Source of the DNA: a virus | Virus record (IMG/VR): IMGVR_UViG_3300010391_001464 | Span: 1 to 64,000 of that record | Length of the DNA: 64,000 bases | Strand: one strand, 5' to 3' | Shown: positions 1 to 64,000 of the stretch, in pieces | Numbering within the stretch: position 1 is the stretch's first letter | Layout: each line of letters starts with the position of its first letter | The notes under the pieces: generated by a model | What the model was told of the DNA's origin: nothing | The model's database searches: none | Seen by the model: only the letters and a program-made list of their open reading frames with translations | Position numbers and translations under genes: made by a program

Positions 1-1
1 A

Positions 2-637
2 AATAAATATGGTCATTCACCATTAACTATAAAGGTTATTAATTATTTAAATGAAAAATGTTCATATTGTTTTGAAAAGTATTTGATCGAATTAATAGGG
101 AGAAGAGATTTAAGTTTAGGACCTTTGACAAATCTTACAAATGGTGGGGAAGGAATGTCAGGATGGAAAAGAAAAACTCCTATATCAGAAGAAACTAGAA
201 AAAAACTTAGATCATTTAGAATAGGAAAGAAACATACGAAAGAAACAATAGAAAAAATTAAAAGAAATCATAAAGGTTTTAAAGGTAGAAAACATACAAA
301 AGAATCAAAAGAAAAAATAAGTTATTCAGTACCTAATAGAAGTGGTGTTAATAATCCAATGTATGGAAAGAAACAAAAAATTGAAACAATAGAAAAAATT
401 AAAAATATTCTTAAAGGAAAATTTATAGGAAAAAATAATCCTATGTTTTCTAAGAAGCATAATGTTAAATCTATAAATAAAATGAAAGAAAAGAAAAGAG
501 GGCTAAATAATCCAACTTTTAACAAAATAATGATTAATAATTATATTATAAATAAATATATTAAAAAAGAAGAATTACAAAAATATTTAGATTCTGGGTG
601 GATTAAAGGAAAAATAAAAATATTAATTAATAATTAG
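2..637 (+). CDS. GIY-YIG-type homing endonuclease with NUMOD3 repeats (5' partial)
   Basis: Frame is open from base 2 (NKYGHSPL...EKYLIELIGRRDLSLGPLTNLTNGGEG). GRRDL..GPLTNLT.GGEG is the usual end of this nuclease domain, followed by basic repeats GKKHTKETIEKI, GRKHTKESKEKI and NNPMYGKK. Confidence 0.75.
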   Translation, partial: NKYGHSPLTIKVINYLNEKCSYCFEKYLIELIGRRDLSLGPLTNLTNGGEGMSGWKRKTPISEETRKKLRSFRIGKKHTKETIEKIKRNHKGFKGRKHTKESKEKISYSVPNRSGVNNPMYGKKQKIETIEKIKNILKGKFIGKNNPMFSKKHNVKSINKMKEKKRGLNNPTFNKIMINNYIINKYIKKEELQKYLDSGWIKGKIKILINN

Positions 638-650
638 AACAAATAATAAA
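636..650 (+). promoter_or_regulatory. Putative phage promoter, class A (AGAACAAATAATAAA)
   Basis: AGAACA-(A/T-rich)-TA motif upstream of the RNAP set 1 operon; recurs at 8692, 34392, 51722 and 59948. Confidence 0.45.
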
Positions 651-676
651 TTATATATTGATGGGAGGAACATTCT

Positions 677-1042
677 ATGAATCATAAACTTAAAAAACAA
701 TTAACAATTATTGAACAAACCATGATTAATTTAACCTCATTAGTAGATCCTATAAAGGATGAAAAAGAGTTTGAACATATCATAAATAAAAAATTTAGAG
801 ACAAATTCATAAATGATAAACCAGAATGTTTTCTCCCTCTTTCTATTATAAATAAAGGAATTAGGCCATTTTTTCCAATATGTAATAGATCAGGTGCACA
901 AGATCAAAAGCTTATAGATATTTCAAGAAAACTAGCTGACAAATTATTAGGAGATGAAAGATTTGATCAAAAACAACTCAAGAATGTATTAATAAAATTA
1001 AATCTAATGAGAAAGCAAGGGAGTGGTTTAGGACCTATATAA
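677..1042 (+). CDS. Hypothetical protein heading the RNAP set 1 operon
   Basis: 121-aa ORF, strong RBS GGGAGGA, ends 3 nt before the beta' gene. Confidence 0.7.
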   Translation: MNHKLKKQLTIIEQTMINLTSLVDPIKDEKEFEHIINKKFRDKFINDKPECFLPLSIINKGIRPFFPICNRSGAQDQKLIDISRKLADKLLGDERFDQKQLKNVLIKLNLMRKQGSGLGPI

Positions 1043-1045
1043 AAT

Positions 1046-4000
1046 ATGATTAAATTTTTAAATTTGAGAAATTACATAAGAACTCTTGATCCTGTTACTA
1101 CAACAGATTTTTTAACTAGAGAAGGTGCTTGGCATGATGAAGGTTTATTTTCTGAAAAAATATTCGGTGCAGATGGTACAATGGATAGAAAAAATAAACA
1201 ATCATATATAAATCTAAATGCTAAAGTTATACATCCATCAGCATTAAAAGTTTTACATCAACTAGACCAAAAAATTAAAAAATTTATATCAACTGAAGCA
1301 TCATTCTCATTAGATAAAAATGGAGTTTTAATTGAAGATCCAAAAGGTGTTACAGGTATTAAAGAATTTATTAAAATATTTCCTAAAATAAAATTTAGGG
1401 GAGAAACTAAAACTAGAGAAAAATATATTAAATTATTAGAAGAAGCATATGAAAATGAACTTTTATTTATTCAATATCTTCCAGTAATTCCTCCAGATTT
1501 TAGACCAGCATATCGTGATGAAAGAAATCAATTAGTTATTGATAAATTAAATGAAGTATATCTTACTGTCATAAGAAGAGCATTTCAAATGAAATCTTCT
1601 GGTTCTGGTCCATTATATGACCTTCTTAATTTTGGGCTGCAGTCAGCAGTAATAGATCATGATAATTATATAAGATTAAAGCTTCAAAAAAAACAAGGAT
1701 TGATTAGACAACAAATTTTAGGTAAAAGAATTGACTTTTCAGGAAGAGCTGTTATTACCCCAGATCCAATTTTAAAAATAAATGAGATAGGTATACCTTT
1801 CAGAATAGCAGTTGCTATTTTTGAACCATTTGTCATTTTTCAACTTTTACACTCTGGAAAAACTGACAAGGCTGAGTTACAAAAAGAAATTAAAGGTTAT
1901 ACTAACATAGATTTATCTATAGAAACTATACATAGTATATTTAAATCTATAAAACAAGGTGATAAAATTCCAGATGGTTTATATAATATTTTCTTTGAAG
2001 CAACTAAACTTGCAATGGAAGGAAGAGTAGTTTTAGCTAAAAGAGATCCGGTTCTACAGGCTGAATCATATAGAGGTTTTAATCCAATTTTAACCAAAGG
2101 TGATACTATTACAATTTGCAACTTACAAGTTGGTGGATTTAATGCTGACTTTGATGGAGATCAAATGGCAATATATCATCCACTATCAGATGAAGCTCAA
2201 GATGAAGTTAAACAAAAACTTATGAGAGTTGAAACTGGTATTTCATCAAATTCTATAAACTTTGGCTTATCTAAAGAAATGTGGGTAGGTTTATATATAC
2301 TTACAAAAAATGTGGGGATTAAAAATTCAGCTCTTGAAATTACTAATGATGATATGTCTTCTATAAAGGATCCATATATTACTGTAAAATATAGAGGAAA
2401 AATAACTACTGCAGGAAAGGCTATTTTTAATAGCTGTTTTCCCCAGGACTATCCTTTTATTTTTGATCAATCTACTAAAAAATTAATATCTAAAGAAATT
2501 TTAAATATTATAACTAAGTATAGTTCTGATGTAGCTAGAGAAGTTACATATAAATTAGAACAAGTAGCATTTAAATGGGCAACAATAATTGCTCCAAGTA
2601 TCTCAATTAAAAATTTAATTCTTCCTAAAGAAATTATGGATTTAAAAATTATTTTGAATAAATCTACAAGTATAGAAGAAGCAGATAAAATTATAGCTAG
2701 TGCTAAATCTAAAATTGAAATATTTTTAAAGGATACTGGATTTGGAGATATTGTAGAATCAGATGCTGCAAAGGGATGGGATCAACCTACTCAAATCCTA
2801 TTTGCAAAAGGTATTATTTCTGATCCTACTGGAGAAAAACTTTCAGTAATAAAAGGATCATTTTCTGACGGTCTATCAAATGTAGATTTTTTTGATGCAG
2901 CATCAGGAGCAAGAAAAGGTATTATGGACAGAGTTCTAAATACTGCTGATACCGGTTATATGTCAAGAAAACTTGCATATTTATTAAATACTGTAGAAGT
3001 TGATAGACAACTAATAAATTGTAATACTAAAAGAACATTAGATTTAAAAATGGACTCTGATTTAGCAAATAGATTAACAGGTAGATTTGTGATTAAAAAT
3101 GGTAAAACACAAGAGTTTGATAAATCTATGTATAAAGATGGAGATACAATAAGATTAAAAAGTCCAGTTTTTTGTGAAAGTCCAAAATTATGTCATACAT
3201 GTTATGGTAGATTAATTGAAAGACACAGAAGTCCATATGTTGGAATTATAGCTGCCCAGATTATAGGTGAACGTGGTACTCAGTTGATAATGAGGACATT
3301 TCATACAGGTGGAGCAGTAACAATTATTAAGAAAAATATAATTAATGATATTATTAGTAATGATCCTTTAGTTACAAAAGATATAGTTATTAAAAATTTA
3401 TCTCAAAAAGAAAATCAATTAATAGCAGAAAATGATTGTTCTTTACTTCTAGATTTAACAGATGATTATACTGAAAATGAAAACCTGATAATAGATGAAG
3501 AAAAAGGAACAATATGGGTAAAAAGTATAATCTCAAAAATTGAATTCAAGGATTCTTTTTTTAATCTAATTTTAGATTATCCTTGTGAAATTGAAATTAA
3601 AGAAATGAATAAAGTAAATAAAGAGTCTATAAGATTAAATTTTAAATCTAGAGAAATGATACTTATTGCATCATTAGAAGCCGCAGAATTAAAAGGTCAA
3701 ATATTATATGTTGAAAGATTGATAAGCGGTAGAGAATTAGTTAAAGATCCCTCACACTTATTTAGAAAACTTATGAGAGTTTATGCACCTACTAGTAGTA
3801 TAGATGCAGTTCATTTAGAGGTTTTAGTATCACAATGTCAAAGGTATAGAGAAGACCCTAGATTTCCAGCTCGACTTGGTAAAGTTTGGGATCCTATAAC
3901 TATTAATATGAAACAAGTAATATTTAATGAAGGATTTATACAAGGTTTAGCTTTTGAGAATATAAATAACGCTATAAGTCAGGGGTTAATAGGAGAGGAC

Positions 4001-4069
4001 AAACCAGAAAATTCGGTTCTAGAGAAACTACTTCTTGGTACATTAGTGACAAAGGAGAAACGAAAATAA
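1046..4069 (+). CDS. rpoC: DNA-directed RNA polymerase beta'-like subunit (set 1)
   Basis: GLFSEKIFG, PVIPPDFRP, LGKRIDFSGRAVI, catalytic FNADFDGDQM, bridge helix TADTGYMSRKL, CHTCYG, trigger loop GERGTQLIMRTFHTGG. Confidence 0.97.
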   Translation: MIKFLNLRNYIRTLDPVTTTDFLTREGAWHDEGLFSEKIFGADGTMDRKNKQSYINLNAKVIHPSALKVLHQLDQKIKKFISTEASFSLDKNGVLIEDPKGVTGIKEFIKIFPKIKFRGETKTREKYIKLLEEAYENELLFIQYLPVIPPDFRPAYRDERNQLVIDKLNEVYLTVIRRAFQMKSSGSGPLYDLLNFGLQSAVIDHDNYIRLKLQKKQGLIRQQILGKRIDFSGRAVITPDPILKINEIGIPFRIAVAIFEPFVIFQLLHSGKTDKAELQKEIKGYTNIDLSIETIHSIFKSIKQGDKIPDGLYNIFFEATKLAMEGRVVLAKRDPVLQAESYRGFNPILTKGDTITICNLQVGGFNADFDGDQMAIYHPLSDEAQDEVKQKLMRVETGISSNSINFGLSKEMWVGLYILTKNVGIKNSALEITNDDMSSIKDPYITVKYRGKITTAGKAIFNSCFPQDYPFIFDQSTKKLISKEILNIITKYSSDVAREVTYKLEQVAFKWATIIAPSISIKNLILPKEIMDLKIILNKSTSIEEADKIIASAKSKIEIFLKDTGFGDIVESDAAKGWDQPTQILFAKGIISDPTGEKLSVIKGSFSDGLSNVDFFDAASGARKGIMDRVLNTADTGYMSRKLAYLLNTVEVDRQLINCNTKRTLDLKMDSDLANRLTGRFVIKNGKTQEFDKSMYKDGDTIRLKSPVFCESPKLCHTCYGRLIERHRSPYVGIIAAQIIGERGTQLIMRTFHTGGAVTIIKKNIINDIISNDPLVTKDIVIKNLSQKENQLIAENDCSLLLDLTDDYTENENLIIDEEKGTIWVKSIISKIEFKDSFFNLILDYPCEIEIKEMNKVNKESIRLNFKSREMILIASLEAAELKGQILYVERLISGRELVKDPSHLFRKLMRVYAPTSSIDAVHLEVLVSQCQRYREDPRFPARLGKVWDPITINMKQVIFNEGFIQGLAFENINNAISQGLIGEDKPENSVLEKLLLGTLVTKEKRK

Positions 4070-5466
4070 TGATAGTATTTAATTTAATTAGGCAATATTC
4101 CCAAAAAGTATCTCAGATCAAATTTCCAACAGATAAAGACCACCCTTTTTTTATTTCTTATTTAAGTGAGAATTCTACATTTGTTGAAGATTTACCTAAA
4201 TTAAAATTAAGATGGATTGATTTACATGATGTATTTATACCGTATACTAAAATTCCTTTCACTAAATATAAACCACAAGAAGATAGAAAAGGTTTTAGAG
4301 ACCTAAAATGGTTTCCACATTCAACTAATGAAAAAGTTCCATCTGGGAAGAGTATAGTATTTGATTACTCAAAATTTATAAAAGAAATTGAGAAAAAATT
4401 TAATCCAAAAACTTGGAGAATGAGAGCAGGAAATCTTTTAAAAAATATGGTAGTTAAATCTTTTTCTACAGTTCCTGACAATTATAAAAAAGTTTTATTA
4501 TATTCAATTGATACTTCAAAACCTCATAGAGATTTTATGGATAGAAAAATATTTCCCATTTTACTTCAAATAAGGGACGGAATTTTACCATATGATCATT
4601 TACTTTTATGTGTTATAAATGGTAATAGTTGTTATTATAGATTGATTATTAAAGACAGACAAGTAAATATTGGAAGAGCTAGGGCTTTATTAAGAAATAT
4701 AGCATTTGAAGACTCAGATAGTGATTCAGATACTGAAGAAGTTAAACAAGTTGCTGATATTATTTCTAAAAAAGTTGAAATTCATATTAAACCAGAAAAT
4801 AAAGAAAAAGTACATTCTATAGTAAAATTATATTTATCTAGGCAGCCAGAGGAAATAGAGAAAGTATTATCTAGTGAAGATCTTTCTGATTATCAAGCAG
4901 TACAAATAACTACTTCTGCATTACTTACATCTTTGCAAGGAAGTTCAAGAAGAGCTAAAGTTATATCAAAAAATATACCAAATGAGAAGAAAGTATCTGC
5001 TTTAAAAACAATAGATAAAAATCTAATAGATGAAATTCTTAAACCACAGAAGGCAATATCTACTTCATCCGAGATAATAGTTCAAGTTATAAATCCTTCA
5101 AAAGCTGTAGACGAAAAAACTCCAACTCATATCTTTGATAAAAGACAAATAGATTTTAAAACAAATCTTAAAAAAGATGTCGAAAATATATTTAATGTTC
5201 TTAAAGTAAAAGATATGCCTTTATTTGTTGATAAAATTGAAATATTAGACAAACCGTCGAAAAGTACTGAAATTGCAAAATCAGATGAAAGTACTATTGA
5301 AGCTAATCTAAAGGACTCGGAGGGAAAGATACATAAAGTTAAAATAGATATTCCTAAAATAAATCTAGATGGTACCTTTACAGTTAATGGTAGAAAGAAA
5401 TGTTTAGTTAACCAAATTATTTTAATACCTATAACATTTCCTAAGCTATATGAAAGTAGATTTTGA
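4069..5466 (+). CDS. rpoB: RNA polymerase beta-like subunit (set 1), N-terminal part with ~400-aa extension; apparently frameshifted into 5450-8179
   Basis: Ends with IPKINLDGTFTVNGRKKCLVNQ, the beta N-terminal GxFxINGxE/K segment. Removing one T from the T4 run at 5461-5464 fuses it in frame with the next ORF. Confidence 0.75.
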   Translation: MIVFNLIRQYSQKVSQIKFPTDKDHPFFISYLSENSTFVEDLPKLKLRWIDLHDVFIPYTKIPFTKYKPQEDRKGFRDLKWFPHSTNEKVPSGKSIVFDYSKFIKEIEKKFNPKTWRMRAGNLLKNMVVKSFSTVPDNYKKVLLYSIDTSKPHRDFMDRKIFPILLQIRDGILPYDHLLLCVINGNSCYYRLIIKDRQVNIGRARALLRNIAFEDSDSDSDTEEVKQVADIISKKVEIHIKPENKEKVHSIVKLYLSRQPEEIEKVLSSEDLSDYQAVQITTSALLTSLQGSSRRAKVISKNIPNEKKVSALKTIDKNLIDEILKPQKAISTSSEIIVQVINPSKAVDEKTPTHIFDKRQIDFKTNLKKDVENIFNVLKVKDMPLFVDKIEILDKPSKSTEIAKSDESTIEANLKDSEGKIHKVKIDIPKINLDGTFTVNGRKKCLVNQIILIPITFPKLYESRF

Positions 5467-8179
5467 ATCATTTTATGCAACATTTAGAATCAACAGTGTA
5501 AGAACTAAAAGAGAAAGTTATTTAATATCTTACATGGGTTCTTATTGGATTCCATTATTTTTAATATTATCATATGCATTTGGTTTTGATGAAGTATGTA
5601 AAAAATATGGTATAACATATTCGATAACTCAAATAAAACCAAAGAAAACAGTTCTATTTCATTCTAGACTTGATAAAGATAATTATATAATTTTTGGAAA
5701 TATAGATACTACACTTAAGGAAGAATTATGTCAGTCGTTTGTGCATGCCAATATTTATAAATTAGGAATTAAAAAAGAATTTAATTCAGAAGGATATTTT
5801 ACTGAAGTAATTACAGAATATACTGGAAGAATTAATTCTACATATAGAATTGAAGAACAAGTAGACAATATAGTAGACCCAGTTTCTAAACAAATCCTTA
5901 TAAATAAACAACTACCATTTAAACTAGAAGAAATTATGTACTATATGTCTTCTAAAGTTATTAATGGATTTAAACAAGATAGAAATGATCTAGAACAACA
6001 AAGGATAAGAAACTCAGAAGTTTTAGTTCATTTAATTTTAAAACAAATCTTAGCATCATATACTACATATAAAGAACAGATTTTATCTGGAAATAAAAAA
6101 GCAAAATTTGAGTTATCTCAATCTGAAGTATTAAATACATTTATAAATAATTCACAAATAGTTGTTGATATGGAATATGCTAATCCAGTAGAAGAAATGT
6201 CTACTATGACAAGGGTATCACCGGTAGGTAAGAATGTTGGTGGTATTCCAGACAAAAGATCATTACAAAATGATGCAAGAAATGTTCATGATAGTTATTT
6301 TGGAAATATAGATCCTTTAGATACTCCAGAAGCAGAAAATGTTGGTATAGTACAACATCTGACAGTAGATGCATTTATAACTTCTTCTAGGGGACTGTTT
6401 AGTAAAAAAGAAAAAAATAATAATATTAAATCAGGTATGTTATCAACGAGCGTTTCCTTGATTCCATTTGTTGAAAATAATGATGGTGCTAGAGTAATGC
6501 TTGGTGCAAACCAGGGAAGACAAACTATACCGTTAAAAAATCCAGAACCTCCTTTAGTACAATCAGGATATGAATCTTTATTAACTAATGTATTATCTGA
6601 AAATTTTATAAAAAGAGCACCATGTGACGGAAAAATTATTAAAATTACTAGTGATTATTTAATAATGACATGTAATGACGGAAAATCAAAAATTGAAATT
6701 CTTTTAACACCATCTCATTTAAGATCTGGATCTGGAAAAAATACATTAAGTGTATTTAAACCAGTAGTTGTAGATAATCAAAGTGTTAAAAAAGGTCAAA
6801 TTTTAGCGGAAGGTAGTTTTATATCACAAGGTTCTATATCATTAGGAAGAACTTTACTAACTGCTATAATGCCATATAAAGGATATAATTTCGAAGATGG
6901 TATTGTAATTAGTGAAAGTTTAGCAAATAGTGATAAGTTAACATCTCTCCACGGAATTCAAATTGATATAACTATTTCAGAAAAAGATAAATTAATTTTT
7001 ATTAATAAATTGGGTAAAGAAACAATTAAAGGAGAACCCTTACTAAGAAAAGTTGCTGGAGAATTAGGTGAAATAATAGGATTTGAAGATGAAGAAGCTG
7101 GACAAGAAATGGCTGCAGGTCAATTAATTAAAAAATCTCCTGGAGGTAAAATAGTAGACATTGAAGTTTTCTCTAATGTTTTTGATTCTAAATTCCCACA
7201 ATTAAAAGAATTATCAATAAGAACTGATAAAAGATATAAAAGAGATAGTAACGAAAAATATACTGAAAAGGGAATACCTATAGATGGTATCTTAGTAAGA
7301 TTTAAAATTGAGCAAGAGATGACTATTGGAATTGGAGACAAACTTACTAATAGACATGGTGCTAAAGGTATTATTTCATATATTGAAAAAGATGAAAATA
7401 TGCCAATAACTCCGTGGGGAGAGAAAGTAGATATTATAGTAAATCCAATTGGTATTATAGGAAGAATGAATGTTGGGCAATTATATGAACTATACACAGG
7501 TTTAATATGTAGATCATTAGCATATAAAATTAGCCTATTAAATGATAAAAATAAAGTAATTCCAATTTTAGATAAGGTTATGACTATGTTAGACACATCA
7601 AAAAATAAAGAGATGGCTAAAAGATTTATGTTAAATTTTAGATCATTGAGTGATAGACAATTTAAATTATTTATAGATCAAATAAAAAATAGAAAGGGAA
7701 TGTCTTTAATAATTCCTCCATTTAAAGCACCTAGCAATCAAGACTTAATAAAAATCTTAAATTATTTAGACTTGAAACCTGCATATAAATTAAAATTGCC
7801 TGAATTTAATATGAATACTTTTAATGAAGTTCCAGTTGGGTTTATGTACTTTTTAAAATTAGAACATATAGGAAGAGAAAAAATTCATGGAAGAAGTGTT
7901 GGACCTACAGTTGCTAAAACCCAACAACCAACTGCTGGAAAGCAAGCAGAAGGTGGACAGAGAATGGGAGAACTAGATACTTATAGTTTTATAAGTTATA
8001 ATGCATTAAAAACATTAAGTGAATCATTTGGTCCTTTATCTGATGATATAAAATCGAAGAATGAAATGTTGTCTGAAATAGTAACTACTGGACATGCTGA
8101 ATTTAAGGAACCACAGATGGTTCCTGTTAAAGATCTTTTAAATTTTTATTTTACCAGCTTAATTCTTGAGAGGAGATAA
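5450..8179 (+). CDS. rpoB: RNA polymerase beta-like subunit (set 1), main body
   Basis: DPLDTPEAENVG, IPFVENNDGARVMLGANQGRQ, GYNFEDGIVIS, GDKLTNRHGAKG, DIIVNPIGIIGRMNVGQ, GGQRMGELD. Confidence 0.96.
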   Translation: MKVDFESFYATFRINSVRTKRESYLISYMGSYWIPLFLILSYAFGFDEVCKKYGITYSITQIKPKKTVLFHSRLDKDNYIIFGNIDTTLKEELCQSFVHANIYKLGIKKEFNSEGYFTEVITEYTGRINSTYRIEEQVDNIVDPVSKQILINKQLPFKLEEIMYYMSSKVINGFKQDRNDLEQQRIRNSEVLVHLILKQILASYTTYKEQILSGNKKAKFELSQSEVLNTFINNSQIVVDMEYANPVEEMSTMTRVSPVGKNVGGIPDKRSLQNDARNVHDSYFGNIDPLDTPEAENVGIVQHLTVDAFITSSRGLFSKKEKNNNIKSGMLSTSVSLIPFVENNDGARVMLGANQGRQTIPLKNPEPPLVQSGYESLLTNVLSENFIKRAPCDGKIIKITSDYLIMTCNDGKSKIEILLTPSHLRSGSGKNTLSVFKPVVVDNQSVKKGQILAEGSFISQGSISLGRTLLTAIMPYKGYNFEDGIVISESLANSDKLTSLHGIQIDITISEKDKLIFINKLGKETIKGEPLLRKVAGELGEIIGFEDEEAGQEMAAGQLIKKSPGGKIVDIEVFSNVFDSKFPQLKELSIRTDKRYKRDSNEKYTEKGIPIDGILVRFKIEQEMTIGIGDKLTNRHGAKGIISYIEKDENMPITPWGEKVDIIVNPIGIIGRMNVGQLYELYTGLICRSLAYKISLLNDKNKVIPILDKVMTMLDTSKNKEMAKRFMLNFRSLSDRQFKLFIDQIKNRKGMSLIIPPFKAPSNQDLIKILNYLDLKPAYKLKLPEFNMNTFNEVPVGFMYFLKLEHIGREKIHGRSVGPTVAKTQQPTAGKQAEGGQRMGELDTYSFISYNALKTLSESFGPLSDDIKSKNEMLSEIVTTGHAEFKEPQMVPVKDLLNFYFTSLILERR

Positions 8180-8181
8180 AA

Positions 8182-8835
8182 ATGTTAGATAATGAAAGTA
8201 TATTATATGGTCTAGCTACAACTCAACAGCTGGAAATGGATGATGAAGACTTTGATATAGTTAAAAAAAATGCTGAAATACAATATGATTATAATAATCT
8301 TTTAGATTCTATAGGAACATCTGAATTTAAGGAGACTTATTTAAATTTTATAATATCTATTCAATTTTCTCCATTATCAGAACAACAAATATTAGCATCA
8401 AATATATTACAGAAAATACAAGAATTATATAATTATGAGTTTAGTCCGGACCCAGATATTATAACTTCAATACAAATTAAAAGAGTATATGAATTAATTA
8501 GTTTTATAGAATATGATAATAATGATTTTATATCAACAGTATGGCAAAGACTTAACATAGATCTCAAAGATTTTGACTTTAAAGAATTTTGTAAAACCAA
8601 TACTAAAAGAGTAACAAATGCAATAGAAAAAATAGTTTTTGATATGCAATTTGGAACTATGAGTGACGGTATGTTGACTAAAATTTTTTTAAGAACATAT
8701 TATAAAAATGGTTTATTAAATATGTTTTCAAGAATGACAGAAAAGAATAAACAACTTATTATTCTAAAAATGAGAGAAGGAGAACTATATGGAAGCGGAG
8801 AAAAAAGTATCGAAACTAGTAATAAAGAAGGGTAG
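8182..8835 (+). CDS. Hypothetical protein (RNAP set 1 operon)
   Basis: 217-aa ORF coupled to the beta gene, RBS AGGAG. Confidence 0.7.
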   Translation: MLDNESILYGLATTQQLEMDDEDFDIVKKNAEIQYDYNNLLDSIGTSEFKETYLNFIISIQFSPLSEQQILASNILQKIQELYNYEFSPDPDIITSIQIKRVYELISFIEYDNNDFISTVWQRLNIDLKDFDFKEFCKTNTKRVTNAIEKIVFDMQFGTMSDGMLTKIFLRTYYKNGLLNMFSRMTEKNKQLIILKMREGELYGSGEKSIETSNKEG

Positions 8836-9055
8836 TTTTAAGGTAGAATTAAATAAAGACGAAATGATTTCAGTTGAAGCAACACATGATGGTATTGTAT
8901 TTAATTTTAAACAAGGTTTACAATTATATTTTACTGATTCAAATATGCCATCAAATTATAAAAATAGTCTTAAAGCAGCAATAAATCAATATAGTGGATC
9001 AATTGTTACAGTCGATTTAAATAATCCATCAAGAGCAGTAAGCGTAGAAGTTTAA
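8789..9055 (+). CDS. Hypothetical protein
   Basis: 88-aa ORF, RBS GAAGGAG; class A motif at 8692-8706 upstream. Confidence 0.65.
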   Translation: MEAEKKVSKLVIKKGSFKVELNKDEMISVEATHDGIVFNFKQGLQLYFTDSNMPSNYKNSLKAAINQYSGSIVTVDLNNPSRAVSVEV

Positions 9056-9079
9056 AAAATATTATTATCTTAGAATCTT

Positions 9080-9093
9080 TATATATATTAATT
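9080..9093 (+). promoter_or_regulatory. Putative phage promoter, class B (TATATATATTAATT)
   Basis: Identical 14-mer at 43583-43596; both are intergenic and head a gene block. Confidence 0.55.
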
Positions 9094-9206
9094 AGTAGGA
9101 AATATTATTTATTTTAATTTAGAAATAAAGGAGGAGTAGTAATGGTATAATGGTCTTAGTTTTTTGTTCTAAAGTTTATTAATTTATCGAATTGTGAAGG
9201 AGAAAA

Positions 9207-9785
9207 ATGAGTAGTCAAATTGTACTAGAAAAGTTTATTGAAGAGATGAAAGTAGACCTATATCCTGTAACACTTTTAAAGTTCATTCTGAATAAGAAGA
9301 AGATTCTAAAGTATTTTCTTAATGCTAATGATCCAGAGTTTAAATTAAAATCTAATAAACAAATTACAATGGATCATAAAGACTGTGAACTATGTAAGTC
9401 TAAAGAAAGCGAAGGAATTCTCTGTAGGCAACATACATCTATTCATCGTACCATGTCTGCAAAGAAGGTAGTAAAAGATACAGATACAGATATTTATTTT
9501 TTCAAAAATGAAATTTTTAAGAAAACTACAGATAAACTAGTAATAATATATTGTCCTCATACTAAGCTTTTAAAAGGTGAAGTAACGGATGAAAAGGTTA
9601 GAAAAATTAATCCAATTACAATCATAGATAATTCAATTGAGCTTCCTAATTATGAAATAGTAGAAATTTCATCATCTGTATTACTGAATAGTATTTGTCG
9701 TTGTTGGTTTAATAATGAATTTAGTATTTTATCTATACCGAATAATAGTAATAGTTCTGATTGGGCTATTACGTCTAACAAATAA
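9207..9785 (+). CDS. Hypothetical protein with possible Zn-binding motif
   Basis: 192 aa, CELC...LCRQH, RBS GAAGGAG. Confidence 0.65.
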   Translation: MSSQIVLEKFIEEMKVDLYPVTLLKFILNKKKILKYFLNANDPEFKLKSNKQITMDHKDCELCKSKESEGILCRQHTSIHRTMSAKKVVKDTDTDIYFFKNEIFKKTTDKLVIIYCPHTKLLKGEVTDEKVRKINPITIIDNSIELPNYEIVEISSSVLLNSICRCWFNNEFSILSIPNNSNSSDWAITSNK

Positions 9786-9799
9786 TTGGGAGGTTAAAT

Positions 9800-10687
9800 A
9801 TGGGGTATGAAGAAGATTATGCAGGATTAGCTGATTCTGGTTTTGAAGGTGGAAAAGAACAAGTAAAACCAGAAGACGAATTTTTCCATAGTTTGTATAT
9901 TTCAGGAAAACTTAGAAAGAATCATCTTCTAATAGATGAACAACCTGGGAAGTTACAAATTAGAGGTGTTAAATATAACCTCGATGAAGTACATATGATT
10001 ATTACTAATGTAAAGAAGGTTTTAGTAAAAGAAGAGAAAAAGGACGGAAGAGATACAACTACATGTTTCTCATTTAAACAGGGAAATTCACCATATAAAG
10101 GAAATAGCGGTAATACATGTGGATTAAATTCTGCTGAAAGAGCATCTTCGACCTTTTGTTCAATATGTAAGGAACAAATAATTGTCTCTGGAATTCTTAG
10201 TTCAAAAGAAGGAAAACCAGAATTATCACCTGAAAATAAACCGATTTTTGTATTCTTAAGAGCTAAGGGAATGAAGTATTCTAATATTGGAAATTATTTA
10301 TCAGATCTAGTAAAATTGGATTTATCACCTATCATAACTCCAGCAACAGAAGAATCAAAGAAATTTGAGAAAATTGCAGTTAATAATAAAAGATTTGTAA
10401 CTTCAATAAAAGTAGGTACTGCTAATTCAAAACATGGAATTCAGCAAGTATTTGATTTAACTAAGGGAAATCAGCTTAGTGACAATGATGTTAAGAAAAT
10501 TTTAGAAATTGCAAAAAAGACAGTAGAAAAGTTTAATGAAAAATTTGACTGGTCTAAACGATCAAATTCTACATCTACTGGTTATGCTCCTCAAGCTTTA
10601 GCAGAAAATCAATTTGAAAGTAAAAAATCAGAAGAAACAACAAAGAAGGAAAATTCAAATTTTTCTTTTGACGACATTCAGTTTTAG
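9800..10687 (+). CDS. Putative single-stranded DNA-binding protein
   Basis: 295 aa with flexible tail ending in acidic/aromatic FSFDDIQF; replication context; followed by a strong terminator. Confidence 0.6.
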   Translation: MGYEEDYAGLADSGFEGGKEQVKPEDEFFHSLYISGKLRKNHLLIDEQPGKLQIRGVKYNLDEVHMIITNVKKVLVKEEKKDGRDTTTCFSFKQGNSPYKGNSGNTCGLNSAERASSTFCSICKEQIIVSGILSSKEGKPELSPENKPIFVFLRAKGMKYSNIGNYLSDLVKLDLSPIITPATEESKKFEKIAVNNKRFVTSIKVGTANSKHGIQQVFDLTKGNQLSDNDVKKILEIAKKTVEKFNEKFDWSKRSNSTSTGYAPQALAENQFESKKSEETTKKENSNFSFDDIQF

Positions 10688-10704
10688 TAGTAAGGTTATA
10701 ACAT

Positions 10705-10745
10705 AAAATAGAGAAGGGACAATTATCATCCCTTCTCTATTTTCC
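10705..10745 (+). terminator. Intrinsic terminator-like hairpin
   Basis: AAAATAGAGAAGGGA / TCCCTTCTCTATTTT inverted repeat after the SSB gene. Confidence 0.75.
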
Positions 10746-10773
10746 TCTAATAAAAATAAATTACTGAAGGAGA

Positions 10774-12003
10774 ATGTTCATGTCAAAGACACAAGAAGTA
10801 AAACATGTTGAAAAGCTTGGGATTCCAACTCTTGGGATTGATGGTATTAGAAAACTTATTGAAAATGATGTACGTCTTTCTATTGTTGCAATGGAAAAAG
10901 GTATGAAGTTTGAAAAGTGTACCTTTCATATTATCGGACCTGCTGGAGTTGGAAAGACCCAAATTTGTTATCAAATTGCAGAAAATCTCAGCAAGTTATT
11001 TAAAGTAACCTTTGAAGTAATGATGATTAAAGCTCCAGTATTGAGCCGTGATGATATGATTATTCCATTTCCAGTCATAGATAATGGAAGAACTGATTTT
11101 AAAATGTTATATTCAGATTTTATCCCGAAGGAAAAGGACTCATATGGATTATTCGTTATAGATGAATTTTCTAGGGGTGATCATACATTTCAACAACTTA
11201 TGTGGCAAGTACAAAATGAATATTCTCTTCATTTACATAAATTCCCAAAAAAATGGTTTGTTATTTCAATTGATAATCCTGACGACCAGGAATATTCAAT
11301 GGATACTCTTGAAGATGCAGCTGGTATGAGAAGAATGATTCATGTGTATGTAGAAGTAAATCCTTTAGAATTTCTTAACTATGCAAAAAAGGCTCAAATA
11401 CATCCTTTGATTATTGATTATATTGAGGCAAAACCTGATAAGTTATATGATTTTGAATCTCAGAAAAAGGGAGCTGTATATGCTAACCCTGCATCTTGGG
11501 AAAAGTTGTCTGATCATCTAAAGAAATTCGATTTAGATGGTGGATGGAATAAGCATATGGATGAAATCGATGTTATTTCTTCAGGCTTAATAAATAGTCA
11601 TCATACTAGACTATTTAGAGAATTTGCAATGGATTTAAAGGATGTAACACCAAAAGATATATTCAATAATTATAATAAGGTTCGTCCTATCGTATTAGAA
11701 TTTGTCAAAAAGGGAAACAATACAAAACTAGCTGAAATTGTAAAAGGCTTCTTTACATTTATATCAAATAGCAGGCCAGTATATTCTGAAGTAGAACTTC
11801 TCAATATTATAAACTTTTTAACTGATATGCCGATTGATACAGCAGCTGTATTTATTACAGACGTTGATAATCTAGGTAGAGGTTCTGAAGAATATAAATA
11901 TATGACTAAACTACATGTTTCATCGATAAAATATGATAAGTATAAAACAGATTTTTATGAAAAATTAGCAAATATTTCTGACAAAAAGATTTCTGGTAAG
12001 TAA
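10774..12003 (+). CDS. MoxR-like AAA+ ATPase
   Basis: Walker A GPAGVGKT, Walker B LFVIDEFSRG, SIDNP, DAAGMRR, NPASWEKLS; adjacent vWA gene. Confidence 0.85.
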   Translation: MFMSKTQEVKHVEKLGIPTLGIDGIRKLIENDVRLSIVAMEKGMKFEKCTFHIIGPAGVGKTQICYQIAENLSKLFKVTFEVMMIKAPVLSRDDMIIPFPVIDNGRTDFKMLYSDFIPKEKDSYGLFVIDEFSRGDHTFQQLMWQVQNEYSLHLHKFPKKWFVISIDNPDDQEYSMDTLEDAAGMRRMIHVYVEVNPLEFLNYAKKAQIHPLIIDYIEAKPDKLYDFESQKKGAVYANPASWEKLSDHLKKFDLDGGWNKHMDEIDVISSGLINSHHTRLFREFAMDLKDVTPKDIFNNYNKVRPIVLEFVKKGNNTKLAEIVKGFFTFISNSRPVYSEVELLNIINFLTDMPIDTAAVFITDVDNLGRGSEEYKYMTKLHVSSIKYDKYKTDFYEKLANISDKKISGK

Positions 12004-12006
12004 GAA

Positions 12007-12026
12007 GAGATATATAAATATATCTC
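12007..12026. promoter_or_regulatory. 20-bp intergenic palindrome GAGATATAT-AA-ATATATCTC
   Basis: Perfect 9-bp arms; counterpart with the same architecture at 43016-43035. Confidence 0.5.
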
Positions 12027-12051
12027 CATATTATATATATAGAGAGGATAA

Positions 12052-13416
12052 ATGGAAGATACTGAGGATAGGTTAAAAGAATTAATTGCGAGAATGGTTC
12101 TCAGAACATCTTATTGGGGGTTCTTATTTTCATTAATTAGAAGAAAATCAAGCGACCAGTTTCCAGCACCAATGGGCGTGGCCCCAAATCGTGACGGAAC
12201 TATAACTTTATGGTATAACCCACAATATGTAGATAAAACTTCAGACAATTCGATCCTTAAAATTCTTGAACATGAAGGAATGCATTTATTAAATCAACAT
12301 GTTCCCAGATTAATAAGAATGATTGGAACTGAATCAGATCCTGTTAAAAAAAGTATAAAAATTAAAGTTTGGAATTTAGCATCTGATTGTTGTGTAAATA
12401 GTCAAATGAAAATGCCAAAGGAACTTGAAATATGTGGGATTACGGTGAAGCTTTGTTTTCCTGAAAAGTTTAAATTACCAGCAGGTAAAGCATCTGAATG
12501 GTATTATGATGAATTGATGAAAAGTGCCGAAAAATTAATGGAAGAATTATCTAAGTGTCCAAATTGTGGAGAACCAAAACCTGGGCATGGTGATGGTAAA
12601 GATGGAAATGGAAATGATAAAAGTAAAGATTTTTGTACTTGTGGTGAAGGGGTAGGACAATTAGCAGACGATCATAGTCAATGGATAAATGATGATGTTA
12701 AAAATTCTCCTGACCAACAATCTTTAGCAAGAAAACTTGAAATGAATACTGCAAATACAATTCGAGAATCTACTAGAAGTTTTAAACAAAGAGGAACTTT
12801 ACCCGCCGGGATTGAAGAATTAATTGGTGATATATTAAATCCTCCTAAACTTCCATATCATTTAATCATTAGAAAATTAGTAAAGGGGTCTAGATTAAGT
12901 AAATTCAAACCAAGTTCTACAAGAATTAATAGAAAAAGAACTTATACATTTGTAACTGGAAAAAAAATAAATATACCAGATATAAGTCCTTTTCCAGGAA
13001 AGAAAAGAGACTTTACATTTAACATAGGAATTCTTATTGATACTAGTGGATCAATGGGACCAGATGATATGCTTGAAGGTCTTTCTGGTATTAAAGGAAT
13101 TATTGAAAATGATAAAAATGTACAAACTACTGTAATTGAGTGTGATGGTGAAATACAAAAAGAATACATATGTAAAAAAGTTAAAGATATAGATCCTAAA
13201 ATGAGAGGTAGAGGTGGTACTACTTTAGGACCGGGCCTTTTCAGATTTAAAGAACTTAATCCAGATATTATTTTATGTTTTACTGATGGATATACTGAGA
13301 ATATAAATAATTATATTAGATCAGATCTTCCTAAGAAAATTGTTTGGGTATTAACCCCTGACGGTTCTGCTGAAGTAGTAGATAGAACTGGTTATGTTGT
13401 TAGATTGCCAAAATAA
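12052..13416 (+). CDS. Metallopeptidase-like plus vWA domain protein (DUF2201-type partner of the AAA+ ATPase)
   Basis: HExxH (LEHEGMH), WNLASDCCVN, MIDAS DTSGS, GRGGT, FTDG. Confidence 0.88.
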   Translation: MEDTEDRLKELIARMVLRTSYWGFLFSLIRRKSSDQFPAPMGVAPNRDGTITLWYNPQYVDKTSDNSILKILEHEGMHLLNQHVPRLIRMIGTESDPVKKSIKIKVWNLASDCCVNSQMKMPKELEICGITVKLCFPEKFKLPAGKASEWYYDELMKSAEKLMEELSKCPNCGEPKPGHGDGKDGNGNDKSKDFCTCGEGVGQLADDHSQWINDDVKNSPDQQSLARKLEMNTANTIRESTRSFKQRGTLPAGIEELIGDILNPPKLPYHLIIRKLVKGSRLSKFKPSSTRINRKRTYTFVTGKKINIPDISPFPGKKRDFTFNIGILIDTSGSMGPDDMLEGLSGIKGIIENDKNVQTTVIECDGEIQKEYICKKVKDIDPKMRGRGGTTLGPGLFRFKELNPDIILCFTDGYTENINNYIRSDLPKKIVWVLTPDGSAEVVDRTGYVVRLPK

Positions 13417-13430
13417 AAATATTAATAAAT

Positions 13431-13467
13431 TGAAATTGTTGTCGGCGAGAATCCGACAACAATTTCA
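13431..13467. terminator. Perfect 15-bp hairpin (terminator or processing/stability element)
   Basis: TGAAATTGTTGTCGG / CCGACAACAATTTCA with a 7-nt loop; no clear U-tract. Confidence 0.55.
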
Positions 13468-13492
13468 TAACTTTAATCTAAGGAGAAAATAA

Positions 13493-13999
13493 TTGTCTAC
13501 TAAATTTTCAAAATATGTTTTAAAAACTAGAGAATCAGGTTCTAATGAGAATCATTGGAACAGATATACATTAAGATGTGAATGTGCGGACGGCGGTCAT
13601 GAAATTATTATAGATAGTTATGCTGCAGATAATGGTGAAGTTACATTAAATCTATATCAAAATCTTCATAGTCAAGAAGCATGGTATAGGTATAATAGAA
13701 CTAATATTAATACTGAAACATTTAAAGGTAAGTTGGAATATATATGGGAATGGACCAAGGACAATATTGATCTTTATAAAAGAAGAATTAAAATAGCAAT
13801 AAAAATTCTTTTCATCGGAGATGCAATGTTTCAGGGTGATATGTTAATATTAAGTCCAGATCATTTAGAAGAATTTATTGCGGCTTTAACTGAAGTAAAA
13901 GATGATATGAATATTTTTTATTCTAAATTAGCAAAAGAACATGAAGAATGGAATAGAAGAAAAAGTATTATATTAAATAAAAATATAGGGAATCTTTAA
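13493..13999 (+). CDS. Hypothetical protein
   Basis: 168 aa, TTG start with RBS AAGGAG. Confidence 0.65.
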   Translation: MSTKFSKYVLKTRESGSNENHWNRYTLRCECADGGHEIIIDSYAADNGEVTLNLYQNLHSQEAWYRYNRTNINTETFKGKLEYIWEWTKDNIDLYKRRIKIAIKILFIGDAMFQGDMLILSPDHLEEFIAALTEVKDDMNIFYSKLAKEHEEWNRRKSIILNKNIGNL

Positions 14000-14001
14000 T
14001 T

Positions 14002-14301
14002 ATGGAATTAAATAGTTCAGATAAATATAAAGAAATAGATAATTTAATAAATAATAATGTAGATTTATTTTGTAATGAAATAAAAATTACTTTGATGAAA
14101 AATGCTAGACTAAAAAATAAAGATAGTTGGTTAGGTTCATCTAAGGAGATATTAATATTAAAATTAACAGAAGAATTTGTTGAATTATTAACTGTTCTAA
14201 GACACTCAAATGATCCATATGAAATTACATTAGAAGCAACTGATCTAGCTGCTGTTTCTATGATGATTCATGATAATTATGGAATAAAGTTAAAAAAATA
14301 A
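14002..14301 (+). CDS. MazG-like nucleotide pyrophosphohydrolase fold protein
   Basis: KLTEEFVELL...EATDLAAVSMMI matches the EExxE...ExxD pattern. Confidence 0.55.
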   Translation: MELNSSDKYKEIDNLINNNVDLFCNEIKITLMKNARLKNKDSWLGSSKEILILKLTEEFVELLTVLRHSNDPYEITLEATDLAAVSMMIHDNYGIKLKK

Positions 14302-14314
14302 TTGGAGGATATAA

Positions 14315-16096
14315 TTGTTAGAATATAAAGCAAGCGATATACAAGTATTAAATGAAATTGAACATTTACAATTAAATCCAAGCATGTATGTTTCTAGAAC
14401 TAATGAACCAGGTCATTTAATTGAAGAACCATTTGACAATGCATTAGATGAAGCTTTAGCTGGTCATGCAACAATTATTGAAGTAAATTTAGACACAAAA
14501 AATCATATATATTCTGTAACCGATAACGGTAGGGGAATACCAATAGAAAATGATATACCAATTATTGTTTCTACTAAACTATTTTCGGGAGCAAAATTTC
14601 GGGACAGAAAATCAGCTTATATGATCTGTTCTGGTTTGCATGGAGTAGGTCTTGTTACTGTATTGGCTCTCTCTAAACAATATATGGTAGAGATCTATAG
14701 AAACGGAAAACATGCAAAATTTCTTTTTATTCAAAGTAAATTAAAAGAAAAAATTATCGAATCTTTTAATGGAGATAAGCCTTTTTCAACTAAAATAGAA
14801 TTTATTCCTGATAAAAAATATTTTAGTACAAATATTCCAGAAGTACATAGAATAAGACAAAGAATATTCTCAGCATCTGTAGAACTTCCTAATACTATAT
14901 TTAGATTGAATATAGATGGAAATATTGAAACTATTAAATTAGATAAAGACACACATTTTAAGAAAAACTGTCTAAATGATAGTGATGAAACAATATCAAA
15001 TATAATAGATATTAAAATAATTGATTCAGTAGAATTATTTGAATCTAAATTTTGTTATTCATGGAGTGGTGCTATAACTCCACGATTCATATCTTCTGTA
15101 AATCTTCTTCCGGTTCCTGATGGTGGATGCCATGTAAATTTATTTTATGAGTTTGTAAAAGATTATTTCACTGATAAAGGAAAAAAATCTAATTTAAAAT
15201 TTCAACCAAATGATACATTATGTGGATTACGATCTTATTTTAATTTACGTTTAATTAAACCTGAGTTTTCTGGTCAAGCAAAGTTTAGATTAGATAATAA
15301 GAAAGAAGATTTAGAAAGATTTATAAATAAATTAAAACCTACATTTGATGAATATTTTTCAAAGAATCCTCAAGTATTAGTTGATATCCTAGGTCATTTT
15401 GAAGATTATAGAAAAAGTATTGACTCTAAGAAGATTAAAGTTTCAAATGGAAGAAGAGGTTCTACAAAATTTACTAAGTTAAGAGAATGTACCAACCCAA
15501 ATGGAGAATTGTTTATAGTTGAAGGAGATTCTGCAGCTGGTGGTTTTGTACAGTCTAGAGATCCTAGAAAACATGCAATTTTTCCATTGAAAGGTAAAAT
15601 TCCATCAGCAGTTACTAAAAAAGAAATACTTGAAAATAAAGAAATGTCTGAAATGATTTTATCATTTGGTACTGGAGTTGGACCTCAGTTTGATATTTCT
15701 AAATTAAAATATAATAAAATAATATGTACTACTGACGCTGATGATGATGGGGCACATATTGCAGTCTTATTAACTATGAATATTGCTTTATTAACTCCAG
15801 AAATAATAAAACAAGGAAAATATTTTATTGCTATTACACCTCTTTATTCTATAAATGAAAAGAAAACATTTATACCACTATGGACAAAAGAAGAGTTAGA
15901 TAAAGCAGTAAATGATAAAAGAAATATAACCAGATTTAAGGGATTAGGAGAACTTAATCCAGAACAGATAAAAATTTCAATTCTAGATGAAAAAACAAGA
16001 TATTTAATCCCAGTACATTATTCAGAAAATATGGATTATCTTATAAAATTACTTTCTGACGCTAATGAGAAAAGGAAATTAGTGGAGGCCAAATAG
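14315..16096 (+). CDS. gyrB: Type IIA topoisomerase B subunit (GyrB/ParE-like)
   Basis: DNALDEA, DNGRGIP, SGLHGVG, TOPRIM VEGDSA, PLKGKI, DADDDGAHI, RFKGLGE. Confidence 0.95.
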   Translation: MLEYKASDIQVLNEIEHLQLNPSMYVSRTNEPGHLIEEPFDNALDEALAGHATIIEVNLDTKNHIYSVTDNGRGIPIENDIPIIVSTKLFSGAKFRDRKSAYMICSGLHGVGLVTVLALSKQYMVEIYRNGKHAKFLFIQSKLKEKIIESFNGDKPFSTKIEFIPDKKYFSTNIPEVHRIRQRIFSASVELPNTIFRLNIDGNIETIKLDKDTHFKKNCLNDSDETISNIIDIKIIDSVELFESKFCYSWSGAITPRFISSVNLLPVPDGGCHVNLFYEFVKDYFTDKGKKSNLKFQPNDTLCGLRSYFNLRLIKPEFSGQAKFRLDNKKEDLERFINKLKPTFDEYFSKNPQVLVDILGHFEDYRKSIDSKKIKVSNGRRGSTKFTKLRECTNPNGELFIVEGDSAAGGFVQSRDPRKHAIFPLKGKIPSAVTKKEILENKEMSEMILSFGTGVGPQFDISKLKYNKIICTTDADDDGAHIAVLLTMNIALLTPEIIKQGKYFIAITPLYSINEKKTFIPLWTKEELDKAVNDKRNITRFKGLGELNPEQIKISILDEKTRYLIPVHYSENMDYLIKLLSDANEKRKLVEAK

Positions 16097-16098
16097 TT

Positions 16099-16497
16099 AT
16101 GGAACTATTCATAGAGTTAGGTCCTATATTATTAAATATTAGTATATATTTATGGTTAGTAATAATAATAATTATGATTTTAAATATAATTAAAAAATAT
16201 GTAATACAAAAACATAATTTTATTTCAAAATATTTGATATTATTTTTACATAAATATAAAATTCTAACTGCAGTATGGATAAAAACAGAAGATAAATTAA
16301 TTTTAACTTTTAGATCTAATAAATTAAAACCAGATGAAACTAATTTTTCTTGGTGTTATTATTATCCGTTTTCTAATGAAACATATAAAAAAGTATTTCT
16401 TTTTAATAATGGAAAATGTTTTAGTATTTTAATTAAAGATAGAAATGGATACTGGAAAGACCATAATTCTATTCACTCAAAAATAATGGAGGTTTAA
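16099..16497 (+). CDS. Hypothetical membrane-anchored protein (paralog 1, ends KIMEV)
   Basis: N-terminal hydrophobic helix; shares NGK.F...WKD..SI..KIMEV with the next gene. Confidence 0.6.
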   Translation: MELFIELGPILLNISIYLWLVIIIIMILNIIKKYVIQKHNFISKYLILFLHKYKILTAVWIKTEDKLILTFRSNKLKPDETNFSWCYYYPFSNETYKKVFLFNNGKCFSILIKDRNGYWKDHNSIHSKIMEV

Positions 16498-16915
16498 ATG
16501 TTAAAGATTTGGATCAAAATTAAGATGACAGTAATTTACTATTATAATATATTAAAATATTATACTAAAGCATTTTTAAATAATTTACTTGACCGTTGTC
16601 TTTCATGTTTTTCATATATTTTTCTTATATTAATAACAGTCTGGTATAAGATATATAGAAAGTTTAATAAAGATATTAAATTAGTTTGGATTAAACTGAT
16701 TGATGTAGAAACTAATAAAAAATTAATTTTTCTGTCTGAAAAAAAAATATGAACCAATAAAAAGATATTATTATTGTAATCCGTATATTATTACTAATGA
16801 AGAAATTATTTTAAGTGATAATGGAAAAGCTTTTCCTCTTGAATATTCTTCTATAAAAGATGGTATGTTTTGGAAAGATTATACTTCAATCTCGTTAAAA
16901 ATAATGGAAGTTTAA
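16498..16915 (+). CDS. Hypothetical membrane protein (paralog 2), frameshifted in the A9 run at 16739-16747
   Basis: The +1 frame continues YEPIKRYYYCNPY...SDNGKAF...WKDYTSISLKIMEV-TAA. Confidence 0.55.
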
Positions 16916-17197
16916 AAAATGAGAAAAGAAAAAATATTTAAAAATGATGATGAATTATTTAATTTTGCTGACAAAAATGATTATAGTAATGTCTACATGG
17001 TCTTCTGAGGCTAACGATGTTTTAGAAAATTTAGATATGCATCTAAAAAATTTTGGAATTCAAGTTGTTTTGATTATGGCAGTTGATTATTATGCTTATA
17101 AAATTGAACCAATAAATATACTTTCTGCAACTAAATTTTATTTGGAAAGAGGCATTAATATTGAATAAAAATAATATGAAATAGAAGGAGGAAACAA

Positions 17198-18526
17198 TTG
17201 GATAAAATCATTCCATCTTTTTATGAGCGCTACGGTAGAATGGTAAATTTATCTAGAGCAATTCCTTTAGCCATAGATGGGTTAAAGCCAGTTGAAAGAA
17301 GAGTATTATTATCAGTATATGATATAGCAAGAGATAAATTTACAAAATGTGCTAAAATAGATGGACATTGTATAGGTAATTATCATCCTCATGCTTCTGT
17401 ATACGGAACTATAGTATTATTTGTAAATCAAGGATTTTTAGATGGTCAAGGAAATTTTGGCGCGCATATAGGAGTAGACGATTGTCCTCCTGCAGCAATG
17501 AGATATACAGAAGTTAGATTAAATAAAGAAATGTATGATATGACATTTAGACTAGTTAAATATGTTCCATGGAAAGAAGGAGAAATTATTGGGGATCAAG
17601 AACCAGAATTTTTGCCAACTATGTATCCTATTTGTCTTTTAGGTAAATATTATACTCAAGGTATTGGTTTTGGATTTAAACCTTTAATTCCATGTTATAA
17701 AAAGGAAGATCTACATAAAAGACTTTTATGGTTATTAGGTAAAAGAAAAACTAAACCTATAATAAAACCAGTATCTAATTGTGATATTATATCTGGAGAT
17801 GATTTATTAGAAAGTTTATTAACTACTGGAAAGGCAGCAATAAAAGTAAAAGGAAAATATACCTTAGAACCACATTTAAATAAATTAATTTTACATTCAT
17901 GGCCACCTGGTAAAAGTTTTGAAACTCTTTTAAGAAAATTCTCTTTAGAATTAGACTCAAGTGATATTGGATTTCAAGATTTATCAGCTAATGATCAAAC
18001 TGAGATTGTATTTGAGGTCCTTAAACAAAGAAATAGAGATGTAATATATAAAAGTTTTATAAAGAAAATGGATGAAGTATTAAATGGTTCTATATCATTT
18101 GAAACTTTAGTAGTCAAAATAAGTGAAAATAATAATCCATATGTGGTACCAGTTTCAATTGATTCGATGCTTTTAAATACATATAAAATGTATTTAGATG
18201 TGAACAAAATAATGTTACAATCTGAAATGAAAGAAACATACTTAGTTATCGACGAATATAAAATTCTAGAAAAAATACGTCCGGAAATTTCGAAAGAAAT
18301 TCAGAATAAAATAACAAATATAGATATTGTAATTAAAAGAATCTCAGACAAAATCAAAATACCAGAAGATATAATTAGAAATTTATTTGGAAAGTATAGA
18401 ATCAGTAAGCTTTTGACTCTTGATACTGATACAGAAAATCTTTCCAATGATATAAATAATTATTCAAATAAATTAAAAGATATAAATAATTTCGTTTTAG
18501 GACAATATGGAGCGATTAATGTTTAA
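17198..18526 (+). CDS. gyrA: Type IIA topoisomerase A subunit (GyrA/ParC-like, no C-terminal pinwheel)
   Basis: DGLKPVERRVL, YHPH, GQGNFG, catalytic AAMRYTE; only 442 aa. Confidence 0.95.
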   Translation: MDKIIPSFYERYGRMVNLSRAIPLAIDGLKPVERRVLLSVYDIARDKFTKCAKIDGHCIGNYHPHASVYGTIVLFVNQGFLDGQGNFGAHIGVDDCPPAAMRYTEVRLNKEMYDMTFRLVKYVPWKEGEIIGDQEPEFLPTMYPICLLGKYYTQGIGFGFKPLIPCYKKEDLHKRLLWLLGKRKTKPIIKPVSNCDIISGDDLLESLLTTGKAAIKVKGKYTLEPHLNKLILHSWPPGKSFETLLRKFSLELDSSDIGFQDLSANDQTEIVFEVLKQRNRDVIYKSFIKKMDEVLNGSISFETLVVKISENNNPYVVPVSIDSMLLNTYKMYLDVNKIMLQSEMKETYLVIDEYKILEKIRPEISKEIQNKITNIDIVIKRISDKIKIPEDIIRNLFGKYRISKLLTLDTDTENLSNDINNYSNKLKDINNFVLGQYGAINV

Positions 18527-18872
18527 AGATAAAGATTTAGTCTCTTGTAAACGATGTGACGGAAAAGGAATTAAAAATATTATATTAATTTTAGTTCATC
18601 CTTGTGATTCTTGTAATGGTAGTGGTTTAGTTGAATGGATTAAAAATATAGTATCTAAAAAAAGAAAAAGAAAAAATGCAACATTAAAAAATAGATCTCT
18701 TATTTTAGAAAATATAATCAAATTAGAAACCGCCTTAAAAGAAGAATTTGAACTTCTTGGTGAAATATATGTTTATGATATTATTGAAGATCTTCATAAG
18801 ATAGATGAATCTAAAGATATTAACGAGGAAATTAATATTGTTCTCGAAGGTACAGATTTAAAAGATAATTAG
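18519..18872 (+). CDS. DnaJ-type zinc-finger protein
   Basis: CKRCDGKG and CDSCNGSG repeats; ATG at 18519 follows GGAG. Confidence 0.6.
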   Translation: MFKDKDLVSCKRCDGKGIKNIILILVHPCDSCNGSGLVEWIKNIVSKKRKRKNATLKNRSLILENIIKLETALKEEFELLGEIYVYDIIEDLHKIDESKDINEEINIVLEGTDLKDN

Positions 18873-18998
18873 AATTATTAAATATAAACAAAATAGTTGA
18901 GTAAAATGATATCAAGAGAAAGATACCCAATTAAAAGACAAAATGAAGGTATTGAATTCGCTTCTAGTCAAGTAGAATATTAAGGAGGATGATGTTTT

Positions 18999-19535
18999 AT
19001 GTATAAAATAGGAAAGTCTTTTAAGTATGATTCTGCTCATAGAATTTTTAACCAAAATTTAAAAAAATTTAAAAAATCAATAGGATTATCTAATTTTGAA
19101 GAAAAATGTAAATGTTTGCATGGGCATACATTTAAAGTTATTATTGAACTTTGTTCTGAATCTTTAGTAGATGATATGATTTTAGATTTTAATTATTTAA
19201 AGTTTTTTAAAGATCATATTGATAAATATTTTGATCACAAAACAGTCTTATTTACTAAGGACCCTTTATTACAATTTTATATTAAATATAAAGATGATCT
19301 TCCAGAAGAAATTTTTAATGGAATAACAGTAGTTCCATTTAATCCTACCGTAGAAAATATGGCAGAATATTTCTTTTCTTATATTAGTCCTATATTGGAA
19401 CATACTGATGATATAAATGATATATTTTTATCAAAAGTTAAAGTTTATGAAACAGAAACTTCATATGCTGAATATATGAATGAAACTTATTTCTCATCAA
19501 ATATATATTCTTTAAAAGATTATCTTTTAAAATAA
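18999..19535 (+). CDS. queD: 6-carboxytetrahydropterin synthase (QueD/PTPS family)
   Basis: FKYDSAH, CKCLHGHTF, DFNYLK, FDH, NPTVENMA, VYETETSYAEY. Confidence 0.9.
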   Translation: MYKIGKSFKYDSAHRIFNQNLKKFKKSIGLSNFEEKCKCLHGHTFKVIIELCSESLVDDMILDFNYLKFFKDHIDKYFDHKTVLFTKDPLLQFYIKYKDDLPEEIFNGITVVPFNPTVENMAEYFFSYISPILEHTDDINDIFLSKVKVYETETSYAEYMNETYFSSNIYSLKDYLLK

Positions 19536-19545
19536 AAAGAATAAA

Positions 19546-21069
19546 ATGGACAATCTATTTACTATAAATAAAAATCCTATAAAGTTAAAAAAGAGAGCAG
19601 GAATCTTAATTCCTAATGAGTATGTCAACTCTCCGTTTTATAGTTATATAAGAGCTAATCTGACTAGGTCATTTTTAGAATATAATACTTCTGAATTGAT
19701 TATAAATAAATTTTTTCTTGAGTCAGATAAATTTCTTACTATTCCAAGATTTTTTCCAGTACAAGATTATATAGGAACTTATAATATAGAAGATATATCT
19801 AATCCTGGACAAGATATTAAAATAAACCATAATATAATTCCAAGAACTGAAACTCAAAAAAAGGCTATAAATTATATGTTGAAAAATGATAGCGGTCTTA
19901 TTCAGCTTCAACCTGGAGTTGGTAAGACCGTTATTAGTATATATGTTGTGGCCGAAAGAAAAAAGAAAACTTTTATATTAACACATAAAGATTATCTCGC
20001 CGAACAATGGATTGGTCCAGGAAAACAAGGAAGTAGAGCAGGTTTTTTAGATTTTACAGATTTGCCAAAAGAAGAAATAGTAAGATTAACATCTTCTAAT
20101 TTTCAAAATGCTCTTAAACGGTCAATAATAGTTACTACAGACCAAACCTTTATCTCCCTATTAAAGCGTAAGAGAAAAGAGTTCTTAGAAGCTCTACATA
20201 AGGCTAACATAGGGATTTTGATTGCAGACGAAGTACATACATCTGTCGGAGCTCCTACCTTTTCTGAATGTTCTATTCATATACCTGCCAAAGTTGTTTT
20301 TGGTTTAAGTGCAACTCCATATAGATATGATGGAAATGGAGATATAATTAAATATCATATGGGTCCATTATTTTCTGAAGATGATTCATCTGGTACTATG
20401 GATGCAAGAGTGTCAATATTTCTTTTTGACTTTGAAATAGTAAATGGTACAATTATAAGAAAGAAAAAGATAGTAAAGATAAATAGAACTAAATATTTAT
20501 GGTGGGAAGGTAAATTTCAAAGAGCTAGATATCTAAATTTATTTAAAAATTCTATACCGTTAATAAATTTATCAAAAAGTTTAATAAATAAATTTAAAGA
20601 TAATAAAGATATATTATTTATAGCTGAAAGAATAGAAAATTTTCTATTACCGATGTTTAATTGGACACCATCAGAAGATAAAGGTTTATTTATAAGTGGA
20701 AGTAAAGATGAAGATCTACAAAAAAACATAGTATATTCTACACCAGGAAAGATAAGAGATGGAGTTAATGTACCTAATAAAAATTTATTAATATTAACTT
20801 CTCCAATATCAAATATTGCCCAAATTACAGGAAGAGTCACTAGAACTAAAGAAGGAAAAGAAACTCCAATTGTAATAGATATGGTTGATACTGGTTGTAA
20901 AGACATTTATAAAACTTTATTTCAAAGATTAGACTACTATGATTTAAAAAAATGGCCAGTACAGTTTATAATAATAAGAAATGGAAAAACTGAAGTTATT
21001 GATAGAAAAGAAGCTTTTAAAATTTTAAATGATAAAAATGATAATCAGTTATCATTGGAGATTAAATGA
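19546..21069 (+). CDS. Superfamily 2 helicase (UvsW/XPB-like)
   Basis: QPGVGKT, ADEVH, GLSATPYRYDG, QITGRVTR. Confidence 0.9.
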   Translation: MDNLFTINKNPIKLKKRAGILIPNEYVNSPFYSYIRANLTRSFLEYNTSELIINKFFLESDKFLTIPRFFPVQDYIGTYNIEDISNPGQDIKINHNIIPRTETQKKAINYMLKNDSGLIQLQPGVGKTVISIYVVAERKKKTFILTHKDYLAEQWIGPGKQGSRAGFLDFTDLPKEEIVRLTSSNFQNALKRSIIVTTDQTFISLLKRKRKEFLEALHKANIGILIADEVHTSVGAPTFSECSIHIPAKVVFGLSATPYRYDGNGDIIKYHMGPLFSEDDSSGTMDARVSIFLFDFEIVNGTIIRKKKIVKINRTKYLWWEGKFQRARYLNLFKNSIPLINLSKSLINKFKDNKDILFIAERIENFLLPMFNWTPSEDKGLFISGSKDEDLQKNIVYSTPGKIRDGVNVPNKNLLILTSPISNIAQITGRVTRTKEGKETPIVIDMVDTGCKDIYKTLFQRLDYYDLKKWPVQFIIIRNGKTEVIDRKEAFKILNDKNDNQLSLEIK

Positions 21070-21145
21070 CGAAAAAATCATTGAATGAAGAACAACAATT
21101 TAGAAAACTTTTATATAAGTTTATAGAAAATATAGGTAATAAATA

Positions 21146-22180
21146 ATGGAATTTATATTTATATCAGATCTTCATTTATCGGGTTATACTAATGATAAAA
21201 TGATAGCCGAAGAAAACTTGTCTGAAAGATTATTTTATATTAAAAATGCTTTACATAATGTTATTACTTATTGTAAAGAAAATAAAATAAATAATATTAA
21301 AATAGGTGGAGATTCTCTTCATAATAAAAGTATTATTCATACTATAGCATTGTCTGTATTATTAAATTTTATTAGAGAAAATAAAGATATACATTTTGAT
21401 ATTATAGATGGAAATCATGATTTATCAGGTAAGGGAGAAACTGTAGTTTCTGCTTTAATATCATTAGATAATGAACCAAATGTTAAGAGGATTGGTGTTG
21501 AACATATACTTTTTAAAGATGAGAAACATGATATACTTTATGTCCCATACTCATCAAAAATGGTTAATATTATAAAAAATAATTCTGCTAAATATTTAAT
21601 ATCTCATTTTGGTTTAAATGAAGGAATATTAAATTCTGGTCAAAGTATAGTTGGTGAAATTAAATTAAGTGACTTAATAGGAAAATATGAAACAGTGTTA
21701 GTTGGGCATTATCACAATCCCCAGAAAATAATTAGAGAAGATATTAGTTTATATTATTCAGGATCTTTAATACATTTAACATGGAATGATAAAAATGAAG
21801 AAAAAAGATTTTTAGTTATAAATACTGATTCTAAACAAGTCATATCAGTTCCTACTACTGGTTATAGAAAATATTTTGAATTGATAATAACTTCAGAAAA
21901 TAAAGAAGAGATTATTAAGACAGCAAGAGAAATGAAAAAATCAGATCATTTAGTAAATATTAAAAAAGAGGTCGATATAGAAACAAAAGATATAGAGGAT
22001 GAATTTCAAATTATAGATAGAATAGATAAAGATATAACAAATCGAGGACTATCTACATCTATGACAGAAATGGAAATCATCAAAAAATATTTAGAAATTA
22101 AAAATATAAGAAAAGAAGATTTTGAATCATATCAAAAAGTAGCTTTAGAAATAATTTCAGAATCCTCAGAGAAAGTTTAA
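21146..22180 (+). CDS. sbcD: Mre11/SbcD-like metallophosphoesterase nuclease
   Basis: SDLH, GGD, GNHD, SH, GHYH motifs; partner ATPase downstream. Confidence 0.9.
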   Translation: MEFIFISDLHLSGYTNDKMIAEENLSERLFYIKNALHNVITYCKENKINNIKIGGDSLHNKSIIHTIALSVLLNFIRENKDIHFDIIDGNHDLSGKGETVVSALISLDNEPNVKRIGVEHILFKDEKHDILYVPYSSKMVNIIKNNSAKYLISHFGLNEGILNSGQSIVGEIKLSDLIGKYETVLVGHYHNPQKIIREDISLYYSGSLIHLTWNDKNEEKRFLVINTDSKQVISVPTTGYRKYFELIITSENKEEIIKTAREMKKSDHLVNIKKEVDIETKDIEDEFQIIDRIDKDITNRGLSTSMTEMEIIKKYLEIKNIRKEDFESYQKVALEIISESSEKV

Positions 22181-22419
22181 TGGATAAAAAACAAAAAATT
22201 AAGATAATTATAGCTGGTTCATATGGGACTGGTAAAACTACTCTAGCTCAAATTATATTAAATGCTTTAGTTGAAAAAAATATTAAAGTTGATATTGTTG
22301 ATATTGATGAAGTAAAAGAAATGTTAGTATCTAAAACTTTAGAAAAAAGAATTGAGTCATTAAGTAAAACAGATATGATAGTAGAAATTAAAATTCAAAA
22401 CTTGAGTACTCATTTATGA
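22180..22419 (+). CDS. Small P-loop-containing protein
   Basis: 79 aa, IIIAGSYGTGKTT; overlaps both neighbours. Confidence 0.55.
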   Translation: MDKKQKIKIIIAGSYGTGKTTLAQIILNALVEKNIKVDIVDIDEVKEMLVSKTLEKRIESLSKTDMIVEIKIQNLSTHL

Positions 22420-24611
22420 AAGAAGTTATATTAGAAGAAATAGGTTTTGAGAATTTTTGTTGTTATATAGAACCTATGACATTACAACTAGAAAGTCAGG
22501 GATTGACATGTATAACAGGACCTAATGGAATAGGAAAAACTACGATATTAGATGTTATTCCATATGTTTTATATGGAATAACATCAAAAGGTTTAAAAGG
22601 TGATGATGTTGTAAATGACGTAGTAAAAAAGAATTGTAAAGTATGGTTAAAATTTAGAATCAATGATATAAAATATGAAGCAATAAGATATGTAAAACAT
22701 TACAAAAATGGAAATACTGCTTATTTATATCGTGGTAGTGAGTTAATAAAAAAAGGACATACTGAAGTAAAAGCGGAAATTGAAAGATTAACAATATCTC
22801 AAAAATTATTTTTTAATACATTATTATTTGGACAAAAAATAAAAGATTTTTTTACAAATTTAACAGACTCAGAACAGAAAGATATTTTTAGAAATATTAT
22901 AAATCTAAACAAATATGTTATATATCGAGATCAAGCATCTAAAAAACTAGATGATCTAAATAACTCTTTAAATAAAATTTCTAATGAAATAGAAATAAAC
23001 TCTAAAATTCTAACAGATACTGAAACTGAAATAAATAAACTATTAAAAAATAAAGAAACATTCTATATTGAGAAAGATAAAGAATTAAATTCTATCTTAT
23101 CTGATATTGAAGAAATTAAAAATCAAATTGATTTAATTAATAAAGATATAGAATATTATGGAATTATAGATATTAATGGACTTAATACTATAAATAATAT
23201 GATCATTAATTTTTCAGTTAAAATATCTGAGATTCAAACTAATAAAAATAATATAAATAATGACATTATAAATAGAAAGAAAGTAAAGAGAGCAGAATTA
23301 GAGAAACAAGCTTTAGATGAAAAATCTAAAATAGTAAAAGAAGATAATGAAAATATATCAAAAATAAAGGAAGAGATATCTGAATTAAAATTAAGTTATA
23401 CAAATGATATAAATAGTTTTAATAATTTATTGACAGAAATGAACCACGATCTTTCAAAACTAAATGATGAATCAAAAAATTTAGAAAAAGAGTTGAAGGA
23501 AATTTCAAATATTCTTCTTTCAGATAAGTCCAGATGTTCTACTTGCAAACAATTACTTAACACTCCAGAATCTATTGAAATATTCAAACAAAAAGAAATT
23601 TTAAATAGAAATAGATTAGGAGTTTTAGATATAGAGATTAAAAGTTTTACAGAAGAAATAAATAAGAAAACTATATTAAAAAATGAAATTGAATCATCTT
23701 TTAAAAATTCAATATCTATATTAGAAGATATTTATAAAAATGCTCAAGCAGAGACTGAGGTAAAAACTTCTAAGGTTGATAATAAATTAAAAGATGTCTT
23801 AGATAGATTAGAAACAATTGCTAAAAAAGAAGTAGATTCTAAAACTTTAGAGATTGATTCTGAAATTAATAAGTTAAAAAACCAAATACATAAATGTAAT
23901 TCAGATAAGTCAAAGATTGAATCTGATATATTAAGTCTTAAAAATTTAGAAGATATGTTTGTTTCTAAGAAAAATGATTTAGTAGTAAAAAACAATATGT
24001 TGAAAAATATAAAAATTAGATCATTTGATGATTCTATTATAGACAGTTATAAGTTAAAAAATAAGATTCTTAAATCTAAGATAGATTCTGGAAAAAAGAG
24101 AAGTATAGAAATTATAGAAATGACAAAGGTTTATGAGTTTTGGAAAGTTGCTTATTCATCTATAGGAATTCCAAGTATGTTAATAGATGAATCTATTCCT
24201 TTTATGAATAAAAGAGTTTCTTATTATTTAGATAAGTTAACATCTGGTAGATTTACTTTATCATTTGATACGATGAGAGAGAATAAGAGTGGGGAATTTA
24301 AAGATAAAATATCTATACATTTAGTAGATAATCATACACATGCAAATTCTAGAACTAAACTGTCAGGTGGTCAAACTAGACTTATAGATATAGCAACAAT
24401 CTTAACATTATATGATTTACAATGCTATATACAAGATATAAAATTTAATGTAATGATATTTGATGAAATATTTGATAGTCTAGATGAAGATAACATAAGA
24501 TATGTTTCTATTTTACTTAAAAGTTTAATTCTTGACAAATCAATTTTTATAATAAGTCATAGACATATTGACCAATTAGAAGCAGATAATGAATTAAACT
24601 TATGGAACTAG
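22416..24611 (+). CDS. sbcC: Rad50/SbcC-like SMC ATPase
   Basis: GPNGIGKT, long coiled coil, zinc hook CSTC, LSGGQ, FDEIFDSLD, ISH. Confidence 0.93.
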   Translation: MKEVILEEIGFENFCCYIEPMTLQLESQGLTCITGPNGIGKTTILDVIPYVLYGITSKGLKGDDVVNDVVKKNCKVWLKFRINDIKYEAIRYVKHYKNGNTAYLYRGSELIKKGHTEVKAEIERLTISQKLFFNTLLFGQKIKDFFTNLTDSEQKDIFRNIINLNKYVIYRDQASKKLDDLNNSLNKISNEIEINSKILTDTETEINKLLKNKETFYIEKDKELNSILSDIEEIKNQIDLINKDIEYYGIIDINGLNTINNMIINFSVKISEIQTNKNNINNDIINRKKVKRAELEKQALDEKSKIVKEDNENISKIKEEISELKLSYTNDINSFNNLLTEMNHDLSKLNDESKNLEKELKEISNILLSDKSRCSTCKQLLNTPESIEIFKQKEILNRNRLGVLDIEIKSFTEEINKKTILKNEIESSFKNSISILEDIYKNAQAETEVKTSKVDNKLKDVLDRLETIAKKEVDSKTLEIDSEINKLKNQIHKCNSDKSKIESDILSLKNLEDMFVSKKNDLVVKNNMLKNIKIRSFDDSIIDSYKLKNKILKSKIDSGKKRSIEIIEMTKVYEFWKVAYSSIGIPSMLIDESIPFMNKRVSYYLDKLTSGRFTLSFDTMRENKSGEFKDKISIHLVDNHTHANSRTKLSGGQTRLIDIATILTLYDLQCYIQDIKFNVMIFDEIFDSLDEDNIRYVSILLKSLILDKSIFIISHRHIDQLEADNELNLWN

Positions 24612-24799
24612 GAGATTAATGTTAAAAGTTAATATTCAATCAATAGATACTTTATTAAACTATAATATTAATAAAGGAGATGTAATAGAAGTTAAAGGAA
24701 TAGAAGAACCTAAAAATGCATTTCTAGAAATATATCTCTCAGATGAAAATGAAATTACTATTACATTAAACCCATGGAAATTTAAAACGGAGGAAATAA

Positions 24800-25051
24800 T
24801 TGAAGATAAAAGTTGATTTTGTTACAAACAGTTCTTCTACTAGTTTTATAATAGACGTTAATAAAATAACTAAGGAACAATCAGATAAATTATTCGATTG
24901 GGCACAATCAGAAAGAAACAAAGATGGTTGGAATATTCATTATAGTGTAGGGAGATATGAAATTGAAGGTTTTAGTATGATGGATAATGATGATATTTAT
25001 GAAATATTAGAAAAATTAGAAATAACAGACGTTATATGGGAGCATTCTTAA
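24800..25051 (+). CDS. DFVTNSSS-motif protein 1
   Basis: N-terminus MKIKVDFVTNSSSTSFII. Confidence 0.7.
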   Translation: MKIKVDFVTNSSSTSFIIDVNKITKEQSDKLFDWAQSERNKDGWNIHYSVGRYEIEGFSMMDNDDIYEILEKLEITDVIWEHS

Positions 25052-25474
25052 ATGAAAAATGCAAGTATTATATCATTAAGTAAATGTAAAGTAAATAAAG
25101 AATCATGCTCGATATTAAGAAGTAAAGATAAAAATCACCAATGTTATAAATTAAGAAAAGAAATTTTAGAGGGTACTGAGTCTTGGGAGCATTGTCGAGG
25201 TATTAGAACTCCACTAAATAAAACAAGAGTTGATATTTTAAAGAAAATAGAATCAGGTGCAACCTTATATTGGTGTGCTGGAGCATTTCTTAAATATATG
25301 ACTGAATGTAAAAGTTGTGGAGGAATAAAAGAAATTGAAAAAATAATCTCAATGAATGATTTCTGGCTTCTTAAACGTGGTGAGTATATAGAAGAAGGAA
25401 GATCTGGAGAAGGGTCTATTGAATACAACATTACTAAAAAAGGAATTGTATATGCTTTTATAAATGGAGAATAA
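25052..25474 (+). CDS. Hypothetical Cys-containing protein
   Basis: 140-aa ORF abutting both neighbours; CKSC. Confidence 0.55.
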   Translation: MKNASIISLSKCKVNKESCSILRSKDKNHQCYKLRKEILEGTESWEHCRGIRTPLNKTRVDILKKIESGATLYWCAGAFLKYMTECKSCGGIKEIEKIISMNDFWLLKRGEYIEEGRSGEGSIEYNITKKGIVYAFINGE

Positions 25475-25874
25475 TATGAAATTAAAAACAGACTTTGTAA
25501 CAAATTCTAGTTCAGTTTCTTATATGATTTCAATCTATAAAGTAACTGATCATATTAAACTAGAAGAGTATCTAGTCAATAATTTCGGAAAATTAGGACA
25601 GCAGATTATTAATCAAAAAATATCAGATAATCTAGAAGATGTGATAGAGAAATTATGTTTAAATGATTATGATGAAAATGAAAAAATGCCTTATGATGGA
25701 GATAAATTAATAAAAGAAGTAAAAAATGAAATATTAAATTCTGAAAAAGTTTTATATTCTAGGAGTAGATCTAATATAATAGAACCAATAGATTCTGTTA
25801 TATTTTATTTAAAATCTAAAGAAGCAGGAGTTGAGCCTATATTTAGTAACAGTTATTCTGGATATGATGGATAA
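25464..25874 (+). CDS. DFVTNSSS-motif protein 2 (likely start at MKLKTDF)
   Basis: MKLKTDFVTNSSSVSYMI. Confidence 0.7.
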   Translation: MENNMKLKTDFVTNSSSVSYMISIYKVTDHIKLEEYLVNNFGKLGQQIINQKISDNLEDVIEKLCLNDYDENEKMPYDGDKLIKEVKNEILNSEKVLYSRSRSNIIEPIDSVIFYLKSKEAGVEPIFSNSYSGYDG

Positions 25875-25877
25875 CAA

Positions 25878-26465
25878 ATGAAAATAAAAACAGATTTTAT
25901 TACTAATTCTTCAAGTACTTCATTTGTTTTACATTCATGTTTGGCAACCGAGATTTATGGAAATTTTGATATTAAAAATTTAGAAAAAGATCTAAATAAA
26001 GAATATAGAAAAGTAATAGAAGAACTTGGAGGTTATGAAAAGGTTTTACATATTGAAGAAGATAGTGTGAAACTAGGGGAAGATGATGAAATATCTAATG
26101 TTCAGTCAATTATATCATTAATTGAAACAAGCTCAGGTAATGCTGGAAAAGAAATCCAAATAATGATGGACTCAGATTTAAATTATATTTGGGATTCTGA
26201 TCAACAAAAACCACATTTGTACCTAGCTACATTATTAAAAGAAATTTTAAACTCAATAAAATTTGATAAAGAAGTTAGAACTGTATATCATCAATTCATT
26301 AAAGAGTTTACTGGATCTGGTTGGCATGGAGGAGACCCACAAGGTAAATATATTTTACCTAGTGGTGCTGTCCTAAAAGAGACAATTGTAGGAACTATGG
26401 ATATTTCTAAAGATATTGATATTAGAGATACTTTATTGATTACTGAATGGACTAAAGGAAGATAA
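25878..26465 (+). CDS. DFVTNSSS-motif protein 3
   Basis: MKIKTDFITNSSSTSFVL. Confidence 0.7.
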   Translation: MKIKTDFITNSSSTSFVLHSCLATEIYGNFDIKNLEKDLNKEYRKVIEELGGYEKVLHIEEDSVKLGEDDEISNVQSIISLIETSSGNAGKEIQIMMDSDLNYIWDSDQQKPHLYLATLLKEILNSIKFDKEVRTVYHQFIKEFTGSGWHGGDPQGKYILPSGAVLKETIVGTMDISKDIDIRDTLLITEWTKGR

Positions 26466-26500
26466 AGATATAAAAACCATTAGTATGGAAAGGGGTATTT

Positions 26501-26839
26501 ATGAAAATTAAAAGCGATTTTGTGACTAATAGTTCTAGTTCTTCATATATAGTATATATTCCTAAAAATGTAACATTTGATAAGTTAAAGATACAAGATA
26601 ATATTGAAGGATCAAACTTGGCAAGTTTAGAAAAAGTTTATAACGAATTACTAAAATCTAAAAAGTTTAATGAATATGACAGTTCCGAAATATTTAGTAC
26701 TCTTAGAACATTCTTATATAATAATAAGTTAATTGTGAGTTCAATAGATACGGGACCTGATTTTGGTTCTATTATATTGGTAGATTTAGAATCGATAAAT
26801 AAAATAAATGAGAGGTTTTCTGATGATACGAATAGCTAA
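26501..26839 (+). CDS. DFVTNSSS-motif protein 4
   Basis: MKIKSDFVTNSSSSSYIV. Confidence 0.7.
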   Translation: MKIKSDFVTNSSSSSYIVYIPKNVTFDKLKIQDNIEGSNLASLEKVYNELLKSKKFNEYDSSEIFSTLRTFLYNNKLIVSSIDTGPDFGSIILVDLESINKINERFSDDTNS

Positions 26840-27844
26840 CTGGTTATTGACAAGAAGATGTAATCTTAAATGTTCTTATTGTGCTATTGCAATGGATTAT
26901 CCTAAAATGCCATTAGAATATCCTGAAATGGCTCATTATTCAAAATATGAAATGAGAACTGAAATAGTATTAGATTATTTAGAAAGACTTAAAGCTCATA
27001 ATCCAAATATGTTTCATATTTTCTATGGTGGTGAACCGCTCTTAAGAAAGATCTTCCTGAAATAATTAAGTTTTGTAATGATAAAGATATTCAATATACT
27101 ATTATTACAAATAACTCAAATGCTATTCAACCCGCTTTAAATGAATTAGTACAAAAAGTTGGAACTTTAAAAGGACTAACTTCTTCAGTTGATCCTATAA
27201 TTATGAGGTCTGACTATTCCGATTTAGATAGATTAAAGAAAAGTAAGGCTGGATTTGAAAGATTAACTGAATGGAAGAAAAAAATAAATGACGTAGTTGC
27301 AGAAGTAACAGTGGATGAAGAAATGCTAGATGATTTAATACCATTAGTATCAATGTTAACCGAAAATGGTATTAGTAGTTCTATAACATTTGTGGATATT
27401 TCAAAAAGTAAATATTATGATTTTTCAAATATAACAGATGAAAAAGTACTAGTCAATAAGAGTGAAAAAGTAAGGAATATTCTTAAAGAATTGGAAAATG
27501 ATAAATATGACGTTCATATGGCTAAAGAGCTATTGCCTAGGATTTATGATATATTACCATCAAATCTAGATTGTGGACTTGATAAGAATGTGCATAATTT
27601 AACCATAGATGCTGATGGGTCTGTCAGATTATGCCTTAGAGTTAGAGGATGTAAAACATCTGACCATTATCTAGATGAATATATTAACTATGATGGAAAT
27701 ATAAATGATAATCTATTATATAATATTAGAGAAGATAAAAAAGAGTTTTGTCTTAGATGTAATTGGACATGTGGAATCATGACATCTTTAATTGAAGAAG
27801 GAAGTTCAAATTATAATAAGTTAGTACATTCTGATAGGAGATAA
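26823..27844 (+). CDS. Radical SAM protein with C-terminal SPASM/twitch-like Cys domain (frameshift at ~27047)
   Basis: CNLKCSYC, YGGEPLLR. Adding one A at 27047-27049 gives RKDLPEIIKFC...IITN... in frame with 27203-27844 (IDADGSVRLC, CLRCNWTC). Confidence 0.8.
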
Positions 27845-27849
27845 TTATT

Positions 27850-28179
27850 ATGGCTAATGTAATTAAAACTGCAGTTGAATTTTTGCAAAGAGTTAAAGAA
27901 GGAGATTTTGTTTTAATTAAGTTTGTTAAAAAAGATGGTACTGATAGAATTATGAAGGCCACTTTAAATTTTTTAAAAATACCAAATGATAAAAAACCTA
28001 AGGGAGTAGATTTAGTAAAAATTTTAAAACTACTTCAAAATAGCAAAATGCTTAGAGTTTTTGATATAGAAAAAATGGACTGGAGAACTGTACCATTTGA
28101 ATCAGTTGAATGGTTAAAAACCTTGGATAAACAAAGAAAAATAACAACATATACTATCGAAAAAAGAATAAAGGAATAA
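27850..28179 (+). CDS. WYL_2/SH3-fold phage protein
   Basis: FVKKDGTDRIMKATL...VFDIEKMDWRTV pattern. Confidence 0.7.
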   Translation: MANVIKTAVEFLQRVKEGDFVLIKFVKKDGTDRIMKATLNFLKIPNDKKPKGVDLVKILKLLQNSKMLRVFDIEKMDWRTVPFESVEWLKTLDKQRKITTYTIEKRIKE

Positions 28180-28515
28180 TTGAAATTTATGAGAATAAAA
28201 AAGAATCTATCTCTCGCTATATTAGAAGTAGATACTAAAACAGGAAAACTTTGGTTAAATTCACCAGGATGTGTACTAAGAATTAGTGGAATAGAATTTA
28301 TTAACAAATCTATAACAGATAAATTTTCTTTTATTGATATTATTGATAATAAAGCAGTATTAATAAAAGGAGAAGCATCATCTTATTTTGATGAAAACTT
28401 AAATGATTTTCTAATACAGTTAATTCAACTAATGCATTTAAATCTACAAGAAAAAACTAATATAATACAAAAACAATATTATAAAAAATTAATGAAAGTA
28501 ATTAAAGAGTTTTAA
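28180..28515 (+). CDS. Hypothetical protein
   Basis: 111 aa, TTG start directly after the previous TAA. Confidence 0.55.
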   Translation: MKFMRIKKNLSLAILEVDTKTGKLWLNSPGCVLRISGIEFINKSITDKFSFIDIIDNKAVLIKGEASSYFDENLNDFLIQLIQLMHLNLQEKTNIIQKQYYKKLMKVIKEF

Positions 28516-28587
28516 GGAGTAAGATTAATAAAATATTATTTGTTTAAAATGTAGTAGAAGTGGTATTAGAATAACTTAAACCTCTTA

Positions 28588-28962
28588 TTGGAGAAAGTAG
28601 TGACAATTCTAGATGAAATTTTAAAAGAAATAAAAGAACCTGATATTGATAATAAAATTAGACAAATATGTGATAGAATAGCAGAAGAAGAAAAAGTAAA
28701 ACATAGCCTCCCACCTGAAGCACCAAAAGGCCCAAATATTTTTCTAGTTCTAGAAACTTTCCCAATTAGTAACTATGATAAAAATTATACATTTTTGACA
28801 TTAGAACGAGAGTCGTACGGAAAATATATAATTGGAGTTTGGAAAGAAATTGAAATTGGAAAAGTTAGAAGAGTTAGAGTAATAGATATTAATGAAGACG
28901 ACCCGAAAAGAATTATAAGAAAATATGCAGAGAAATACAAAGTTATGACTATTAAAAAATAA
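28588..28962 (+). CDS. Hypothetical protein
   Basis: 124-aa ORF directly upstream of the E2 gene. Confidence 0.55.
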   Translation: MEKVVTILDEILKEIKEPDIDNKIRQICDRIAEEEKVKHSLPPEAPKGPNIFLVLETFPISNYDKNYTFLTLERESYGKYIIGVWKEIEIGKVRRVRVIDINEDDPKRIIRKYAEKYKVMTIKK

Positions 28963-29046
28963 CTGAAAGGGTAAAAATATGTCCATTCCGAAACCTATAG
29001 AAAATAATACAAAAGAAGTAGAAATTAAAATTAAAAGAATAAAGAT

Positions 29047-31680
29047 ATGATGAATTCAAATTCTATATTAATATCTCCCAATCAAGTAAGTATAGTATCA
29101 ACTGATTTATTTTATACACATGTTGGAGAATCTAGTGTTGTTGATCCAGTGGCTAGAACAGTAAAAAAAGTGATAAATAGTGAAGATTTTATACGTAAAG
29201 TTTCTTCTAGAATGTATCCAGACACATCTAGTAAACTTCTTCCGCCTAATTGTAGATATCATAAATCTCTACCAAATAATCGAAGTATAGTTGTTATAGA
29301 AGAACAACCTCAAATGAGAACTATTTTAACTAGTAATCAAGTTAGTAGAGATATTGAAGCTTTAAAGAAAACTGGAGCATGGGAACAATATGGATATAAG
29401 GGTCTTGAAAATACAAAATATGGTTTAGGGGATGGTTCATCATTTAAATTTACTTTATCTTTTCCATATATAGTATATATTATGTCATTTAATGGAAATG
29501 ATTTATGCAATATGACTATATATTTCAGACTGTCTCCTATAACTACATTGAATGATTATTTATTATTAGCCCCTTTACATAATATACCACAAGATCAAAG
29601 AATATGTTTAGGTTCATGGAGGGACTCCAAAACTATATCTGGTTCAGTATCCGAAGAAGTAGAAAAGGTAATAACTACTTTTTGGTCTGGAGTATTTAAT
29701 ATGGATTATACAAATAATTGTCTAAAATACTCAGACGTGTATGAATTAAGCAACTATTTTGTATGGCAATATTTCTCAAAAACTAATCCAATGTTTATTT
29801 TTAAAGTTAAATGGCATCAATGGAATAGTAATTTAATTACTGAAGTAAAACGTCTTCAGAGTATTCTTGGAGTTGGTACTAATACTGTGCCGTTTAGTTT
29901 TCCAGCTCTATGTGATGTATTATTATCTCCTACATTAGTTGCTGAAGAGGAAAAATCTCCTGATGTAAAGTTTCCTCTTTTTGAAAATTTTGTGGAGTCA
30001 ATACATCTAGGAAACGGAAGTCTCTCAATTGGAGATGACATTGTTTATCTAGGAAAAAAATATTATATAACAGACTTTTTGGGAAATGTTAATTACAGTA
30101 ATAGTCCCAGTTATATAGTTTTTACAGATGAAGAAGGTAAAAAGGATTCACTTAAATTAGACAGTAATACTAAAACAGAATTAAATAGTGTATTTGCTAC
30201 AACAAAAGAATCAAAAACTATTAAATTACCTGCTTGTGGAGTTACTATAAATATTGGAGATATAGTAGAATTTACTGTAGATGAAACATTTAAAGGATAT
30301 AGAAAAGTTGAAAATATCAGACTAGGTCTTGATAAGAGAAACCATATTAGACTAGGGAATGACTATTATTTTGCAGATTCTTTAAAAGTAAAAATTCTTG
30401 ACTTAAGTAAAGGTATTGAACTACCTAACGGAACTACTATTATAATCGGCAATACATATTCATTTTTAGTAGATATAGGAACTTCATTACCAATTAAAAG
30501 AATTTTTGATGTAAAAGTTGAAGAATATATAGTACAAAGTGATAAATTAGCCATTAAAATAAGATACTTAGAAGGTGGAAGACTTGAAATTCATGATATC
30601 CATAATCTTTCCAATTTAGGAAATATTATTGATTTTTCTAAATTAGAAATAGTAGAATATAAAGAGAAAGTATTAAGACTTGGATTTAATTTACTAGACT
30701 TTAAAAAATCAATATTTGAAAAAGCATATATAGATACTAACAATTTAGATTTATATGTTAAATATACTCGAGCAGCATCAGAAAATTATGGAACTTATCC
30801 GATACAACAATATTTAAGTCAAAACTTCCCTCCATCTATAAATGATATATTAATCGAAAATAGACAAAGATTATTTATTCCTAGTTTTGAATTTAATATA
30901 GATTTTAAAATTGGAGATAATGTAGTAGTTGCTGATTGGTCTAATCCTCAAGAAATATTAAAAGTAAGAACTATTCAAGGATTTACTTTCGATGAGTCAA
31001 CATATCTTTTAAATATAATTGTTAATGATCCAATAACTAATACTTCAAAGGTAGTTCCTTATGTAAATCTAGATCTAAGATTAGTAAAAGTTGGAAGTGT
31101 TAGAAAAGTATCTATAAAGCAAAGTTCTTATGAGATAGGAGATCAAATAAGAGCAATGTCAAGAGGAATTGCAGATTTTCCAATGAAAGATACTGTTTCT
31201 ATTGTAGCATTTTTAATTGATACTGGAATTGAACCAATGGTGTTATGTTCAAATTTAGCAACTATATGGTTCAGTGATTTGAGGAAACATTTTGCTAAAG
31301 TTCCTGGTAAGAATATAACAATAGATCCATCTACATTTAAGAAGTTTACAACAAGTCCAGGAAATATGGTAATACTTGGAAGAGATAGTTCTTGTCCATG
31401 TTTTATATTAGAATATACAAAATCTCCACAAGATGTAGAAATTATGGAACAAGAGAAATTATTTAGACCAAGACTTATTGATCCACAAAAAGGAGGTTCT
31501 GTTTGTAGTGCTGAAGGATCATTAACCTATCATTTACCATATGGAATTCCAATTCCAAGACTAAGCCAAGCAGAATATATGAGTAAAAAATTACAAAAAT
31601 GTTATATGAATGCACATGGTAGTTATATAAAGAATAAAAATTCACAATATGGAATAAGAGCTACTAAGTTTATGAATTAA
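29047..31680 (+). CDS. Prokaryotic E2-like (family D / PRTRC-B-type) domain with long beta-rich C-terminal extension
   Basis: FPYIVY...YFRLSPITTLNDYLLLAPLHNIPQDQRICLG...FWSGVFN fits the AP.xN...(V/I)C.G pattern; JAB, E1 and Ubl genes follow. True start may be ATG 28979 via a missing A at ~29033. Confidence 0.65.
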   Translation: MMNSNSILISPNQVSIVSTDLFYTHVGESSVVDPVARTVKKVINSEDFIRKVSSRMYPDTSSKLLPPNCRYHKSLPNNRSIVVIEEQPQMRTILTSNQVSRDIEALKKTGAWEQYGYKGLENTKYGLGDGSSFKFTLSFPYIVYIMSFNGNDLCNMTIYFRLSPITTLNDYLLLAPLHNIPQDQRICLGSWRDSKTISGSVSEEVEKVITTFWSGVFNMDYTNNCLKYSDVYELSNYFVWQYFSKTNPMFIFKVKWHQWNSNLITEVKRLQSILGVGTNTVPFSFPALCDVLLSPTLVAEEEKSPDVKFPLFENFVESIHLGNGSLSIGDDIVYLGKKYYITDFLGNVNYSNSPSYIVFTDEEGKKDSLKLDSNTKTELNSVFATTKESKTIKLPACGVTINIGDIVEFTVDETFKGYRKVENIRLGLDKRNHIRLGNDYYFADSLKVKILDLSKGIELPNGTTIIIGNTYSFLVDIGTSLPIKRIFDVKVEEYIVQSDKLAIKIRYLEGGRLEIHDIHNLSNLGNIIDFSKLEIVEYKEKVLRLGFNLLDFKKSIFEKAYIDTNNLDLYVKYTRAASENYGTYPIQQYLSQNFPPSINDILIENRQRLFIPSFEFNIDFKIGDNVVVADWSNPQEILKVRTIQGFTFDESTYLLNIIVNDPITNTSKVVPYVNLDLRLVKVGSVRKVSIKQSSYEIGDQIRAMSRGIADFPMKDTVSIVAFLIDTGIEPMVLCSNLATIWFSDLRKHFAKVPGKNITIDPSTFKKFTTSPGNMVILGRDSSCPCFILEYTKSPQDVEIMEQEKLFRPRLIDPQKGGSVCSAEGSLTYHLPYGIPIPRLSQAEYMSKKLQKCYMNAHGSYIKNKNSQYGIRATKFMN

Positions 31681-31690
31681 TGGAGGATTA

Positions 31691-32887
31691 ATGTTTAACG
31701 TACATATTAATGATGGATCTAAACCAATACCCAATGATGATATTTGTTATATTATTGGAAAAGATGGAATATATTTAAAGAAAAAATTAGGAATGGTTGA
31801 AAGTTGTACAAAAGTTGATAATATTTCAATATTAAATCCAGTAAATATATATGGAAAGATACATCTTCCTAAAATACCATCTAAAGTATTTTGTAAAGTA
31901 GTCTCTTTCTTTAGAGCAGCATATGAGAAATATAAAGGTGAGTCAGCTATAGTTTTATATTTCAATGAAAAAAAGAATCAATATAAAATTGTAGTACCAG
32001 AACAAAAAGTTTCTGGTGTTGCAGTTGATTATGAAGTTGATACAGAACAGACTGTTCCTGGATATAAATTAGTAGGTACTATTCATAGTCATGCCAATTT
32101 TGGCGCTTTTCATTCAGGAACAGATCAAAATGATGAAAAGAATTTTGATGGACTTCATATAACTGTAGGAAATGTAGCCGAACCTGATGGGTCATTTTCT
32201 TTATCTACTTCTGTAGTTATAAATGCTTCAAGATTTATTGAAAAATCTGAAGATTATTTAGAAGATGTTATTTCTACAGATGGCGAAAAGAAAACATTTG
32301 TTGTAGAAGGAAAAATATATGAATATATATCTCAGGCTAATAAAGATAGATTTATATTTAAAGATAATGTAAAAGATGAAGATTTTGAATTCAACCCAAA
32401 ATGGATGGATAAGGTTGAAGCAAAGAAATATATTACATATTATAGTGCTGGAAATAGTTATACACCACATTGGCAAAATTGGTTCGATCATGATGATTAT
32501 GATCGAATGATGCAATATAGAAAAGATGCTCCTTATCGATATAAAGGCAAATATTGTTATAAAAATGCTAATGGAAAACATAGTAAGAAAAACGGTAATA
32601 GGAGAAACGATAATATTATACAATTTCCTAATGAGAAGCATGAAGAAGATTTACAAATTAATATGTTTAAATTAAATGAAGCAGAAAGAAATACTCAAAC
32701 TGATGTTCCATGTGAGAAATGCATCTATAAAGATTTAAAATTAGATATTATAATTGATGAAATAGATGAACAAGCTGAAGAATTAAAAGAGGAAAAAGAT
32801 GAGTTAAGACAATATGTTAGACAAATGTATCCAGATTTACCAGATAATGAGGTAGATAAAGTAATGGAGGGTATGCATTTTGAATAA
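31691..32887 (+). CDS. JAB/MPN (JAMM) metallopeptidase, PRTRC-A-like, with acidic C-terminal extension
   Basis: Upstream Glu (GESAIVLYF) and HSH-x7-S-x2-D (IHSHANFGAFHSGTD), GLHITVG. Confidence 0.88.
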   Translation: MFNVHINDGSKPIPNDDICYIIGKDGIYLKKKLGMVESCTKVDNISILNPVNIYGKIHLPKIPSKVFCKVVSFFRAAYEKYKGESAIVLYFNEKKNQYKIVVPEQKVSGVAVDYEVDTEQTVPGYKLVGTIHSHANFGAFHSGTDQNDEKNFDGLHITVGNVAEPDGSFSLSTSVVINASRFIEKSEDYLEDVISTDGEKKTFVVEGKIYEYISQANKDRFIFKDNVKDEDFEFNPKWMDKVEAKKYITYYSAGNSYTPHWQNWFDHDDYDRMMQYRKDAPYRYKGKYCYKNANGKHSKKNGNRRNDNIIQFPNEKHEEDLQINMFKLNEAERNTQTDVPCEKCIYKDLKLDIIIDEIDEQAEELKEEKDELRQYVRQMYPDLPDNEVDKVMEGMHFE

Positions 32888-33578
32888 TATTAAAATAGTA
32901 GGTTTGGGTGGTATTGGGTCTGTACTAATAGAATCTATTTCAAGATTTTTAAACTATTCCATTCAATCACAAGATCCTATATATATAACTTTAATAGATG
33001 GAGATGTTTTTGAATCAAAAAATTATGAAAGACAAATCTTTCATATGTTAGGTAATAAGGCCGAAGTTAAAACTAAAGAACTTCAAATGAAATTTGATAG
33101 AGTAAATTTTAAGGCCATAAATTCTTTTGTTAATTCAGAAAATATTTCAAGTATAATTTCGAACGGTGATATATTGTTTTTATGTGTTGATAATCATAAG
33201 ACAAGAAAATGTGTATCAGATTTCTGTAAAACTTTAGAAAATGTTACTTTAATAAGTGGTGGTAATGAAATTACAGATGGTAATGTTCAAGTCTTTATAA
33301 GAAGGGAGGGAAAAGATTTAACTTCATCACTAACTGATTATCATCCTGAGATAGAAAATCCTACAGATAAATCTCCAGATGAAATGAGTTGTGAAGAATT
33401 AAGTAAATCAGCACCACAACTATTTTTTACTAATCTAACTGTAGCAACTATTATGTGTTGGACATTTTTTAACTTTGTAGCAAATAATAAAGTCACAACA
33501 TATTCAGAAATATATTTTGATATTAAAACAATGAGCACGTTACCAAAATTTAGAAAAGTGAAACAAAAAGCAGCTTAA
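32880..33578 (+). CDS. ThiF/E1-family Ubl-activating enzyme
   Basis: VGLGGIGS, DGDVFESKNYERQ, NKAE, CVDNHKTR, candidate catalytic Cys in SCEE...PQLFFTN. Confidence 0.9.
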   Translation: MNNIKIVGLGGIGSVLIESISRFLNYSIQSQDPIYITLIDGDVFESKNYERQIFHMLGNKAEVKTKELQMKFDRVNFKAINSFVNSENISSIISNGDILFLCVDNHKTRKCVSDFCKTLENVTLISGGNEITDGNVQVFIRREGKDLTSSLTDYHPEIENPTDKSPDEMSCEELSKSAPQLFFTNLTVATIMCWTFFNFVANNKVTTYSEIYFDIKTMSTLPKFRKVKQKAA

Positions 33579-33694
33579 ATAAACTTTTTAAATTCAAACA
33601 GTCCTTATTTTAAAATGATAATTATTATGTTTATTTTCTTAAAAGATTCCTAATTATCATAAACCTTTATAAACAAAAAATTAGGAGATATAGA

Positions 33695-34255
33695 ATGGAT
33701 AGTAAGTATACCTATGAGAATCTTGAAGTAATGACAGTTGCAGAATTAAAGGGAATTGTAAAGGAACTTGGTGTTACTGGTTATAGTAAGTCCACAAAAT
33801 ATGATATTATTGATATGATTCTTTCAGAACAGGGAGTAGAAGTAACTCAAGAAAATTTAGCAGAGAAGACTATTGCAGAGTTAAAAGACATTGCAAGAAA
33901 TCTTGATATGAAGGTTGAGAAGGGTGTTACCAAGGCAGATTTATTAAACAGAATTCTTGCAGTAGATGCAGGCGGTAAGGATGAAGTACATGCATTCGGT
34001 GGTAACATAGAAGCAGCACATAATATGGTTCAGGGTGGTCCTGCAACTATTACCGTATCATGTGGTGCTTCTGGTGGTAAATTTCCTGTTATCGGAAAGA
34101 CAGTTAATGCAGTTGCAGATTTCTTAAAAGAAATCCTCAACATTGATCCGACCGCAACAGCCATGGTTAACGGCGAGTCAGTCAAAGGAAACTTTGTACT
34201 CGGTGAGGGTGACAACGTCGAATTTGTAAAGCAAGCTGGATCAAAAGGCTGCTAA
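33695..34255 (+). CDS. Ubiquitin-like (beta-grasp) protein with two N-terminal Rho-N/HeH-like repeats
   Basis: LEVMTVAELKGIVKELGVTGYSKSTKYDIIDMIL and LAEKTIAELKDIARNL...TKADLLNRIL; C-terminal AMVNGESV...VLGEGDNVEFVKQAGSKGC (ThiS/MoaD-like strand pattern, PRTRC-C-like GxKG tail). Confidence 0.8.
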   Translation: MDSKYTYENLEVMTVAELKGIVKELGVTGYSKSTKYDIIDMILSEQGVEVTQENLAEKTIAELKDIARNLDMKVEKGVTKADLLNRILAVDAGGKDEVHAFGGNIEAAHNMVQGGPATITVSCGASGGKFPVIGKTVNAVADFLKEILNIDPTATAMVNGESVKGNFVLGEGDNVEFVKQAGSKGC

Positions 34256-34261
34256 TTAAAT

Positions 34262-34305
34262 AAAAATCCGAGGATTTAAAAATAGTACAAATCCTCGGGT
34301 TTTTT
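34262..34305 (+). terminator. Intrinsic terminator closing the Ubl cassette
   Basis: AAAAATCCGAGGATTT / AAATCCTCGGGTTTTTT hairpin with U-tract. Confidence 0.8.
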
Positions 34306-34391
34306 AATTGAAAAATTAAAAAAATAATTTAAAATAATACAAAAATATGCTTCAAAATATAAAATAAATTCGGAATCTAACTGTTTTAATA

Positions 34392-34404
34392 AGAACATAA
34401 TAAA
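34392..34404 (+). promoter_or_regulatory. Putative class A promoter (AGAACATAATAAA)
   Basis: Intergenic, after the terminator and before RBS GGAGGT of 34426. Confidence 0.45.
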
Positions 34405-34425
34405 TGATATGGAGGTGCAAAAATT

Positions 34426-35367
34426 TTGCATCAAGATATAGAAAGAATAAAAACTGTAAATGAGTTCTTAGAAAAAACTTCTACAACTACATATATTACT
34501 ATATGTGTTATAGGGATAGGAACTCTAGGTGGATTTCTTTCTAGATGCATCTCTGACCTGGAAGAAGTAACTGAATTATGCATAATTGATTATGATATTA
34601 TAGAAGAAAAGAATTTAATAAATTCAATATACACATATGAAGATCTGGGGCAGTATAAAGTAGATGCATTAGAAAGAATAATTAAAAGAGAGAATAAGAA
34701 TATAAATATAACAAAAATAAACGAGAGATATATTGAAAGTAAAACGATTCTACCGAAGAAATATGATTTAGTTTTAGATTGTAGAGATTTTACTTATGAC
34801 AGACTAAAAGAAATATCTGCTCGATTATATATTACATCAAGATATCTTATTATCGATTGTAGAAAAAATGTAACATATGATACTCATACAGAAGGAAAGT
34901 ATTTATCTTTTTTAAGTAAAAATGATTTAAGATATGCAAGCGTTGAAGCAACAATGTTGATTATTAAAGGTGGTTTAAAGTTACTTATAGAAAATGAGTC
35001 AGTTATGTCAATTGAACTAGATCATCTAGATAGAAAAGTACATGATGACATTTCAAAATCAAAAGAAGTAGATATTATATATGAGCCTCACCAAAATGAA
35101 AAAAGATTCGTTAATTTAAAAGAAGTATTTAATTTGATAATCGAATATAATAAACTAAACGATTTAGTCATATGCTTGGGCAGTAAAAACGATTCCAATA
35201 TAGATAAACTTGTTCAAAGGTCAAGTCTAAAAAGTTATCAAGATGTTTTACAAGTTTTAATGCCGCTAGTTTCTCTTCCCTATACACATTCAAGCTATCT
35301 AATTAAATTACAGATAGTAGATAATAAATATTATATTGAATTATTACCTGACACAGGAGCCGCGTAA
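34426..35367 (+). CDS. Second, divergent ThiF/E1-like protein
   Basis: ICVIGIGTLGG, IDYDIIEEKNL, DLGQYKVDAL, LVLDCRD; the usual NLxRQ Arg is absent. Confidence 0.75.
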   Translation: MHQDIERIKTVNEFLEKTSTTTYITICVIGIGTLGGFLSRCISDLEEVTELCIIDYDIIEEKNLINSIYTYEDLGQYKVDALERIIKRENKNINITKINERYIESKTILPKKYDLVLDCRDFTYDRLKEISARLYITSRYLIIDCRKNVTYDTHTEGKYLSFLSKNDLRYASVEATMLIIKGGLKLLIENESVMSIELDHLDRKVHDDISKSKEVDIIYEPHQNEKRFVNLKEVFNLIIEYNKLNDLVICLGSKNDSNIDKLVQRSSLKSYQDVLQVLMPLVSLPYTHSSYLIKLQIVDNKYYIELLPDTGAA

Positions 35368-36054
35368 ATGATCCCATTCAAACACGAAAAAGTAGGAGAC
35401 ATTGAAAGCTTCAACTTTAATATAGAAATAGTTCCGGAATTTATACAATATCAAGGAAAGATTAAGAAAATTGTAAAAATACCAAATGACTATTTCAAGA
35501 TTAGAGAGTTTAGAATTATAGTAAACAAAAATGTAGTTGAAGATTTAATTATAATGAATGCATTTCATCCAAATGCAACTCCAAATCCTAATGAAGTAGG
35601 ACTAAAATTTGGAGAAACACCACCTTATATTCAATTTTTCTGTCTTCCAGAAAATTTGAAGAATAAAGATATGGGAATAGATTTTAATATTGAGCATTAT
35701 ATAGAATATTTTATCCAAATGTTAAAAACATATAACTATGATTCATCTTATTGGATAAGATGGAATGGATTTACTCTAATTGATTATGAACATGTGATAG
35801 ATAAAGATGATAAAAAGTTAGAGAAAAAAGGTAAGAAGGAAAATCTTAAGTCTGCTTTAAAAGACTTAGGTACTTATGTAATATCAGATACTACTAATGC
35901 AGCTAAAAAATCATTATCAGAAGTAGTTTCATCTGATAATTTTAGGTTTCCTAGAAGTTCTTTTGAACTGGAATTGAGGATGGATCAACTATTATTACAA
36001 CTAGAAAGAAATTTAATATTAGCGTTGCAACGGAGATTAGATGGTAAACAATAA
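35368..36054 (+). CDS. Possible E2/UBC-fold protein
   Basis: AFHPNA followed by FFCLP resembles the UBC HPN...C arrangement; abuts the ThiF gene. Confidence 0.45.
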   Translation: MIPFKHEKVGDIESFNFNIEIVPEFIQYQGKIKKIVKIPNDYFKIREFRIIVNKNVVEDLIIMNAFHPNATPNPNEVGLKFGETPPYIQFFCLPENLKNKDMGIDFNIEHYIEYFIQMLKTYNYDSSYWIRWNGFTLIDYEHVIDKDDKKLEKKGKKENLKSALKDLGTYVISDTTNAAKKSLSEVVSSDNFRFPRSSFELELRMDQLLLQLERNLILALQRRLDGKQ

Positions 36055-36235
36055 AGAAGATTCATTAGAAGTAGTTATAAGAAAAATGATTCATAAAGAA
36101 TTAGAAATAGTTGAACGAGAAAAGGTTGACCAACTTGTAAAAGAATTAATTCCTGAGTTAGATAAATTAATTTGTATTAAGGTTAAAGAACATCTAAAAG
36201 GAATTGCAGAATTTATATTAGAAAAGACTAAGTAA
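36041..36235 (+). CDS. Small helical hypothetical protein before beta' (set 2)
   Basis: 64 aa, RBS GGAG. Confidence 0.55.
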   Translation: MVNNKEDSLEVVIRKMIHKELEIVEREKVDQLVKELIPELDKLICIKVKEHLKGIAEFILEKTK

Positions 36236-36254
36236 TATATGGGGAGGTTTATGG

Positions 36255-38957
36255 ATGCCCAAATTTTTAAATTTTCATGAATTTTGTAAAGAGTTGCCAG
36301 AAATAACAAGTGTAAAAATTATAGATAAAAAAAATTTCCATTCAGAAGGTTTATTTTCTGAGCAGATCTTTGGACCATTAAATAATTATACATGTCAATG
36401 TGGTATTTATTACGGCTCATCAAAGGATGGTTATTTATGTCCTGAATGTAATGTACAAGTTGTAAATAGTGATGAGAGGAGAAGAAGATTTGCAAAAATT
36501 ATACTTCCTATTCCAGTAGTAAATCCATTATTTTATGATATGTTAGTAGATATTGGAGATGGAGATTTAAAAGATATATTAGATGAAATTATGAAAAGTG
36601 ATGTTAGTATTATGTATAAAGATAAAGATGTTTATTATGTTACGGAACAAGGAAAACAACCGGAAGGAGTAGAAACCTGGGAACGACTTGATGCAATATA
36701 TGAAGTAGTAAGTAATATCTCAAATAAATTAGCTGAGAAAGGAATCGAAGAGTGGAAAATAGTTAATAAAAATTTAGATAATCTAATAATAGATCAGATT
36801 ATCGTGTTACCACCTGACTTACGGCCAGCAGCTAAGGGAATTGAGAGAAATAATCAAGTACTTGACCAAATTAATAGGTACTATGCTCAAATCCTTCATA
36901 AGAAGGAATCTATGAAGGATACAATTATTGATATTGAAAAAGATAAGAAACTATATTATAGTTATTATAGGCAAATTCAAAAAGATGTGTCAGAACTATA
37001 TAAACATATACTTGAAAAACTTTCTAAAAAAGAAGGACTAATTAGAGGAAATATTTTAGGGAAAAGAATTGATTTTTCAGGAAGAGCAGTTATTGTTCCT
37101 GACCCAACTCTTGACTTAGATTCATGTGTATTACCTTATCTTATGTTTTTAGAATTATTTAAACTTCAAGTATCTAAACGATTAATATATAAAGGAAAGT
37201 TTAAACTTCTCAATAACGCAATTGATTTTGTTGATAAATGTATTGAATTAAAAACTACATCATTATTTAGAATATGTGAAGAAATTGCAAAAGATGAAGT
37301 ATGTATTTTAAATAGACAACCATCTTTACATCGTTTAAGCATGATAGGTTTTAATATAAAAATATCATTAGATGAAGTAATTAAAATTCATCCATTGGTA
37401 TGTCCTGGATTTAATGCTGACTTTGACGGGGATCAAATGGCAGTATATGTTCCTATTACTGAAGTCACTAAACAAGAAGTTAAAGATAAGCTTCTAATGT
37501 CAAAGAATTTAAATAATCCATCTGACAATAGTTTGAGTACTACTCCTAGCCAAGATATTATTTTAGGTCTTTATTCTTTATCTGCAAATTTATTTCCAGA
37601 TTTACTGGAAATAGTTGAATTTAAAGGAAGAAAGATTACAGAAAGTAGAAAAATTGTAAATGAATGTTTTCCAGATGATTATCCAATAGTAGATGAAGAG
37701 TTAAAAAAATTAAATATTATAAAAATTTTGAATGATATTAAAGACAGATATCCTGAATCAGTTATAAAGGAAGTATTAGATAAAACTAAATTAGTAGGTT
37801 TTAAATATTCTACATTGTTTGGTTCAACAATGGCATTAAATGAATGTTACCTTAAAGATGCTGACAAATATAAACAAATTATTTATTCTGAACAAGCAAT
37901 ATCACAACAGTTGAATAGAGTTTCTTCTAATGAAACCAAAGACTTAATGAAAAAGAACTTTAATTATGCATATACAGTTGAATCTGGAGCTAGAGGAAGT
38001 TGGGATCAAGTTAGACAAATCATTTTAACTAGAGGATTTATATCTAACTTTAAAGGACAGATACTTCCAGTTCCAATTAAACATAGTTTAATAGATGGAT
38101 TAAATCAAGAAGAATTTTTTCTATCAACATATGGTTGTAGAAAAGGACTTCTTGATGTAGCTTTAAATACTGGAATCTCAGGTTATTTATCTAGAAAATT
38201 AATATTTACTTGTTCAAATCTTCAGTTAGATGAAAACTTAAAAGATTGTGGAACTACCGATACATTAAGTATTTTTGTAAAAGATGAAAAGAAAGCAAAA
38301 ATGTTAATCGGTAGATGGTTTGTAATTAATAATAATTTAATTTTGATTACAAAGGCTAATTACGAATCTTTTGTAGGTCAAACTTTAAATTTAAGAAGTC
38401 CAATATTATGTAAAAGCCCAAAAGTATGTACTACTTGCTATGGAGATTTATATAAATCTTTACATAGTAAATTTGTAGGAGTTATATCAGCTCAGTCTTT
38501 AGGTGAATGTAATACTCAACTCGTTCTCCGCACGTTTCACACGAGTGGAGTTGCATCTGTAAAAGATAAGATAAATAATAAAGATATGATCCAACAAGAT
38601 ATTATTGGAGATTTATCTTCAGTGTCTAAAATGCTTCATAATTTTCAAGGAAAAAATTATACAGATTTAGTTAGTAAGCTTTTTGAGGTATATAATAATA
38701 GTAGAAAAATTCATCATGTTCATTTTGAAGTATTGGTTGCACAATTGATGTGGAATAATCTCCATAAGTGGAGATTATTAGAAGATAGAGATAAAAAAGA
38801 AATACAATTTTACTCAGTTCAAACTGTGCCAGCAAAAGAAAGTTGGTTGTTAGGTTTAGCATTTAGCAACCCAAAGAAAAATATCCTTAGTGGTATTCTT
38901 TATCCTGGAAACTATACTGGAGTAATGGATAAAATTCTATGTGGAGAAAAGATATAG
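36255..38957 (+). CDS. rpoC: DNA-directed RNA polymerase beta'-like subunit (set 2)
   Basis: GLFSEQIFGP, zinc-binding CQCG...CPEC, VLPPDLRP, LGKRIDFSGRAVI, LNRQPSLHR, FNADFDGDQMAV, SGYLSRKL, TQLVLRTFHTSG. Confidence 0.97.
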   Translation: MPKFLNFHEFCKELPEITSVKIIDKKNFHSEGLFSEQIFGPLNNYTCQCGIYYGSSKDGYLCPECNVQVVNSDERRRRFAKIILPIPVVNPLFYDMLVDIGDGDLKDILDEIMKSDVSIMYKDKDVYYVTEQGKQPEGVETWERLDAIYEVVSNISNKLAEKGIEEWKIVNKNLDNLIIDQIIVLPPDLRPAAKGIERNNQVLDQINRYYAQILHKKESMKDTIIDIEKDKKLYYSYYRQIQKDVSELYKHILEKLSKKEGLIRGNILGKRIDFSGRAVIVPDPTLDLDSCVLPYLMFLELFKLQVSKRLIYKGKFKLLNNAIDFVDKCIELKTTSLFRICEEIAKDEVCILNRQPSLHRLSMIGFNIKISLDEVIKIHPLVCPGFNADFDGDQMAVYVPITEVTKQEVKDKLLMSKNLNNPSDNSLSTTPSQDIILGLYSLSANLFPDLLEIVEFKGRKITESRKIVNECFPDDYPIVDEELKKLNIIKILNDIKDRYPESVIKEVLDKTKLVGFKYSTLFGSTMALNECYLKDADKYKQIIYSEQAISQQLNRVSSNETKDLMKKNFNYAYTVESGARGSWDQVRQIILTRGFISNFKGQILPVPIKHSLIDGLNQEEFFLSTYGCRKGLLDVALNTGISGYLSRKLIFTCSNLQLDENLKDCGTTDTLSIFVKDEKKAKMLIGRWFVINNNLILITKANYESFVGQTLNLRSPILCKSPKVCTTCYGDLYKSLHSKFVGVISAQSLGECNTQLVLRTFHTSGVASVKDKINNKDMIQQDIIGDLSSVSKMLHNFQGKNYTDLVSKLFEVYNNSRKIHHVHFEVLVAQLMWNNLHKWRLLEDRDKKEIQFYSVQTVPAKESWLLGLAFSNPKKNILSGILYPGNYTGVMDKILCGEKI

Positions 38958-38958
38958 G

Positions 38959-39972
38959 ATGTACTTTTGCGATTATGGTTGTGGTAATGAAGCAATAATT
39001 ACGTTCAAAAATGGAAAAAAGTGTTGCCAAGAAAAATATTCAAAATGTCCCGGGTTACGAAAAAAATATAGTAACCCGGGATCTAAAAATCCAAGATTTG
39101 GTAAGCATTGGTCTGAGGAATGGAAAAAAAATCATTCTGAAAAATTAGTAGGAAGAAAGATTAAAAGAACTTTTATTCCTATAAAATTAGAAGAAGACAA
39201 AAATATCTTATGTGATTTTTGTAATAAAAGACTAGCTAAGTATAAATTAAATAATGGAAAAAATTGTTGTGAAGAACATCAAAGTAAATGTCCAGAAATA
39301 AGAGTTAAAATAGGAAAAAAAATAAAAGGAAAAATGGTTGGTATAAATCATCCATTTTTTGGAAAAACTCACACAGATGAAGTTAAACAATTACAATCTA
39401 TTAGAGTAAAAGGAAATAAATATAATTTAAATACATTAAATAAGATAAATAAAAAGTATCCATTTTTTTCAGAGATTGAAAATACAAAAGAGATAAATGG
39501 AAGTTTAATAGTAAAATGTAAACATTGTAAAAAATGGTTTGAACCTACAAGATCTCAGTTATATGAAAGAATTTATGCTATAAAAAATAAAGGGACTATT
39601 CATGATACAGGAAATTCATATTTTTACTGTTCTTCTGAATGTAAACTAGAGTGTGTATATTATTACAGAAAAAAAGATCCTGACATTCTAAGAGAATATG
39701 AAAGATATAAACAAAATGTATTAAAATATACTAATAGAAATATAAAATTTAACTTTGATAAAATCGAAAATTCAAGTAAAAAAATAAATGGAGATAACTT
39801 AGAACTGGATCATAAATTTTCAATATATTCAGGTTTTATAAATAATATTGATCCAAAAATAATTGGTCATTGGAAAAATTTAAAATATATAAAAAAAGTA
39901 GAAAATAGAAAGAAAAGAGAATCTTGTTCTATAACTATTGAAGAAGTTCTTTCATATTCACAGGAGGTTTAA
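38959..39972 (+). CDS. Free-standing HNH-type homing endonuclease with NUMOD3 and Cys-rich repeats
   Basis: Repeats CDYGCG...NGKKCC...SKCP and CDFCN...NGKNCC...SKCP; FGKHWSEE and FGKTHTDE; C-terminal ELDHKFSI...GHWKNL...ENRKK. Sits between beta' and beta. Confidence 0.75.
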   Translation: MYFCDYGCGNEAIITFKNGKKCCQEKYSKCPGLRKKYSNPGSKNPRFGKHWSEEWKKNHSEKLVGRKIKRTFIPIKLEEDKNILCDFCNKRLAKYKLNNGKNCCEEHQSKCPEIRVKIGKKIKGKMVGINHPFFGKTHTDEVKQLQSIRVKGNKYNLNTLNKINKKYPFFSEIENTKEINGSLIVKCKHCKKWFEPTRSQLYERIYAIKNKGTIHDTGNSYFYCSSECKLECVYYYRKKDPDILREYERYKQNVLKYTNRNIKFNFDKIENSSKKINGDNLELDHKFSIYSGFINNIDPKIIGHWKNLKYIKKVENRKKRESCSITIEEVLSYSQEV

Positions 39973-39976
39973 AATA

Positions 39977-42900
39977 TTGAATATTATTAATCCTAATTTT
40001 AAAGTTAATGAAGATAAAAATATTTTTAATATTAGACAAAAGGAATTTGATAACTTAGAACCTTTAATAAGACAAACTATTTCTCCAGTAGAGGAACTTG
40101 GTTTTACTGTTAAAGAATTTGGAATCAGAGAAAGTAGATATACTGCAGGAGATCTAAGTAAAACTTTAAAACAAAATATAGTTATTAAACTTGAGAAAAA
40201 TAGTACTGATATAGATATAACTTTAGCAATGCCAACATTGGTTGATAAAAATTATATAGTTATAGGTGGAAGAAAAAAAATTCCTCAATTTCAATTATTT
40301 GATGTTCCAGTTATAACAAGAGGAAAAAGTACTAAAATAAGAACGAATGTTGCTACAATTATAGTAGAAGAGGAAAAAAATCCACCATTTATTAGCGTAA
40401 CTGTATTAAGTAAAAAAGTTCCACTTTCTCTTATTATTTTTGCTAAATATTCTAAACAAGAAATTATTGATAGATTTAAATTAGTGGACCTTGATGAGGA
40501 GTCATTAAAAAGAGATAATTATTATGAAAAATTATTATATGATTTAAAGAAAACATATATTGAAGCAATAAATTCTGAAATGACTCAAGATGATTTTATT
40601 AAAGCTCTCGGTGAGTACTACTCAAAATATAATGCTAAAGTAAAAGGTGAAGATGTCATATATGCTTTAGATATTATGTTAAAAGTAGATATTATGACCG
40701 CTAGATTTTTTAAATCTAAAAATATCATAGATGAAATAATTGAAGTAATAAAATTAGGTGAGATTGATGATCTAGATTATAGAAATAAAAGAATTAGATG
40801 TTTTGAGTATATAGTATTAGCAAAAGTTTCAAAAATTATATTCGACCTTTGTACATCAAATAGATCGCTAAAACAACCAAAATTTAATGTAAATTCTACT
40901 CAAATTTTAACTGAATGTAACGTGTCTGATATAGTTCAGTTTGATTTTTCTATTAATCCTATAGAGGAATTAACTAAACTATCTAGAGTAAGTTTAGTAG
41001 GCCCAGGTGGTTTTGATAAACAAAATATTCCGGAGCATCTAAGGGATGTAGCTCCTACAATGTTTGGAAGAATATGTCCAGTTGATACTCCAGATAGAGA
41101 AAATTGTGGAGTTCAGCATAATTTATTACCAAATGTTGATTTAGACGAAAATCTTAAATTTACAGATAAAATCCTAGATAAACAACCAATATCTATTCCA
41201 GTAGCAATGGTTCCATTCCTAGAACATGATGATCAAACCAGACTTCAAATGTCTTCTTCACAAATGAGACAGGCAATTATGTTAAAGGATTTTGACCAAG
41301 CATTAGTACAATCTGGAATAGAAGGAATATATACTGATCAAACTCAGTTTTTAAAACGTGCTAAAAAAGATGGAGAAATATTATATGTAGATAATAAATA
41401 TATAATAGTTGTTTATGATGATAAAGAAGTTGAAATATTTGATATATCATATAGAAAAATTTATGTAGGAAATATGGACATATTCAAAGTCTATATAAAA
41501 CAAGGAGACAAAGTAAAGCGAGGTGATATATTAGCTGAAAGTAATTATTGCCATGATGGAAGGATACAATTTGGAAAGAATTTATTAACAGGTGTAATGA
41601 TTCATTATGGTTATAATTATGAAGACGGTATAGTAATATCAGATAGATTAGTAAAGGATGGAATTCTTACTTCTCCTCATTTTGTAGATTTATCATTTAA
41701 TATCCCAACTAATAAGGTTTTATTAACTCTTGATTCTAAGAAGTATAAACCCTTGCCAGAAATAGGCGAAGAGATAAAAAATGGTAATCCCTACGCAATA
41801 ATAAAAGAAATGCCAACAGATAACATGGTTGATTATTATACTGTGTTCGAAGAATCAAATCCATTATTAACTAAAAATGACACGATTGTAACTGAAGCAA
41901 ACATATTTATTAATGAATGGAATGAGAATATTCCAGAATTTAATCATTGGGTTAAAGATGTAATTAAAAAGCAAAATAGAGAAGAAGAACAATTTCAAGG
42001 AATTCTTAATGAATATTTACCGAAAGACTCAGCTACTAAATTTATAAAAGATAATGATTTAGATAAATTTTCATCAGTTGGTAAATATAAAATAAAGAAT
42101 GAAAAAATAAATGGTATTCATGTAGAAATGTATGGAATATTCTTTAGGCCTATAAAGGTCGGAGATAAAATTGGAAATAGACATGGTAATAAAGGTATAA
42201 TTTCAAATATAGTACCACATGATAAAATGCCAAAGTTAGAGGATGGTAGACATCTTGATATTTGTATAAATCCACTTGGTATTATATCTAGAATGAATAT
42301 TGGTCAATTATTTGAATTACATTTAACAATGTCTATTAATGATTTAAAGAAAAATCTTTTAGTAATGTTGAACAGTAGTTCAAATACTAAACAGATTGAT
42401 ATGAAAAAATATTTAATAGAATATATTAAGATTTTAGATAATACTGTTGGTAATTGGTATTCTTGTCAGTTCATATCTCAAATTCCAAAAGTTATAGATG
42501 AAAACTTTATAAATAATTTATTTATAGTTCAACCACCGTTTGAATCAACTCCAATACAAAAGATTGAAGAGGCATTAAAATTTACAGGTACTAATTTTAC
42601 TTATAATTTACATGATCCTATTTCTAATCATAATTTCTTAAATAAAATAGCAGTAGGTTATATGTATTTCTTCAGAATGGTACATATAGCTGAAAACAGA
42701 CTAGCGGCTAGAGGTATTGCATCTTACGCTAGAAGAACTCTTCAACCATTAGCAGGAAGAAAAAACCGTGGTGGACAAAGATGTGGAGAAATGGAAACTG
42801 CATGTTTAATTGCGCATGATGCCCCACATAATTTATATGAATTTCAGACTACTAAATCTGACTGTATAGATTTAAAAAATAAATATATTCGAGAACAAAT

Positions 42901-43006
42901 AGAAACAGATTTAGTTAAAGAAGAAAAAGAGATTGATTCTGTATCAGAGTCAGTTAAATTACTGAATGCATACCTCACTGTAATAGGTGTAGATCGTAAA
43001 AACTAA
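39977..43006 (+). CDS. rpoB: DNA-directed RNA polymerase beta-like subunit (set 2)
   Basis: GRICPVDTPDRENCG, PFLEHDDQTRLQMSSSQMRQA, GYNYEDGIVIS, GDKIGNRHGNKG, NPLGIISRMNIGQ, GGQRCGEME; TTG start after AGGAGG at 39962. Confidence 0.96.
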   Translation: MNIINPNFKVNEDKNIFNIRQKEFDNLEPLIRQTISPVEELGFTVKEFGIRESRYTAGDLSKTLKQNIVIKLEKNSTDIDITLAMPTLVDKNYIVIGGRKKIPQFQLFDVPVITRGKSTKIRTNVATIIVEEEKNPPFISVTVLSKKVPLSLIIFAKYSKQEIIDRFKLVDLDEESLKRDNYYEKLLYDLKKTYIEAINSEMTQDDFIKALGEYYSKYNAKVKGEDVIYALDIMLKVDIMTARFFKSKNIIDEIIEVIKLGEIDDLDYRNKRIRCFEYIVLAKVSKIIFDLCTSNRSLKQPKFNVNSTQILTECNVSDIVQFDFSINPIEELTKLSRVSLVGPGGFDKQNIPEHLRDVAPTMFGRICPVDTPDRENCGVQHNLLPNVDLDENLKFTDKILDKQPISIPVAMVPFLEHDDQTRLQMSSSQMRQAIMLKDFDQALVQSGIEGIYTDQTQFLKRAKKDGEILYVDNKYIIVVYDDKEVEIFDISYRKIYVGNMDIFKVYIKQGDKVKRGDILAESNYCHDGRIQFGKNLLTGVMIHYGYNYEDGIVISDRLVKDGILTSPHFVDLSFNIPTNKVLLTLDSKKYKPLPEIGEEIKNGNPYAIIKEMPTDNMVDYYTVFEESNPLLTKNDTIVTEANIFINEWNENIPEFNHWVKDVIKKQNREEEQFQGILNEYLPKDSATKFIKDNDLDKFSSVGKYKIKNEKINGIHVEMYGIFFRPIKVGDKIGNRHGNKGIISNIVPHDKMPKLEDGRHLDICINPLGIISRMNIGQLFELHLTMSINDLKKNLLVMLNSSSNTKQIDMKKYLIEYIKILDNTVGNWYSCQFISQIPKVIDENFINNLFIVQPPFESTPIQKIEEALKFTGTNFTYNLHDPISNHNFLNKIAVGYMYFFRMVHIAENRLAARGIASYARRTLQPLAGRKNRGGQRCGEMETACLIAHDAPHNLYEFQTTKSDCIDLKNKYIREQIETDLVKEEKEIDSVSESVKLLNAYLTVIGVDRKN

Positions 43007-43015
43007 CTAAAAGAA

Positions 43016-43035
43016 GGGATATATTTATATATCCC
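43016..43035. promoter_or_regulatory. 20-bp intergenic palindrome GGGATATAT-TT-ATATATCCC
   Basis: Counterpart of 12007-12026 with a compensatory arm change. Confidence 0.5.
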
Positions 43036-43050
43036 ATAAGGGAGAAACAA

Positions 43051-43347
43051 ATGACTACTGTAACAATCGTAACATTAACTATCGAACAAGTAAAAGCTTA
43101 TTTTGAAGGAAAGGGTCTAAATGTTGAAGATCCTGGAACCACTAATCTAACTTATAACAAGATGTTAGTTATAGAAAAAGATGCTGAAGCAACATATGGC
43201 AAAGAATTTTCAAAGTTCGTACGTAGTATCTGGGACAAAACCACAAAAGAGTCAGCAACAGGAAAGCGTAAATTTTGGAATTACTTTCCAAAGTACAAGT
43301 CATGGAATGATTTGACAACTGCCTATACTGCCTCTATAAAGAAGTAA
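43051..43347 (+). CDS. Hypothetical protein closing the RNAP set 2 operon
   Basis: 98 aa, RBS AAGGGAG. Confidence 0.7.
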   Translation: MTTVTIVTLTIEQVKAYFEGKGLNVEDPGTTNLTYNKMLVIEKDAEATYGKEFSKFVRSIWDKTTKESATGKRKFWNYFPKYKSWNDLTTAYTASIKK

Positions 43348-43489
43348 GCTTAGATAAAAGTGGAGTTGGTTAACCCTGCCATATAATAGGGAGTGGTAAA
43401 CACTTTTTCTAAACTACAGTTGGTGGAAACTTTAAAAGCCATATAGGATTTTTTAAATTGGTAGGGACCATGGTTGGAGGGGACTCTAT

Positions 43490-43519
43490 AAAATCTATTC
43501 ATTAGAATAGATTTTTTTT
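43490..43519 (+). terminator. Intrinsic terminator
   Basis: AAAATCTATTC-ATTA-GAATAGATTTT running into a T8 tract. Confidence 0.7.
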
Positions 43520-43582
43520 AGTCAAAAAAAGTTTTAAAAAAATATCTAGTACACGTTTTTAATTTTAATTGAAACAAATTCC

Positions 43583-43596
43583 TATATATATTAATT
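43583..43596 (+). promoter_or_regulatory. Putative class B promoter (TATATATATTAATT)
   Basis: Identical to 9080-9093; follows a terminator and precedes RBS AGGAGG. Confidence 0.55.
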
Positions 43597-43615
43597 TCTA
43601 AGGAGGAAGTTTATT

Positions 43616-43648
43616 ATGACCAAACACTAGCTTATTCGTCCGCCGTAA
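43616..43648 (+). CDS. Putative leader peptide MTKH-(TAG)-LIRPP-TAA
   Basis: RBS AGGAGG at 43601-43606; codons ATG ACC AAA CAC TAG CTT ATT CGT CCG CCG TAA. Confidence 0.55.
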
Positions 43649-43701
43649 AGTAATCTCTTTTATGTAGTATTATTAATTAAAAAACTAAAAAGGAGATTAC
43701 T
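43649..43701 (+). promoter_or_regulatory. RBS-sequestering hairpin for gene 43705
   Basis: AGTAATCTCTTTT (43649-43661) pairs with AAAGGAGATTACT (43689-43701): 13 bp with one G-U, covering AGGAG. Confidence 0.65.
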
Positions 43702-43704
43702 AAA

Positions 43705-44118
43705 ATGAATACGATTCAAAACACACCAAAAGAACTATTCAAATCAAAAGAACAATATCTACAGTTCATTCAAGCATGGAAAAAAGCATATAAAGAAAAT
43801 AAACAATCTTTAACTTTAAAGCAACATATGTTGTACGCAATGTTCAGAAATAAAGATTGGAGAAAATGTTGTACTCCATGTACTAATAAAAATAAAATTA
43901 ATAATGGTCAAAAACCAAATCAAACCACATTTACTGCATTTTTTGAATTAAGAAGAAATTATAGAAGTTTATGTGTTTTTGGTGAAAATGTTACGAATGA
44001 AATGTACGATAATTTAATTTCAAAATATCTTCCTGACCCAAAAGAGTTTAATTTAGGCGATTCAATTCCAAATTCCCCATATAAGGTTATAAATGAAACT
44101 GTTTGTTCTGGTTCGTAA
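43705..44118 (+). CDS. Hypothetical protein upstream of Pth2
   Basis: 137 aa, overlaps the Pth2-like gene. Confidence 0.7.
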   Translation: MNTIQNTPKELFKSKEQYLQFIQAWKKAYKENKQSLTLKQHMLYAMFRNKDWRKCCTPCTNKNKINNGQKPNQTTFTAFFELRRNYRSLCVFGENVTNEMYDNLISKYLPDPKEFNLGDSIPNSPYKVINETVCSGS

Positions 44119-44389
44119 GGACCTTAGTAAAAATCAACAAGCAGTTCAAGCTGGACATGTAGTAGCTCAATATCTATTACATGTCCAGAATCATTCATGG
44201 ACTAACGGAACATTAATCTATCTCGGAGTTGATAATAAAGAAGAGCTAGAGATATGGGGAGATAAATTAGACATGCAAGGATTAAACTGGGTTGGATTTA
44301 AAGAACCTGATTTGAATAATGAAATGACTGCATTAAGTATTGCTTCAGATGAAAATCCTTTCAAAAGATTAAAACTAATGGAATTATAA
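44093..44389 (+). CDS. Peptidyl-tRNA hydrolase type 2 (Pth2)-like protein
   Basis: KLFVLVRKDLS..QQAVQAGH, L.V.NKEEL, FKEPDL.NEMTALSI. Confidence 0.8.
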   Translation: MKLFVLVRKDLSKNQQAVQAGHVVAQYLLHVQNHSWTNGTLIYLGVDNKEELEIWGDKLDMQGLNWVGFKEPDLNNEMTALSIASDENPFKRLKLMEL

Positions 44390-44487
44390 ACATGGGATTG
44401 ATGTAATAACCAAGACAGTACGAAGAGGATAGACATATAACACACCATCATTCTCTTAACGACAATCGGGTAAATCAGTCCCATGTT
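44389..44487 (+). ncRNA. Candidate ~100-nt structured RNA
   Basis: 14-bp closing stem AACATGGGATTGAT/ATCAGTCCCATGTT and inner stem AAGAGGAT/ATTCTCTT, each with one G-U pair. Confidence 0.45.
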
Positions 44488-44502
44488 ATTAAAAAAGTAA
44501 AC

Positions 44503-44574
44503 ACCTCATTAGCTCAGCGGTAGAGCGATGGTCCCTAAAACCAAATGTCACGGGTTCAAATCCTGTATGAGGTA
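44503..44574 (+). tRNA. tRNA with CUA anticodon (putative amber suppressor); atypical C33, no encoded CCA
   Basis: Acceptor ACCTCAT/ATGAGGT, D-arm GCTC/GAGC, anticodon arm TGGT-CCCTAAA-ACCA, T-arm ACGGG-TTCAAAT-CCTGT. Confidence 0.7.
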
Positions 44575-44608
44575 TTTAATATTAACCACTAACCAATAAG
44601 GACAAAAC

Positions 44609-45355
44609 ATGAAGAGGATTTTCGGAACTATCATCTTATTAGTTTTAGTAGCATCTAGTGCTTTCGCATATCGTCCCTTTTACACAGAAGATGCTGAGAT
44701 TGTAGGTGATAAAGTATTTCAAAATGAATTCAGTATCGATCAAATAGAATGGAAGTCAGAAGACACAGACACAATTATTACTGACATTGTTTATTACGGA
44801 ATAAATAAGAATATTCATGTTGCTGCTGGCATCCCTTATTCCAAACATAAGATCTATAAAGGAGACTCATTCAAAGGATATGGAGATTTTTTCCTTGTCG
44901 GAAAATATATTGTTATAAGAGATAAGAATGATATGGCAAGGATTGCTATCAAAGCTACCGGAAAATGGAATAATGGTAGTTATGATAAATATGTTGGTTT
45001 TGGAGATAAGGAATATGCAGGTATTCTTTGTTTTACTCAACCAATATCTGAAAAGATACTTGTCCATGCTCAAAGTGGATATACAGTCGTAACTGACAGA
45101 AAAAATCCCGACTATAAGAATTATTGGTTATATGCTGTCGGTACTGACCTTACCATAACAAAGAAAGGTCATTTAATTGCAGAATTAATCGCCAATAAAA
45201 ATTTAATCTCAACTCTTCAACAGCAGAGGTTCATAAATGTTGGAGGATATTATATTATTAATAATTACTGGAATTTTGACTTAACTTATCGTAATGGATT
45301 AACTGATACAGCTCAAGATCATGGTTTTGGTGTTGGCCTTGTATTTCATTATTAA
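44609..45355 (+). CDS. Outer-membrane beta-barrel protein (putative transporter)
   Basis: Sec signal peptide ending SSAFA, then YRPFYTEDA, alternating amphipathic strands, C-terminal GFGVGLVFHY beta-signal. Confidence 0.7.
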   Translation: MKRIFGTIILLVLVASSAFAYRPFYTEDAEIVGDKVFQNEFSIDQIEWKSEDTDTIITDIVYYGINKNIHVAAGIPYSKHKIYKGDSFKGYGDFFLVGKYIVIRDKNDMARIAIKATGKWNNGSYDKYVGFGDKEYAGILCFTQPISEKILVHAQSGYTVVTDRKNPDYKNYWLYAVGTDLTITKKGHLIAELIANKNLISTLQQQRFINVGGYYIINNYWNFDLTYRNGLTDTAQDHGFGVGLVFHY

Positions 45356-45370
45356 AAAATTTGAGGAAAT

Positions 45371-45744
45371 ATGAAACCTATCAAAAATATAACTAAATGT
45401 GGAGCAATATGTATGGATAAGACCAAATAATAAGATTACCAAGAGGACTCCCTGTTTTATATATAGTTGCTTGGCCATTCGATTTTTTATATACTATATA
45501 TAAGAAAGAATTTAAAAGATATGGGATCAGTTATACAGAAGATGACACTAAGTTTTATATTAAAGGATTTGTTTCTGGAGATACTCATGAGAAAGGACTT
45601 AGTATTGTAGCACTCGACAATGAGAAATGCTGTCTTTTGTATTATCGAGATGAAAAAGCTGAAATAATACGAAAAACTGCAAGGCTCGGATGGTACAGAA
45701 GAAATGAAATTATGGATGCTGGTATTGCAAATTGTCCCTACTAA
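45371..45744 (+). CDS. Hypothetical protein missed by the ORF track (frameshift at ~45420)
   Basis: ATG after GAGG gives MKPIKNITKCGAICMDK; one extra A continues DQIIRLPRGLPVLYIVAWPF...AGIANCPY-TAA. Confidence 0.45.
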
Positions 45745-45765
45745 ATTATTAAGATAGGAGTAAAT

Positions 45766-46386
45766 ATGTCTACGAGTACACCTACTACACCAGAAGTAAA
45801 AAAGAAAGGGATCTTCAATAGGGCCCTTGATATTTTAGTTCCGCCAATTGAAGAAAAACCTTCAGTACAACCTCAAACACAGAGTGTTGTATCTGAGGTA
45901 AAAAGTATAAAATCTCCCAAAATTGACCAGGATATGTACGCATCTATCATGGAAGCATTGAAGGGAAGAGGGAGAGTTTTTCATGAATTTATGGGGAAGT
46001 CAGAGGAAATGAAAACCTTCGTTCCTGACGAGCCGGCGAGAATAAAAGCAACATCTATTGCGATGTCAGTTTCTAAGGAAGCTCTTTCATCTGCCATTAA
46101 TGAGATCAGAACTGGTCTTACTGTTGAGAAAAATGGGTTTAGTATTGAAATTGAAAAAGCTTTAAAAGATAATTCACTCATTACAAACAATATCAACAGC
46201 ATAGAGAAACAAATATCAGATCTTCAAGAAAAACTTGTTAGTCTTACAGAAAAGAAAACAAGTATGGCAACAGAACTTCAGGAGAAAATTCAAAAAGTTG
46301 AATCAATAAAAGAAATTTTTGAAGCAACTCTTGCAGCAATTACATCTGAGATCGATGCAATGGAATCAAAAATAAACTTCATATAA
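45766..46386 (+). CDS. Coiled-coil protein, first gene of the ABC/OmpA cassette
   Basis: 206 aa, heptad-rich C-terminal half, RBS AGGAG. Confidence 0.7.
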   Translation: MSTSTPTTPEVKKKGIFNRALDILVPPIEEKPSVQPQTQSVVSEVKSIKSPKIDQDMYASIMEALKGRGRVFHEFMGKSEEMKTFVPDEPARIKATSIAMSVSKEALSSAINEIRTGLTVEKNGFSIEIEKALKDNSLITNNINSIEKQISDLQEKLVSLTEKKTSMATELQEKIQKVESIKEIFEATLAAITSEIDAMESKINFI

Positions 46387-46396
46387 GGGGGCAACC

Positions 46397-47416
46397 ATGG
46401 ATATAGGTGATAAATCAAAATCATTTTGGGAACGTCCGGAGGGAACAACTGGAATGATAACATTAGCACTTCTAGGAATAGGCGGTGCTATTCTGTTAAG
46501 TACTGTTCTTCCCTTCATCATATCTCTTTTACAGAATACTATATATGCAGCTTTCCTTTTTACGATCCTTGCAGCTATTGTATTTCTGGTAACAAATAAG
46601 AAGATAAGAACTATAGTATCTTATATGTTCAAATCAATCATGAGGTCAATGACAAATGTTTTTATTACAATTGACCCTATCGGAATATTAAAGAATTATA
46701 TTTCCGATCTTGAAAGTAGTCTTGTAGACATGGATGAACAGAATGCAATAGTGAAAGGACAAATAAGAGCTCTAGACATAGAAATAAATAATAATGAGTC
46801 TAAGAGACAAAAGTCCCTAAATATCGCAAAGGTTGCAAATGAACAGGGACAAAAACTTGCTGTTACTCTTGAAGGAAGAAAGGCCGGAAGACTTAAAGAA
46901 ACAAATTTAACATATCAAGGGCTCAGAACCAAGTTTGAGCTCTTATATCGTACATTAATAAAAATGTACGAAAGATCTGACTTTCTTCTACAAGATATGA
47001 AGTCAGAAGTAGAAGTAAAAGAAAAAGAATATAATATAGTTAAAGCATCCTATTCTGCCTATAGGTCGGCAGTAAAGATAGTCAATGGTGATAAGGATGC
47101 AAGAGAACTTTTCGAACAGACCATGGAATATTTGGCTGAAGACTATGGAAAGAAGCTCGGAGAAATTGAACACTTTATGGAAACCAGTCAAAAATTTGTA
47201 GCTTCAGTTGATATTCAAAATGGAATATATGAAGCAGATGCTCTGAAGAATCTGGAAACATGGGAAAAAGACATGGATAATATTCTTCTTCCGGGCCCAG
47301 AAAAAAGAGAACTGATCGAAATGTCAAACGATATCAGTCATCCCCTTGTTTTTGAAAAAGAAAAAGTACCAGTTGCTGCAAGAAAGAAATCTGGAAATAA
47401 ATATCTGGATGTTTAA
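46397..47416 (+). CDS. Membrane-anchored coiled-coil protein (PspA-like architecture)
   Basis: Two N-terminal TM helices, then DPIGILKNYISDL and a long coiled coil. Confidence 0.65.
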   Translation: MDIGDKSKSFWERPEGTTGMITLALLGIGGAILLSTVLPFIISLLQNTIYAAFLFTILAAIVFLVTNKKIRTIVSYMFKSIMRSMTNVFITIDPIGILKNYISDLESSLVDMDEQNAIVKGQIRALDIEINNNESKRQKSLNIAKVANEQGQKLAVTLEGRKAGRLKETNLTYQGLRTKFELLYRTLIKMYERSDFLLQDMKSEVEVKEKEYNIVKASYSAYRSAVKIVNGDKDARELFEQTMEYLAEDYGKKLGEIEHFMETSQKFVASVDIQNGIYEADALKNLETWEKDMDNILLPGPEKRELIEMSNDISHPLVFEKEKVPVAARKKSGNKYLDV

Positions 47417-47444
47417 AAATCAATCGGAAAAGGAGAACATCTAC

Positions 47445-48986
47445 ATGCAAGGAAGACGTATGGGTCCAGCACTAAAAGGAATAATTATTTTCGCAGTTGC
47501 AGCAGCACTTTTCTTCGGATTCGTAAAGTACAAACATATGATCATACCCGAAGGAAGACAAACAAAATCAATTCTTTCTGATGACACCAAAAAGGCGGTC
47601 AAGGACGGGACCAAGGTTTACAGTATATGTGTTGTTACTTGGCCCGGATATGCAGGAGCCCAGTTATTTAACAATGGATTCTCTGCAAACAAGGATTCTG
47701 AGTATTACAAAAAGTATGGGATCATGGTTGATTTCAAGATTATAGATGACCTTAAACCCAGTCGGGATGCTTTCATTGATGGTAAATGTGATCTTCTATG
47801 GATGACATTTGACTCAATGTCCCCAGAAGCAGATTCCTTAGCTAAAGTTGGGGCAGAAGCTGTATGGGGGGCTGATAAGAGCAGAGGTGGAGATGTTGTT
47901 GTTGTTACACATGACATCAAAACTATAAATGATCTGGCCGGTCAGCCAGTAGCTTTTGCCCAAGCATCACCATCAAACTCATATCTTTTGATTCTTTTGA
48001 AAGCGGCTGGAAAGGAATGGAGTTTTATAAAACCAGTTGCTGTCGACTCGGCTATCACTGCAGCAAAATATTTCCAAGATGGGAAAGTAAAGGCTGCAAT
48101 CGTATGGTCTCCAGACGATGAAACATGTGTAAGTAAGGTTCCGGGTGCAAGAAAATTTGCATCTACAAAGACCCATACAGATGTGATAAGCGATGGATTT
48201 TGGGCCAAGAAGGAAAATGTTGAAGCCAACTTCAATGACTTCGTCAATATCTATCGTGGATGGATGATTGGAAATGCTAGAATAAATTCTTCTTCTGAGC
48301 AAAAGATTAAAGCTGCTAAGATTTTATCTTCTGGATTAAATATATCAGAAGGAGATGCAATGAATGCCTTGGATAAGGTGAGGCTTCTAACTCATGGTGA
48401 TAATATAAATCTATTTGGAATGAATTCCTCGTTTACAGGTATAACTGCAGACGACCTTTATTCCAATACTGCAAGGATTTATGAAGCCATTGGTTATGCC
48501 TCAAATTCTCCTTCATGGCGAACTGTAAGTACTAATAAGATCATTGCGGCTGCTAGTGACCTTACGTCAGAACCAGGTCAGAATGCAGAAGGTCAAATGA
48601 AATTTACCGCTGCATCTCCAAGTCTCCTAAATGAACCGGTTATCGCAAGTCAAGCTGTAAGTATTACCTTCAACACAGGTTCATCTGAAATTGATGACAA
48701 TGGAAAAGTTATCCTTCAGATAGCAGTTGGTGAAACTCTCCGGAAACTATCTTGATCAAGGGTAAAAATTGAAGGACATACTGATAACATCGGAGATCCA
48801 GCAAGCAACAGACGTCTATCAAAAAGAAGGGCAGAGTCCGTTGTTGGATATCTCGTATCTAAATATAACTTCGATCGAAACAGATTTATTGTTGATGGGA
48901 AGGGACAAGAACATCCCATTATGACAAATGAAACAGAAGAAGGTCGAAGAACAAACAGAAGAACTGAAATTGCAATTTTGAATTAA
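47445..48986 (+). CDS. ABC substrate-binding protein (NMT1/SsuA-like) fused to an OmpA-like domain; in-frame TGA at 48753-48755
   Basis: VVTWPGYAG, DKSRGGD, INDLAG, AAIVWSPD; ITFNTGSSEI, then past the TGA VKIEGHTDNIGDPASNRRLSKRRAESV...NRRTEI-TAA. Confidence 0.8.
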
Positions 48987-49110
48987 ACTTCAAGTGGAGA
49001 TGTATTATTAAATAATATTTGTTCGATAGTGTAAATCCTAGATTGCTTGTTGCAATAGGTATATCGATAAATCTGATAATACATCTCCACAATTTCTTTA
49101 AAGGAGAACT

Positions 49111-49914
49111 ATGAATTATTCTTCTCTGTTTGAATTGAGAGGATTTGTACAAGAACGAGATAAAAAAATTTTAAGCATTATTGGAACGATGGGTGTTATA
49201 TTTATATGGCAATTAATTGTAACAATATTTAATATAAATGAGGCAACATTACCTTCACCGATTAAAGTAATGTACTCATTTAAGGAGTTGCATTTTGAAG
49301 ATGCATTGATAAGAAATGCATTATATTCATTAAAATTGAACCTTCTTGGTATGACATATGCAGTTTTATTTGCATTACCCTTAGGGTTTTTAATTGGACT
49401 ATTTCCAATATTTAAACATCTTACTGAAAAACAAATAGCAGTGTTTAGATATTTACCATTGACATTACTTATAGGTGTTTTTATACATGCTTTTGGATTT
49501 TATGATATGATGAAGATGAGTTTTTTAGCAGTTGGTATTTTCGTTTATCTTCTACCTACTGTTGTACTTCGAGTAAGTGAAGTAGATGAAGTATATGTAC
49601 AAACTGTTAAAACTCTAGGTGCGTCAAAATGGCAAACGATAAAGACTATTTTTGTCCCAGGAGTCTTATCAAAAACCTTTGATGACATAATAGTCTTAGC
49701 ACCAATATCCTGGACATATATTATCATTGCTGAAATGATGAATAATACAGGTGGTTTAGGAGCTCTAGCATATCTTGCTGGACGACAATCAAGGGCAGAT
49801 AAAGCATTTGCAATCCTTGTAACTGTCTTTATAATAGGAATGATTCTAGATAAAGGATTTTCCTATCTAGATAAAATTTTCTTTAAATTCAAATATGTAA
49901 AGAAGGGGGATTGA
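49111..49914 (+). CDS. ABC transporter permease (TauC/SsuC-like)
   Basis: Multiple TM helices, LPSP, EAA-like loop YVQTVKTLGASKWQ, IIAEM...GLG. Confidence 0.88.
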   Translation: MNYSSLFELRGFVQERDKKILSIIGTMGVIFIWQLIVTIFNINEATLPSPIKVMYSFKELHFEDALIRNALYSLKLNLLGMTYAVLFALPLGFLIGLFPIFKHLTEKQIAVFRYLPLTLLIGVFIHAFGFYDMMKMSFLAVGIFVYLLPTVVLRVSEVDEVYVQTVKTLGASKWQTIKTIFVPGVLSKTFDDIIVLAPISWTYIIIAEMMNNTGGLGALAYLAGRQSRADKAFAILVTVFIIGMILDKGFSYLDKIFFKFKYVKKGD

Positions 49915-49918
49915 TAAA

Positions 49919-50719
49919 ATGAGTGTAGAATTTAAAAATACATCCCTTCCAGATATTATTGAGTTGAGAAATATAAATCAGTCATATGGTGACAAAGTAA
50001 TTATAAAAGATTTTAATTTATTAGTTGAAGATAAACCAAATATGGGGCAATTTGAAGTAATTCTAGGCGAATCTGGATGTGGAAAGTCTACTATTTTAAG
50101 ATATATCGCAGGACTACAAAAACCTACTTCAGGTGAAGTTTTTATTCATGCAAAACCAAGAACTAATGAACCGATAAGTATGGTATTCCAAAGATACTCT
50201 TCAATTCCGTGGTTATCAGTCCTTCAAAATGTAATACTTCCCTTAGATATTAGAAATGAGGGAGATAAAAAGGAAAGAGAACAAAAAGCAAGAGAAATGA
50301 TAAAAACGGTTGATCTAGAAGGGCATGAAGATAAATATGCAGTTTATCCTCTCCTTTCTGGTGGACAACTTCAGAGAGTAGCTATTGCTAGAAGTTTGAT
50401 TTCCAATCCTGAAATTTTATTAATGGATGAGCCTTTTGGGGCTCTTGATAATAATACAAGAAATAAGATGCAGGTAATGTTAGCAAAATTATGGGAGAAG
50501 TACCAATCAACTATAATCTTTGTTACCCATGATATACGCGAAGCAGTATTTTTGGCAGATAATATCTACATAATGAAGTCAAATCCCGCATATATTGAAA
50601 AACTAATTCATATTGATTTACCTTTAGTAAGAGATAGATATACTAAGAATGAAAAGAAGTTCTTAGATCTCGTAGATTATGTTGAGAATGCTCTACTAAA
50701 TATCAATGTGAAAAAATAA
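49919..50719 (+). CDS. ABC transporter ATP-binding protein (TauB/SsuB-like)
   Basis: GESGCGKST, LSGGQLQRVAIAR, LLMDEPFGALD, FVTHD. Confidence 0.95.
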   Translation: MSVEFKNTSLPDIIELRNINQSYGDKVIIKDFNLLVEDKPNMGQFEVILGESGCGKSTILRYIAGLQKPTSGEVFIHAKPRTNEPISMVFQRYSSIPWLSVLQNVILPLDIRNEGDKKEREQKAREMIKTVDLEGHEDKYAVYPLLSGGQLQRVAIARSLISNPEILLMDEPFGALDNNTRNKMQVMLAKLWEKYQSTIIFVTHDIREAVFLADNIYIMKSNPAYIEKLIHIDLPLVRDRYTKNEKKFLDLVDYVENALLNINVKK

Positions 50720-51033
50720 GTTTGATTCTTAAAAAGTCAGAATAAATAATATAAAAGTCGGGGGCATTAATAGAAGACCTGTGAATCTTCAATGCCTTTG
50801 AATTTTGGAGAAATTATAGAGATGAAAGAAAATGGAATATGGACTCCAGAAGTAGAAAATGGAAAAATATTTATAGAAAGTTCTGACTTCTCTCATGATG
50901 TAAGATTATATATCGATGGTGATTTTAAAGACATAAAACAAAAGATGAAATATGCAACTGAACTTGCAGTAAGATTAAATTTTGTGAATTTAATAAAGTA
51001 GAAAAAGTCTTAAACCTTATAAAATATAGAAAT

Positions 51034-51107
51034 TCGGGAGTCATCTAGTGGTAGGATGTAGTCCTTTGAAGACTGTCACGGTCGTTCGACCCGACCCTCT
51101 CGAACCA
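51034..51107 (+). tRNA. tRNA-Gln (UUG)
   Basis: TCGGGAG/CTCTCGA acceptor, TAGTC-CTTTGAA-GACTG, GGTCG-TTCGACC-CGACC, encoded CCA. Confidence 0.9.
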
Positions 51108-51534
51108 TTTAAAAAATAATTTAACATATGAGAGAAAAAAGTGAAAAATAATATTACATTTATTCAGTGGTTTAAATCCTCCGGTATTTATATATCTATT
51201 ATTTCATTAATAGTTTTAATCTACATGGGAATATTTTTAAGATTTGGATTTTATATGGTATATGAATTTCAATATAAAAAATATGTTCAAGAAGAAATCA
51301 AAGGAATGATTAATAAGGAGTGTTTAACGAATGATCATAAATATTAGTTGCAAAATATGTAAAAAAAGAGTACAAATTGATTCAACAGAGTATATATTAA
51401 AAACAGATGACTTCGGTAAATGTCCTGATTGTACAGGATTAAAAAAGATCATTCAACCAAAATTAGAAGACAAACATGAATGTAATATCTGTACAGATTA
51501 TTGCACATGTAAATAAAGTTATCGCTCGGGGGCT

Positions 51535-51628
51535 AATGAATGGTGGTCATTAAAGGGCATTCCAGGTGATGTAAGACCATATGGGCCATGCTACAGATAT
51601 TAAATCGTGGACTTGACTGCCATTCATT
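51535..51628 (+). ncRNA. Candidate ~94-nt structured RNA
   Basis: 15-bp closing stem AATGAATGGTGGTCA/TGACTGCCATTCATT (two G-U pairs); locally GC-richer intergenic DNA. Confidence 0.45.
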
Positions 51629-51677
51629 TTCTTTACTAAACTTTTGAGTATTGTTTTAATAGTAATCATTAATATAA

Positions 51678-51710
51678 GCCCTTATAATTCAACTGGTAGA
51701 ATAGCTGATC
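51678..51710 (+). pseudogene. 5' half of a tRNA gene, interrupted at the anticodon arm
   Basis: GCCCTTA-TA-ATTC-AACTGGTA-GAAT-A-GCTGA has acceptor strand, D-arm and anticodon-stem spacing; no 3' half follows. Confidence 0.55.
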
Positions 51711-51747
51711 TCTTTCTATATAGAACATATATAGAAAGAGGTTAGTA

Positions 51748-52421
51748 ATGTTTTGTAAATTTTGCAATAAAGAATGTAAAAACAATAATTCGATTATAAA
51801 TCATGAAAGATTATGCAAATTAAATTCTAATAGACATATAAGTTCATTTATAGAATATAATAAAAAAGTAAAGAATTTAGAAGTAATAAAATTAAATACT
51901 AATGGTGCTACAAAAGCAAAAAATTTAGGAAAAGTATTTATAATATCTAATAAAACTAGAGAAAAAATTAGAATTAAAAGTTTAGGAAGAAAACATTCAG
52001 AAAAGTTTAAGACTAACCAAAGATTTAATGCTTTTAAAAATAAATTAGGTGGGCACACTTCTAAAAAAGTCTTTATTATAAAAAAGAACATGGAGATATA
52101 GTATATTTACATTCAAGTTATGAATTAATAGTCGCTAAAGAACTTGATTATTATCATATAGAATGGACTAGACCTGATCCTTTAATTTGGACAGATAATG
52201 TAAAACATAGATATTATCCAGATTTTTATTTACCTGAATTTAATATATATTTAGATACAAAGAATGATTACTTGATAGAAAAAGATAAATATAAAATAGA
52301 TAAAGTTATAAAAGAGAATAATATCAAATTATTTATAATAGATAAAAATAATCTATCATGGCTTAAAATAAAAAATATAATTTGCCCGCTAAGCATTAAT
52401 GGTGATGCAGAGGTTTTGTAA
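51748..52421 (+). CDS. PD-(D/E)xK (TnsA-like) homing endonuclease with N-terminal C2HC finger and NUMOD3; frameshift at ~52063-52085
   Basis: CKFC...HERLC, GRKHSEKFK; the -1 frame continues YLHSSYEL...RYYPDFYLPEFNIYLDTKND... to TAA at 52419-52421. Confidence 0.7.
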
Positions 52422-52458
52422 ACCTCAGAACTCGGTTCGATACCGGGAGTGGGCTCCA
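52384..52458 (+). tRNA. tRNA-Thr (UGU)
   Basis: GCCCGCT/AGTGGGC acceptor, GAGGT-TTTGTAA-ACCTC, CTCGG-TTCGATA-CCGGG, encoded CCA. Confidence 0.88.
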
Positions 52459-52540
52459 TTTTAGGAGAAAAAGAAAGATGAGATATAATTATTATAAATG
52501 GTACTTCCATTAAGTAATTTTGCTTAATAGGAGGTACATA

Positions 52541-52846
52541 ATGAAATTTTATACTTATAATTATTATAAAGGGGATAGATTTAAAATGTATTATAATTTT
52601 AGATCTGACTCAGTTCCAGGAATACATAAAAGAAGAAGATGGTTCAAAATTTATTATCATTGCCATATTGATTGCATGAATGAAAAAAGAAGATGGACTG
52701 ATGATTTTAAGTTAATAAAAGAGTACCATATAAAATTCAGAATTAAAAGATCTATATCAAATCTTCCAGATACTTGGGATGATATTCCTAAAGGTAGAAC
52801 AACTAAAGGTTGGAAAAGATCAAGAAAACAAAAACAATGGATGTAA
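52541..52846 (+). CDS. Basic hypothetical protein (LPDTWDDI...WKRSRKQKQW)
   Basis: RBS AGGAGG; Arg/Lys/Trp-rich. Confidence 0.6.
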   Translation: MKFYTYNYYKGDRFKMYYNFRSDSVPGIHKRRRWFKIYYHCHIDCMNEKRRWTDDFKLIKEYHIKFRIKRSISNLPDTWDDIPKGRTTKGWKRSRKQKQWM

Positions 52847-52873
52847 TTTGGTGAATATAAATGGAGGAATAAA

Positions 52874-53350
52874 ATGAAAACCAAAGAAGAATTATTATCT
52901 GATTTAAAAAAGAAATATAAAGAATATGATGATAAATTTTCTATACTATCTAGAGAAAGTAGAACTATAGAACAAGAAATAGAAAAATTAAGTTCTGATA
53001 TAATTTTAGAGAATAAATATCTATCTAAAGAATCTTGGACTCTATCTATCGGAAGAAGTAAAAAAGATTTTTATTTAACTAGTCATTTGAAAAATAGAAA
53101 GAATTTTCATGAAATATTAAAACTATCAAGTGGACCATATCATCATTCAATTTCAATTAATGAAGTTACATTATCATTTAATGACAATGATGTATATTTA
53201 TATTTTAAATCTTCAAAACAAGGATTAGAATTTATAAAAGAACAAGGTATAAAACCAAATATAACAACACTCAAAAAAGATTTTGATGAATTAGAATCAT
53301 CATTAATTAGTATTAAAACTATTCTGGAGATGTTTAGTGAAAACAATTAA
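52874..53350 (+). CDS. Hypothetical protein
   Basis: 158 aa, RBS GGAGG. Confidence 0.6.
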   Translation: MKTKEELLSDLKKKYKEYDDKFSILSRESRTIEQEIEKLSSDIILENKYLSKESWTLSIGRSKKDFYLTSHLKNRKNFHEILKLSSGPYHHSISINEVTLSFNDNDVYLYFKSSKQGLEFIKEQGIKPNITTLKKDFDELESSLISIKTILEMFSENN

Positions 53351-53363
53351 CGAATAAGTTCCT

Positions 53364-53804
53364 TTGAGTATTATAATACTCAAAGGAATTATTTTTTTTG
53401 ATGGTGAGTATAGATTTTTATCAAATTTCTATATATGTGAAGTACCATTTGAAGGGAATATTTATTCTTCTTCCGAACATGCATATCAAGCTGCAAAAAG
53501 TTTAGATGTTGAAATTAGAGAACAAATTAGACTTTTAAAAACTCCAGGTGAGTCTAAAAAGTTCGGCGGAAAAATTAAAATAAGACCTAACTGGAATCAA
53601 ATTAAATTCAATAAAATGTATGAAATAGTTTTAAATAAATTCTATAATAATAAAGAATTAAAAAAATTATTACTAGAAACTGGAGATGCAGAATTAATTG
53701 AAGGAAATTACTGGAATGATACTTTTTGGGGTATATGTAATGGAGTAGGAGAAAATAACTTAGGAAAGATTCTTATGGCAGTAAGAGAATTATTGAAAGG
53801 TTAG
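53364..53804 (+). CDS. NADAR (YbiA-like) family protein
   Basis: FLSNFY, SSEHAYQAAK, LLETGDAELIEGNYWNDTFWG, GENNLGKILMAVRE. Confidence 0.92.
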   Translation: MSIIILKGIIFFDGEYRFLSNFYICEVPFEGNIYSSSEHAYQAAKSLDVEIREQIRLLKTPGESKKFGGKIKIRPNWNQIKFNKMYEIVLNKFYNNKELKKLLLETGDAELIEGNYWNDTFWGICNGVGENNLGKILMAVRELLKG

Positions 53805-53805
53805 T

Positions 53806-54360
53806 ATGAGTAATTCGTATTATACAGGCGATGAACATTATAATCATAAAAATATTATAAAATATTGTAATCGTTCATTTAAGAATATAGAAGAGATGAA
53901 TGAAACTATGATTGAGAATAATAATAAAGTTGTCAAATATGGTGACAAGGTTTATCATGTAGGGGATTTTTGCTTTGGTTTAGGTAAAGATATAGTTGAT
54001 AGATTAAATGGACAACATTATTTAATAATTGGAAGTCATGATAGAAATAATCAAAAAATATATGGTACTATGGTTATAATTGGAGAAGTATATGAGGTTA
54101 AAATAAATAATACTTTTATTTTTCTTAATCATTATGCTCAAAGAGTTTGGCCAAAATCTCACTATGGTTCATGGCATTTATTCGGTCATTCACATGGTAA
54201 CTTGCCTTCATATGGTAAATCATTTGATGTTGGTGTTGATTCACATAATTTTACACCATGGTCATATAGTGAGATTAAAGAAAGAATGGACTCTATAGAA
54301 GTATCTGAATATAAAATATTCGAATCAAGATGGGATAGACCTATTAAATCAAAAGAATAA
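53806..54360 (+). CDS. Calcineurin-like metallophosphoesterase
   Basis: GDEHYNH, HVGDF, GSHD, LFGHSHG, FDVGVD. Confidence 0.88.
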   Translation: MSNSYYTGDEHYNHKNIIKYCNRSFKNIEEMNETMIENNNKVVKYGDKVYHVGDFCFGLGKDIVDRLNGQHYLIIGSHDRNNQKIYGTMVIIGEVYEVKINNTFIFLNHYAQRVWPKSHYGSWHLFGHSHGNLPSYGKSFDVGVDSHNFTPWSYSEIKERMDSIEVSEYKIFESRWDRPIKSKE

Positions 54361-54497
54361 GGTTAAAATAAAATGTTTAGAAAATATGAAAAACATTTAG
54401 AATTATTGTTCCAAGTATAGATATTAAAGGAAAATTATTTTTATCAAAGGAAGAAGATAATAATTGGACATATAAAAAATTAATAAAAATAAGTTAC

Positions 54498-55835
54498 TTG
54501 GAGAATAACGTGGAAAAAGTAATACAAATAGCTAAAGAAATAAAAAAGAATAATGGTTATTGTTATATAAATGGAGGATATGTAAGAGATAAAGTTTTAG
54601 GATATCCTTCTAAAGATATTGACGTTGAAGTTTATAAGTTAAATCCACAGATTCTTTTCAATATTCTTTCTAAATTTGGAACACCAAAATTAGGAGGTAA
54701 AAGTTTTGGAGTATTCAAATTAGATGAATATGATTTTAGTCTTCCAAGAAGAGAGAAAAAGATAGGGTCCAAACATACGGATTTTGATGTAGAATGTGAT
54801 AAAAATATGACTCCAGAAGAAGCATGTATAAGAAGAGATCTAACAATAAATGCGTTATTAATGGATCCCTTTACAAATTCTATTTACGATTATTATGGTG
54901 GTCTTGACGATATAAAAAATAAAATTATTAGACATGTGTCTAATAAATTTTCTGAAGATCCTTTAAGAGTAATAAGAGTTGCAAGATTCAGTTCAAGATT
55001 TGAATTTGAAATTTATAAAGAAACTAAACTATTATGTGAGTCTCTATTATGTGAATTAAAATATTTACCAAAAGAAAGATTTTTTACTGAGTTTGAAAGT
55101 ATTTTATTAAAGAGCAAAAATCCTTCTATTGCATTTAATTTCTTATCTTCAATTGGTATAATAGAATCTTATTATCCTGAATTAGATGTATTAAAATATA
55201 TTGAGCAGGGAGAAAAATATCATCCTGAAGGATCTGTATGGAACCATGTTTTAATGGCATTAGACCAAATACCTTTAGAGGAAAGAACATTAACAACAAT
55301 GTTAGCAATTCTATGTCATGATATGGGAAAAGCAATAGTGAAGCAAGAAGATAAAGGTGATGGTCATATCTCATTTAAATATCATGCAGATGATGGTGTT
55401 TATCCAGCTGAAAAGTTTTTAAAAAGTATAACTAATGAAACTCAGTTAATAAATAATGTTTTAAATTTAGTAAAACATCATATGAGGCCATATGATTTAA
55501 AGAAACAAATTAATAAAAATAACATAAGAAGACTTGCATTAACTGTTGATATTCCTTCATTAATGATAGTACATAAAGCAGATAAATTAAGAAGAGGTTA
55601 TCAAGAATTAGATTTAGACTATATTCAGAAGATGATAAAAGTATATAATGAAATAAAAGATGAAGTTAAACCTTTAATTCAAGGAAGACATTTAATTGAA
55701 TTAGGTTTAGAACCAGGAAACTATTTTGGCCCGATCTTAAAACAAATATTTGAGTTACAAATAAATGGTGAATTCTCAAATATTGAAGATCGAATTAAAT
55801 TAGCGAAAGAGAGAAATATAATATGTCTAAAATGA
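54498..55835 (+). CDS. cca: CCA-adding enzyme / tRNA nucleotidyltransferase with HD domain
   Basis: GGYVRD, KDIDVEV, RRDLTINAL, EDPLRVIRVARF, YHPEGSVWNH, CHDMGK. Confidence 0.9.
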   Translation: MENNVEKVIQIAKEIKKNNGYCYINGGYVRDKVLGYPSKDIDVEVYKLNPQILFNILSKFGTPKLGGKSFGVFKLDEYDFSLPRREKKIGSKHTDFDVECDKNMTPEEACIRRDLTINALLMDPFTNSIYDYYGGLDDIKNKIIRHVSNKFSEDPLRVIRVARFSSRFEFEIYKETKLLCESLLCELKYLPKERFFTEFESILLKSKNPSIAFNFLSSIGIIESYYPELDVLKYIEQGEKYHPEGSVWNHVLMALDQIPLEERTLTTMLAILCHDMGKAIVKQEDKGDGHISFKYHADDGVYPAEKFLKSITNETQLINNVLNLVKHHMRPYDLKKQINKNNIRRLALTVDIPSLMIVHKADKLRRGYQELDLDYIQKMIKVYNEIKDEVKPLIQGRHLIELGLEPGNYFGPILKQIFELQINGEFSNIEDRIKLAKERNIICLK

Positions 55836-56257
55836 TATTAAGAGAAATGTATCAAGGTTGTTATAAGATGTGGAATTGGTTAGCAAAAAATCCTAAACAT
55901 GATAAATCTGAATATCTTAATATTATTGGTATTTGTAGACCAATTCTTAAAAATAATTGTTATGCCTGTGAATATGTTAAACAACGATATAGAGGAGTTA
56001 GATCTAGTGGATGTAGAAGATGTCCTTTAAAAAGTTTATGGGTATCTAGAAGATCTTTAATAGATGATTATGGTAATAAAGTTAATTCATATTTTTGTGA
56101 AGATATAGAAGGGTCACCTTATGAAATTTGGGTTAATAATAATAGTTTTTATAGAAAAAGTAGTGCCAGAAAAATTGCAAGTTATTGTAAATTAAAACTA
56201 AAACAACTTGATAAGAAAAATGAAAGAAGACATGCAAAAAATAAAAGTAAGGTGTAA
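55823..56257 (+). CDS. Cys-rich hypothetical protein
   Basis: MWNWLA, CYACEY, CRRCPL. Confidence 0.55.
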   Translation: MSKMILREMYQGCYKMWNWLAKNPKHDKSEYLNIIGICRPILKNNCYACEYVKQRYRGVRSSGCRRCPLKSLWVSRRSLIDDYGNKVNSYFCEDIEGSPYEIWVNNNSFYRKSSARKIASYCKLKLKQLDKKNERRHAKNKSKV

Positions 56258-56410
56258 ATGGGAATTTAACCATTTTAATAATTGTAATATTTGTTTATTT
56301 CAATTTGATTTTAAACATAAATATGTTAAATGTAATGAAGTTTTTGAAGTCGACTGGACATCTTTTTTAATTAATAAACATTTATTTACTGAAATAGGAG
56401 ATAGGTAAAA

Positions 56411-56689
56411 ATGAAAGTAAAAATTGAAACTGTAATAGATATTCCAGATAAAGTTTTATTAAAAGAAAGTGAATTTGCCTCAGCAGTTCAATTAATTTTT
56501 GATGATATTACTAACTATATAACATGTAGTCATTTACAAGATGCAATTATTTGGTGTTCTAAAGCTAAAACTGGAAGTCCAGAAGAAAATAAAAATTCTA
56601 CTGAATATAGTATATATAAACATCACGAATGGTGGGGCAAAACATGTGGAGAACTTGATTGGAAATATAAAGAGATTAAAAAGGAATAA
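56411..56689 (+). CDS. Hypothetical protein
   Basis: 92 aa, coupled to the next gene. Confidence 0.55.
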   Translation: MKVKIETVIDIPDKVLLKESEFASAVQLIFDDITNYITCSHLQDAIIWCSKAKTGSPEENKNSTEYSIYKHHEWWGKTCGELDWKYKEIKKE

Positions 56690-57642
56690 TGAATAACTAC
56701 GAAGAAAATAAAATACTAGAAGTAGTAACTGGTTCTAATTTATATGGAACCAACACTCCTTCTTCCGATAAAGATTATGTAGATGTTATGATAGGAGATA
56801 TAAATACTTATCTAGGACTTGAAAAAGTTAAAGAGGTAGACCTATCAATAAAATCAAAAGACGAAAATGGAGAAAATAATAAAAATGCAGTAGATAGGAA
56901 ATTATATGAGTTAAGAAATTTTATAGGATTAGCTATGCAAAATAATCCCAATTTAATAGAAATATTATTTGTAAATAAAGAGAATATAGTTTCTATAAAT
57001 GACTTTGGAAATCGTCTTTTAGAAAATAAACATTTATTTCCATGGAAGGGCGCAAAACAAAAATTTTTAGGATATGCATTTAGTCAAAAGCATCATATGA
57101 TAATAAGAACTGAGAGCTTTTTTGAATTAAATGCTGCATTTAATTATATATCTGAGAATCTACATTCGTTCCATGAAATATTTGGTAACAAACTATTAGC
57201 AGAATTTAGAGATAAAAATTTACCATTTTTAAATTTTACTAAAGGAACTTCATGTTCAATAGGAGACTTAAGTTTTGACATATCGAGAAAAATGAAAGAT
57301 GTTGTTAAGATATTAAATGATAGAATAAGTAAAGCAACTAATAGAGCTGGACTAATGGAAAAGTATGGATATGATACTAAATTTGCTTCCCATTTAGTCC
57401 GGCTTTTATTAGAAGGGAAAGAACTTTTACTAACTGGAGAAATAAAATTTCCATTAAGTTATAGAAATTTTTTATTAGAGATAAAACAAGGTAAATATTC
57501 TATAAAACATGTATTGGATCTTGCAGATAGTATAGAATCTGAATTTGAAGAAATAACAAATAAAAGTAAACTTCCTTCAAAACCAAAATATGATGAAATA
57601 AATAATCTTTTAATTGATATGGTTAAAGAGTCATTATTCTAA
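56689..57642 (+). CDS. Pol-beta-superfamily nucleotidyltransferase (YcgL/NrdC.11-like)
   Basis: GSNLYGTNTPSSDKDY, NNPNLIEILF, GYDTKFASHLVRLL, IKQG, SKLPSKP. Confidence 0.85.
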   Translation: MNNYEENKILEVVTGSNLYGTNTPSSDKDYVDVMIGDINTYLGLEKVKEVDLSIKSKDENGENNKNAVDRKLYELRNFIGLAMQNNPNLIEILFVNKENIVSINDFGNRLLENKHLFPWKGAKQKFLGYAFSQKHHMIIRTESFFELNAAFNYISENLHSFHEIFGNKLLAEFRDKNLPFLNFTKGTSCSIGDLSFDISRKMKDVVKILNDRISKATNRAGLMEKYGYDTKFASHLVRLLLEGKELLLTGEIKFPLSYRNFLLEIKQGKYSIKHVLDLADSIESEFEEITNKSKLPSKPKYDEINNLLIDMVKESLF

Positions 57643-57655
57643 GGAATAATAATTA

Positions 57656-57898
57656 ATGAATAGCTTCAAGTATTTTAAAAATTCAGAGTGTAAATTCTTT
57701 CCATGCCATCATATGTGTGGAGATTTTTATAACTGTCTTTTCTGTTTTTGTCCAATTTACAAATTCAAATGTAAAGGTAATTATAAATTAAAAGATGGAA
57801 TAAAAGATTGCTCTAATTGTATTTTACCACATGAAGAAACTGGATGGGATTATGTAGTTAATTTTTTAAAAAAACATCATTTCGAAAGAAAGGAGTGA
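57656..57898 (+). CDS. Cysteine-rich small domain protein
   Basis: CKFFPCH, NCLFCFCPIY, KDCSNCILPH. Confidence 0.8.
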   Translation: MNSFKYFKNSECKFFPCHHMCGDFYNCLFCFCPIYKFKCKGNYKLKDGIKDCSNCILPHEETGWDYVVNFLKKHHFERKE

Positions 57899-57908
57899 GA
57901 TCCTATTA

Positions 57909-58406
57909 ATGGAGTCGGTAGTATTATTAAATCAAGATTTTTCTTTTATACAAGTTATTAATTGGCAACGAGCACTTCGGTTACTTATAAAAAAGAAAGT
58001 TGAAGTAATTGAATATACAGATAAAGTTGTAAAAAATGAAGAAAGAACATTTGTTATAACTTTACCCAGAATTTTAAAACTTATTTATTATGTTAAGAAT
58101 TTCTACAAGAAGAAAGTAAAATTCAACAGAAAAAATATGCTTCTTAGAGATAATTATGAATGTGCTTATTGTGGAACTACCGGCAACAAAAATAATAAGC
58201 TCACTATGGATCATATAATTCCTAAGTCAAAAGGTGGTAAAAGTACTTTTGAAAATACAGTTACTTGTTGTACCTCATGTAATAGTAAAAAGAAGAATAG
58301 AACTCCTGAAGAATCAGGAATGGTTTTAATAAAGAAAGCATATGAACCAACACGTTATGATTTATTTAAAGACCAAATCTCTAATATAATTGCAAGATTT
58401 TTATAA
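57909..58406 (+). CDS. HNH endonuclease (McrA-like)
   Basis: RDNYECAYCG, LTMDHIIPKSKGG, NTVTCCTSCNSKK. Confidence 0.9.
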   Translation: MESVVLLNQDFSFIQVINWQRALRLLIKKKVEVIEYTDKVVKNEERTFVITLPRILKLIYYVKNFYKKKVKFNRKNMLLRDNYECAYCGTTGNKNNKLTMDHIIPKSKGGKSTFENTVTCCTSCNSKKKNRTPEESGMVLIKKAYEPTRYDLFKDQISNIIARFL

Positions 58407-58621
58407 GGAGAAGTATGTTACAAAGACTAAAACAAATTTTTAGAAACTCATTTACATTTCACAATCAATGGACATCAGTGTGGTTAAAACAAATAATATG
58501 GTTTAATATTAATTTTAGTACAGAATCACATAGATCTGTAATCAATCTTAAAATTATAAGTTTTGAATTATATCTTTGCGGTTTTGGTATTATTATTGAT
58601 ATCTTCATATGAGGATAATAA

Positions 58622-58912
58622 ATGAACGAAAAAGAAAAACACATCGTAGGGATGTTATTATTACTTCAAGCTCATTCTGACCCAAATTCAGACTTTACAA
58701 AAAATGGCTTTTGTTGTGTAGGTTATGATTCATCACATAAAATTATAAGTCCAACTATATATGAAGTTCCAACTTCAATATTATTTTCTATAGTAAAAGT
58801 AGGAGATATATTAGAAAAAATTAAAAATGATGACTCTATAGAATTTCTAGATGTTGCTATCACTGGAAAAAGAATAGTTCCAGTACTTAAAGATAAAAAT
58901 CTTAAGGATTAA
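58622..58912 (+). CDS. Hypothetical protein (paralog pair, copy 1)
   Basis: Shares L.LQ...P...G(F/Y)C.V.(Y/F)D...PT with 58923-59193. Confidence 0.55.
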   Translation: MNEKEKHIVGMLLLLQAHSDPNSDFTKNGFCCVGYDSSHKIISPTIYEVPTSILFSIVKVGDILEKIKNDDSIEFLDVAITGKRIVPVLKDKNLKD

Positions 58913-58922
58913 CTAGGAAAAA

Positions 58923-59193
58923 ATGAATGACTTAGAAAAAGATTTATGTAAAAAAAATGCTTTCTCTTCAAGGATATCTAGAACCAACAAGAGCAGGATA
59001 TTGCTTTGTAGTTTTTGATGATAAACATCTAGAACCAACTAGTATTCTTAATGATTCAATACATATATTAAATATAGAAACTATGGAATTAGGAAAAATT
59101 ATTGACATTATTAATGAAGATAAAGTTAAATTAGTAGATTTTACGGTAATACATAAATTTATTTGTCCAGTATTCGATAGAGTACTTGTATAG
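58923..59193 (+). CDS. Hypothetical protein (paralog pair, copy 2); extra A in the A8 run at 58950-58957
   Basis: MNDLEKDLCKK + MLSLQGYLEPTRAGYCFVVFDD aligns with copy 1 from its N-terminus. Confidence 0.5.
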
Positions 59194-59201
59194 ATTAAAA
59201 T

Positions 59202-59275
59202 GGGGCCATAGTTTAGAGGGAAAACAACACGTTTGCACCGTGTAGTCCAGAGTTCAAGTCTCTGTGGTTCCACCA
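59202..59275 (+). tRNA. tRNA-Ala (UGC)
   Basis: GGGGCCA/TGGTTCC with G3:U70, ACACG-TTTGCAC-CGTGT, CAGAG-TTCAAGT-CTCTG, encoded CCA. Confidence 0.9.
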
Positions 59276-59345
59276 GTCTATTATAATCCTCCACCATTAA
59301 TAGAGTGAATTATTAAAACTCTACCATAGAGGTTAATATATAAAA

Positions 59346-59714
59346 ATGAAAGTGATTATCGCAGGAACTAGAACATTTAATGATTATAAACTTCTTAAAT
59401 CAAATTTAGATATATTTAAAAATCATATTGAAATATATCATAAAGATAAACTACCTATCATAATAATTTCAGGTAGTGCTAGAGGAGCTGATTCTCTAGG
59501 TAAAAGATATGCTATAGAAAATAATTTACAAGTTAAAGAATATCCAGCAGATTGGGATAAATATGGTAAATCTGCTGGATATCGTAGAAATGAAGAAATG
59601 GGAAAGATAGCAGATGTTCTTATATGTTTTTGGGATGGAAGGTCTAAAGGAACATTACACATGTTAAATATAATGAAGAAATTAAAAAAAGAGTGGAAGA
59701 TTATTTATTTTTAA
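59346..59714 (+). CDS. SLOG-family (YspA/DUF2493-like) protein
   Basis: IIAGTRTFNDY, ISGSARGADSLG, YPADWDKYGKSAGYRRN, FWDGRSKGT. Confidence 0.85.
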   Translation: MKVIIAGTRTFNDYKLLKSNLDIFKNHIEIYHKDKLPIIIISGSARGADSLGKRYAIENNLQVKEYPADWDKYGKSAGYRRNEEMGKIADVLICFWDGRSKGTLHMLNIMKKLKKEWKIIYF

Positions 59715-59947
59715 GGAATTTAAAATGACTGAAAAAGCAAGTCTAAAAGTATTTTTTACTATCCTAGGAGTTGACCAAATAAAAACATCAGTAACATATG
59801 AAGGAATAACTAAAGAACGTATAACCAATAAACAAAAAAGAGTTTATGAAACTATGAATTTAATAAAAGAAATAATAATAGAAAAACATGGTCCGGACAG
59901 TTTTAAAGGATAATTATAAAATTAGTTTGTTTCTTATTTAAAAAATA

Positions 59948-59963
59948 AGAACAAAATTATAAA
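59948..59963 (+). promoter_or_regulatory. Putative class A promoter (AGAACAAAATTATAAA)
   Basis: Intergenic, ahead of RBS AAGGAG of 59998. Confidence 0.45.
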
Positions 59964-59997
59964 TAAAATAATCAATGTATAATAAGGAGATTTAAAA

Positions 59998-60867
59998 ATG
60001 GTAAGGCTTCAAGATTCAATTCATTTTCCTAAATATATTAGGACTAATGAAAAATGTAGTATTGTAGAAAAGGGACATAGATGTGAAAATAAAGCTGAAA
60101 TAGAAATGATAGTTGATGGAGATAAAATTTCTACAATAGTAAAATTCTGTGATACTCATGCTAAACTTTATGATGAACAATCTTATAATGAGTTAAAGTA
60201 TAGAGATGAATCTTAATAACGGAGGAAATATGTTAATATGTGAATGTGGAAATTCTACTAAATTTTATGAAAGAATTGTGACCGTATATAAGGTTGATGA
60301 GGTGGGAACTAGGCATCTTAGAGAAGGACAAGTTACTAGACAATATTTTTGTGCTAATTGTATAAATATGAAGGAGGTATTTAAAAGTGAAAAATCCATA
60401 TGTGGGACTTACTCATATACTACCAACATGGGAGTGGCTCCTAAAGTTGTGGAAAAAGATTCTGTGTAAAAGAGGATGGCATTTATTTGATGAAGTATAT
60501 TCACCACCTAATCATTATCTTTCATGTGATGCTTGTGACCTAGATGTACATATTGAAAAAATAGAGGAGCATAAAAATGATTAGAAAAAAGTGTCCAGTT
60601 TGTAATAACAATATTGTTTTTGATTTTGTAGTTCCTACTAAACATTTCTATATTAGTGAAGTTGGTGAAATCAAGAGGGAAGAGTCCAGTATATGGATGG
60701 AAAATGCACGTTCACATTGTATTACACAATGTGATTCTCCAGGACTAGAATTTTATTGTAATCTAGACAAAGATCATAATATTGATACTCTGGAAATTAT
60801 TGAATGGATGGATCAAGTTGAAATTGAATTTAGAGAAAAGAAATGTTTAGATTTAATAGGAGAATAA
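59998..60867 (+). other. Run of small Cys/His-rich hypothetical ORFs (59998-60216, 60206-60469, ~60387-60584, 60577-60867)
   Basis: CxC/CxxC pairs in each (FCDTH; CECG, CANC; CDACD; CPVC). Confidence 0.5.
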
Positions 60868-60868
60868 A

Positions 60869-61180
60869 TTGTCCTTCATATATAATATTTTAATTGGATT
60901 AGGTATTATTTTAGGAATTTATATTTATGTAGTTTTAGTACTTAAAAACTTTAGAAGATTAGAACGTATTATAGGTTGTAATTATTACAGTGATTATTTT
61001 GAAATCCTAGAATTAAAACATAAAACTATAATAGTTTTATGTTTTATCCCTTGTTCACTTAATATCTTACAACAAACAGAAAGATTTATAAAAAGATTTA
61101 TAGAACATTTTAATTTTACTAAAAAATATATAGAATATGACAATTCGCTTGAAAAAATTATAGATAATGTAAGGAAATAG
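60869..61180 (+). CDS. Membrane protein (paralog pair, copy 1)
   Basis: Two hydrophobic segments; FIPCSLNI...KKYIEYDNSLEKIID. Confidence 0.6.
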   Translation: MSFIYNILIGLGIILGIYIYVVLVLKNFRRLERIIGCNYYSDYFEILELKHKTIIVLCFIPCSLNILQQTERFIKRFIEHFNFTKKYIEYDNSLEKIIDNVRK

Positions 61181-61188
61181 GAGAAGTA

Positions 61189-61494
61189 ATGGATATTAAA
61201 CTAATATTATTAGTAATATTTGGGTTCTCTCTTTTGGGATTTGCATATGTTATGACTGTATTATTAAATTTTAGTTTTATAAAAGATTCATACATAAGTA
61301 AAACTAAACTATTTAAATATATAAAATTAAAAAATATAACTATAGTAATAATAGCTTTTATACCTTTTTCTATAAACTTTATTTTTCTCTTAGAACATTT
61401 ATATAAGAAACTTAAAGAAGCTATAAAATTTCTGAAAGAATATATTGCTTATGATAAATCGATCGAAAAGATTATAGATAAATCTAGAGAATAG
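61189..61494 (+). CDS. Membrane protein (paralog pair, copy 2)
   Basis: FIPFSINF...KEYIAYDKSIEKIID. Confidence 0.6.
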   Translation: MDIKLILLVIFGFSLLGFAYVMTVLLNFSFIKDSYISKTKLFKYIKLKNITIVIIAFIPFSINFIFLLEHLYKKLKEAIKFLKEYIAYDKSIEKIIDKSRE

Positions 61495-61507
61495 AGGTAA
61501 TGAATAA

Positions 61508-62365
61508 GTGGTAAAAGAAAATCTACCTGATGTTCAAGAAACTAAACCGAAGATTCAAATACCAATTAATCAAGTTGGTGTAGAAAATGTAGAAGTTCCT
61601 TTCATGCTACAAACTAAAAATGGTCCTTTTCATGAGCTTACTGCAAAGACATCAATTCGTACTAATTTAGGTTCAAATAAAAAAGGAATATCAATGTCAA
61701 GGCTAATATTAACATTAAGACCTTTTTTAATGAAACCTTTAAAACACTTCTTAATTAATGATATTCTAACACAATTAAAAACAAATTTAGGAACAGATGA
61801 TAGTTTCATCAAATTTGAATTTAAACTTCCCCTGATTAAAAAATCACCAAAGTCAGAAAATGAATTTCCTTTATATTATAATTGTCAATTTGAAGGAAAA
61901 TTAGTAAATGATAAATTCTCATTTTATCAGGCAGTTAAAGTTCAATATGCATCTTATTGTCCATGTTCTGCAGAATTGTCAAAAGATTTATTAAATAAGG
62001 GTTACTCATCTCAAGGATTTCCTCATGCTCAAAGATCATATGCAACTGTAGCAATTGAACCAGTAAAAGATAAATATATATGGTTAGAAGATATTATTGA
62101 ACTAGTTGAAAAGTCTATTGCTACAATTCCATATCCAATTATTAAAAGAATAGATGAACAAGAAATAGCTCGAATTGCGTCTGAAAATCCTATTTTCGTT
62201 GAAGATGCTATTCGACAAATATCTAGCAGTTTAAATTCAAAAAGTGAAATATATGATTGGATTATAAAATGTTCTCACGAAGAGTCTATACATACTCATG
62301 AAGCTATTGCTATATCATATAAAGGAATAAAAGAAGGATTTAACGATAGATCTTTTATAATATAG
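61508..62365 (+). CDS. folE2: GTP cyclohydrolase IB (FolE2)
   Basis: LPDVQ, INQVGV, KGISMSR, SYCPCS, PHAQRS, KRIDEQ, NPIFVEDAIR, HEESIHTHEA. Confidence 0.93.
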   Translation: MVKENLPDVQETKPKIQIPINQVGVENVEVPFMLQTKNGPFHELTAKTSIRTNLGSNKKGISMSRLILTLRPFLMKPLKHFLINDILTQLKTNLGTDDSFIKFEFKLPLIKKSPKSENEFPLYYNCQFEGKLVNDKFSFYQAVKVQYASYCPCSAELSKDLLNKGYSSQGFPHAQRSYATVAIEPVKDKYIWLEDIIELVEKSIATIPYPIIKRIDEQEIARIASENPIFVEDAIRQISSSLNSKSEIYDWIIKCSHEESIHTHEAIAISYKGIKEGFNDRSFII

Positions 62366-62385
62366 TAAAGATAGGAATTTATAAG

Positions 62386-62724
62386 ATGGAATATGAAAAA
62401 ACTGAAGACACGCCAGGAGATCTAATATTATCTATCACACAAGAACTTTATAGTTCTGATATATCTATAATTATTAAAAATTTAAATAATAAACCTATTA
62501 TAAAAATAGTAAAAAATCGAATGGGAAATAATATTTCTTATACTAATGGAAAAGAATTTATACCATTTGCAGCTTGGTTATTAGCTATAATGAGAGACAA
62601 AAAAAGTGGTATAAAATTTTTTGAAGAAGCTACAGTTAAAGATATTCAAGAAAAGATAGAAGAATTAATGAGACCTTATATGGATGAAAAGATGGATGTA
62701 CCTGACATACCTGGAGGTATATAA
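62386..62724 (+). CDS. Hypothetical protein (paralog pair, copy 1)
   Basis: LAIMRDKKSGIKFFEE...IEELM resembles the next gene. Confidence 0.55.
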   Translation: MEYEKTEDTPGDLILSITQELYSSDISIIIKNLNNKPIIKIVKNRMGNNISYTNGKEFIPFAAWLLAIMRDKKSGIKFFEEATVKDIQEKIEELMRPYMDEKMDVPDIPGGI

Positions 62725-62729
62725 TAGAA

Positions 62730-63017
62730 ATGAAATTTCCAAAAATCCCATTTGATAGAAAAGATATATTTGAATCAGATTTAAATTTTTCTTGTAGTAT
62801 AGATGAACATATTGAAAAACCTATAATACTTGTTGGAACGAATAGATATCTTATAATAGATAGTATAAAAAATTTAAATGATACAATAGATCTAGTTACT
62901 CATATGTTAGTAGCAATGAGGCCAGATAGGACAAAAATAAGATTATTTGAAGATGGTATTAAAGAAGAAGTAAAGAATGAAATAAAAAAACTAATGAAAA
63001 ATATACGGAGGAAATAA
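62730..63017 (+). CDS. Hypothetical protein (paralog pair, copy 2)
   Basis: LVAMRPDRTKIRLFED...IKKLM. Confidence 0.55.
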   Translation: MKFPKIPFDRKDIFESDLNFSCSIDEHIEKPIILVGTNRYLIIDSIKNLNDTIDLVTHMLVAMRPDRTKIRLFEDGIKEEVKNEIKKLMKNIRRK

Positions 63018-64000
63018 TGACAAAGCCTAAGGAAGTCGCAAAATCTCTGAAGGAGATTTTAGTAAATAATGATATGAAAATAATTCTTGACAAATCATCT
63101 AATATAGAACCTATTATAGAAAAAGTAATTGATTGGTGGTCTTATGATTTATACTCAAGGAGACCTGGTCCAGCATATACAGATGATAATGTATTCCAAG
63201 GTACTGATTTAGATATGGCTGCATTTTTATATGCTTTATCTGATAGAGGTGCTGCAATAAATATTCCATCATATGATAGAATGAGAAAATCTAGACTAAA
63301 AGAAGGACAAATTATAATCTCAAAAGAAAATAGACATGGTGAAATTGTAGGCCTTACTGCTAATAAAGAAACATTTACTTTTTCTGTAAAAATTAAAGAT
63401 ATGAATGTTATGAAAAGTAATGGTTTTGGAGATTTTAGAAACTTTTCTCTAACAGATATGGATGGTTCATGGTATGAAGGATGGAAACAAATTCAATTTA
63501 TTCCATCAGAAAAAGAAGATAATTTTTTGAATGAATTTAGAGTAAAAGCAAATCATAATACTGTAATGTTTAAGAATTTTATTCATCCCAATAGGTGGAT
63601 TAGTTTTTTCGGTCAATATTATTTTATAACAAAAGCACTTATAAATAGATTAGACGAAGAGTCAAAAGATTTAAATATTCAAATAAAAAGAATGTTAGAG
63701 AATGGGATTAATTACCCTCCTATAAGTGAAGAAGCTCAATCTAAACCAGCATCAATTCCTCAAGAGAATGGAAAACGAATTAATGTTAAGGCATTTGAAG
63801 TTGAGATTGATGTTCCTAATAATAGTACTAAATTTCCAGTATATTCAGATAGTCAGGAAAATTTAATATTAATTACTAGAAAAAGAAAAGATTATGTATA
63901 TAAAATAATTCCTAAGTTACGTTTTGCAACTAGAGCAACAGAATATGCTTATTATTCAAATGGAGAAGGAAAATTTCCAACATGGTTAGAAAATGTAAAA
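63017..64000 (+). CDS. Hypothetical protein, 3' partial
   Basis: ATG overlaps the previous TAA (RBS GGAGG); frame is open to the window end (MTKPKEVAKS...GTDLDMAAFLYALSDRGAAINIPSY...). Confidence 0.75.
   Translation, partial: MTKPKEVAKSLKEILVNNDMKIILDKSSNIEPIIEKVIDWWSYDLYSRRPGPAYTDDNVFQGTDLDMAAFLYALSDRGAAINIPSYDRMRKSRLKEGQIIISKENRHGEIVGLTANKETFTFSVKIKDMNVMKSNGFGDFRNFSLTDMDGSWYEGWKQIQFIPSEKEDNFLNEFRVKANHNTVMFKNFIHPNRWISFFGQYYFITKALINRLDEESKDLNIQIKRMLENGINYPPISEEAQSKPASIPQENGKRINVKAFEVEIDVPNNSTKFPVYSDSQENLILITRKRKDYVYKIIPKLRFATRATEYAYYSNGEGKFPTWLENVK

Follow-up and report, generated by a model that had tools for sequence, protein, structure and literature searches.

Two undivided beta'/beta RNA polymerase sets in a phage of the mReC lineage, possible counterparts of virion and non-virion polymerases

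The window examined here is a stretch of 64,000 nucleotides taken from a 90-kb contig recorded as an IMG/VR virus, with a CheckV completeness of 29%. The phage is an uncultured giant (jumbo) phage from sediment. Of the sequence words sampled, 96% occur in a single sediment sequencing run, which is probably the sample of origin. Pfam searches located two genes with Rpb1 domains and two with Rpb2 domains in the window (Table 1), which form two sets of RNA polymerase core subunits with 31% identity between the beta' and 30% between the beta proteins. The motifs NADFDGD, N[FY]ED, RHGxKG, and GGQRxGE were each found in both sets, NADFDGD being located at residue 366 of the set-1 and residue 387 of the set-2 beta' protein, as had been expected for both beta' genes. 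The catalytic motifs are kept across all set-1 and set-2 orthologues examined. Models for sigma, alpha, and omega (PF04542, PF04545, PF01000, and PF01192), which did match in control genomes, detected no alpha N-terminal domain, omega/Rpb6, Sigma70_r2, or Sigma70_r4 in the 90-kb contig and four large relatives. The original prediction of two beta'/beta pairs without alpha, omega, or sigma was thus borne out by Pfam domains, intact motifs, and profile searches. Its further statement that each beta' gene is followed by its beta gene applies to set 1, but in set 2 an open reading frame of 343 amino acids with HNH and NUMOD3 signatures intervenes. Reading TAG as glutamine did not lengthen the window's open reading frames, and megablast of the window against a phage collection gave no match.

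Table 1. Position of the features around the two RNA polymerase sets in the window.
Feature	Position	Strand	Basis or remark
TAGAACAAA-type motif, ~40 nt ahead of first set-1 operon gene; candidate phage promoter	635..643	+	
Conserved 121-aa protein, two invariant Cys, directly upstream of set-1 beta'	677..1042	+	
Set-1 beta', 1007 aa, unsplit, N-terminal zinc ribbon deleted	1046..4069	+	Pfam (Rpb1), alignments, motifs
Set-1 beta first frame, 465 aa: P-loop-kinase-like ~1-215, helical 223-321, true beta N-terminus ~351-456	4069..5466	+	
Set-1 beta remainder, 909-aa ORF as called, conserved from 5462, catalytic motifs intact	5450..8179	+	Pfam (Rpb2), alignments
T4 run breaking the set-1 beta frame (AGA TTT TGA)	5461..5464	+	relatives: TTT GAR in frame
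Conserved block 3' of set-1 beta: 217 aa, 88 aa, 192 aa, 295 aa, 409-aa ATPase, 454-aa	8182..13416	+	
AAGAACATA motif, ThiF-like gene, E2-like gene, 64-aa ORF; no recognised terminator before set-2 beta'	34391..36235	+	
Set-2 beta', 900 aa, unsplit, zinc ribbon C47/C49/C62/C65	36255..38957	+	Pfam (Rpb1), alignments, motifs
HNH homing endonuclease, 343 aa, NUMOD3 + Cys-rich repeats, between set-2 beta' and beta	38941..39972	+	
Set-2 beta, 1022 aa, unsplit, without N-terminal extension	39938..43006	+	Pfam (Rpb2), alignments, motifs

The gene directly upstream of set-1 beta' encodes a protein of 121 amino acids, homologues of which were found by BLAST at 12 of 16 set-1 loci; 14 sequences were aligned, L071 and L072 having been added by position. 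It has no match in Pfam or PHROG, its AF2 model yielded no informative fold match (best Z 5.0), and it shows no similarity to the sigma factor of phage Carin-5. It is a candidate for a small accessory subunit. In the block which follows set-1 beta, the protein of 454 amino acids is a DUF2201 metallopeptidase/VWA protein, and for the one of 295 amino acids the sole resemblance is to Pam3 gp34/DUF5895 proteins, whose function is unknown. At 10 of the 16 loci the same motif, as (T/A)AGAACAAA, stands 410-515 nt upstream of set-1 beta', and it may serve as a promoter. Since an AGAACA-type motif is found also 1.9 kb upstream of set 2, the two sets are not clearly placed behind different promoter classes. 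WAGAACAWA occurs 11 times on the + strand, which by our own estimate is about the number expected from base composition; what is suggestive about this motif is only that it stands in intergenic regions and is conserved upstream of set 1. Sigma-70-like promoters and terminators were not enriched over shuffled sequence.

The set-1 beta protein carries additional sequence ahead of its true N-terminus which set-2 beta does not have. Such an extension had been predicted and is real, but its length is about 325-350 rather than 400 amino acids. Structure prediction suggested two domains, a P-loop-kinase-like one which lacks the Walker A loop and, after it, a helical one. The match of the former is a middling one, with a Z score of 7.9 to 1gvn_B and an rmsd of 4.3 over 154 residues, and Foldseek against the PDB with the model of the 465 amino acids found weak P-loop matches only (TM about 0.2). 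Between strand 1 and helix 1 the Walker A sequence GxxxxGK[ST] is absent and the four residues SENS are found in its place, of which glutamate 34 and asparagine 35 are invariant. The Walker A loop looked for as a mark of P-loop NTPases or kinases, such as zeta toxin, PNK, or SRP GTPase-like proteins, is missing from the domain. The suggestion that the extension serves promoter recognition or virion packaging found no direct support; this fold is not a recognisable DNA-binding module. Some relatives have, in addition, a free-standing paralogue of the domain, encoded between beta' and beta. No sequence from a cultured phage covers the extension, and a search for related loci with the 465-amino-acid reading frame as query gave no match. 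A long N-terminal extension is likewise present in phiKZ gp178, where ~510 residues precede the beta N-terminus; between the two extensions no sequence similarity was detectable (hhalign probability 0.3%).

Both sets were found in all four large relatives searched, on the same strand and 34-42 kb apart. One of these relatives is a complete genome of 277 kb with direct terminal repeats, to which about 25 genes lying around the sets and in the interval between them are collinear. The orthologues in the large relatives have 50-64% protein identity at a genomic G+C ranging from 24 to 40%. Within the window, strand bias and G+C are uniform over 1-43 kb. The HNH/NUMOD3 gene is missing at the set-2 site in all four large relatives, and L019 and L021 carry homologues of the endonuclease elsewhere.

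As sequenced, positions 4069 to 8179 do not form the single reading frame that had been assumed for set-1 beta. The first frame stops at the TGA at 5464-66 and beta continues in the +1 frame from 5462; read across this one-base frameshift the protein has 1369 amino acids. All 22 relatives compared at this site have TTT in place of the T4 run and are in frame, and set-1 beta is a single reading frame in 24 of 27 relatives. Another frameshift of one base in a homopolymer, at ~27041-27050 in a different conserved gene, favours an assembly error at 5461-5464 as well, and the break is probably a homopolymer error of one base from sequencing or assembly. A real and functional break, either by a +1 shift on UUU_UGA (5461-5466, as in prfB) or by two polypeptides with a restart at the ATG at 5450, appears decidedly unlikely, although AGA UUU UGA presents a slippery phenylalanine codon followed by a stop, the shift would re-pair UUU with UUU and restore exactly ...SRF-ESFY... 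collinear with the relatives, and truly split subunit genes do occur in other members of the clade. Against it stand the 22 in-frame relatives, the lack of a Shine-Dalgarno-like stimulator upstream and of a ribosome-binding site ahead of the ATG at 5450, and the frameshift at ~27045 in an unrelated conserved gene, as sequencing or assembly errors would be expected to produce. The frameshift in set-1 beta and the selfish endonuclease gene inside the set-2 operon might also be taken as signs of one set decaying as an inactive duplicate, or the contig might be a chimera of two phages with a single polymerase each. Both are very unlikely: both sets with all catalytic motifs are kept in every large relative at 50-64% identity, some 25 genes which span both sets are arranged as in the complete circularly permuted/DTR genome, and composition and strand bias do not change across 1-43 kb. 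A chimera, raised beforehand as an objection, is excluded because synteny is conserved across both sets, and inactivity of one set, raised likewise, is unlikely because the catalytic motifs are conserved in all orthologue sequences.

As had been stated from the sequence, the zinc-binding cysteine cluster is gone from set-1 beta' and kept in set-2 beta', which was established by alignment at the residue level. Set-2 beta' has the cysteines of the CxC..CxxC ribbon, and set-1 beta' contains no cysteine within its first 120 residues. The deletion of ~25-30 residues is common to all set-1 orthologues and to phiKZ gp180 and AR9 gp145, both of them N-terminal subunits of the virion beta'. The segment following the deletion, LVED..G.TG..F, is also common to these proteins. 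The CxC..CxxC pattern is kept in set 2, in bacteria, and in the non-virion phiKZ gp055. Judged by such sequence characters, set 1 would be the derived and set 2 the more canonical enzyme.

Profiles were built from 13 set-1 and 5 set-2 sequences for beta' and from 9 and 5 sequences, respectively, for beta, and the greater number for set 1 is a caveat to the scores. Virion gp180 scored 111.6 bits with the set-1 and 23.2 with the set-2 profile, exon 1 of virion AR9 gp145 95.3 and 3.0 bits, and phiKZ gp178, which is annotated as a structural head protein, 112 and 44 bits, a preference for set 1 of 68-92 bits. The non-virion subunits favour the set-2 profiles by 8-34 bits, with 62.6 versus 50.5 bits for gp074, 104.3 versus 91.2 for gp154, 30.2 versus 22.6 for gp055, 135.8 versus 122.5 for AR9 g089, and 71.6 versus 37.4 for AR9 g105. 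The one exception is exon 1 of the non-virion AR9 gp270, which favours set 1 (29.6 versus 9.7 bits) and is also devoid of the zinc ribbon. AR9 gp264, a C-terminal virion subunit, showed a slight preference for set 2, and for the AR9 beta piece at 149 kb the two profiles tied.

In the beta' tree set 1 (support 93) and set 2 (support 100) are each monophyletic and jointly form a group separate from the remaining phage and bacterial RNA polymerases in the sample (99), the two sampled bacterial sequences being outside (100). In a tree of the C-terminal half of beta' the two sets were sister groups (93), and both phiKZ/AR9 groups, virion and non-virion, branched outside them. AU tests (p 0.08-0.41) did not reject any of the four possible pairings. 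As neither trees nor AU tests resolve a pairing, one-to-one orthology rests on the N-terminal characters and the profile scores.

The phiKZ-like phages (Chimalliviridae) and AR9/PBS1-like phages likewise have two paralogous enzymes of the beta'/beta type without alpha, omega, and sigma. Their enzymes consist of 4-5 polypeptides each, whereas the window has one gene per subunit, and sequence identity of their subunits with the window sets is only about 20-30%. A tubulin model of Pfam found no match, the complete 277-kb genome included, and neither did a single-sequence search for chimallin with phiKZ gp054, for which there was no positive control. With the bacterial core enzyme the window sets have the catalytic architecture and motifs in common, and the four cysteines of the bacterial beta' zinc ribbon align with those of set 2. 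In contrast to the bacterial enzyme beta' comes before beta, the subunits are smaller by several hundred residues, and no genes for alpha, omega, and sigma were found to complete an alpha2-beta-beta'-omega plus sigma assembly. Unsplit beta' proteins of 1083-1192 amino acids are encoded also by Cobetia phage Carin-5, Rhizobium phage RHph_Y65, and Vibrio phage Va2, all of which are located outside the set 1 and set 2 clade. The zinc ribbon is present in Carin-5 and RHph_Y65, in each of which a genome-wide search found one beta' locus. Carin-5 has the order beta' then beta as in the window, and a gene annotated as a sigma factor lies immediately upstream.

The window thus contains two conserved, intact, and syntenic sets, and set-specific sequence characters recur in virion subunits. 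We consider it somewhat probable, at roughly 60%, that this is an mReC jumbo phage with host-independent transcription by two paralogous cores of one beta' and one beta each, set 1 being a virion-type enzyme and set 2 its non-virion-type counterpart. Set 1, which would have lost the zinc ribbon from beta' and gained a P-loop-kinase-like and helical module fused to beta, would correspond, in undivided form, to the virion RNA polymerase of phiKZ/AR9 type; it is encoded in a conserved operon behind the TAGAACAAA motif. From this correspondence we infer that it would be produced late, taken up into the particle, and injected together with the DNA, and would transcribe the early genes. Set 2, as the counterpart of the non-virion polymerase, would be made after infection for the middle and late genes. 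Packaging, timing, and promoter classes are proposed. Weighing against this reading are the sister position of the two sets in the C-terminal tree, the exceptions among the profile scores, the lack of similarity between the extensions of set-1 beta and gp178, the AGAACA-type motif upstream of set 2 also, and the searches for chimallin and tubulin, which found no match. The original prediction had spoken of an analogous two-polymerase programme. The idea of two polymerases is supported, but by their sequences the sets look like homologues, rather than mere analogues, of the virion and the non-virion enzyme of phiKZ and AR9.

It is less likely, but deserves some weight, that synthesis of both polymerases begins only after infection, with the work divided by time or promoter class (such as middle versus late) and neither enzyme packaged, the first genes being transcribed by the host RNA polymerase. 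Both sets are indeed located in a region of replication and nucleic acid metabolism and not among structural genes, an AGAACA-type motif lies ahead of both operons, and the tree leaves orthology to the virion polymerase unsettled. Speaking against this are the specific deletion and the far higher profile scores which link set 1 to the virion subunits from two distantly related phages, the lack of a sigma factor or another recognisable device for redirecting the host polymerase, and the finding that sigma-70-like promoters are no more frequent than in shuffled sequence.

Returning to a virion-type set 1 and a non-virion-type set 2, a more tentative proposal, to which we give somewhat less than even chances, is that this lineage has kept both polymerases in undivided form, that their duplication predates the split of the phage groups, that fragmentation came later, and that the fused domain is an undescribed accessory module. 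If both enzymes do exist here undivided, the duplication into virion and non-virion polymerase would have to be older than the separation of the phage groups. A 2026 review calls it unknown whether duplication or separate acquisition gave rise to the virion and the non-virion polymerase of jumbo phages (PMC13282480). Subunits may plausibly have been fragmented later via insertions of homing endonucleases. Set-1 beta' is split in relatives at ~residue 780 or ~residue 505, sometimes with an inserted reading frame, and if the proposal is true these would be such cuts in progress. A P-loop-like domain without Walker A, fused to beta and occurring also alone, would then be a previously undescribed accessory module of RNA polymerase. 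A clade with both enzymes unsplit offers a tractable comparison, as cores of two genes should be easier to express than enzymes of 4-5 pieces, and zinc-ribbon loss together with the N-terminal addition, as marks of the virion-type enzyme, are characters which polarise the changes.

The multisubunit-RNAP-encoding Caudovirales (mReC) were described by Weinheimer and Aylward (2020, Nat Commun 11:4506, PMC7481178), who used the RNA polymerase as a phylogenetic marker. Our phage belongs to the same lineage, with orthologues of 50-64% identity on contigs of their Supplementary Dataset 2 such as WOR52_10000459 (277,131 bp), Ga0180432_10000070, and Ga0180432_10000164. This table already lists on one contig a set 'a' with a beta of about 1360 and a beta' of about 1005 amino acids, and a set 'b' with a beta of about 1000-1019 and a beta' of about 900 amino acids (PMC7481178), so that the layout was present in published data. 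As lineage and both gene sets are in published tables, the value of the window itself is limited. The text of that paper does not mention the presence of two sets in a genome, how their architectures differ, or a virion/non-virion reading (PMC7481178). Marks of the mReC are a beta and a beta' of at least 800 amino acids with NADxDGD in beta' and clustering with mReC apart from cellular RNA polymerases, which were found for the window; even the set-1 beta piece of 909 amino acids alone exceeds the length threshold.

The window makes up the initial 64 kb of one virus contig of 90,144 bp, which has a G+C content of 27%, carries nearly all its genes on the + strand, is estimated by CheckV at 29% of a complete genome and is present in one public run, a sediment metagenome. 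The two beta'/beta pairs of RNA polymerase genes originally predicted here, called set 1 and set 2, proved to be real and not an artefact, as each has the Pfam domains and the catalytic motifs NADFDGD in beta' and N[FY]ED, RHGxKG, and GGQRxGE in beta. Identity between the sets is 31% for beta' and 30% for beta. No sigma, alpha, or omega gene was found in searches of the contig and of four large relatives.

Features of the window (positions in nucleotides)
Feature	Position	Strand	Length (aa)	Remark
NUMOD3 homing-endonuclease-like ORF	2-637			truncated by contig start; just upstream of set-1 operon
Set-1 beta'	1046-4069	+	1007	Pfam
Set-1 beta, first-frame ORF	4069-5466	+	465	no Pfam match
Set-1 beta, as called	5450-8179	+	909	Pfam
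GyrB-like and ParC-like type II topoisomerase subunits, QueD/PTPS-like gene, SF2 helicase, SbcC/Rad50-like ATPase	14315-24611			between the sets
Conserved gene split by frameshift	26808-27844			
JAB/ThiF ubiquitin-like module	29047-36054			
Set-2 beta'	36255-38957	+	900	Pfam
HNH/NUMOD3 homing endonuclease	38941-39972	+		between set-2 beta' and beta
Set-2 beta	39938-43006	+	1022	Pfam
tRNA, anticodon CTA	44503-44574			would decode amber codon

The whole records of the four large relatives (248, 255, 277, and 149 kb) were searched. All four contain a set-2 beta' at 54–64% identity and, 34–42 kb from it on the same strand, a set-1-type beta'. The 277-kb relative, rated complete, carries direct terminal repeats, and about 25 genes, starting at the small ORF that precedes set-1 beta' and ending with set-2 beta', are collinear between it and the window. 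The same-strand arrangement in four relatives and this collinearity rule out a contig chimeric between the sets, a reservation attached to the original prediction. Catalytic motifs of both sets are retained in all orthologues, across a genomic G+C of 24–40%. The relatives belong to a published lineage, the multisubunit-RNAP-encoding Caudovirales (mReC; Weinheimer & Aylward 2020, PMC7481178). Supplementary Dataset 2 of that paper holds sets "a" (beta ~1360 aa, beta' ~1005 aa) and "b" (beta ~1000–1019 aa, beta' ~900 aa) together on individual contigs. The lineage itself and the two gene sets are therefore in the public record; the paper's main text and methods never discuss two sets per genome, nor do the later reviews consulted. 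In some clade members set-1 genes are divided, beta' into ~780 + 230 aa (loci L001, L005, L009, L025) or 505 + 686 aa (L012) and beta into 902 + 521 aa (L022/L023), in several cases with an additional ORF inserted between the two parts. Such loci may show split phage RNAP subunits in the making.

The zinc-binding cysteines behaved as predicted. The CxC..CxxC of set-2 beta' aligns with the bacterial zinc ribbon and is likewise kept in Cobetia and Rhizobium phage enzymes, whereas a deletion of ~25–30 residues has removed the ribbon in every set-1 orthologue. This deletion (IFGx-xG[ST]x[DE]R) and the LVED..G.TG..F segment after it are common to set 1 and the N-terminal beta' subunits of the virion enzymes, phiKZ gp180 and AR9 gp145, whereas non-virion phiKZ gp055 retains four cysteines. 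Profile scores are listed below, with the AR9 virion and non-virion labels taken from the record annotation; for the AR9 149-kb beta piece the two profiles tie.

Scores of phiKZ and AR9 subunits with the set-1 and set-2 profiles (bits)
Protein	Subunit	Set 1	Set 2	Remark
phiKZ gp180	virion beta' N	111.6	23.2	
AR9 gp145 exon 1	virion beta' N	95.3	3.0	
phiKZ gp178	virion beta	112	44	
phiKZ gp080	virion beta' C	18.8	14.9	
AR9 gp264	virion beta' C	112.5	117.5	exception
phiKZ gp055	non-virion beta' N	22.6	30.2	
phiKZ gp074	non-virion beta' C	50.5	62.6	
AR9 gp154	non-virion beta' C	91.2	104.3	
AR9 g089	non-virion beta C	122.5	135.8	
AR9 g105	non-virion beta N	37.4	71.6	
AR9 gp270 exon 1	non-virion beta' N	29.6	9.7	exception

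Sets 1 (support 93) and 2 (100) each form a clade in the beta' tree, and the two clades join in one group (99) that excludes the other phage RNAPs and the bacteria. With the phiKZ and AR9 subunits included, the tree of the beta' C-terminal half groups all four kinds (99) with sets 1 and 2 as sisters (93); AU tests on this half rejected no pairing (p 0.08–0.41), and the tree leaves orthology unsettled. For the relation to virion and non-virion enzymes the discrete characters are more informative than the tree. Set 1 is read as the likely counterpart of the virion enzyme and set 2, more weakly, as that of the non-virion enzyme. The predicted phiKZ/AR9-like two-polymerase programme is largely right and somewhat strengthened by the homology to virion-type subunits; packaging, timing, and promoter use of the two sets are inferences. 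Neither chimallin (single-sequence search with phiKZ gp054, no positive control) nor tubulin (Pfam model, complete genome included) was found. Many IMG/VR contigs (L028–L060, e.g. L029 9014–15208 and L057 9089–19864) encode single ORFs of ~2,050–3,600 aa with beta-like and beta'-like parts; these fused single-chain RNAPs branch outside the clade of sets 1 and 2. The cultured 180-kb Fusobacterium phage JD-Fnp1 (ON464759.1) has an unsplit 930-aa beta' at 14842–17634, on a long branch adjoining set 1, and a second beta'-like match at ~100982–102007 in a 490-aa ORF; through this phage, two-polymerase phages may become accessible in culture.

An N-terminal extension of set-1 beta does exist, with ~340 residues instead of the predicted ~400, and is conserved across 23 clade members. 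Residues 1–215 are modelled as an alpha/beta domain (pLDDT ~90) with middling best fold matches to P-loop kinases and GTPases (zeta toxin 1gvn_B, Z 7.9; PezT, 7.5; SRP GTPases, 6–6.7), and residues 223–321 as helical. As an invariant SENS segment occupies the position of the Walker A loop, the domain is no standard NTPase. A profile of the extension found 159 relatives among 1.84 billion representative proteins. In the long ones, of which one (L071) was confirmed as beta, the region is N-terminal; the others include many short fragments as well as proteins of ~240–280 aa, apparently standalone copies. At L071 (8001–8777) a standalone 258-aa paralogue lies between beta' and the beta with the fused copy, and the protein library contains about 20 more proteins of this kind (240–280 aa). 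The role in promoter recognition or packaging originally proposed for the extension is conjectural. The virion beta phiKZ gp178, annotated as a structural head protein, has ~510 residues ahead of its beta N-terminus; similarity between these and the extension of set 1 was not detectable.

Set-1 beta, predicted as one long gene, is actually called as two ORFs in different frames. The last 120 residues of the 465-aa ORF align with the extreme N-terminus of set-2 beta (…GTFTVNGRKKCLVNQ…), and in its AlphaFold model (pLDDT 81) residues 351–456 superpose on the AR9 non-virion beta N-terminal subunit 7s00_c (Z 7.2, rmsd 3.3, 102 residues) and on beta subunits of M. tuberculosis, ASFV, and plastid polymerases. 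For the interruption of the frame, a genuine split of the gene or +1 shifting on UUU_UGA is possible but less likely than an error. The sole homologue from the first protein search spans the junction as one uninterrupted ORF, and a single beta ORF of 1355–1475 aa directly follows beta' in 24 of the 27 related IMG/VR loci. The junction reads (R/K/L/V) TTY … in frame in 22 relatives, mostly TTT GAR AGT, and AGA TTTT GAA in the window, one T too many; read through, beta would have 1369 aa. As a second one-base homopolymer frameshift (AGAAAG vs AGAAAAG in the relative, ~27041–27050) splits a conserved gene, intact as one 344-aa ORF in the complete relative, the break in set-1 beta is most likely due to faulty assembly or sequencing.

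The order beta' then beta was confirmed for set 2, direct adjacency was not. The intervening ORF encodes Cys-rich repeats, a NUMOD3 motif, and a C-terminal HNH-like motif; no gene lies at this place in the four large relatives, and homologues are located elsewhere in L019 and L021. This ORF represents a mobile homing endonuclease gene.

The conserved set-1 block consists of a (T/A)AGAACAAA motif, a 121-aa protein with two invariant cysteines, beta', beta, and six more conserved genes. As an AGAACA-type motif precedes both operons, no separate promoter classes can be assigned to the sets. The cultured Cobetia phage Carin-5, unlike the window a single-set phage, has an annotated RNA polymerase sigma factor (L083 1305–1895) directly upstream of its unsplit beta' and beta; the window's 121-aa protein, which occupies the corresponding position, has no similarity with this factor. 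Although the window has a tRNA with anticodon CTA, TAG is the stop codon of 16 among the 75 long + strand ORFs on the contig, and reading it as Gln lengthened no ORF in the window. Between 44000 and 50000 the G+C content rises up to 33–36%, against ~26% in the rest of the window.

What the first reader, a model, noticed from the sequence alone, without database searches (positions are those of the whole stretch)
43583..44574. Candidate amber-readthrough-sensing translational switch controlling a Pth2 / ncRNA / amber-tRNA operon
Seen: after a terminator and a class B motif, RBS AGGAGG opens ATG ACC AAA CAC TAG CTT ATT CGT CCG CCG TAA (MTKH*LIRPP). The GC-rich CGT CCG CCG stands out in very AT-rich DNA and is in frame beyond the TAG. 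Immediately after the TAA, AGTAATCTCTTTT pairs (13 bp) with the RBS of gene 43705. Downstream come Pth2, a ~100-nt structured RNA and a tRNA whose anticodon reads CUA. Established: C-terminal Pro-Pro before a stop slows termination, R-x-P-P-like motifs occur in ribosome arrest peptides, and a stalled ribosome covers roughly 12-15 nt downstream. Inference: a ribosome ending at TAG (43628) leaves the hairpin intact, whereas one that reads through and pauses at RPP-TAA covers the anti-SD arm and frees the RBS. The operon would then respond to low RF1 activity or to suppressor tRNA and switch on peptidyl-tRNA rescue. I know of no described system with this layout.
Basis: partly seen in the sequence, partly recalled or inferred. 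Interest (0 to 1): 0.9.

Follow-up and report, generated by a model that had tools for sequence, protein, structure and literature searches.

The report
Stop-codon-readthrough switch before suppressor tRNA
A large phage begins a small operon with a 10-codon leader whose UAG stop probably has to be read through by the operon's own UAG-reading tRNA before the next two genes can be translated. About 60 other phage loci share this design, and I found no published description of it.

Summary

**Context.** The window is the first 64 kb of a 90-kb fragment (CheckV 29% complete) of an AT-rich jumbo phage. The fragment reads well in the standard code.

**Layout.** The elements lie in this order:
- a terminator-like hairpin and a promoter-like 13-mer;
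- the leader: SD, then ATG ACC AAA CAC TAG CTT ATT CGT CCG CCG TAA;
- a 13-bp hairpin that buries the SD of ORF 43705;
- a Pth2-fold gene that overlaps the end of that ORF;
- a structured RNA;
- tRNA(CUA).

**Comparative evidence.**
- Among 70 loci found through the Pth2-like gene, a TAG-gated leader with in-frame Pro-Pro occurs in 37. Control gates TAA and TGA give 2 and 3.
- In 23 of 24 non-redundant leaders the SD pairs with an arm that starts within 6 nt of the second Pro codon, against 32 of 117 control gene starts.
- Relatives found through ORF 43705 encode MKH*LIRPP with only synonymous changes.
- In 26 of 73 loci the Pth2-like gene itself carries an early in-frame stop.
- The gate codon tracks the anticodon: a tRNA(UUA) locus has two TAA gates, and a tRNA(UCA) locus has a TGA gate.

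**Status.** The scan has noted this design before in at least 22 other genomes. I found no publication on it. What the two gated proteins do is unknown.

The parts
43490..43519 (+). Terminator-like hairpin (11-bp A/U-rich stem, loop AUUA) followed by a U-run. It closes the upstream RNAP-beta block.
   Evidence: z -2.7
43583..43595 (+).
   Evidence: 5 copies in 90 kb against 0.19 expected; all are intergenic and point at a downstream gene
43601..43606 (+). Shine-Dalgarno AGGAGG of the leader ORF, 9 nt before its ATG.
43616..43630 (+). Pre-gate leader ORF ATG ACC AAA CAC plus the gate codon TAG (43628-43630).
   Evidence: Relatives L070/L071 have ATG AAA CAC TAG.
43631..43648 (+). Post-gate frame CTT ATT CGT CCG CCG TAA (L-I-R-P-P-stop). 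Rare Arg and Pro codons; proposed pause site.
   Evidence: The same peptide occurs in L070/L071 with synonymous changes; L085 has VIRPP-TAA.
43649..43661 (+). 5' arm of the SD-sequestering hairpin (anti-SD). It starts directly after the TAA.
43689..43701 (+). 3' arm of the hairpin. It contains the SD AAGGAG (43690-43695) of ORF 43705.
43705..44118 (+). First gated gene, 137 aa. All-helical, no Pfam family and no known fold match. Family motif LYAxLRGKDWRKxFTPxTNxNKLxNG.
   Evidence: (196 relatives). In L061 a domain of this family is fused to a Pth2-like domain.
44093..44389 (+). Second gated gene, 98 aa, with a Pth2 (peptidyl-tRNA hydrolase 2) fold. It overlaps the end of ORF 43705 by 26 nt in another frame, so it is probably translationally coupled.
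44389..44487 (+). Strongly structured ~100-nt RNA between the Pth2-like gene and the tRNA. It has no counterpart in related loci and its role is unknown.
   Evidence: z -5.2; no Rfam hit; no homologue; most loci have a gap of only 4-12 nt here
44503..44574 (+). tRNA with anticodon CUA (reads UAG). Short variable loop, discriminator A, no encoded CCA, and C instead of U at position 33.

Best explanation
The leader is a translational switch that reports whether UAG is being read as sense.

**Off state.** Transcription from the promoter-like motif yields an mRNA whose first ORF is the SD-led leader. A ribosome that RF1 releases at UAG (codon 5) has its leading edge about 7-9 nt short of the hairpin. 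The hairpin therefore stays closed, and the SD of ORF 43705 stays hidden.

**On state.** If the operon's own tRNA(CUA) decodes the UAG, the ribosome goes on through Leu-Ile-Arg-Pro-Pro to UAA. Pro-Pro before a stop terminates slowly, and the Arg and Pro codons are rare in this phage. While the ribosome sits there it covers about 9-12 of the 13 nt of the anti-SD arm, which begins directly after the UAA. The SD is freed, ORF 43705 is translated, and so is the overlapping Pth2-fold gene by coupling.

**Shown and inferred.** Shown in silico: the anatomy, its conservation and the codon-anticodon matching. Inferred: the stall itself, the tRNA as the input in vivo, and the biological purpose.

**Likely purpose (low confidence).** The two proteins handle a by-product of suppression, such as peptidyl-tRNA or stalled ribosomes, or they feed back on the suppressor tRNA. 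They work together, because each of the two alternative 'middle' protein families occurs fused to the Pth2-like domain in some phages.
For: 1. Anatomy and fold.
2. Recurrence: a TAG-gated leader with in-frame PP within 1.5 kb upstream of the Pth2-like gene occurs in 37/70 loci, against 2/70 (TAA) and 3/70 (TGA). The distance from PP to the next start is mostly 55-88 nt (window 65).
3. Hairpin: in 23/24 non-redundant leaders, at least 8 nt of the SD/start window pair with an arm beginning -6 to +6 nt from the second Pro codon. Median z is -3.5. For other gene starts in the same loci the figures are 32/117 and median z -0.27 (Fisher 2e-10, Mann-Whitney 1e-11). The stems differ in sequence from locus to locus.
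4. Off-state geometry: the last gate codon is at least 15 nt (median 19, window 21) upstream of the arm.
5. Independent sample found through ORF 43705: 20/26 loci carry tRNA(CUA). L070/L071 (56% identical protein) have MKH*LIRPP-TAA with synonymous changes only. L085 has ML*VIRPP-TAA.
6. A second, independent route to the same dependence: in 26/73 non-redundant loci the Pth2-like ORF itself begins M-x(1-5)-stop in frame, with no later start codon. The stop is TAG in 25 and TAA in 1.
7. Codon-anticodon matching: L084 has tRNA(UUA) and a TAA gate both in its leader and in its Pth2-like ORF. L066 has tRNA(UCA) and MES-TGA in its Pth2-like ORF. No discordant locus was seen.
8. Literature: R-x-P-P and Pro-Pro stalling is established, and a minimal RxPP is said to suffice (PMC10951233, PMC12992588). 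Poly-Pro at the C-terminus lowers termination efficiency (PMC6412442, section 5.6).
9. Rare codons CGT CCG CCG.
10. Fusions of middle gene and Pth2-like domain in L030 and L061.
Against: - There is no experimental or RNA evidence for this element.
- The window's motif is R-P-P-stop, not the characterised R-A/G-P-P. Arg sits one residue closer to the C-terminus, and the nascent chain is only 10 residues long.
- The hairpin is A/U-rich (about -15 kcal/mol) and might breathe without help.
- The tRNA has C33, a rare variant (4 of 61 related suppressor tRNAs). Its charging identity is unknown, so its efficiency as a suppressor is not assured.
- L056 (tRNA-UUA) shows no gate. About 20 distant Pth2-like loci have neither a tRNA nor a leader, so the enzyme is not always gated.
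- Only 29% of the genome is in hand. The phage could decode UAG as sense throughout its late phase, which would make the 'sensor' a simple timing device.
Confidence: 0.72

Rival explanations
1. Readthrough-dependent coupling without a real arrest. Any ribosome that passes the UAG melts the hairpin by running up to it and terminating at UAA. The same or another ribosome then initiates at ORF 43705. The Pro-Pro and the rare codons only fine-tune dwell time or are incidental.
For: In 10 of 23 related leaders the PP is not followed at once by a stop, and translation simply runs on through the arm. L072/L086 end in S-P-stop and L091/L093 in R-G-P-stop, with a single Pro. So a double Pro is not universal, whereas the gate and the hairpin are.
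Against: In-frame PP, often with Arg two or three residues before, is far more frequent than frame choice alone would give. In this window the PP is encoded outside the anti-SD arm, by rare codons, so base-pairing needs do not explain it. The peptide LIRPP is kept through synonymous changes.
Confidence: 0.2
2. A Pth-activity sensor of the lambda bar 'minigene' type. The SD-led 4-codon ORF ending in UAG sheds short peptidyl-tRNA. The leader would respond to peptidyl-tRNA build-up or tRNA starvation rather than to suppression, and switch on a peptidyl-tRNA hydrolase.
For: Pre-gate ORFs are very short: 2 codons in 11 of 23 loci and 4 here. A strong SD precedes them, and a Pth2-fold gene follows. 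That minigenes provoke peptidyl-tRNA drop-off rests on my own knowledge of the bar literature.
Against: This reading does not explain several observations:
- the conserved in-frame post-stop peptide;
- why the stop is TAG in 37 loci against 2-3 for the other stops;
- why the stop changes to TAA or TGA along with the tRNA anticodon;
- why many Pth2-like ORFs carry the stop inside their own reading frame.

A ribosome held at codons 1-5 would also not reach the arm.
Confidence: 0.06
3. The phage decodes UAG as an ordinary sense codon late in infection (code 15). The leader is then a plain arrest-peptide uORF that senses something else, such as EF-P or Pro-tRNA supply, and its UAG has no special role.
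For: Suppressor tRNAs are typical of recoded phages (Borges et al. preprint 10.1101/2021.08.26.457843; PMC13037316). Only 29% of this genome is available. ORFs ending in TAG have nearer back-up stops than the others (median 3 vs 8 codons, one-sided p = 0.03).
Against: In the 90 kb no ORF needs UAG read through, and UAG ends 19 ORFs. A UAG sits at codon 2-9 of essentially every leader, and often twice. That is not expected of a rare sense codon placed by chance.
Confidence: 0.08
4. A chance ORF and a chance hairpin in AT-rich intergenic DNA, or an assembly error that created the TAG.
For: Short ORFs and A/U hairpins are common at 26% GC. The leader region's z-score alone is modest (-2.5).
Against: The statistics argue against chance. 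The peptide is identical in L070/L071. A second assembly at depth 115 has the same sequence.
Confidence: 0.02

Closest known systems
RAPP/RGPP-type ribosome arrest peptides (ApdA, ApdP, ApcA; SecM with RAG-P) upstream of sec/yidC genes
   Same: A short regulatory ORF ends in an Arg...Pro-Pro motif. The stalled ribosome is thought to unmask the SD of the next gene. Many related phage leaders carry exact RAPP, RGPP or RSPP. EF-P does not relieve such arrests (PMC12992588).
   Different: Here the motif can be reached only by reading through a stop codon. The peptide is about 10 residues long and has no secretion signal or N-terminal regulator module. No pulling force can release it. The window's version is R-P-P-stop, so any pause would be at termination rather than at peptide-bond formation. 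The output genes are a Pth2-fold enzyme and an unknown partner, not protein-export machinery.
Leader-peptide translational attenuation of ermC / cat type
   Same: An SD-led leader ORF is followed by a hairpin that sequesters the SD of the regulated gene. A ribosome paused at a defined leader codon opens the hairpin.
   Different: The inducer is not an antibiotic bound in the exit tunnel. It is the decoding of a stop codon by a tRNA encoded in the same operon.
prfB (RF2) autoregulatory +1 frameshift at an in-frame UGA
   Same: A natural device that measures termination efficiency at one specific early in-frame stop codon and turns it into gene expression. (From my own knowledge; not checked in a paper here.)
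   Different: RF2 uses frameshifting within its own coding sequence and senses its own level. Here readthrough by a cognate suppressor tRNA acts on a separate leader (or, in 26 related loci, on the enzyme's own ORF). The regulated genes are not release factors.
Engineered amber-gated leader switches (Liu, Qi, Yanofsky and Arkin 2011, as reviewed in PMC6412442 section 6)
   Same: A UAG is placed in a leader peptide, so that downstream expression requires translation beyond the UAG by a tRNA(CUA).
   Different: The engineered device is synthetic, based on the tna leader, and acts on Rho-dependent transcription termination. The phage device is natural and acts on SD accessibility.
TnaC and other Pro-stop termination-arrest peptides
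   Same: A C-terminal Pro in the P site with a stop codon in the A site slows release-factor action, and the paused ribosome controls downstream genes.
   Different: TnaC needs free tryptophan and a 24-residue peptide, and it controls Rho access. No ligand is implied here.
Phage lambda bar minigenes
   Same: An SD followed by AUG, 1-3 sense codons and a stop, with a thematic link to peptidyl-tRNA hydrolase.
   Different: bar minigenes have no conserved in-frame sequence after the stop, no SD-hiding hairpin, and no link to a suppressor tRNA.

Membership tests
RAPP/RGPP-type arrest peptides | Core R-(A/G)-P-P, with Arg two residues before the P-site Pro | tested here: not met
   The window encodes I-R-P-P-stop, with no residue between Arg and Pro-Pro. 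Exact RAPP, RGPP or RSPP is present in many related loci, for example L001, L004, L007, L011, L013, L015 and L018.
RAPP/RGPP-type arrest peptides | [quoted passage not shown] | not testable with these tools
   Needs toeprinting or cryo-EM. The mechanism is described in PMC10951233.
RAPP/RGPP-type arrest peptides | N-terminal localisation signal or regulator module, and a downstream sec/yidC-type gene | tested here: not met
   The peptide is 10 residues long. The downstream genes are ORF 43705 (no family) and a Pth2-fold protein.
Leader-peptide translational attenuators (ermC/cat type) | Short leader ORF with its own SD, upstream of the regulated gene on the same transcript | tested here: met
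   SD 43601-43606 and ATG 43616. No terminator is predicted on the + strand between the leader and ORF 43705.
Leader-peptide translational attenuators (ermC/cat type) | Hairpin that sequesters the SD of the regulated gene | tested here: met
   The 13-bp stem 43649-43661 / 43689-43701 covers AAGGAG. The same holds in 23/24 related leaders against 32/117 control gene starts.
Leader-peptide translational attenuators (ermC/cat type) | Pause site placed so that the ribosome footprint overlaps the 5' arm | tested here: met
   By geometry only. The arm starts 6 nt after the first base of the second Pro codon here, and -6 to +6 nt in relatives. Actual pausing was not tested.
Pth2 peptidyl-tRNA hydrolase (PF01981) | Pfam gathering score | tested here: not met
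   17.5 bits against a cut-off of 23, E 0.005.
Pth2 peptidyl-tRNA hydrolase (PF01981) | Pth2 fold | tested here: met
   AF2 model with pLDDT 93. The top 13 Foldseek rows are all Pth2-family entries (2zv3, 3erj, 1q7s, 1wn2, 1xty, 1rlk), TM 0.67-0.83. A family profile hits PDB Pth2 chains at E 6e-6.
Pth2 peptidyl-tRNA hydrolase (PF01981) | Hydrolysis of peptidyl-tRNA | not testable with these tools
   Needs an enzyme assay. The motifs conserved in the family are VRKDL, QAGHA and EPDxNNE.
Nonsense suppressor tRNA | Cloverleaf with an anticodon complementary to a stop codon | tested here: met
   ARAGORN reports anticodon CUA; the Rfam tRNA model scores 63 bits.
Nonsense suppressor tRNA | Canonical anticodon loop (U33) | tested here: not met
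   The loop is CCCUAAA, so position 33 is C. 57 of 61 related suppressor tRNAs have U33 and 4 have C33.
Stop-codon-recoded (code 15) phage | Conserved genes interrupted by in-frame TAG, with better coding density when TAG is read as sense | tested here: not met
   Reading TAG through adds almost nothing, and 19 ORFs end in TAG. Only 29% of the genome was available.
Lambda bar-type minigene | SD, AUG, one to a few sense codons, then a stop | tested here: met
   There are 4 codons before the TAG here and 2 in most relatives. The post-stop frame is conserved, which bar minigenes do not need.

The most novel reading that the evidence does not exclude
The module is a closed-loop governor of genetic-code readthrough. 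The suppressor tRNA switches on the Pth2-fold enzyme and its partner. They then act back on the system, either by releasing the short peptidyl-tRNA(Pro) from the stalled leader ribosome or by deacylating or clearing suppressor-tRNA products. Readthrough would thus be held at a set level, or used as a checkpoint that licenses a later phase of infection. This would be a natural circuit in which a virus measures and tunes the meaning of a stop codon.
Probability: 0.25. Interest if true: 0.92.

Novelty: new variant of a known kind. Interest (0 to 1): 0.85.

Why it matters
Phage suppressor tRNAs are usually explained as tools for recoded late genes. Those found in phages that use the standard code have had no clear target.

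Here the tRNA has a defined natural client: a leader, and in many relatives the enzyme's own ORF, that is readable only when the matching stop codon is suppressed. That yields a directly testable natural sensor of stop-codon readthrough. It also links arrest-peptide biology (RxPP, Pro-Pro-stop) to genetic-code flexibility.

The finding points to two co-regulated proteins as unstudied players in how phages manage suppression: a Pth2-fold enzyme and a partner with no known fold. The design is also a compact ready-made part for synthetic biology, and it resembles amber-gated leader switches that were engineered independently.

Tried and rejected

- blastn of 43300-44700 against GenBank phages: no match.
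- Pattern scan for ORF 43705 as a single protein in IMG/VR: no relative. Relatives were reached later through a profile.
The context of the representative-library hits P0002-P0009 could therefore not be fetched directly.
- Rfam at a permissive E-value over 42900-45000 found only the tRNA.
- The structured RNA 44389-44487 has no blastn or nhmmer homologue in any fetched locus or elsewhere in the contig.
- No gene with an RF-1 domain was found in the 90-kb record.
- Seven literature searches and the papers I read found no description of a natural stop-codon-gated leader or of a Pth2 / suppressor-tRNA module. The library does not cover most subscription journals.

**ORF 43705**
- Pfam: no family.
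- Foldseek against PDB: nothing below E = 5.
- VIA-align wide search: best Z 3.5. No known fold was recognised, which does not prove that the fold is new.
- Profile-profile comparison with the other 'middle gene' family (RHxHIAYCELRGR): only a 15-column match, probability 12%. Homology is undecided.
- BLASTP against the N-terminal domains of L005 and L061: nothing. An HMM later linked L061.

**Other tests**
- Complex prediction of the Pth2-like protein with ORF 43705: no answer. I do not use it either way.
- Sequencing runs: no RNA holder is listed. The only holder is the probable source sample, kept as contigs, so nothing can be said about expression or transcript ends.
- I considered whether 65321-65677 and 65678-66472 are one gene with an in-frame TAG, and rejected it. 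A promoter-like motif and a new start lie right after the TAG.
- I considered the hairpin as an intrinsic terminator, and rejected it because no U-run follows it.
Full report
**What the window is.** The window is the first 64 kb of a single 90,144-bp IMG/VR virus record. The record is linear, and CheckV estimates it to be 29% complete. It is 26% G+C, and almost all genes lie on the + strand. It encodes two sets of multisubunit RNA-polymerase beta/beta' homologues, topoisomerase II, an SbcC-like protein and a helicase. It is therefore a fragment of a jumbo phage of roughly 300 kb, from a sediment metagenome. The standard code fits the fragment. Reading TAG through adds almost no coding length, and TAG ends 19 of about 100 ORFs.

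**The observation.**
- A terminator-like hairpin with a U-run lies at 43490-43519.
- The 13-mer TATATATATTAAT lies at 43583-43595. It occurs five times in the contig against 0.19 expected. Each copy is intergenic and faces a gene, so it is probably a promoter for one of the phage polymerases.
- Five bases after the 13-mer comes AGGAGG, and nine bases after that comes ATG ACC AAA CAC TAG CTT ATT CGT CCG CCG TAA (43616-43648).
- Directly after the TAA, 43649-43661 pairs over 13 bp with 43689-43701. The 3' arm contains the SD AAGGAG of ORF 43705-44118. This hairpin is the MFE and centroid structure.
- The 137-codon ORF overlaps by 26 nt a 98-codon ORF (44093-44389).
- A very stable ~100-nt structure follows (44389-44487, z = -5.2), and then a tRNA with anticodon CUA (44503-44574).
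- A separate assembly of the probable source run, at depth 115, is identical across 43400-44700. The TAG is therefore not an assembly slip.
- CGT and CCG are rare in this phage (4.4% of Arg codons and 6.9% of Pro codons).

**Related loci found through the Pth2-like gene.** A scan of IMG/VR gave 6 loci and then 63 loci.
- A tRNA with anticodon CUA lies within 2.5 kb in about 45 of the 70.
- I searched the 1.5 kb upstream of each Pth2-like gene for this pattern: ATG, up to 8 sense codons, a 'gate' stop, then up to 22 codons containing in-frame Pro-Pro with no other stop.
- With TAG as gate, 37 of 70 loci have the pattern. With TAA or TGA as gate, 2 and 3 loci have it.
- The hits sit at a constant place. 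The Pro-Pro lies mostly 55-88 nt before the start of a roughly 100-codon 'middle' ORF, which in turn abuts the Pth2-like gene.
- The peptides after the gate end in RAPP, RGPP or RSPP, or in x-P-P followed at once by a stop (RPP, KPP, HPP and others). The window's LIRPP-TAA belongs to the second kind, with L003, L010, L022 and L025.

**The hairpin.** I folded each of 24 non-redundant leaders, taking the stretch from just before the Pro-Pro to the next start codon.
- In 23 of the 24, at least 8 nt of the SD/start window pair with an arm that begins -6 to +6 nt from the second Pro codon. Median z is -3.5, and 21 of 24 lie below -2.
- For 117 other gene starts in the same loci the figures are 27% and median z -0.27 (Fisher 2e-10, Mann-Whitney 1e-11).
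- The stems have quite different sequences in different loci, so what is conserved is the pairing and not the sequence.
- The last gate codon is never closer than 15 nt to the arm (median 19, window 21).
- A ribosome with the gate codon in its A site therefore stops short of the arm. A ribosome at the Pro-Pro sits on it.

**An independent sample found through ORF 43705.**
- ORF 43705 has 196 relatives in the 1.8-billion-protein representative library. It has no Pfam family.
- Loci found through it carry tRNA(CUA) in 20 of 26 cases.
- The two closest, L070 and L071 (56% protein identity, and L071 is syntenic with the window), have the leader MKH*LIRPP-TAA.
- L071 differs from the window by CTT>CTA and CGT>CGC. 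Both changes are synonymous, while the surrounding non-coding DNA has diverged. The frame after the TAG therefore behaves like coding sequence.
- Other members have ML*VIRPP-TAA (L085), MKH*TRNKSP-TAA (L072), MT*..IRGP-TAA (L091, L093) or a longer ML*...ERGPP (L074, L075). In each case the arm starts at or just after the motif.

**A second route to the same dependence.**
- Where the tRNA lies directly upstream of the Pth2-like gene and there is no middle ORF, the Pth2-like ORF itself starts Met, 1-5 codons, stop, in frame with the conserved domain.
- In a systematic count, 26 of 73 non-redundant loci have such an early in-frame stop with no later start codon. The stop is TAG in 25 and TAA in 1.
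- The single TAA case is L084. Its neighbouring tRNA has anticodon UUA, and its leader also uses TAA as gate and TGA as final stop (ML-TAA-ASNKSPPFSP-TGA).
- L066, whose tRNA has anticodon UCA, has MES-TGA in its Pth2-like ORF.
- I found no locus where gate and anticodon disagree. L056 (tRNA-UUA) has no recognisable gate.
- This co-variation is the strongest argument that the neighbouring tRNA is the input. The two architectures together argue that making the Pth2-like protein conditional on suppression is the selected property.

**The gated proteins.**
- The 98-aa protein is below Pfam's PTH2 cut-off. A profile of 27 family members hits solved Pth2 chains (E 6e-6). The AF2 model (pLDDT 93) matches only Pth2 structures at the top of the Foldseek list (TM up to 0.83). 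The conserved VRKDL, QAGHA and EPDxNNE motifs resemble Pth2 motifs as I recall them; I did not examine that correspondence column by column.
- ORF 43705 is predicted with confidence (pLDDT 90.5) as an all-helical protein with no recognisable fold relative.
- Most related loci carry a different roughly 100-aa middle protein with the motif RHxHIAYCELRGR. It resembles the LYAxLRGKDW motif of the ORF 43705 family only weakly (hhalign probability 12%).
- Both middle families occur fused to the Pth2-like domain (L030 and L061), so the two gene products very probably act together.
- Iyer and colleagues noted PTH2 in jumbo phages and proposed a role in ribosome rescue (PMC7824862). They did not connect it to suppressor tRNAs.

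**Mechanism and how sure it is.** I consider it likely (about 0.7) that the leader is a readthrough-gated translational switch, as described under Best explanation.
- The step from readthrough to SD exposure could be a true arrest or slow termination at R-P-P-UAA, or simply passage and termination next to the arm.
- In favour of pausing: the conserved peptide, the rare codons, and published work showing that RxPP motifs and C-terminal prolines stall ribosomes or slow release (PMC10951233, PMC12992588, PMC6412442).
- Against relying on pausing: it is untested for a 10-residue chain and for R-P-P without a spacer residue.
- The purpose is open. Possibilities are clean-up of peptidyl-tRNA or stalled ribosomes produced by suppression, negative feedback on the suppressor, or a checkpoint for a code switch in the unseen 70% of the genome.
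- A weak hint that the phage tolerates UAG readthrough: its TAG-terminated ORFs have a nearer back-up stop than the others (median 3 vs 8 codons, p = 0.03).

**Comparison with what is known.** The device works like ermC/cat-type leader attenuation and like the RAPP/RGPP arrest peptides. It is not a member of the RAPP family as defined, since it has no spacer residue, no signal or regulator module, and different target genes. In logic it is closest to RF2's autoregulatory frameshift, which is a sensor of termination at one stop codon. It is also close to the engineered amber-gated tna leader of Liu et al. 2011 (reviewed in PMC6412442).

**Prior notes and literature.** Seven full-text searches and the papers read gave no description of a natural version. 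The scan's notebook shows that other agents found the same design in at least 22 other genomes. I reached my reading before that look-up and tested it independently here. Their pointer to the RAPP literature was useful.

**Verdict.** I class it as a new variant of a known kind of regulator, with high interest.

Noticed in passing
window 44389-44487: A very stable ~100-nt stem-loop (-30.7 kcal/mol, z -5.2) sits between the Pth2-like gene and the tRNA, ending 15 nt before the tRNA's 5' end. It has no Rfam hit and no homologue in any related locus, where the gap is usually 4-12 nt. It may protect the mRNA's 3' end after RNase P cuts out the tRNA, but that is speculation.
   Followed up: partly
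window 44503-44574: The suppressor tRNA has C at position 33 (anticodon loop CCCUAAA) instead of the near-universal U. Four of 61 distinct suppressor tRNAs from related loci share this. No CCA is encoded, and the 27-43 pair is an A-A mismatch.
   Followed up: partly
window 9080, 43583; contig 65682, 88197 (+) and 71764 (-): The exact 13-mer TATATATATTAAT occurs five times in 90 kb (0.19 expected). Every copy is intergenic and oriented towards a gene. It is probably a promoter class for one of the two phage RNA polymerases.
   Followed up: partly
whole 90-kb contig: ORFs ending in TAG have a nearer in-frame non-TAG stop (median 3 codons) than ORFs ending in TAA or TGA (median 8 and 7); one-sided Mann-Whitney p = 0.03. 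This may be an adaptation to UAG readthrough. All ten minus-strand genes at 79-88 kb end in TAA.
   Followed up: partly
window 44609-50000: Directly after the tRNA comes a G+C-richer island (33-36% against 26%). It encodes an outer-membrane-channel-like protein (Pfam Phenol_MetA_deg), coiled-coil proteins and a phosphonate/NMT1-type substrate-binding-like protein. It looks like acquired cargo.
   Followed up: no
L070 574-930, L071 2410-2799, L072 2252-2578: In the window's closest relatives the Pth2-like gene is preceded in frame by MENNEEH-TAG-ATG. This is a second amber gate, or a termination-reinitiation site, that the window lacks. The window's Pth2-like gene is instead closer to those of the other leader class (56-57% identity to L007-L012), so the module is mosaic.
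   Followed up: partly
L084 1578-2572: An ochre version of the whole module: tRNA(UUA), a leader with a TAA gate and a TGA final stop, and a Pth2-like ORF starting MSEG-TAA.
   Followed up: yes
L001 1178-1510: A 110-aa protein with a GGQ motif (release-factor catalytic domain only, ArfB-like by eye) lies 1.2 kb upstream of the leader in one related phage. This fits a ribosome-rescue theme. It was not searched against any family library.
   Followed up: no
L030 2165-2791; L061 2132-2803: The two alternative 'middle' protein families are each found fused to the Pth2-like domain in a single ORF (HMM E 3e-15 and 2e-5).
   Followed up: yes
L003 about 3190: The Pth2-like gene of L003 carries an in-frame TAG in the middle of the conserved domain. 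Its leader has two TAG gates. No tRNA lies within the fetched 4.4 kb.
   Followed up: no
window 1046-8179 and 36255-43006: Two separate beta'/beta-like RNA-polymerase gene pairs, each unsplit, as expected for virion and non-virion polymerases of some jumbo phages.
   Followed up: no

Follow-up and report, generated by a model that had tools for sequence, protein, structure and literature searches.

Transfer RNAs with stop anticodons are known from phages that keep the standard genetic code. The Xanthomonas phage XacN1 carries two CUA tRNAs in each terminal repeat and the Agrobacterium phage Atu_ph07 carries a UCA tRNA, and according to the authors of the XacN1 paper the targets of the suppressors could not be identified (PMC5852040, PMC6102473). 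The phage described here resembles both in combining a stop-anticodon tRNA and the standard code with a CCA-adding enzyme and a putative peptidyl-tRNA hydrolase (PMC5852040, PMC6102473). It differs in that a target can be proposed for the tRNA, and in the anticodon loop, where the CUA tRNAs of XacN1 have U at position 33 and the present one has C. In TAG-recoded phages, the suppressor is thought to activate certain genes at a late stage of infection (10.1101/2021.08.26.457843). These phages (code 15: crAss-like, Lak and others) have a CUA tRNA, low GC and TAA-dominated stops in common with the phage studied here; in contrast, their structural and lysis genes are interrupted by numerous in-frame TAGs, whereas the present contig contains none, with a deliberate UAG only in an 11-codon leader.

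In the ermC, cat and cmlA attenuators, the ribosome is arrested at the end of a leader ORF, beside a hairpin that hides the Shine-Dalgarno (SD) sequence of the next gene. The leader described below shares with this type the short upstream ORF, the strong SD and the adjoining SD-hiding hairpin, and by analogy a ribosome would be arrested there as well. Unlike in those attenuators, the arrest would occur only once a phage tRNA has read through the UAG, neither a drug nor an amino acid would be sensed, and the regulated genes and the tRNA are arranged in one unit. The likeness to prfB would lie in the signal, which for prfB is the efficiency with which a stop codon is read and may be so here. Synthetic switches with UAG in a leader, derived from genetic code expansion, are outlined as having an output that depends on amber suppression (PMC6412442); these are engineered, whereas the module of the present phage is natural, conserved across many phages, and distinguished by a Pro-Pro-stop ending.

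The stretch of DNA analysed here (the window) comprises the first 64 kb of a single virus contig of 90,144 bp with a GC percentage of 27. Its CUA tRNA is considered, with a probability of roughly 0.6, to be a working amber suppressor that acts as the effector and forms the last element of a self-contained phage module, rather than being a part of genome-wide recoding. The dedicated UAG target of the tRNA is, judging from the sequence, most likely the leader in its own operon. The CUA tRNA itself is of a known type, and the gated module is a variant of leader-peptide control of which no description was found in the literature searched; a search combining Pth2, phage, suppressor and stop codon returned no paper linking these subjects.

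The CUA tRNA gene and the genetic code of the contig

In total, four tRNA genes were identified in the window by ARAGORN, including a 72-nt gene with the anticodon CTA (Table 1). Infernal matched this gene end to end to RF00005 with 63 bits (E-value 2e-13, threshold 29), over the full length 1-71 and with 27-43 as the sole non-canonical pair, and the cloverleaf contains the four stems, the GG of the D-loop and the T-loop TTCNANNCC expected of the family. By direct reading, the anticodon stem is A27 U28 G29 G30 U31 / A39 C40 C41 A42 A43, and the 7-nt loop at 44533-44539 is C32 C33 C34 U35 A36 A37 A38, with a purine at position 37 and with C in place of the near-universal U33. The stem is unpaired in any other register; on this point direct reading, ARAGORN and Infernal agree with the initial annotation, in which loop CCCTAAA was obtained from the single register that pairs the stem. 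TTT follows directly 3′ of the discriminator A, so that CCA is not encoded. The remaining tRNAs of the window (Gln-UUG, Thr-UGU and Ala-UGC) have both U33 and an encoded CCA. The four features on which the initial annotation was built, i.e. the CUA anticodon, C33, the A-A mismatch and the missing CCA, were all confirmed.

C33 is not an artefact of the assembly of the window, as a Logan contig of the same reads gives identical letters. This contig, from a sediment metagenome run which is probably the source of the window, has a mean word depth of 115 and matches the window over 43500-45500 except for one extra A at 45418, the comparison being made at contig level within the same sample. The second assembly shows the same loop and neither the Arg nor the Trp alternative that had been considered. 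A search of sequencing runs for the tRNA region listed one DNA run and 0 RNA runs.

The label tRNA-Pyl assigned by ARAGORN follows from the anticodon alone and was rejected. A Pyl-type body has a 6-bp anticodon stem, a 3-nt variable loop, a small D-loop without GG, and no TPsiC, whereas this gene has an anticodon stem of five positions, a 5-nt variable loop, a D-loop with GG, and the T-loop TTCAAAT. Neither pylS nor pylBCD appeared among the ORFs that were annotated. No clear isotype was found for the CUA tRNA by nearest neighbours among 661 phage tRNAs or by discriminator-base tallies; its body does not resemble that of Gln tRNAs, and in its D-arm it follows the Lys/Val/Ile/Trp type. The discriminator base varies across the class of phage CUA tRNAs, and such variation without a fixed isotype fits a gate position where any residue serves.

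Neither the A27-A43 mismatch nor the missing CCA is unusual, since each is shared by roughly one in three U33 forms: position 27-43 is unpaired in ca. 31%, and CCA is not encoded in 31%, of the U33-type phage CUA tRNAs. The CCA-adding-type enzyme proposed at 54498 was confirmed by Pfam as a PolyA_pol head followed by an HD domain (Table 1), and this phage nucleotidyltransferase could be the source of the missing CCA. Host cells have a CCA-adding enzyme of their own, and as a third of such tRNAs lack CCA, it is possible that the CUA tRNA does not need the phage enzyme.

Long ORFs in the standard code, nearly all on one strand, cover 92-93% of the 90,144-bp contig. The 118 long ORFs end in TAA (82), TAG (20) and TGA (16), and none of them is interrupted, in line with the earlier observation of long ORFs without in-frame TAG. 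The TAG-ended genes named before, gyrB, an SbcC-like ATPase, RNA polymerase beta-prime (rpoC), NADAR and folE2, were of full length by Pfam. Tandem stops were likewise located, TAG TAA of folE2 at 62363-62368 and TAG TAG TAA at 10685-10693; for the latter gene, the name SSB did not receive Pfam confirmation. Readthrough of TAG adds ca. 1% of coding sequence, which is below the value for TGA readthrough, and no recoding signal for TAG was found in the coding density or in the same-frame ORF junctions under TAG, TGA or TAA readthrough. The genes for the large terminase, the baseplate wedge protein and a virion protein are uninterrupted. The tails behind TAG stops are short, with a median of 3 codons against 6 (one-sided p 0.04). 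An in-frame junction of a single TAG between open stretches of 60 codons occurs only once on the contig, at 65321-66472, and was rejected as a readthrough fusion: the downstream part has a GGAGG and an ATG of its own and is represented elsewhere by stand-alone homologues of 237-254 aa. A candidate gated ORF at 58927 (ATG ACT TAG followed by 85 codons) matched no protein family, and a comparison with gated ORFs at other loci gave no homologue.

The closest terminase relatives (61-77% identity) are encoded on contigs of 15-68 kb, which CheckV rates as 5-19% complete and which are without any tRNA; hence there is no close orthologue of the CUA tRNA for comparison. On the basis of the CheckV completeness of these relatives, the phage is probably a jumbo phage of ca. 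350 kb, of which the contig would represent about a quarter, and recoded genes are possible elsewhere in the genome. Like the contig, four further genomes that carry a C33-CUA tRNA read as standard code. Three of them are rated complete, namely G001 (136 kb, with terminal repeats), G003 (356 kb) and G004 (372 kb); the fourth, G005 (141 kb), is rated 44% complete and has a terminase 45% identical to that of the window phage. The conclusion of the initial annotation that the genome is not recoded is thus upheld for these sequences. No match to positions 43000-47000 was obtained by blastn among cultured phage records.

Leader, helix and Pth2-like gene upstream of the tRNA

Table 1. Features of the module and associated elements in the window.
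Feature	Position	Strand	Characteristics
AT-rich 11-bp hairpin with U run	43490..43519	+	Fold z -2.5; weak candidate for a terminator-like end of the preceding unit
Leader mini-ORF	43600..43648	+	AAGGAGG 43600-43606; ATG 43616; UAG 43628-43630; CCG CCG 43640-43645; UAA 43646-43648
SD-hiding hairpin	43649..43701	+	Predicted fold; 13-bp outer helix 43649-43661 / 43689-43701
ORF137, small protein	43705..44118	+	No Pfam match; in other modules, members of its family lie before the Pth2-like domain or are fused with it
Pth2-like gene	44093..44389	+	Overlaps ORF137 by 26 nt; no in-frame UAG; ends 113 nt before the tRNA
Long hairpin between Pth2-like gene and tRNA	44389..44487	+	-30.7 kcal/mol; z -5.6; equalled by none of 200 shuffles
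CUA tRNA	44503..44574	+	Anticodon 44535-44537; C33 at 44534; A27-A43 mismatch; U31-A39; discriminator A; CCA not encoded
CCA-adding-type tRNA nucleotidyltransferase with HD domain	54498..55835	+	Pfam PolyA_pol 2e-18; HD 1.4e-9; tRNA_NucTran2_2

Upstream of the tRNA, on the same strand, the window contains a Pth2-like gene and a UAG-gated leader with a Pro-Pro-stop ending. The leader (ATG ACC AAA CAC TAG CTT ATT CGT CCG CCG TAA, 43616-43648) would be read as MTKH-UAG-LIRPP-UAA. Its SD, AAGGAGG, is strong and the ATG lies 9 nt on; the distance to the CUA tRNA is ca. 855-870 nt, and that to the Pth2-like ORF 475 nt. The terminator-like hairpin in front of the leader (Table 1) suggests, if faintly, that the module probably starts its own transcript. 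This hairpin was unseen by the consensus terminator scan because of its few G-C pairs. Sigma-70-like sites were fewer than in shuffled sequences in a promoter scan, a result which is uninformative for phages with their own RNA polymerases.

The leader was generalized into a pattern of an SD, ATG, at most 5 codons, a gate codon, and at most 14 codons ending in Pro-Pro and a stop. Within 2.58 Mb of fetched loci, this pattern was matched 27 times with TAG as the gate and 0 times with TAA or TGA, and among the matches listed, all TAG-gated leaders shared the strand of the CUA tRNA. The 90-kb contig gave exactly one match, namely the leader at 43600..43648. When distinct mini-ORFs were compared, a Pro-Pro ending was present in 23 of 94 with a TAG gate (followed by TAA in 20) against 0/99 and 0/96 with the other gates. 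Of 25 leaders, 22 have a purine directly behind the gate codon, and the C of the window's leader represents the rarer context (2/25). The next ORF starts 48-101 nt beyond the leader.

Between the leader and ORF137, the predicted helix begins with its 5′ arm at the first base past the leader UAA, and its 3′ arm holds the whole SD of ORF137, AAGGAG at 43690-43695, the ATG of ORF137 being at 43705. The window thereby displays the architecture of an attenuator, in which a short ORF with an SD is directly followed by a predicted helix that masks the SD of the gene behind it. When the 20 nt at the leader stop were tested for complementarity to the 20 nt before the next start, the median helix was 7 bp for 19 distinct leaders against 5 bp for 779 control genes (p 2e-7); a complementarity of at least 7 bp was present in 74% of the leaders and 17% of the controls, and amounts to 13 bp in the window. 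By a more general measure, the pairing of the SD in minimum-energy folds, the genes behind leaders could not be told apart from controls (p 0.25).

The ORFs found behind the leaders form a family, some members of which are fused to a Pth2-like domain. ORF137 belongs to this family as a remote relative, and its similarity to the post-leader ORF of locus L058 was detected by BLASTP with an E-value of 5e-7. For the product of the overlapping gene, the Pfam family PTH2 gave 17.5 bits (E-value 0.005, cut-off 23), and a profile of 21 family members matched the Pth2 of PDB entry 2zv3 with an E-value of 1.6e-8. The AlphaFold model of the protein (pLDDT 94.5) was aligned by Foldseek to Pth2 structures with TM scores of 0.78-0.83, and with a probability of 1.0 to 2zv3, 3erj, 1q7s and 1xty; according to the model, the product has a Pth2 fold, as have these archaeal and eukaryotic enzymes. 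Identity between the phage family and archaeal and eukaryotic Pth2 is 17-27%, and the phage proteins differ in being without the GKGK-type insert after the first strand. Residues Q19, H22, W36, E71 and T79 are invariant in the phage family, P72 and D73 nearly so, and the EPD and Q..H motifs are conserved in this putative hydrolase. Other Pth2-like subfamilies matched cultured phage records in tblastn queries, and the window's own protein returned no match among them. Ungated members of the family also lie within tRNA arrays in phages that lack a CUA tRNA, e.g. Mycobacterium phage Myrna, which indicates that the enzyme is independent of the gate.

The long hairpin that separates the Pth2-like gene from the tRNA (Table 1) had no Rfam match, and its length is not kept in other loci; it is possibly a processing site. 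No terminator was found between the Pth2-like gene and the tRNA by the consensus terminator scan.

UAG gates and C33 among phage loci

Linkage of the Pth2-like gene was analysed in 154 IMG/VR phage loci, which were fetched solely by a CUA-tRNA pattern. The gene was found by tblastn in 60 of these loci, in all matches listed on the strand of the tRNA, and it adjoins the C33-CUA tRNA in G001, G004 and G005. Of 56 Pth2-like genes scored, 26 had an in-frame TAG just 5′ of the conserved domain, and in ca. 24 of the 56 the gene begins with ATG, one to three (at maximum seven) codons and TAG, the domain being reached without another start. Such gated starts are ATG AAG AAG TAG in G001 and ATG TTA TAG in G004. 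G001 has just two tRNAs, C33-CUA and Met. Codon 4 of its Pth2-like gene is UAG, and no further start codon follows; the enzyme of this phage therefore requires the C33 tRNA or a host suppressor. In G005, the Pth2-like gene beside the C33-CUA tRNA is truncated. Among cultured phages, XacN1 encodes an HD and Pth2-like fusion (ORF364), with AGAGGA, 8 nt, and ATG AAG TAG upstream in frame (L221:640-648).

A scan for tRNAs with the anticodon UCA yielded 25 loci, two of which contain a Pth2-like gene. In both copies TGA occurs early and in frame (M-E-S-TGA and M-N-T-N-H-E-A-TGA), and TAG is absent. The codon used as the gate corresponds to the anticodon of the tRNA beside it, with UAG and CUA in the window and in the CUA loci and, in the predicted direction, with TGA and UCA (n = 2). 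The Pth2-like gene of the window is itself without UAG, and the case for a gate here rests on one 11-codon leader.

The frequency of C33 was estimated by a scan of IMG/VR for CUA tRNAs with position 33 left open, which returned 23 loci, 22 with U33 and 1 with C33. When the scan was fixed on the loop CCCTAAA, 13 loci were obtained with 12 distinct CUA tRNAs, that of the window included; CUA forms with a purine at position 33 (A33 and G33) were found in 3 loci, and the scan for the U33 form gave at least 120 loci. Since 30 of the 459 ordinary tRNAs of the same phage loci (6.5%) likewise have C33, the frequency of C33 among CUA tRNAs is not above that among other phage tRNAs.

The 12 C33-CUA tRNAs differ in every stem and still keep the cloverleaf, with 96% of the cells paired. 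Compensatory changes were present in 13 of 21 pairs, a number reached by 0 of 500 shuffles, and none of the slid registers of the alignment came near the observed covariation. The pair U31-A39, which was left free in the C33 search pattern, is present in 11/11 C33 forms and in 64/138 U33-type CUA tRNAs (p 7e-4, relatedness ignored). When the linked Pth2-like proteins were arranged in a tree, the seven C33 modules fell at scattered positions that require seven changes, and at least five origins of C33 are forced by well-supported branches. C33 arises or reverts repeatedly within intact modules, always together with U31-A39, and is on these grounds a tolerated variant.

U33 is near-invariant and is held necessary for the geometry of the loop, and C33 is known only in a few eukaryotic initiators (PMC11122139). 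U33 being so conserved, the window's copy of the tRNA could be crippled by C33. Decoding efficiency may also be lowered to a lesser degree; in studies of E. coli su+7 and yeast tRNA-Phe, replacement of U33 reportedly reduced function without abolishing it.

Proposed circuit and its alternatives

In the circuit that we propose, the leader, ORF137, the Pth2-like gene, the long hairpin and the tRNA would be transcribed as one unit. The tRNA would be excised from this transcript, receive its CCA from the host or the phage enzyme, and be charged by a host synthetase. Without the suppressor, a ribosome translating the leader would halt at the UAG, 18 nt before reaching the helix, which would hold the ribosome-binding site of ORF137 closed and leave ORF137 and the Pth2-like gene untranslated. 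With the suppressor present, L-I-R-P-P would be read up to the UAA. Pro-Pro-stop is a slow-termination context owing to nascent-chain effects, and termination would here be slow as well; the paused ribosome would then cover the 5′ arm of the helix, freeing the ribosome-binding site and allowing translation of ORF137 together with the Pth2-like gene that overlaps it. The Pth2-like enzyme may recycle the peptidyl-tRNA which accumulates when stops are overridden, or alternatively may provide feedback on the suppressor itself, in analogy to prfB. As the tRNA lies downstream in what appears to be the same unit, with no terminator between, the circuit would report on its own product.

The tRNA had initially been regarded as a weak or conditional suppressor, or else as a decoy; the UAG of the leader upstream, its probable target, had gone unnoticed. 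The suppressor part of this proposal appears broadly right, as judged from the conserved UAG gates and from G001. A decoy finds no support, the tRNA being a member of a set with strong compensatory covariation and lying within a module that bears a deliberate UAG. A more severe form of the same doubt, by which the tRNA is crippled or decaying through C33 and A27-A43, does not decode, and leaves the module of the window phage as a relic, is considered rather improbable. The near-universality of U33, the weak 4-bp anticodon stem and the missing CCA would agree with decay, as would a Pth2-like gene which in the window has lost, or never had, its own UAG, and which in the relative G005 is truncated beside such a tRNA. 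However, the remaining stems and the D and T loops of the tRNA are intact at 63 bits, and the leader, the helix and both ORFs are intact in the window; C33-CUA tRNAs co-vary like working ones and have at least five origins on the Pth2 tree, the gated Pth2-like gene of G001 depends on such a tRNA, and C33 is also found in the 30 ordinary phage tRNAs mentioned above. An error of assembly or sequencing, with CUCUAAA or the loop of a sense anticodon as the true sequence, has nothing but the rarity of C33 in its favour and can hardly be credited, given that the second assembly is identical at ca. 115-fold word depth and that the loop CCCUAAA recurs among 12 distinct phage tRNAs.

Two further explanations concern the role of the tRNA and of its C33. 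The gene may mark a first step to recoding, along the route put forward by Borges et al., at which a suppressor has been acquired and is tolerated, with no dedicated target or with targets in the unsequenced part of the genome. We regard this as unlikely, while acknowledging that the low GC content, the ending of 82 of 118 ORFs in TAA, the short tails of the TAG-ended genes and a contig that probably covers about a quarter of a ca. 350-kb genome are in its favour, together with the suppressor tRNAs found by Borges et al. in standard-code relatives of recoded phages (10.1101/2021.08.26.457843). The structural genes of the contig are nevertheless without in-frame TAG, the three genomes rated complete that carry the same type of tRNA use the standard code, and the UAG-specific Pro-Pro-stop leader and the gated Pth2-like genes would be left unexplained. 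A step to recoding and the gating of an operon can both hold. As to C33, an adaptive function, by which suppression is tuned down or host anticodon-loop nucleases are evaded, or a variant in which C33 is edited to U in the RNA, appears improbable to us. Phage tRNAs have been proposed to evade anticodon nucleases via loop changes, but position 33 is not discussed in that eLife paper (PMC10264068). The independent recurrence of C33, its constant association with U31-A39 (11/11 against 64/138), and the 13 loci against 3 for A33 and G33 would be accounted for by selection; on the other hand, U to C is a transition and as such the commonest change to be expected, a share of 1/23 in the open scan does not exceed that of ordinary phage tRNAs, and neither a nuclease nor a deaminase is linked in the window. 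The preferred reading remains a working suppressor with a leader as its target, in which C33 is tolerated.

Suppressor tRNAs of standard-code phages have so far been without a known purpose, and a target in the operon of the tRNA itself is proposed here. It is a tentative extension, possible rather than probable in our view, that such orphan suppressors of jumbo phages signal a widespread natural circuit of stop readthrough, in which C33 is a repeatedly selected setting that spares ordinary TAG stops. Through a UAG in a Pro-Pro-stop leader or near the beginning of the gene, a Pth2-type enzyme and its partner protein would then be produced solely while the suppressor of the phage is active. As the same design is found in dozens of diverged phage loci, the question is open to simple reporters, and XacN1, a cultured phage with an early UAG in its HD-Pth2 gene, offers a test system. 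The position of the “universal U33” accepts C repeatedly in phage tRNAs. If the proposed circuit is true, stop readthrough by a virus-made tRNA would be a new input for leader-peptide switches, the recycling of peptidyl-tRNA would be tied to suppression, and phages of this kind would represent a plausible intermediate between standard-code and recoded phages.

Putatively gated genes beside stop-anticodon tRNAs in other phages

Upstream of ORF364 in the cultured phage XacN1, and in frame with it, lies an SD followed by ATG AAG TAG; the annotated start is placed five codons past the TAG and is without an SD. Targets of the XacN1 CUA tRNAs were not found, according to the XacN1 paper (PMC5852040). 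Two further protein families adjoining CUA tRNAs begin with ATG, 0–5 codons and TAG; one is HD-type with the motif YHDCGK, and the other is small, with the motif VFHFNKKHLEDPTIPMWV. Homologues of these two families were not found on the contig studied here. At two UCA-anticodon tRNA loci, the Pth2-like genes carry an early in-frame TGA, not TAG.

Coordinates of the compared features (G000, whole contig of the phage under study; L, compared phage loci; G004, a complete-rated phage genome)
Feature	Location	Description
XacN1 ORF364	AP018399.1 243735-244595 (L221:640-1500)	HD domain and Pth2-like domain; Xanthomonas phage XacN1, jumbo phage
Gated families beside CUA tRNAs	L029, L054, L074, L084, L103, L148	
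Gated families beside CUA tRNAs, second set	L034, L067, L073, L115, L131, L136	
Pth2-like genes with early TGA	L226:5152-5391(-); L230:4666-4986(-)	UCA-tRNA loci
Candidate gated ORF	window 58927-59193	AGGA, ATG ACT TAG, 85 open codons, TAG stop
ORF pair	G000 65321-66472 (L001:5321-6472)	single in-frame TAG between
Hairpin	window 44389-44487	~100 nt, between Pth2-like gene and CUA tRNA; fold -30.7 kcal/mol, z -5.6
Gene group 3′ of CUA tRNA	window 44609-50719	Phenol_MetA_deg beta-barrel-like, substrate-binding protein, ABC permease, ABC ATPase
Stop-anticodon tRNAs of G004	33634-33706(-), 74251-75409(-)	

Other candidate UAG-gated sites on the contig

The candidate ORF, which has a tRNA-Ala just downstream and an internal ATG at codon 11, is possibly a second UAG-gated gene of this phage; it returned no family match and had no homologue among the gated ORFs of the other loci. 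A readthrough fusion of the ORF pair was rejected, and its in-frame TAG junction is probably due to chance, since the second ORF comes with an SD of its own, and homologues of it are stand-alone.

Surroundings of the CUA tRNA

The hairpin, without a match in the Rfam search, may be a processing site; in other modules the spacer from the Pth2-like gene to the tRNA spans only 6–60 nt. The protein encoded directly after the tRNA is outer-membrane beta-barrel-like with a signal peptide, and this protein, the substrate-binding protein, the ABC permease and the ABC ATPase jointly look like a complete uptake system. Directly ahead of the ORF at 45766, a 411-nt stretch without a long ORF (45355-45766) may contain a frameshifted or miscalled gene; it includes a homopolymer at 45418, which is longer by one A in the Logan contig, a second assembly.

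C33 and stop anticodons in phage tRNAs

The standard-code, 372-kb genome G004 carries two CUA tRNAs (one C33, one U33) plus a UUA-anticodon (ochre) tRNA. In the tRNA arrays that large phages carry at loci L003-L156, 30 of the 459 distinct tRNAs other than suppressors have C33, such as Ile-GAU (CCGATAA), Glu-UUC (CCTTCAA) and Ala-UGC (CCTGCAA), and the share of C33 in phage tRNAs is expected to be far above that in cellular tRNAs.
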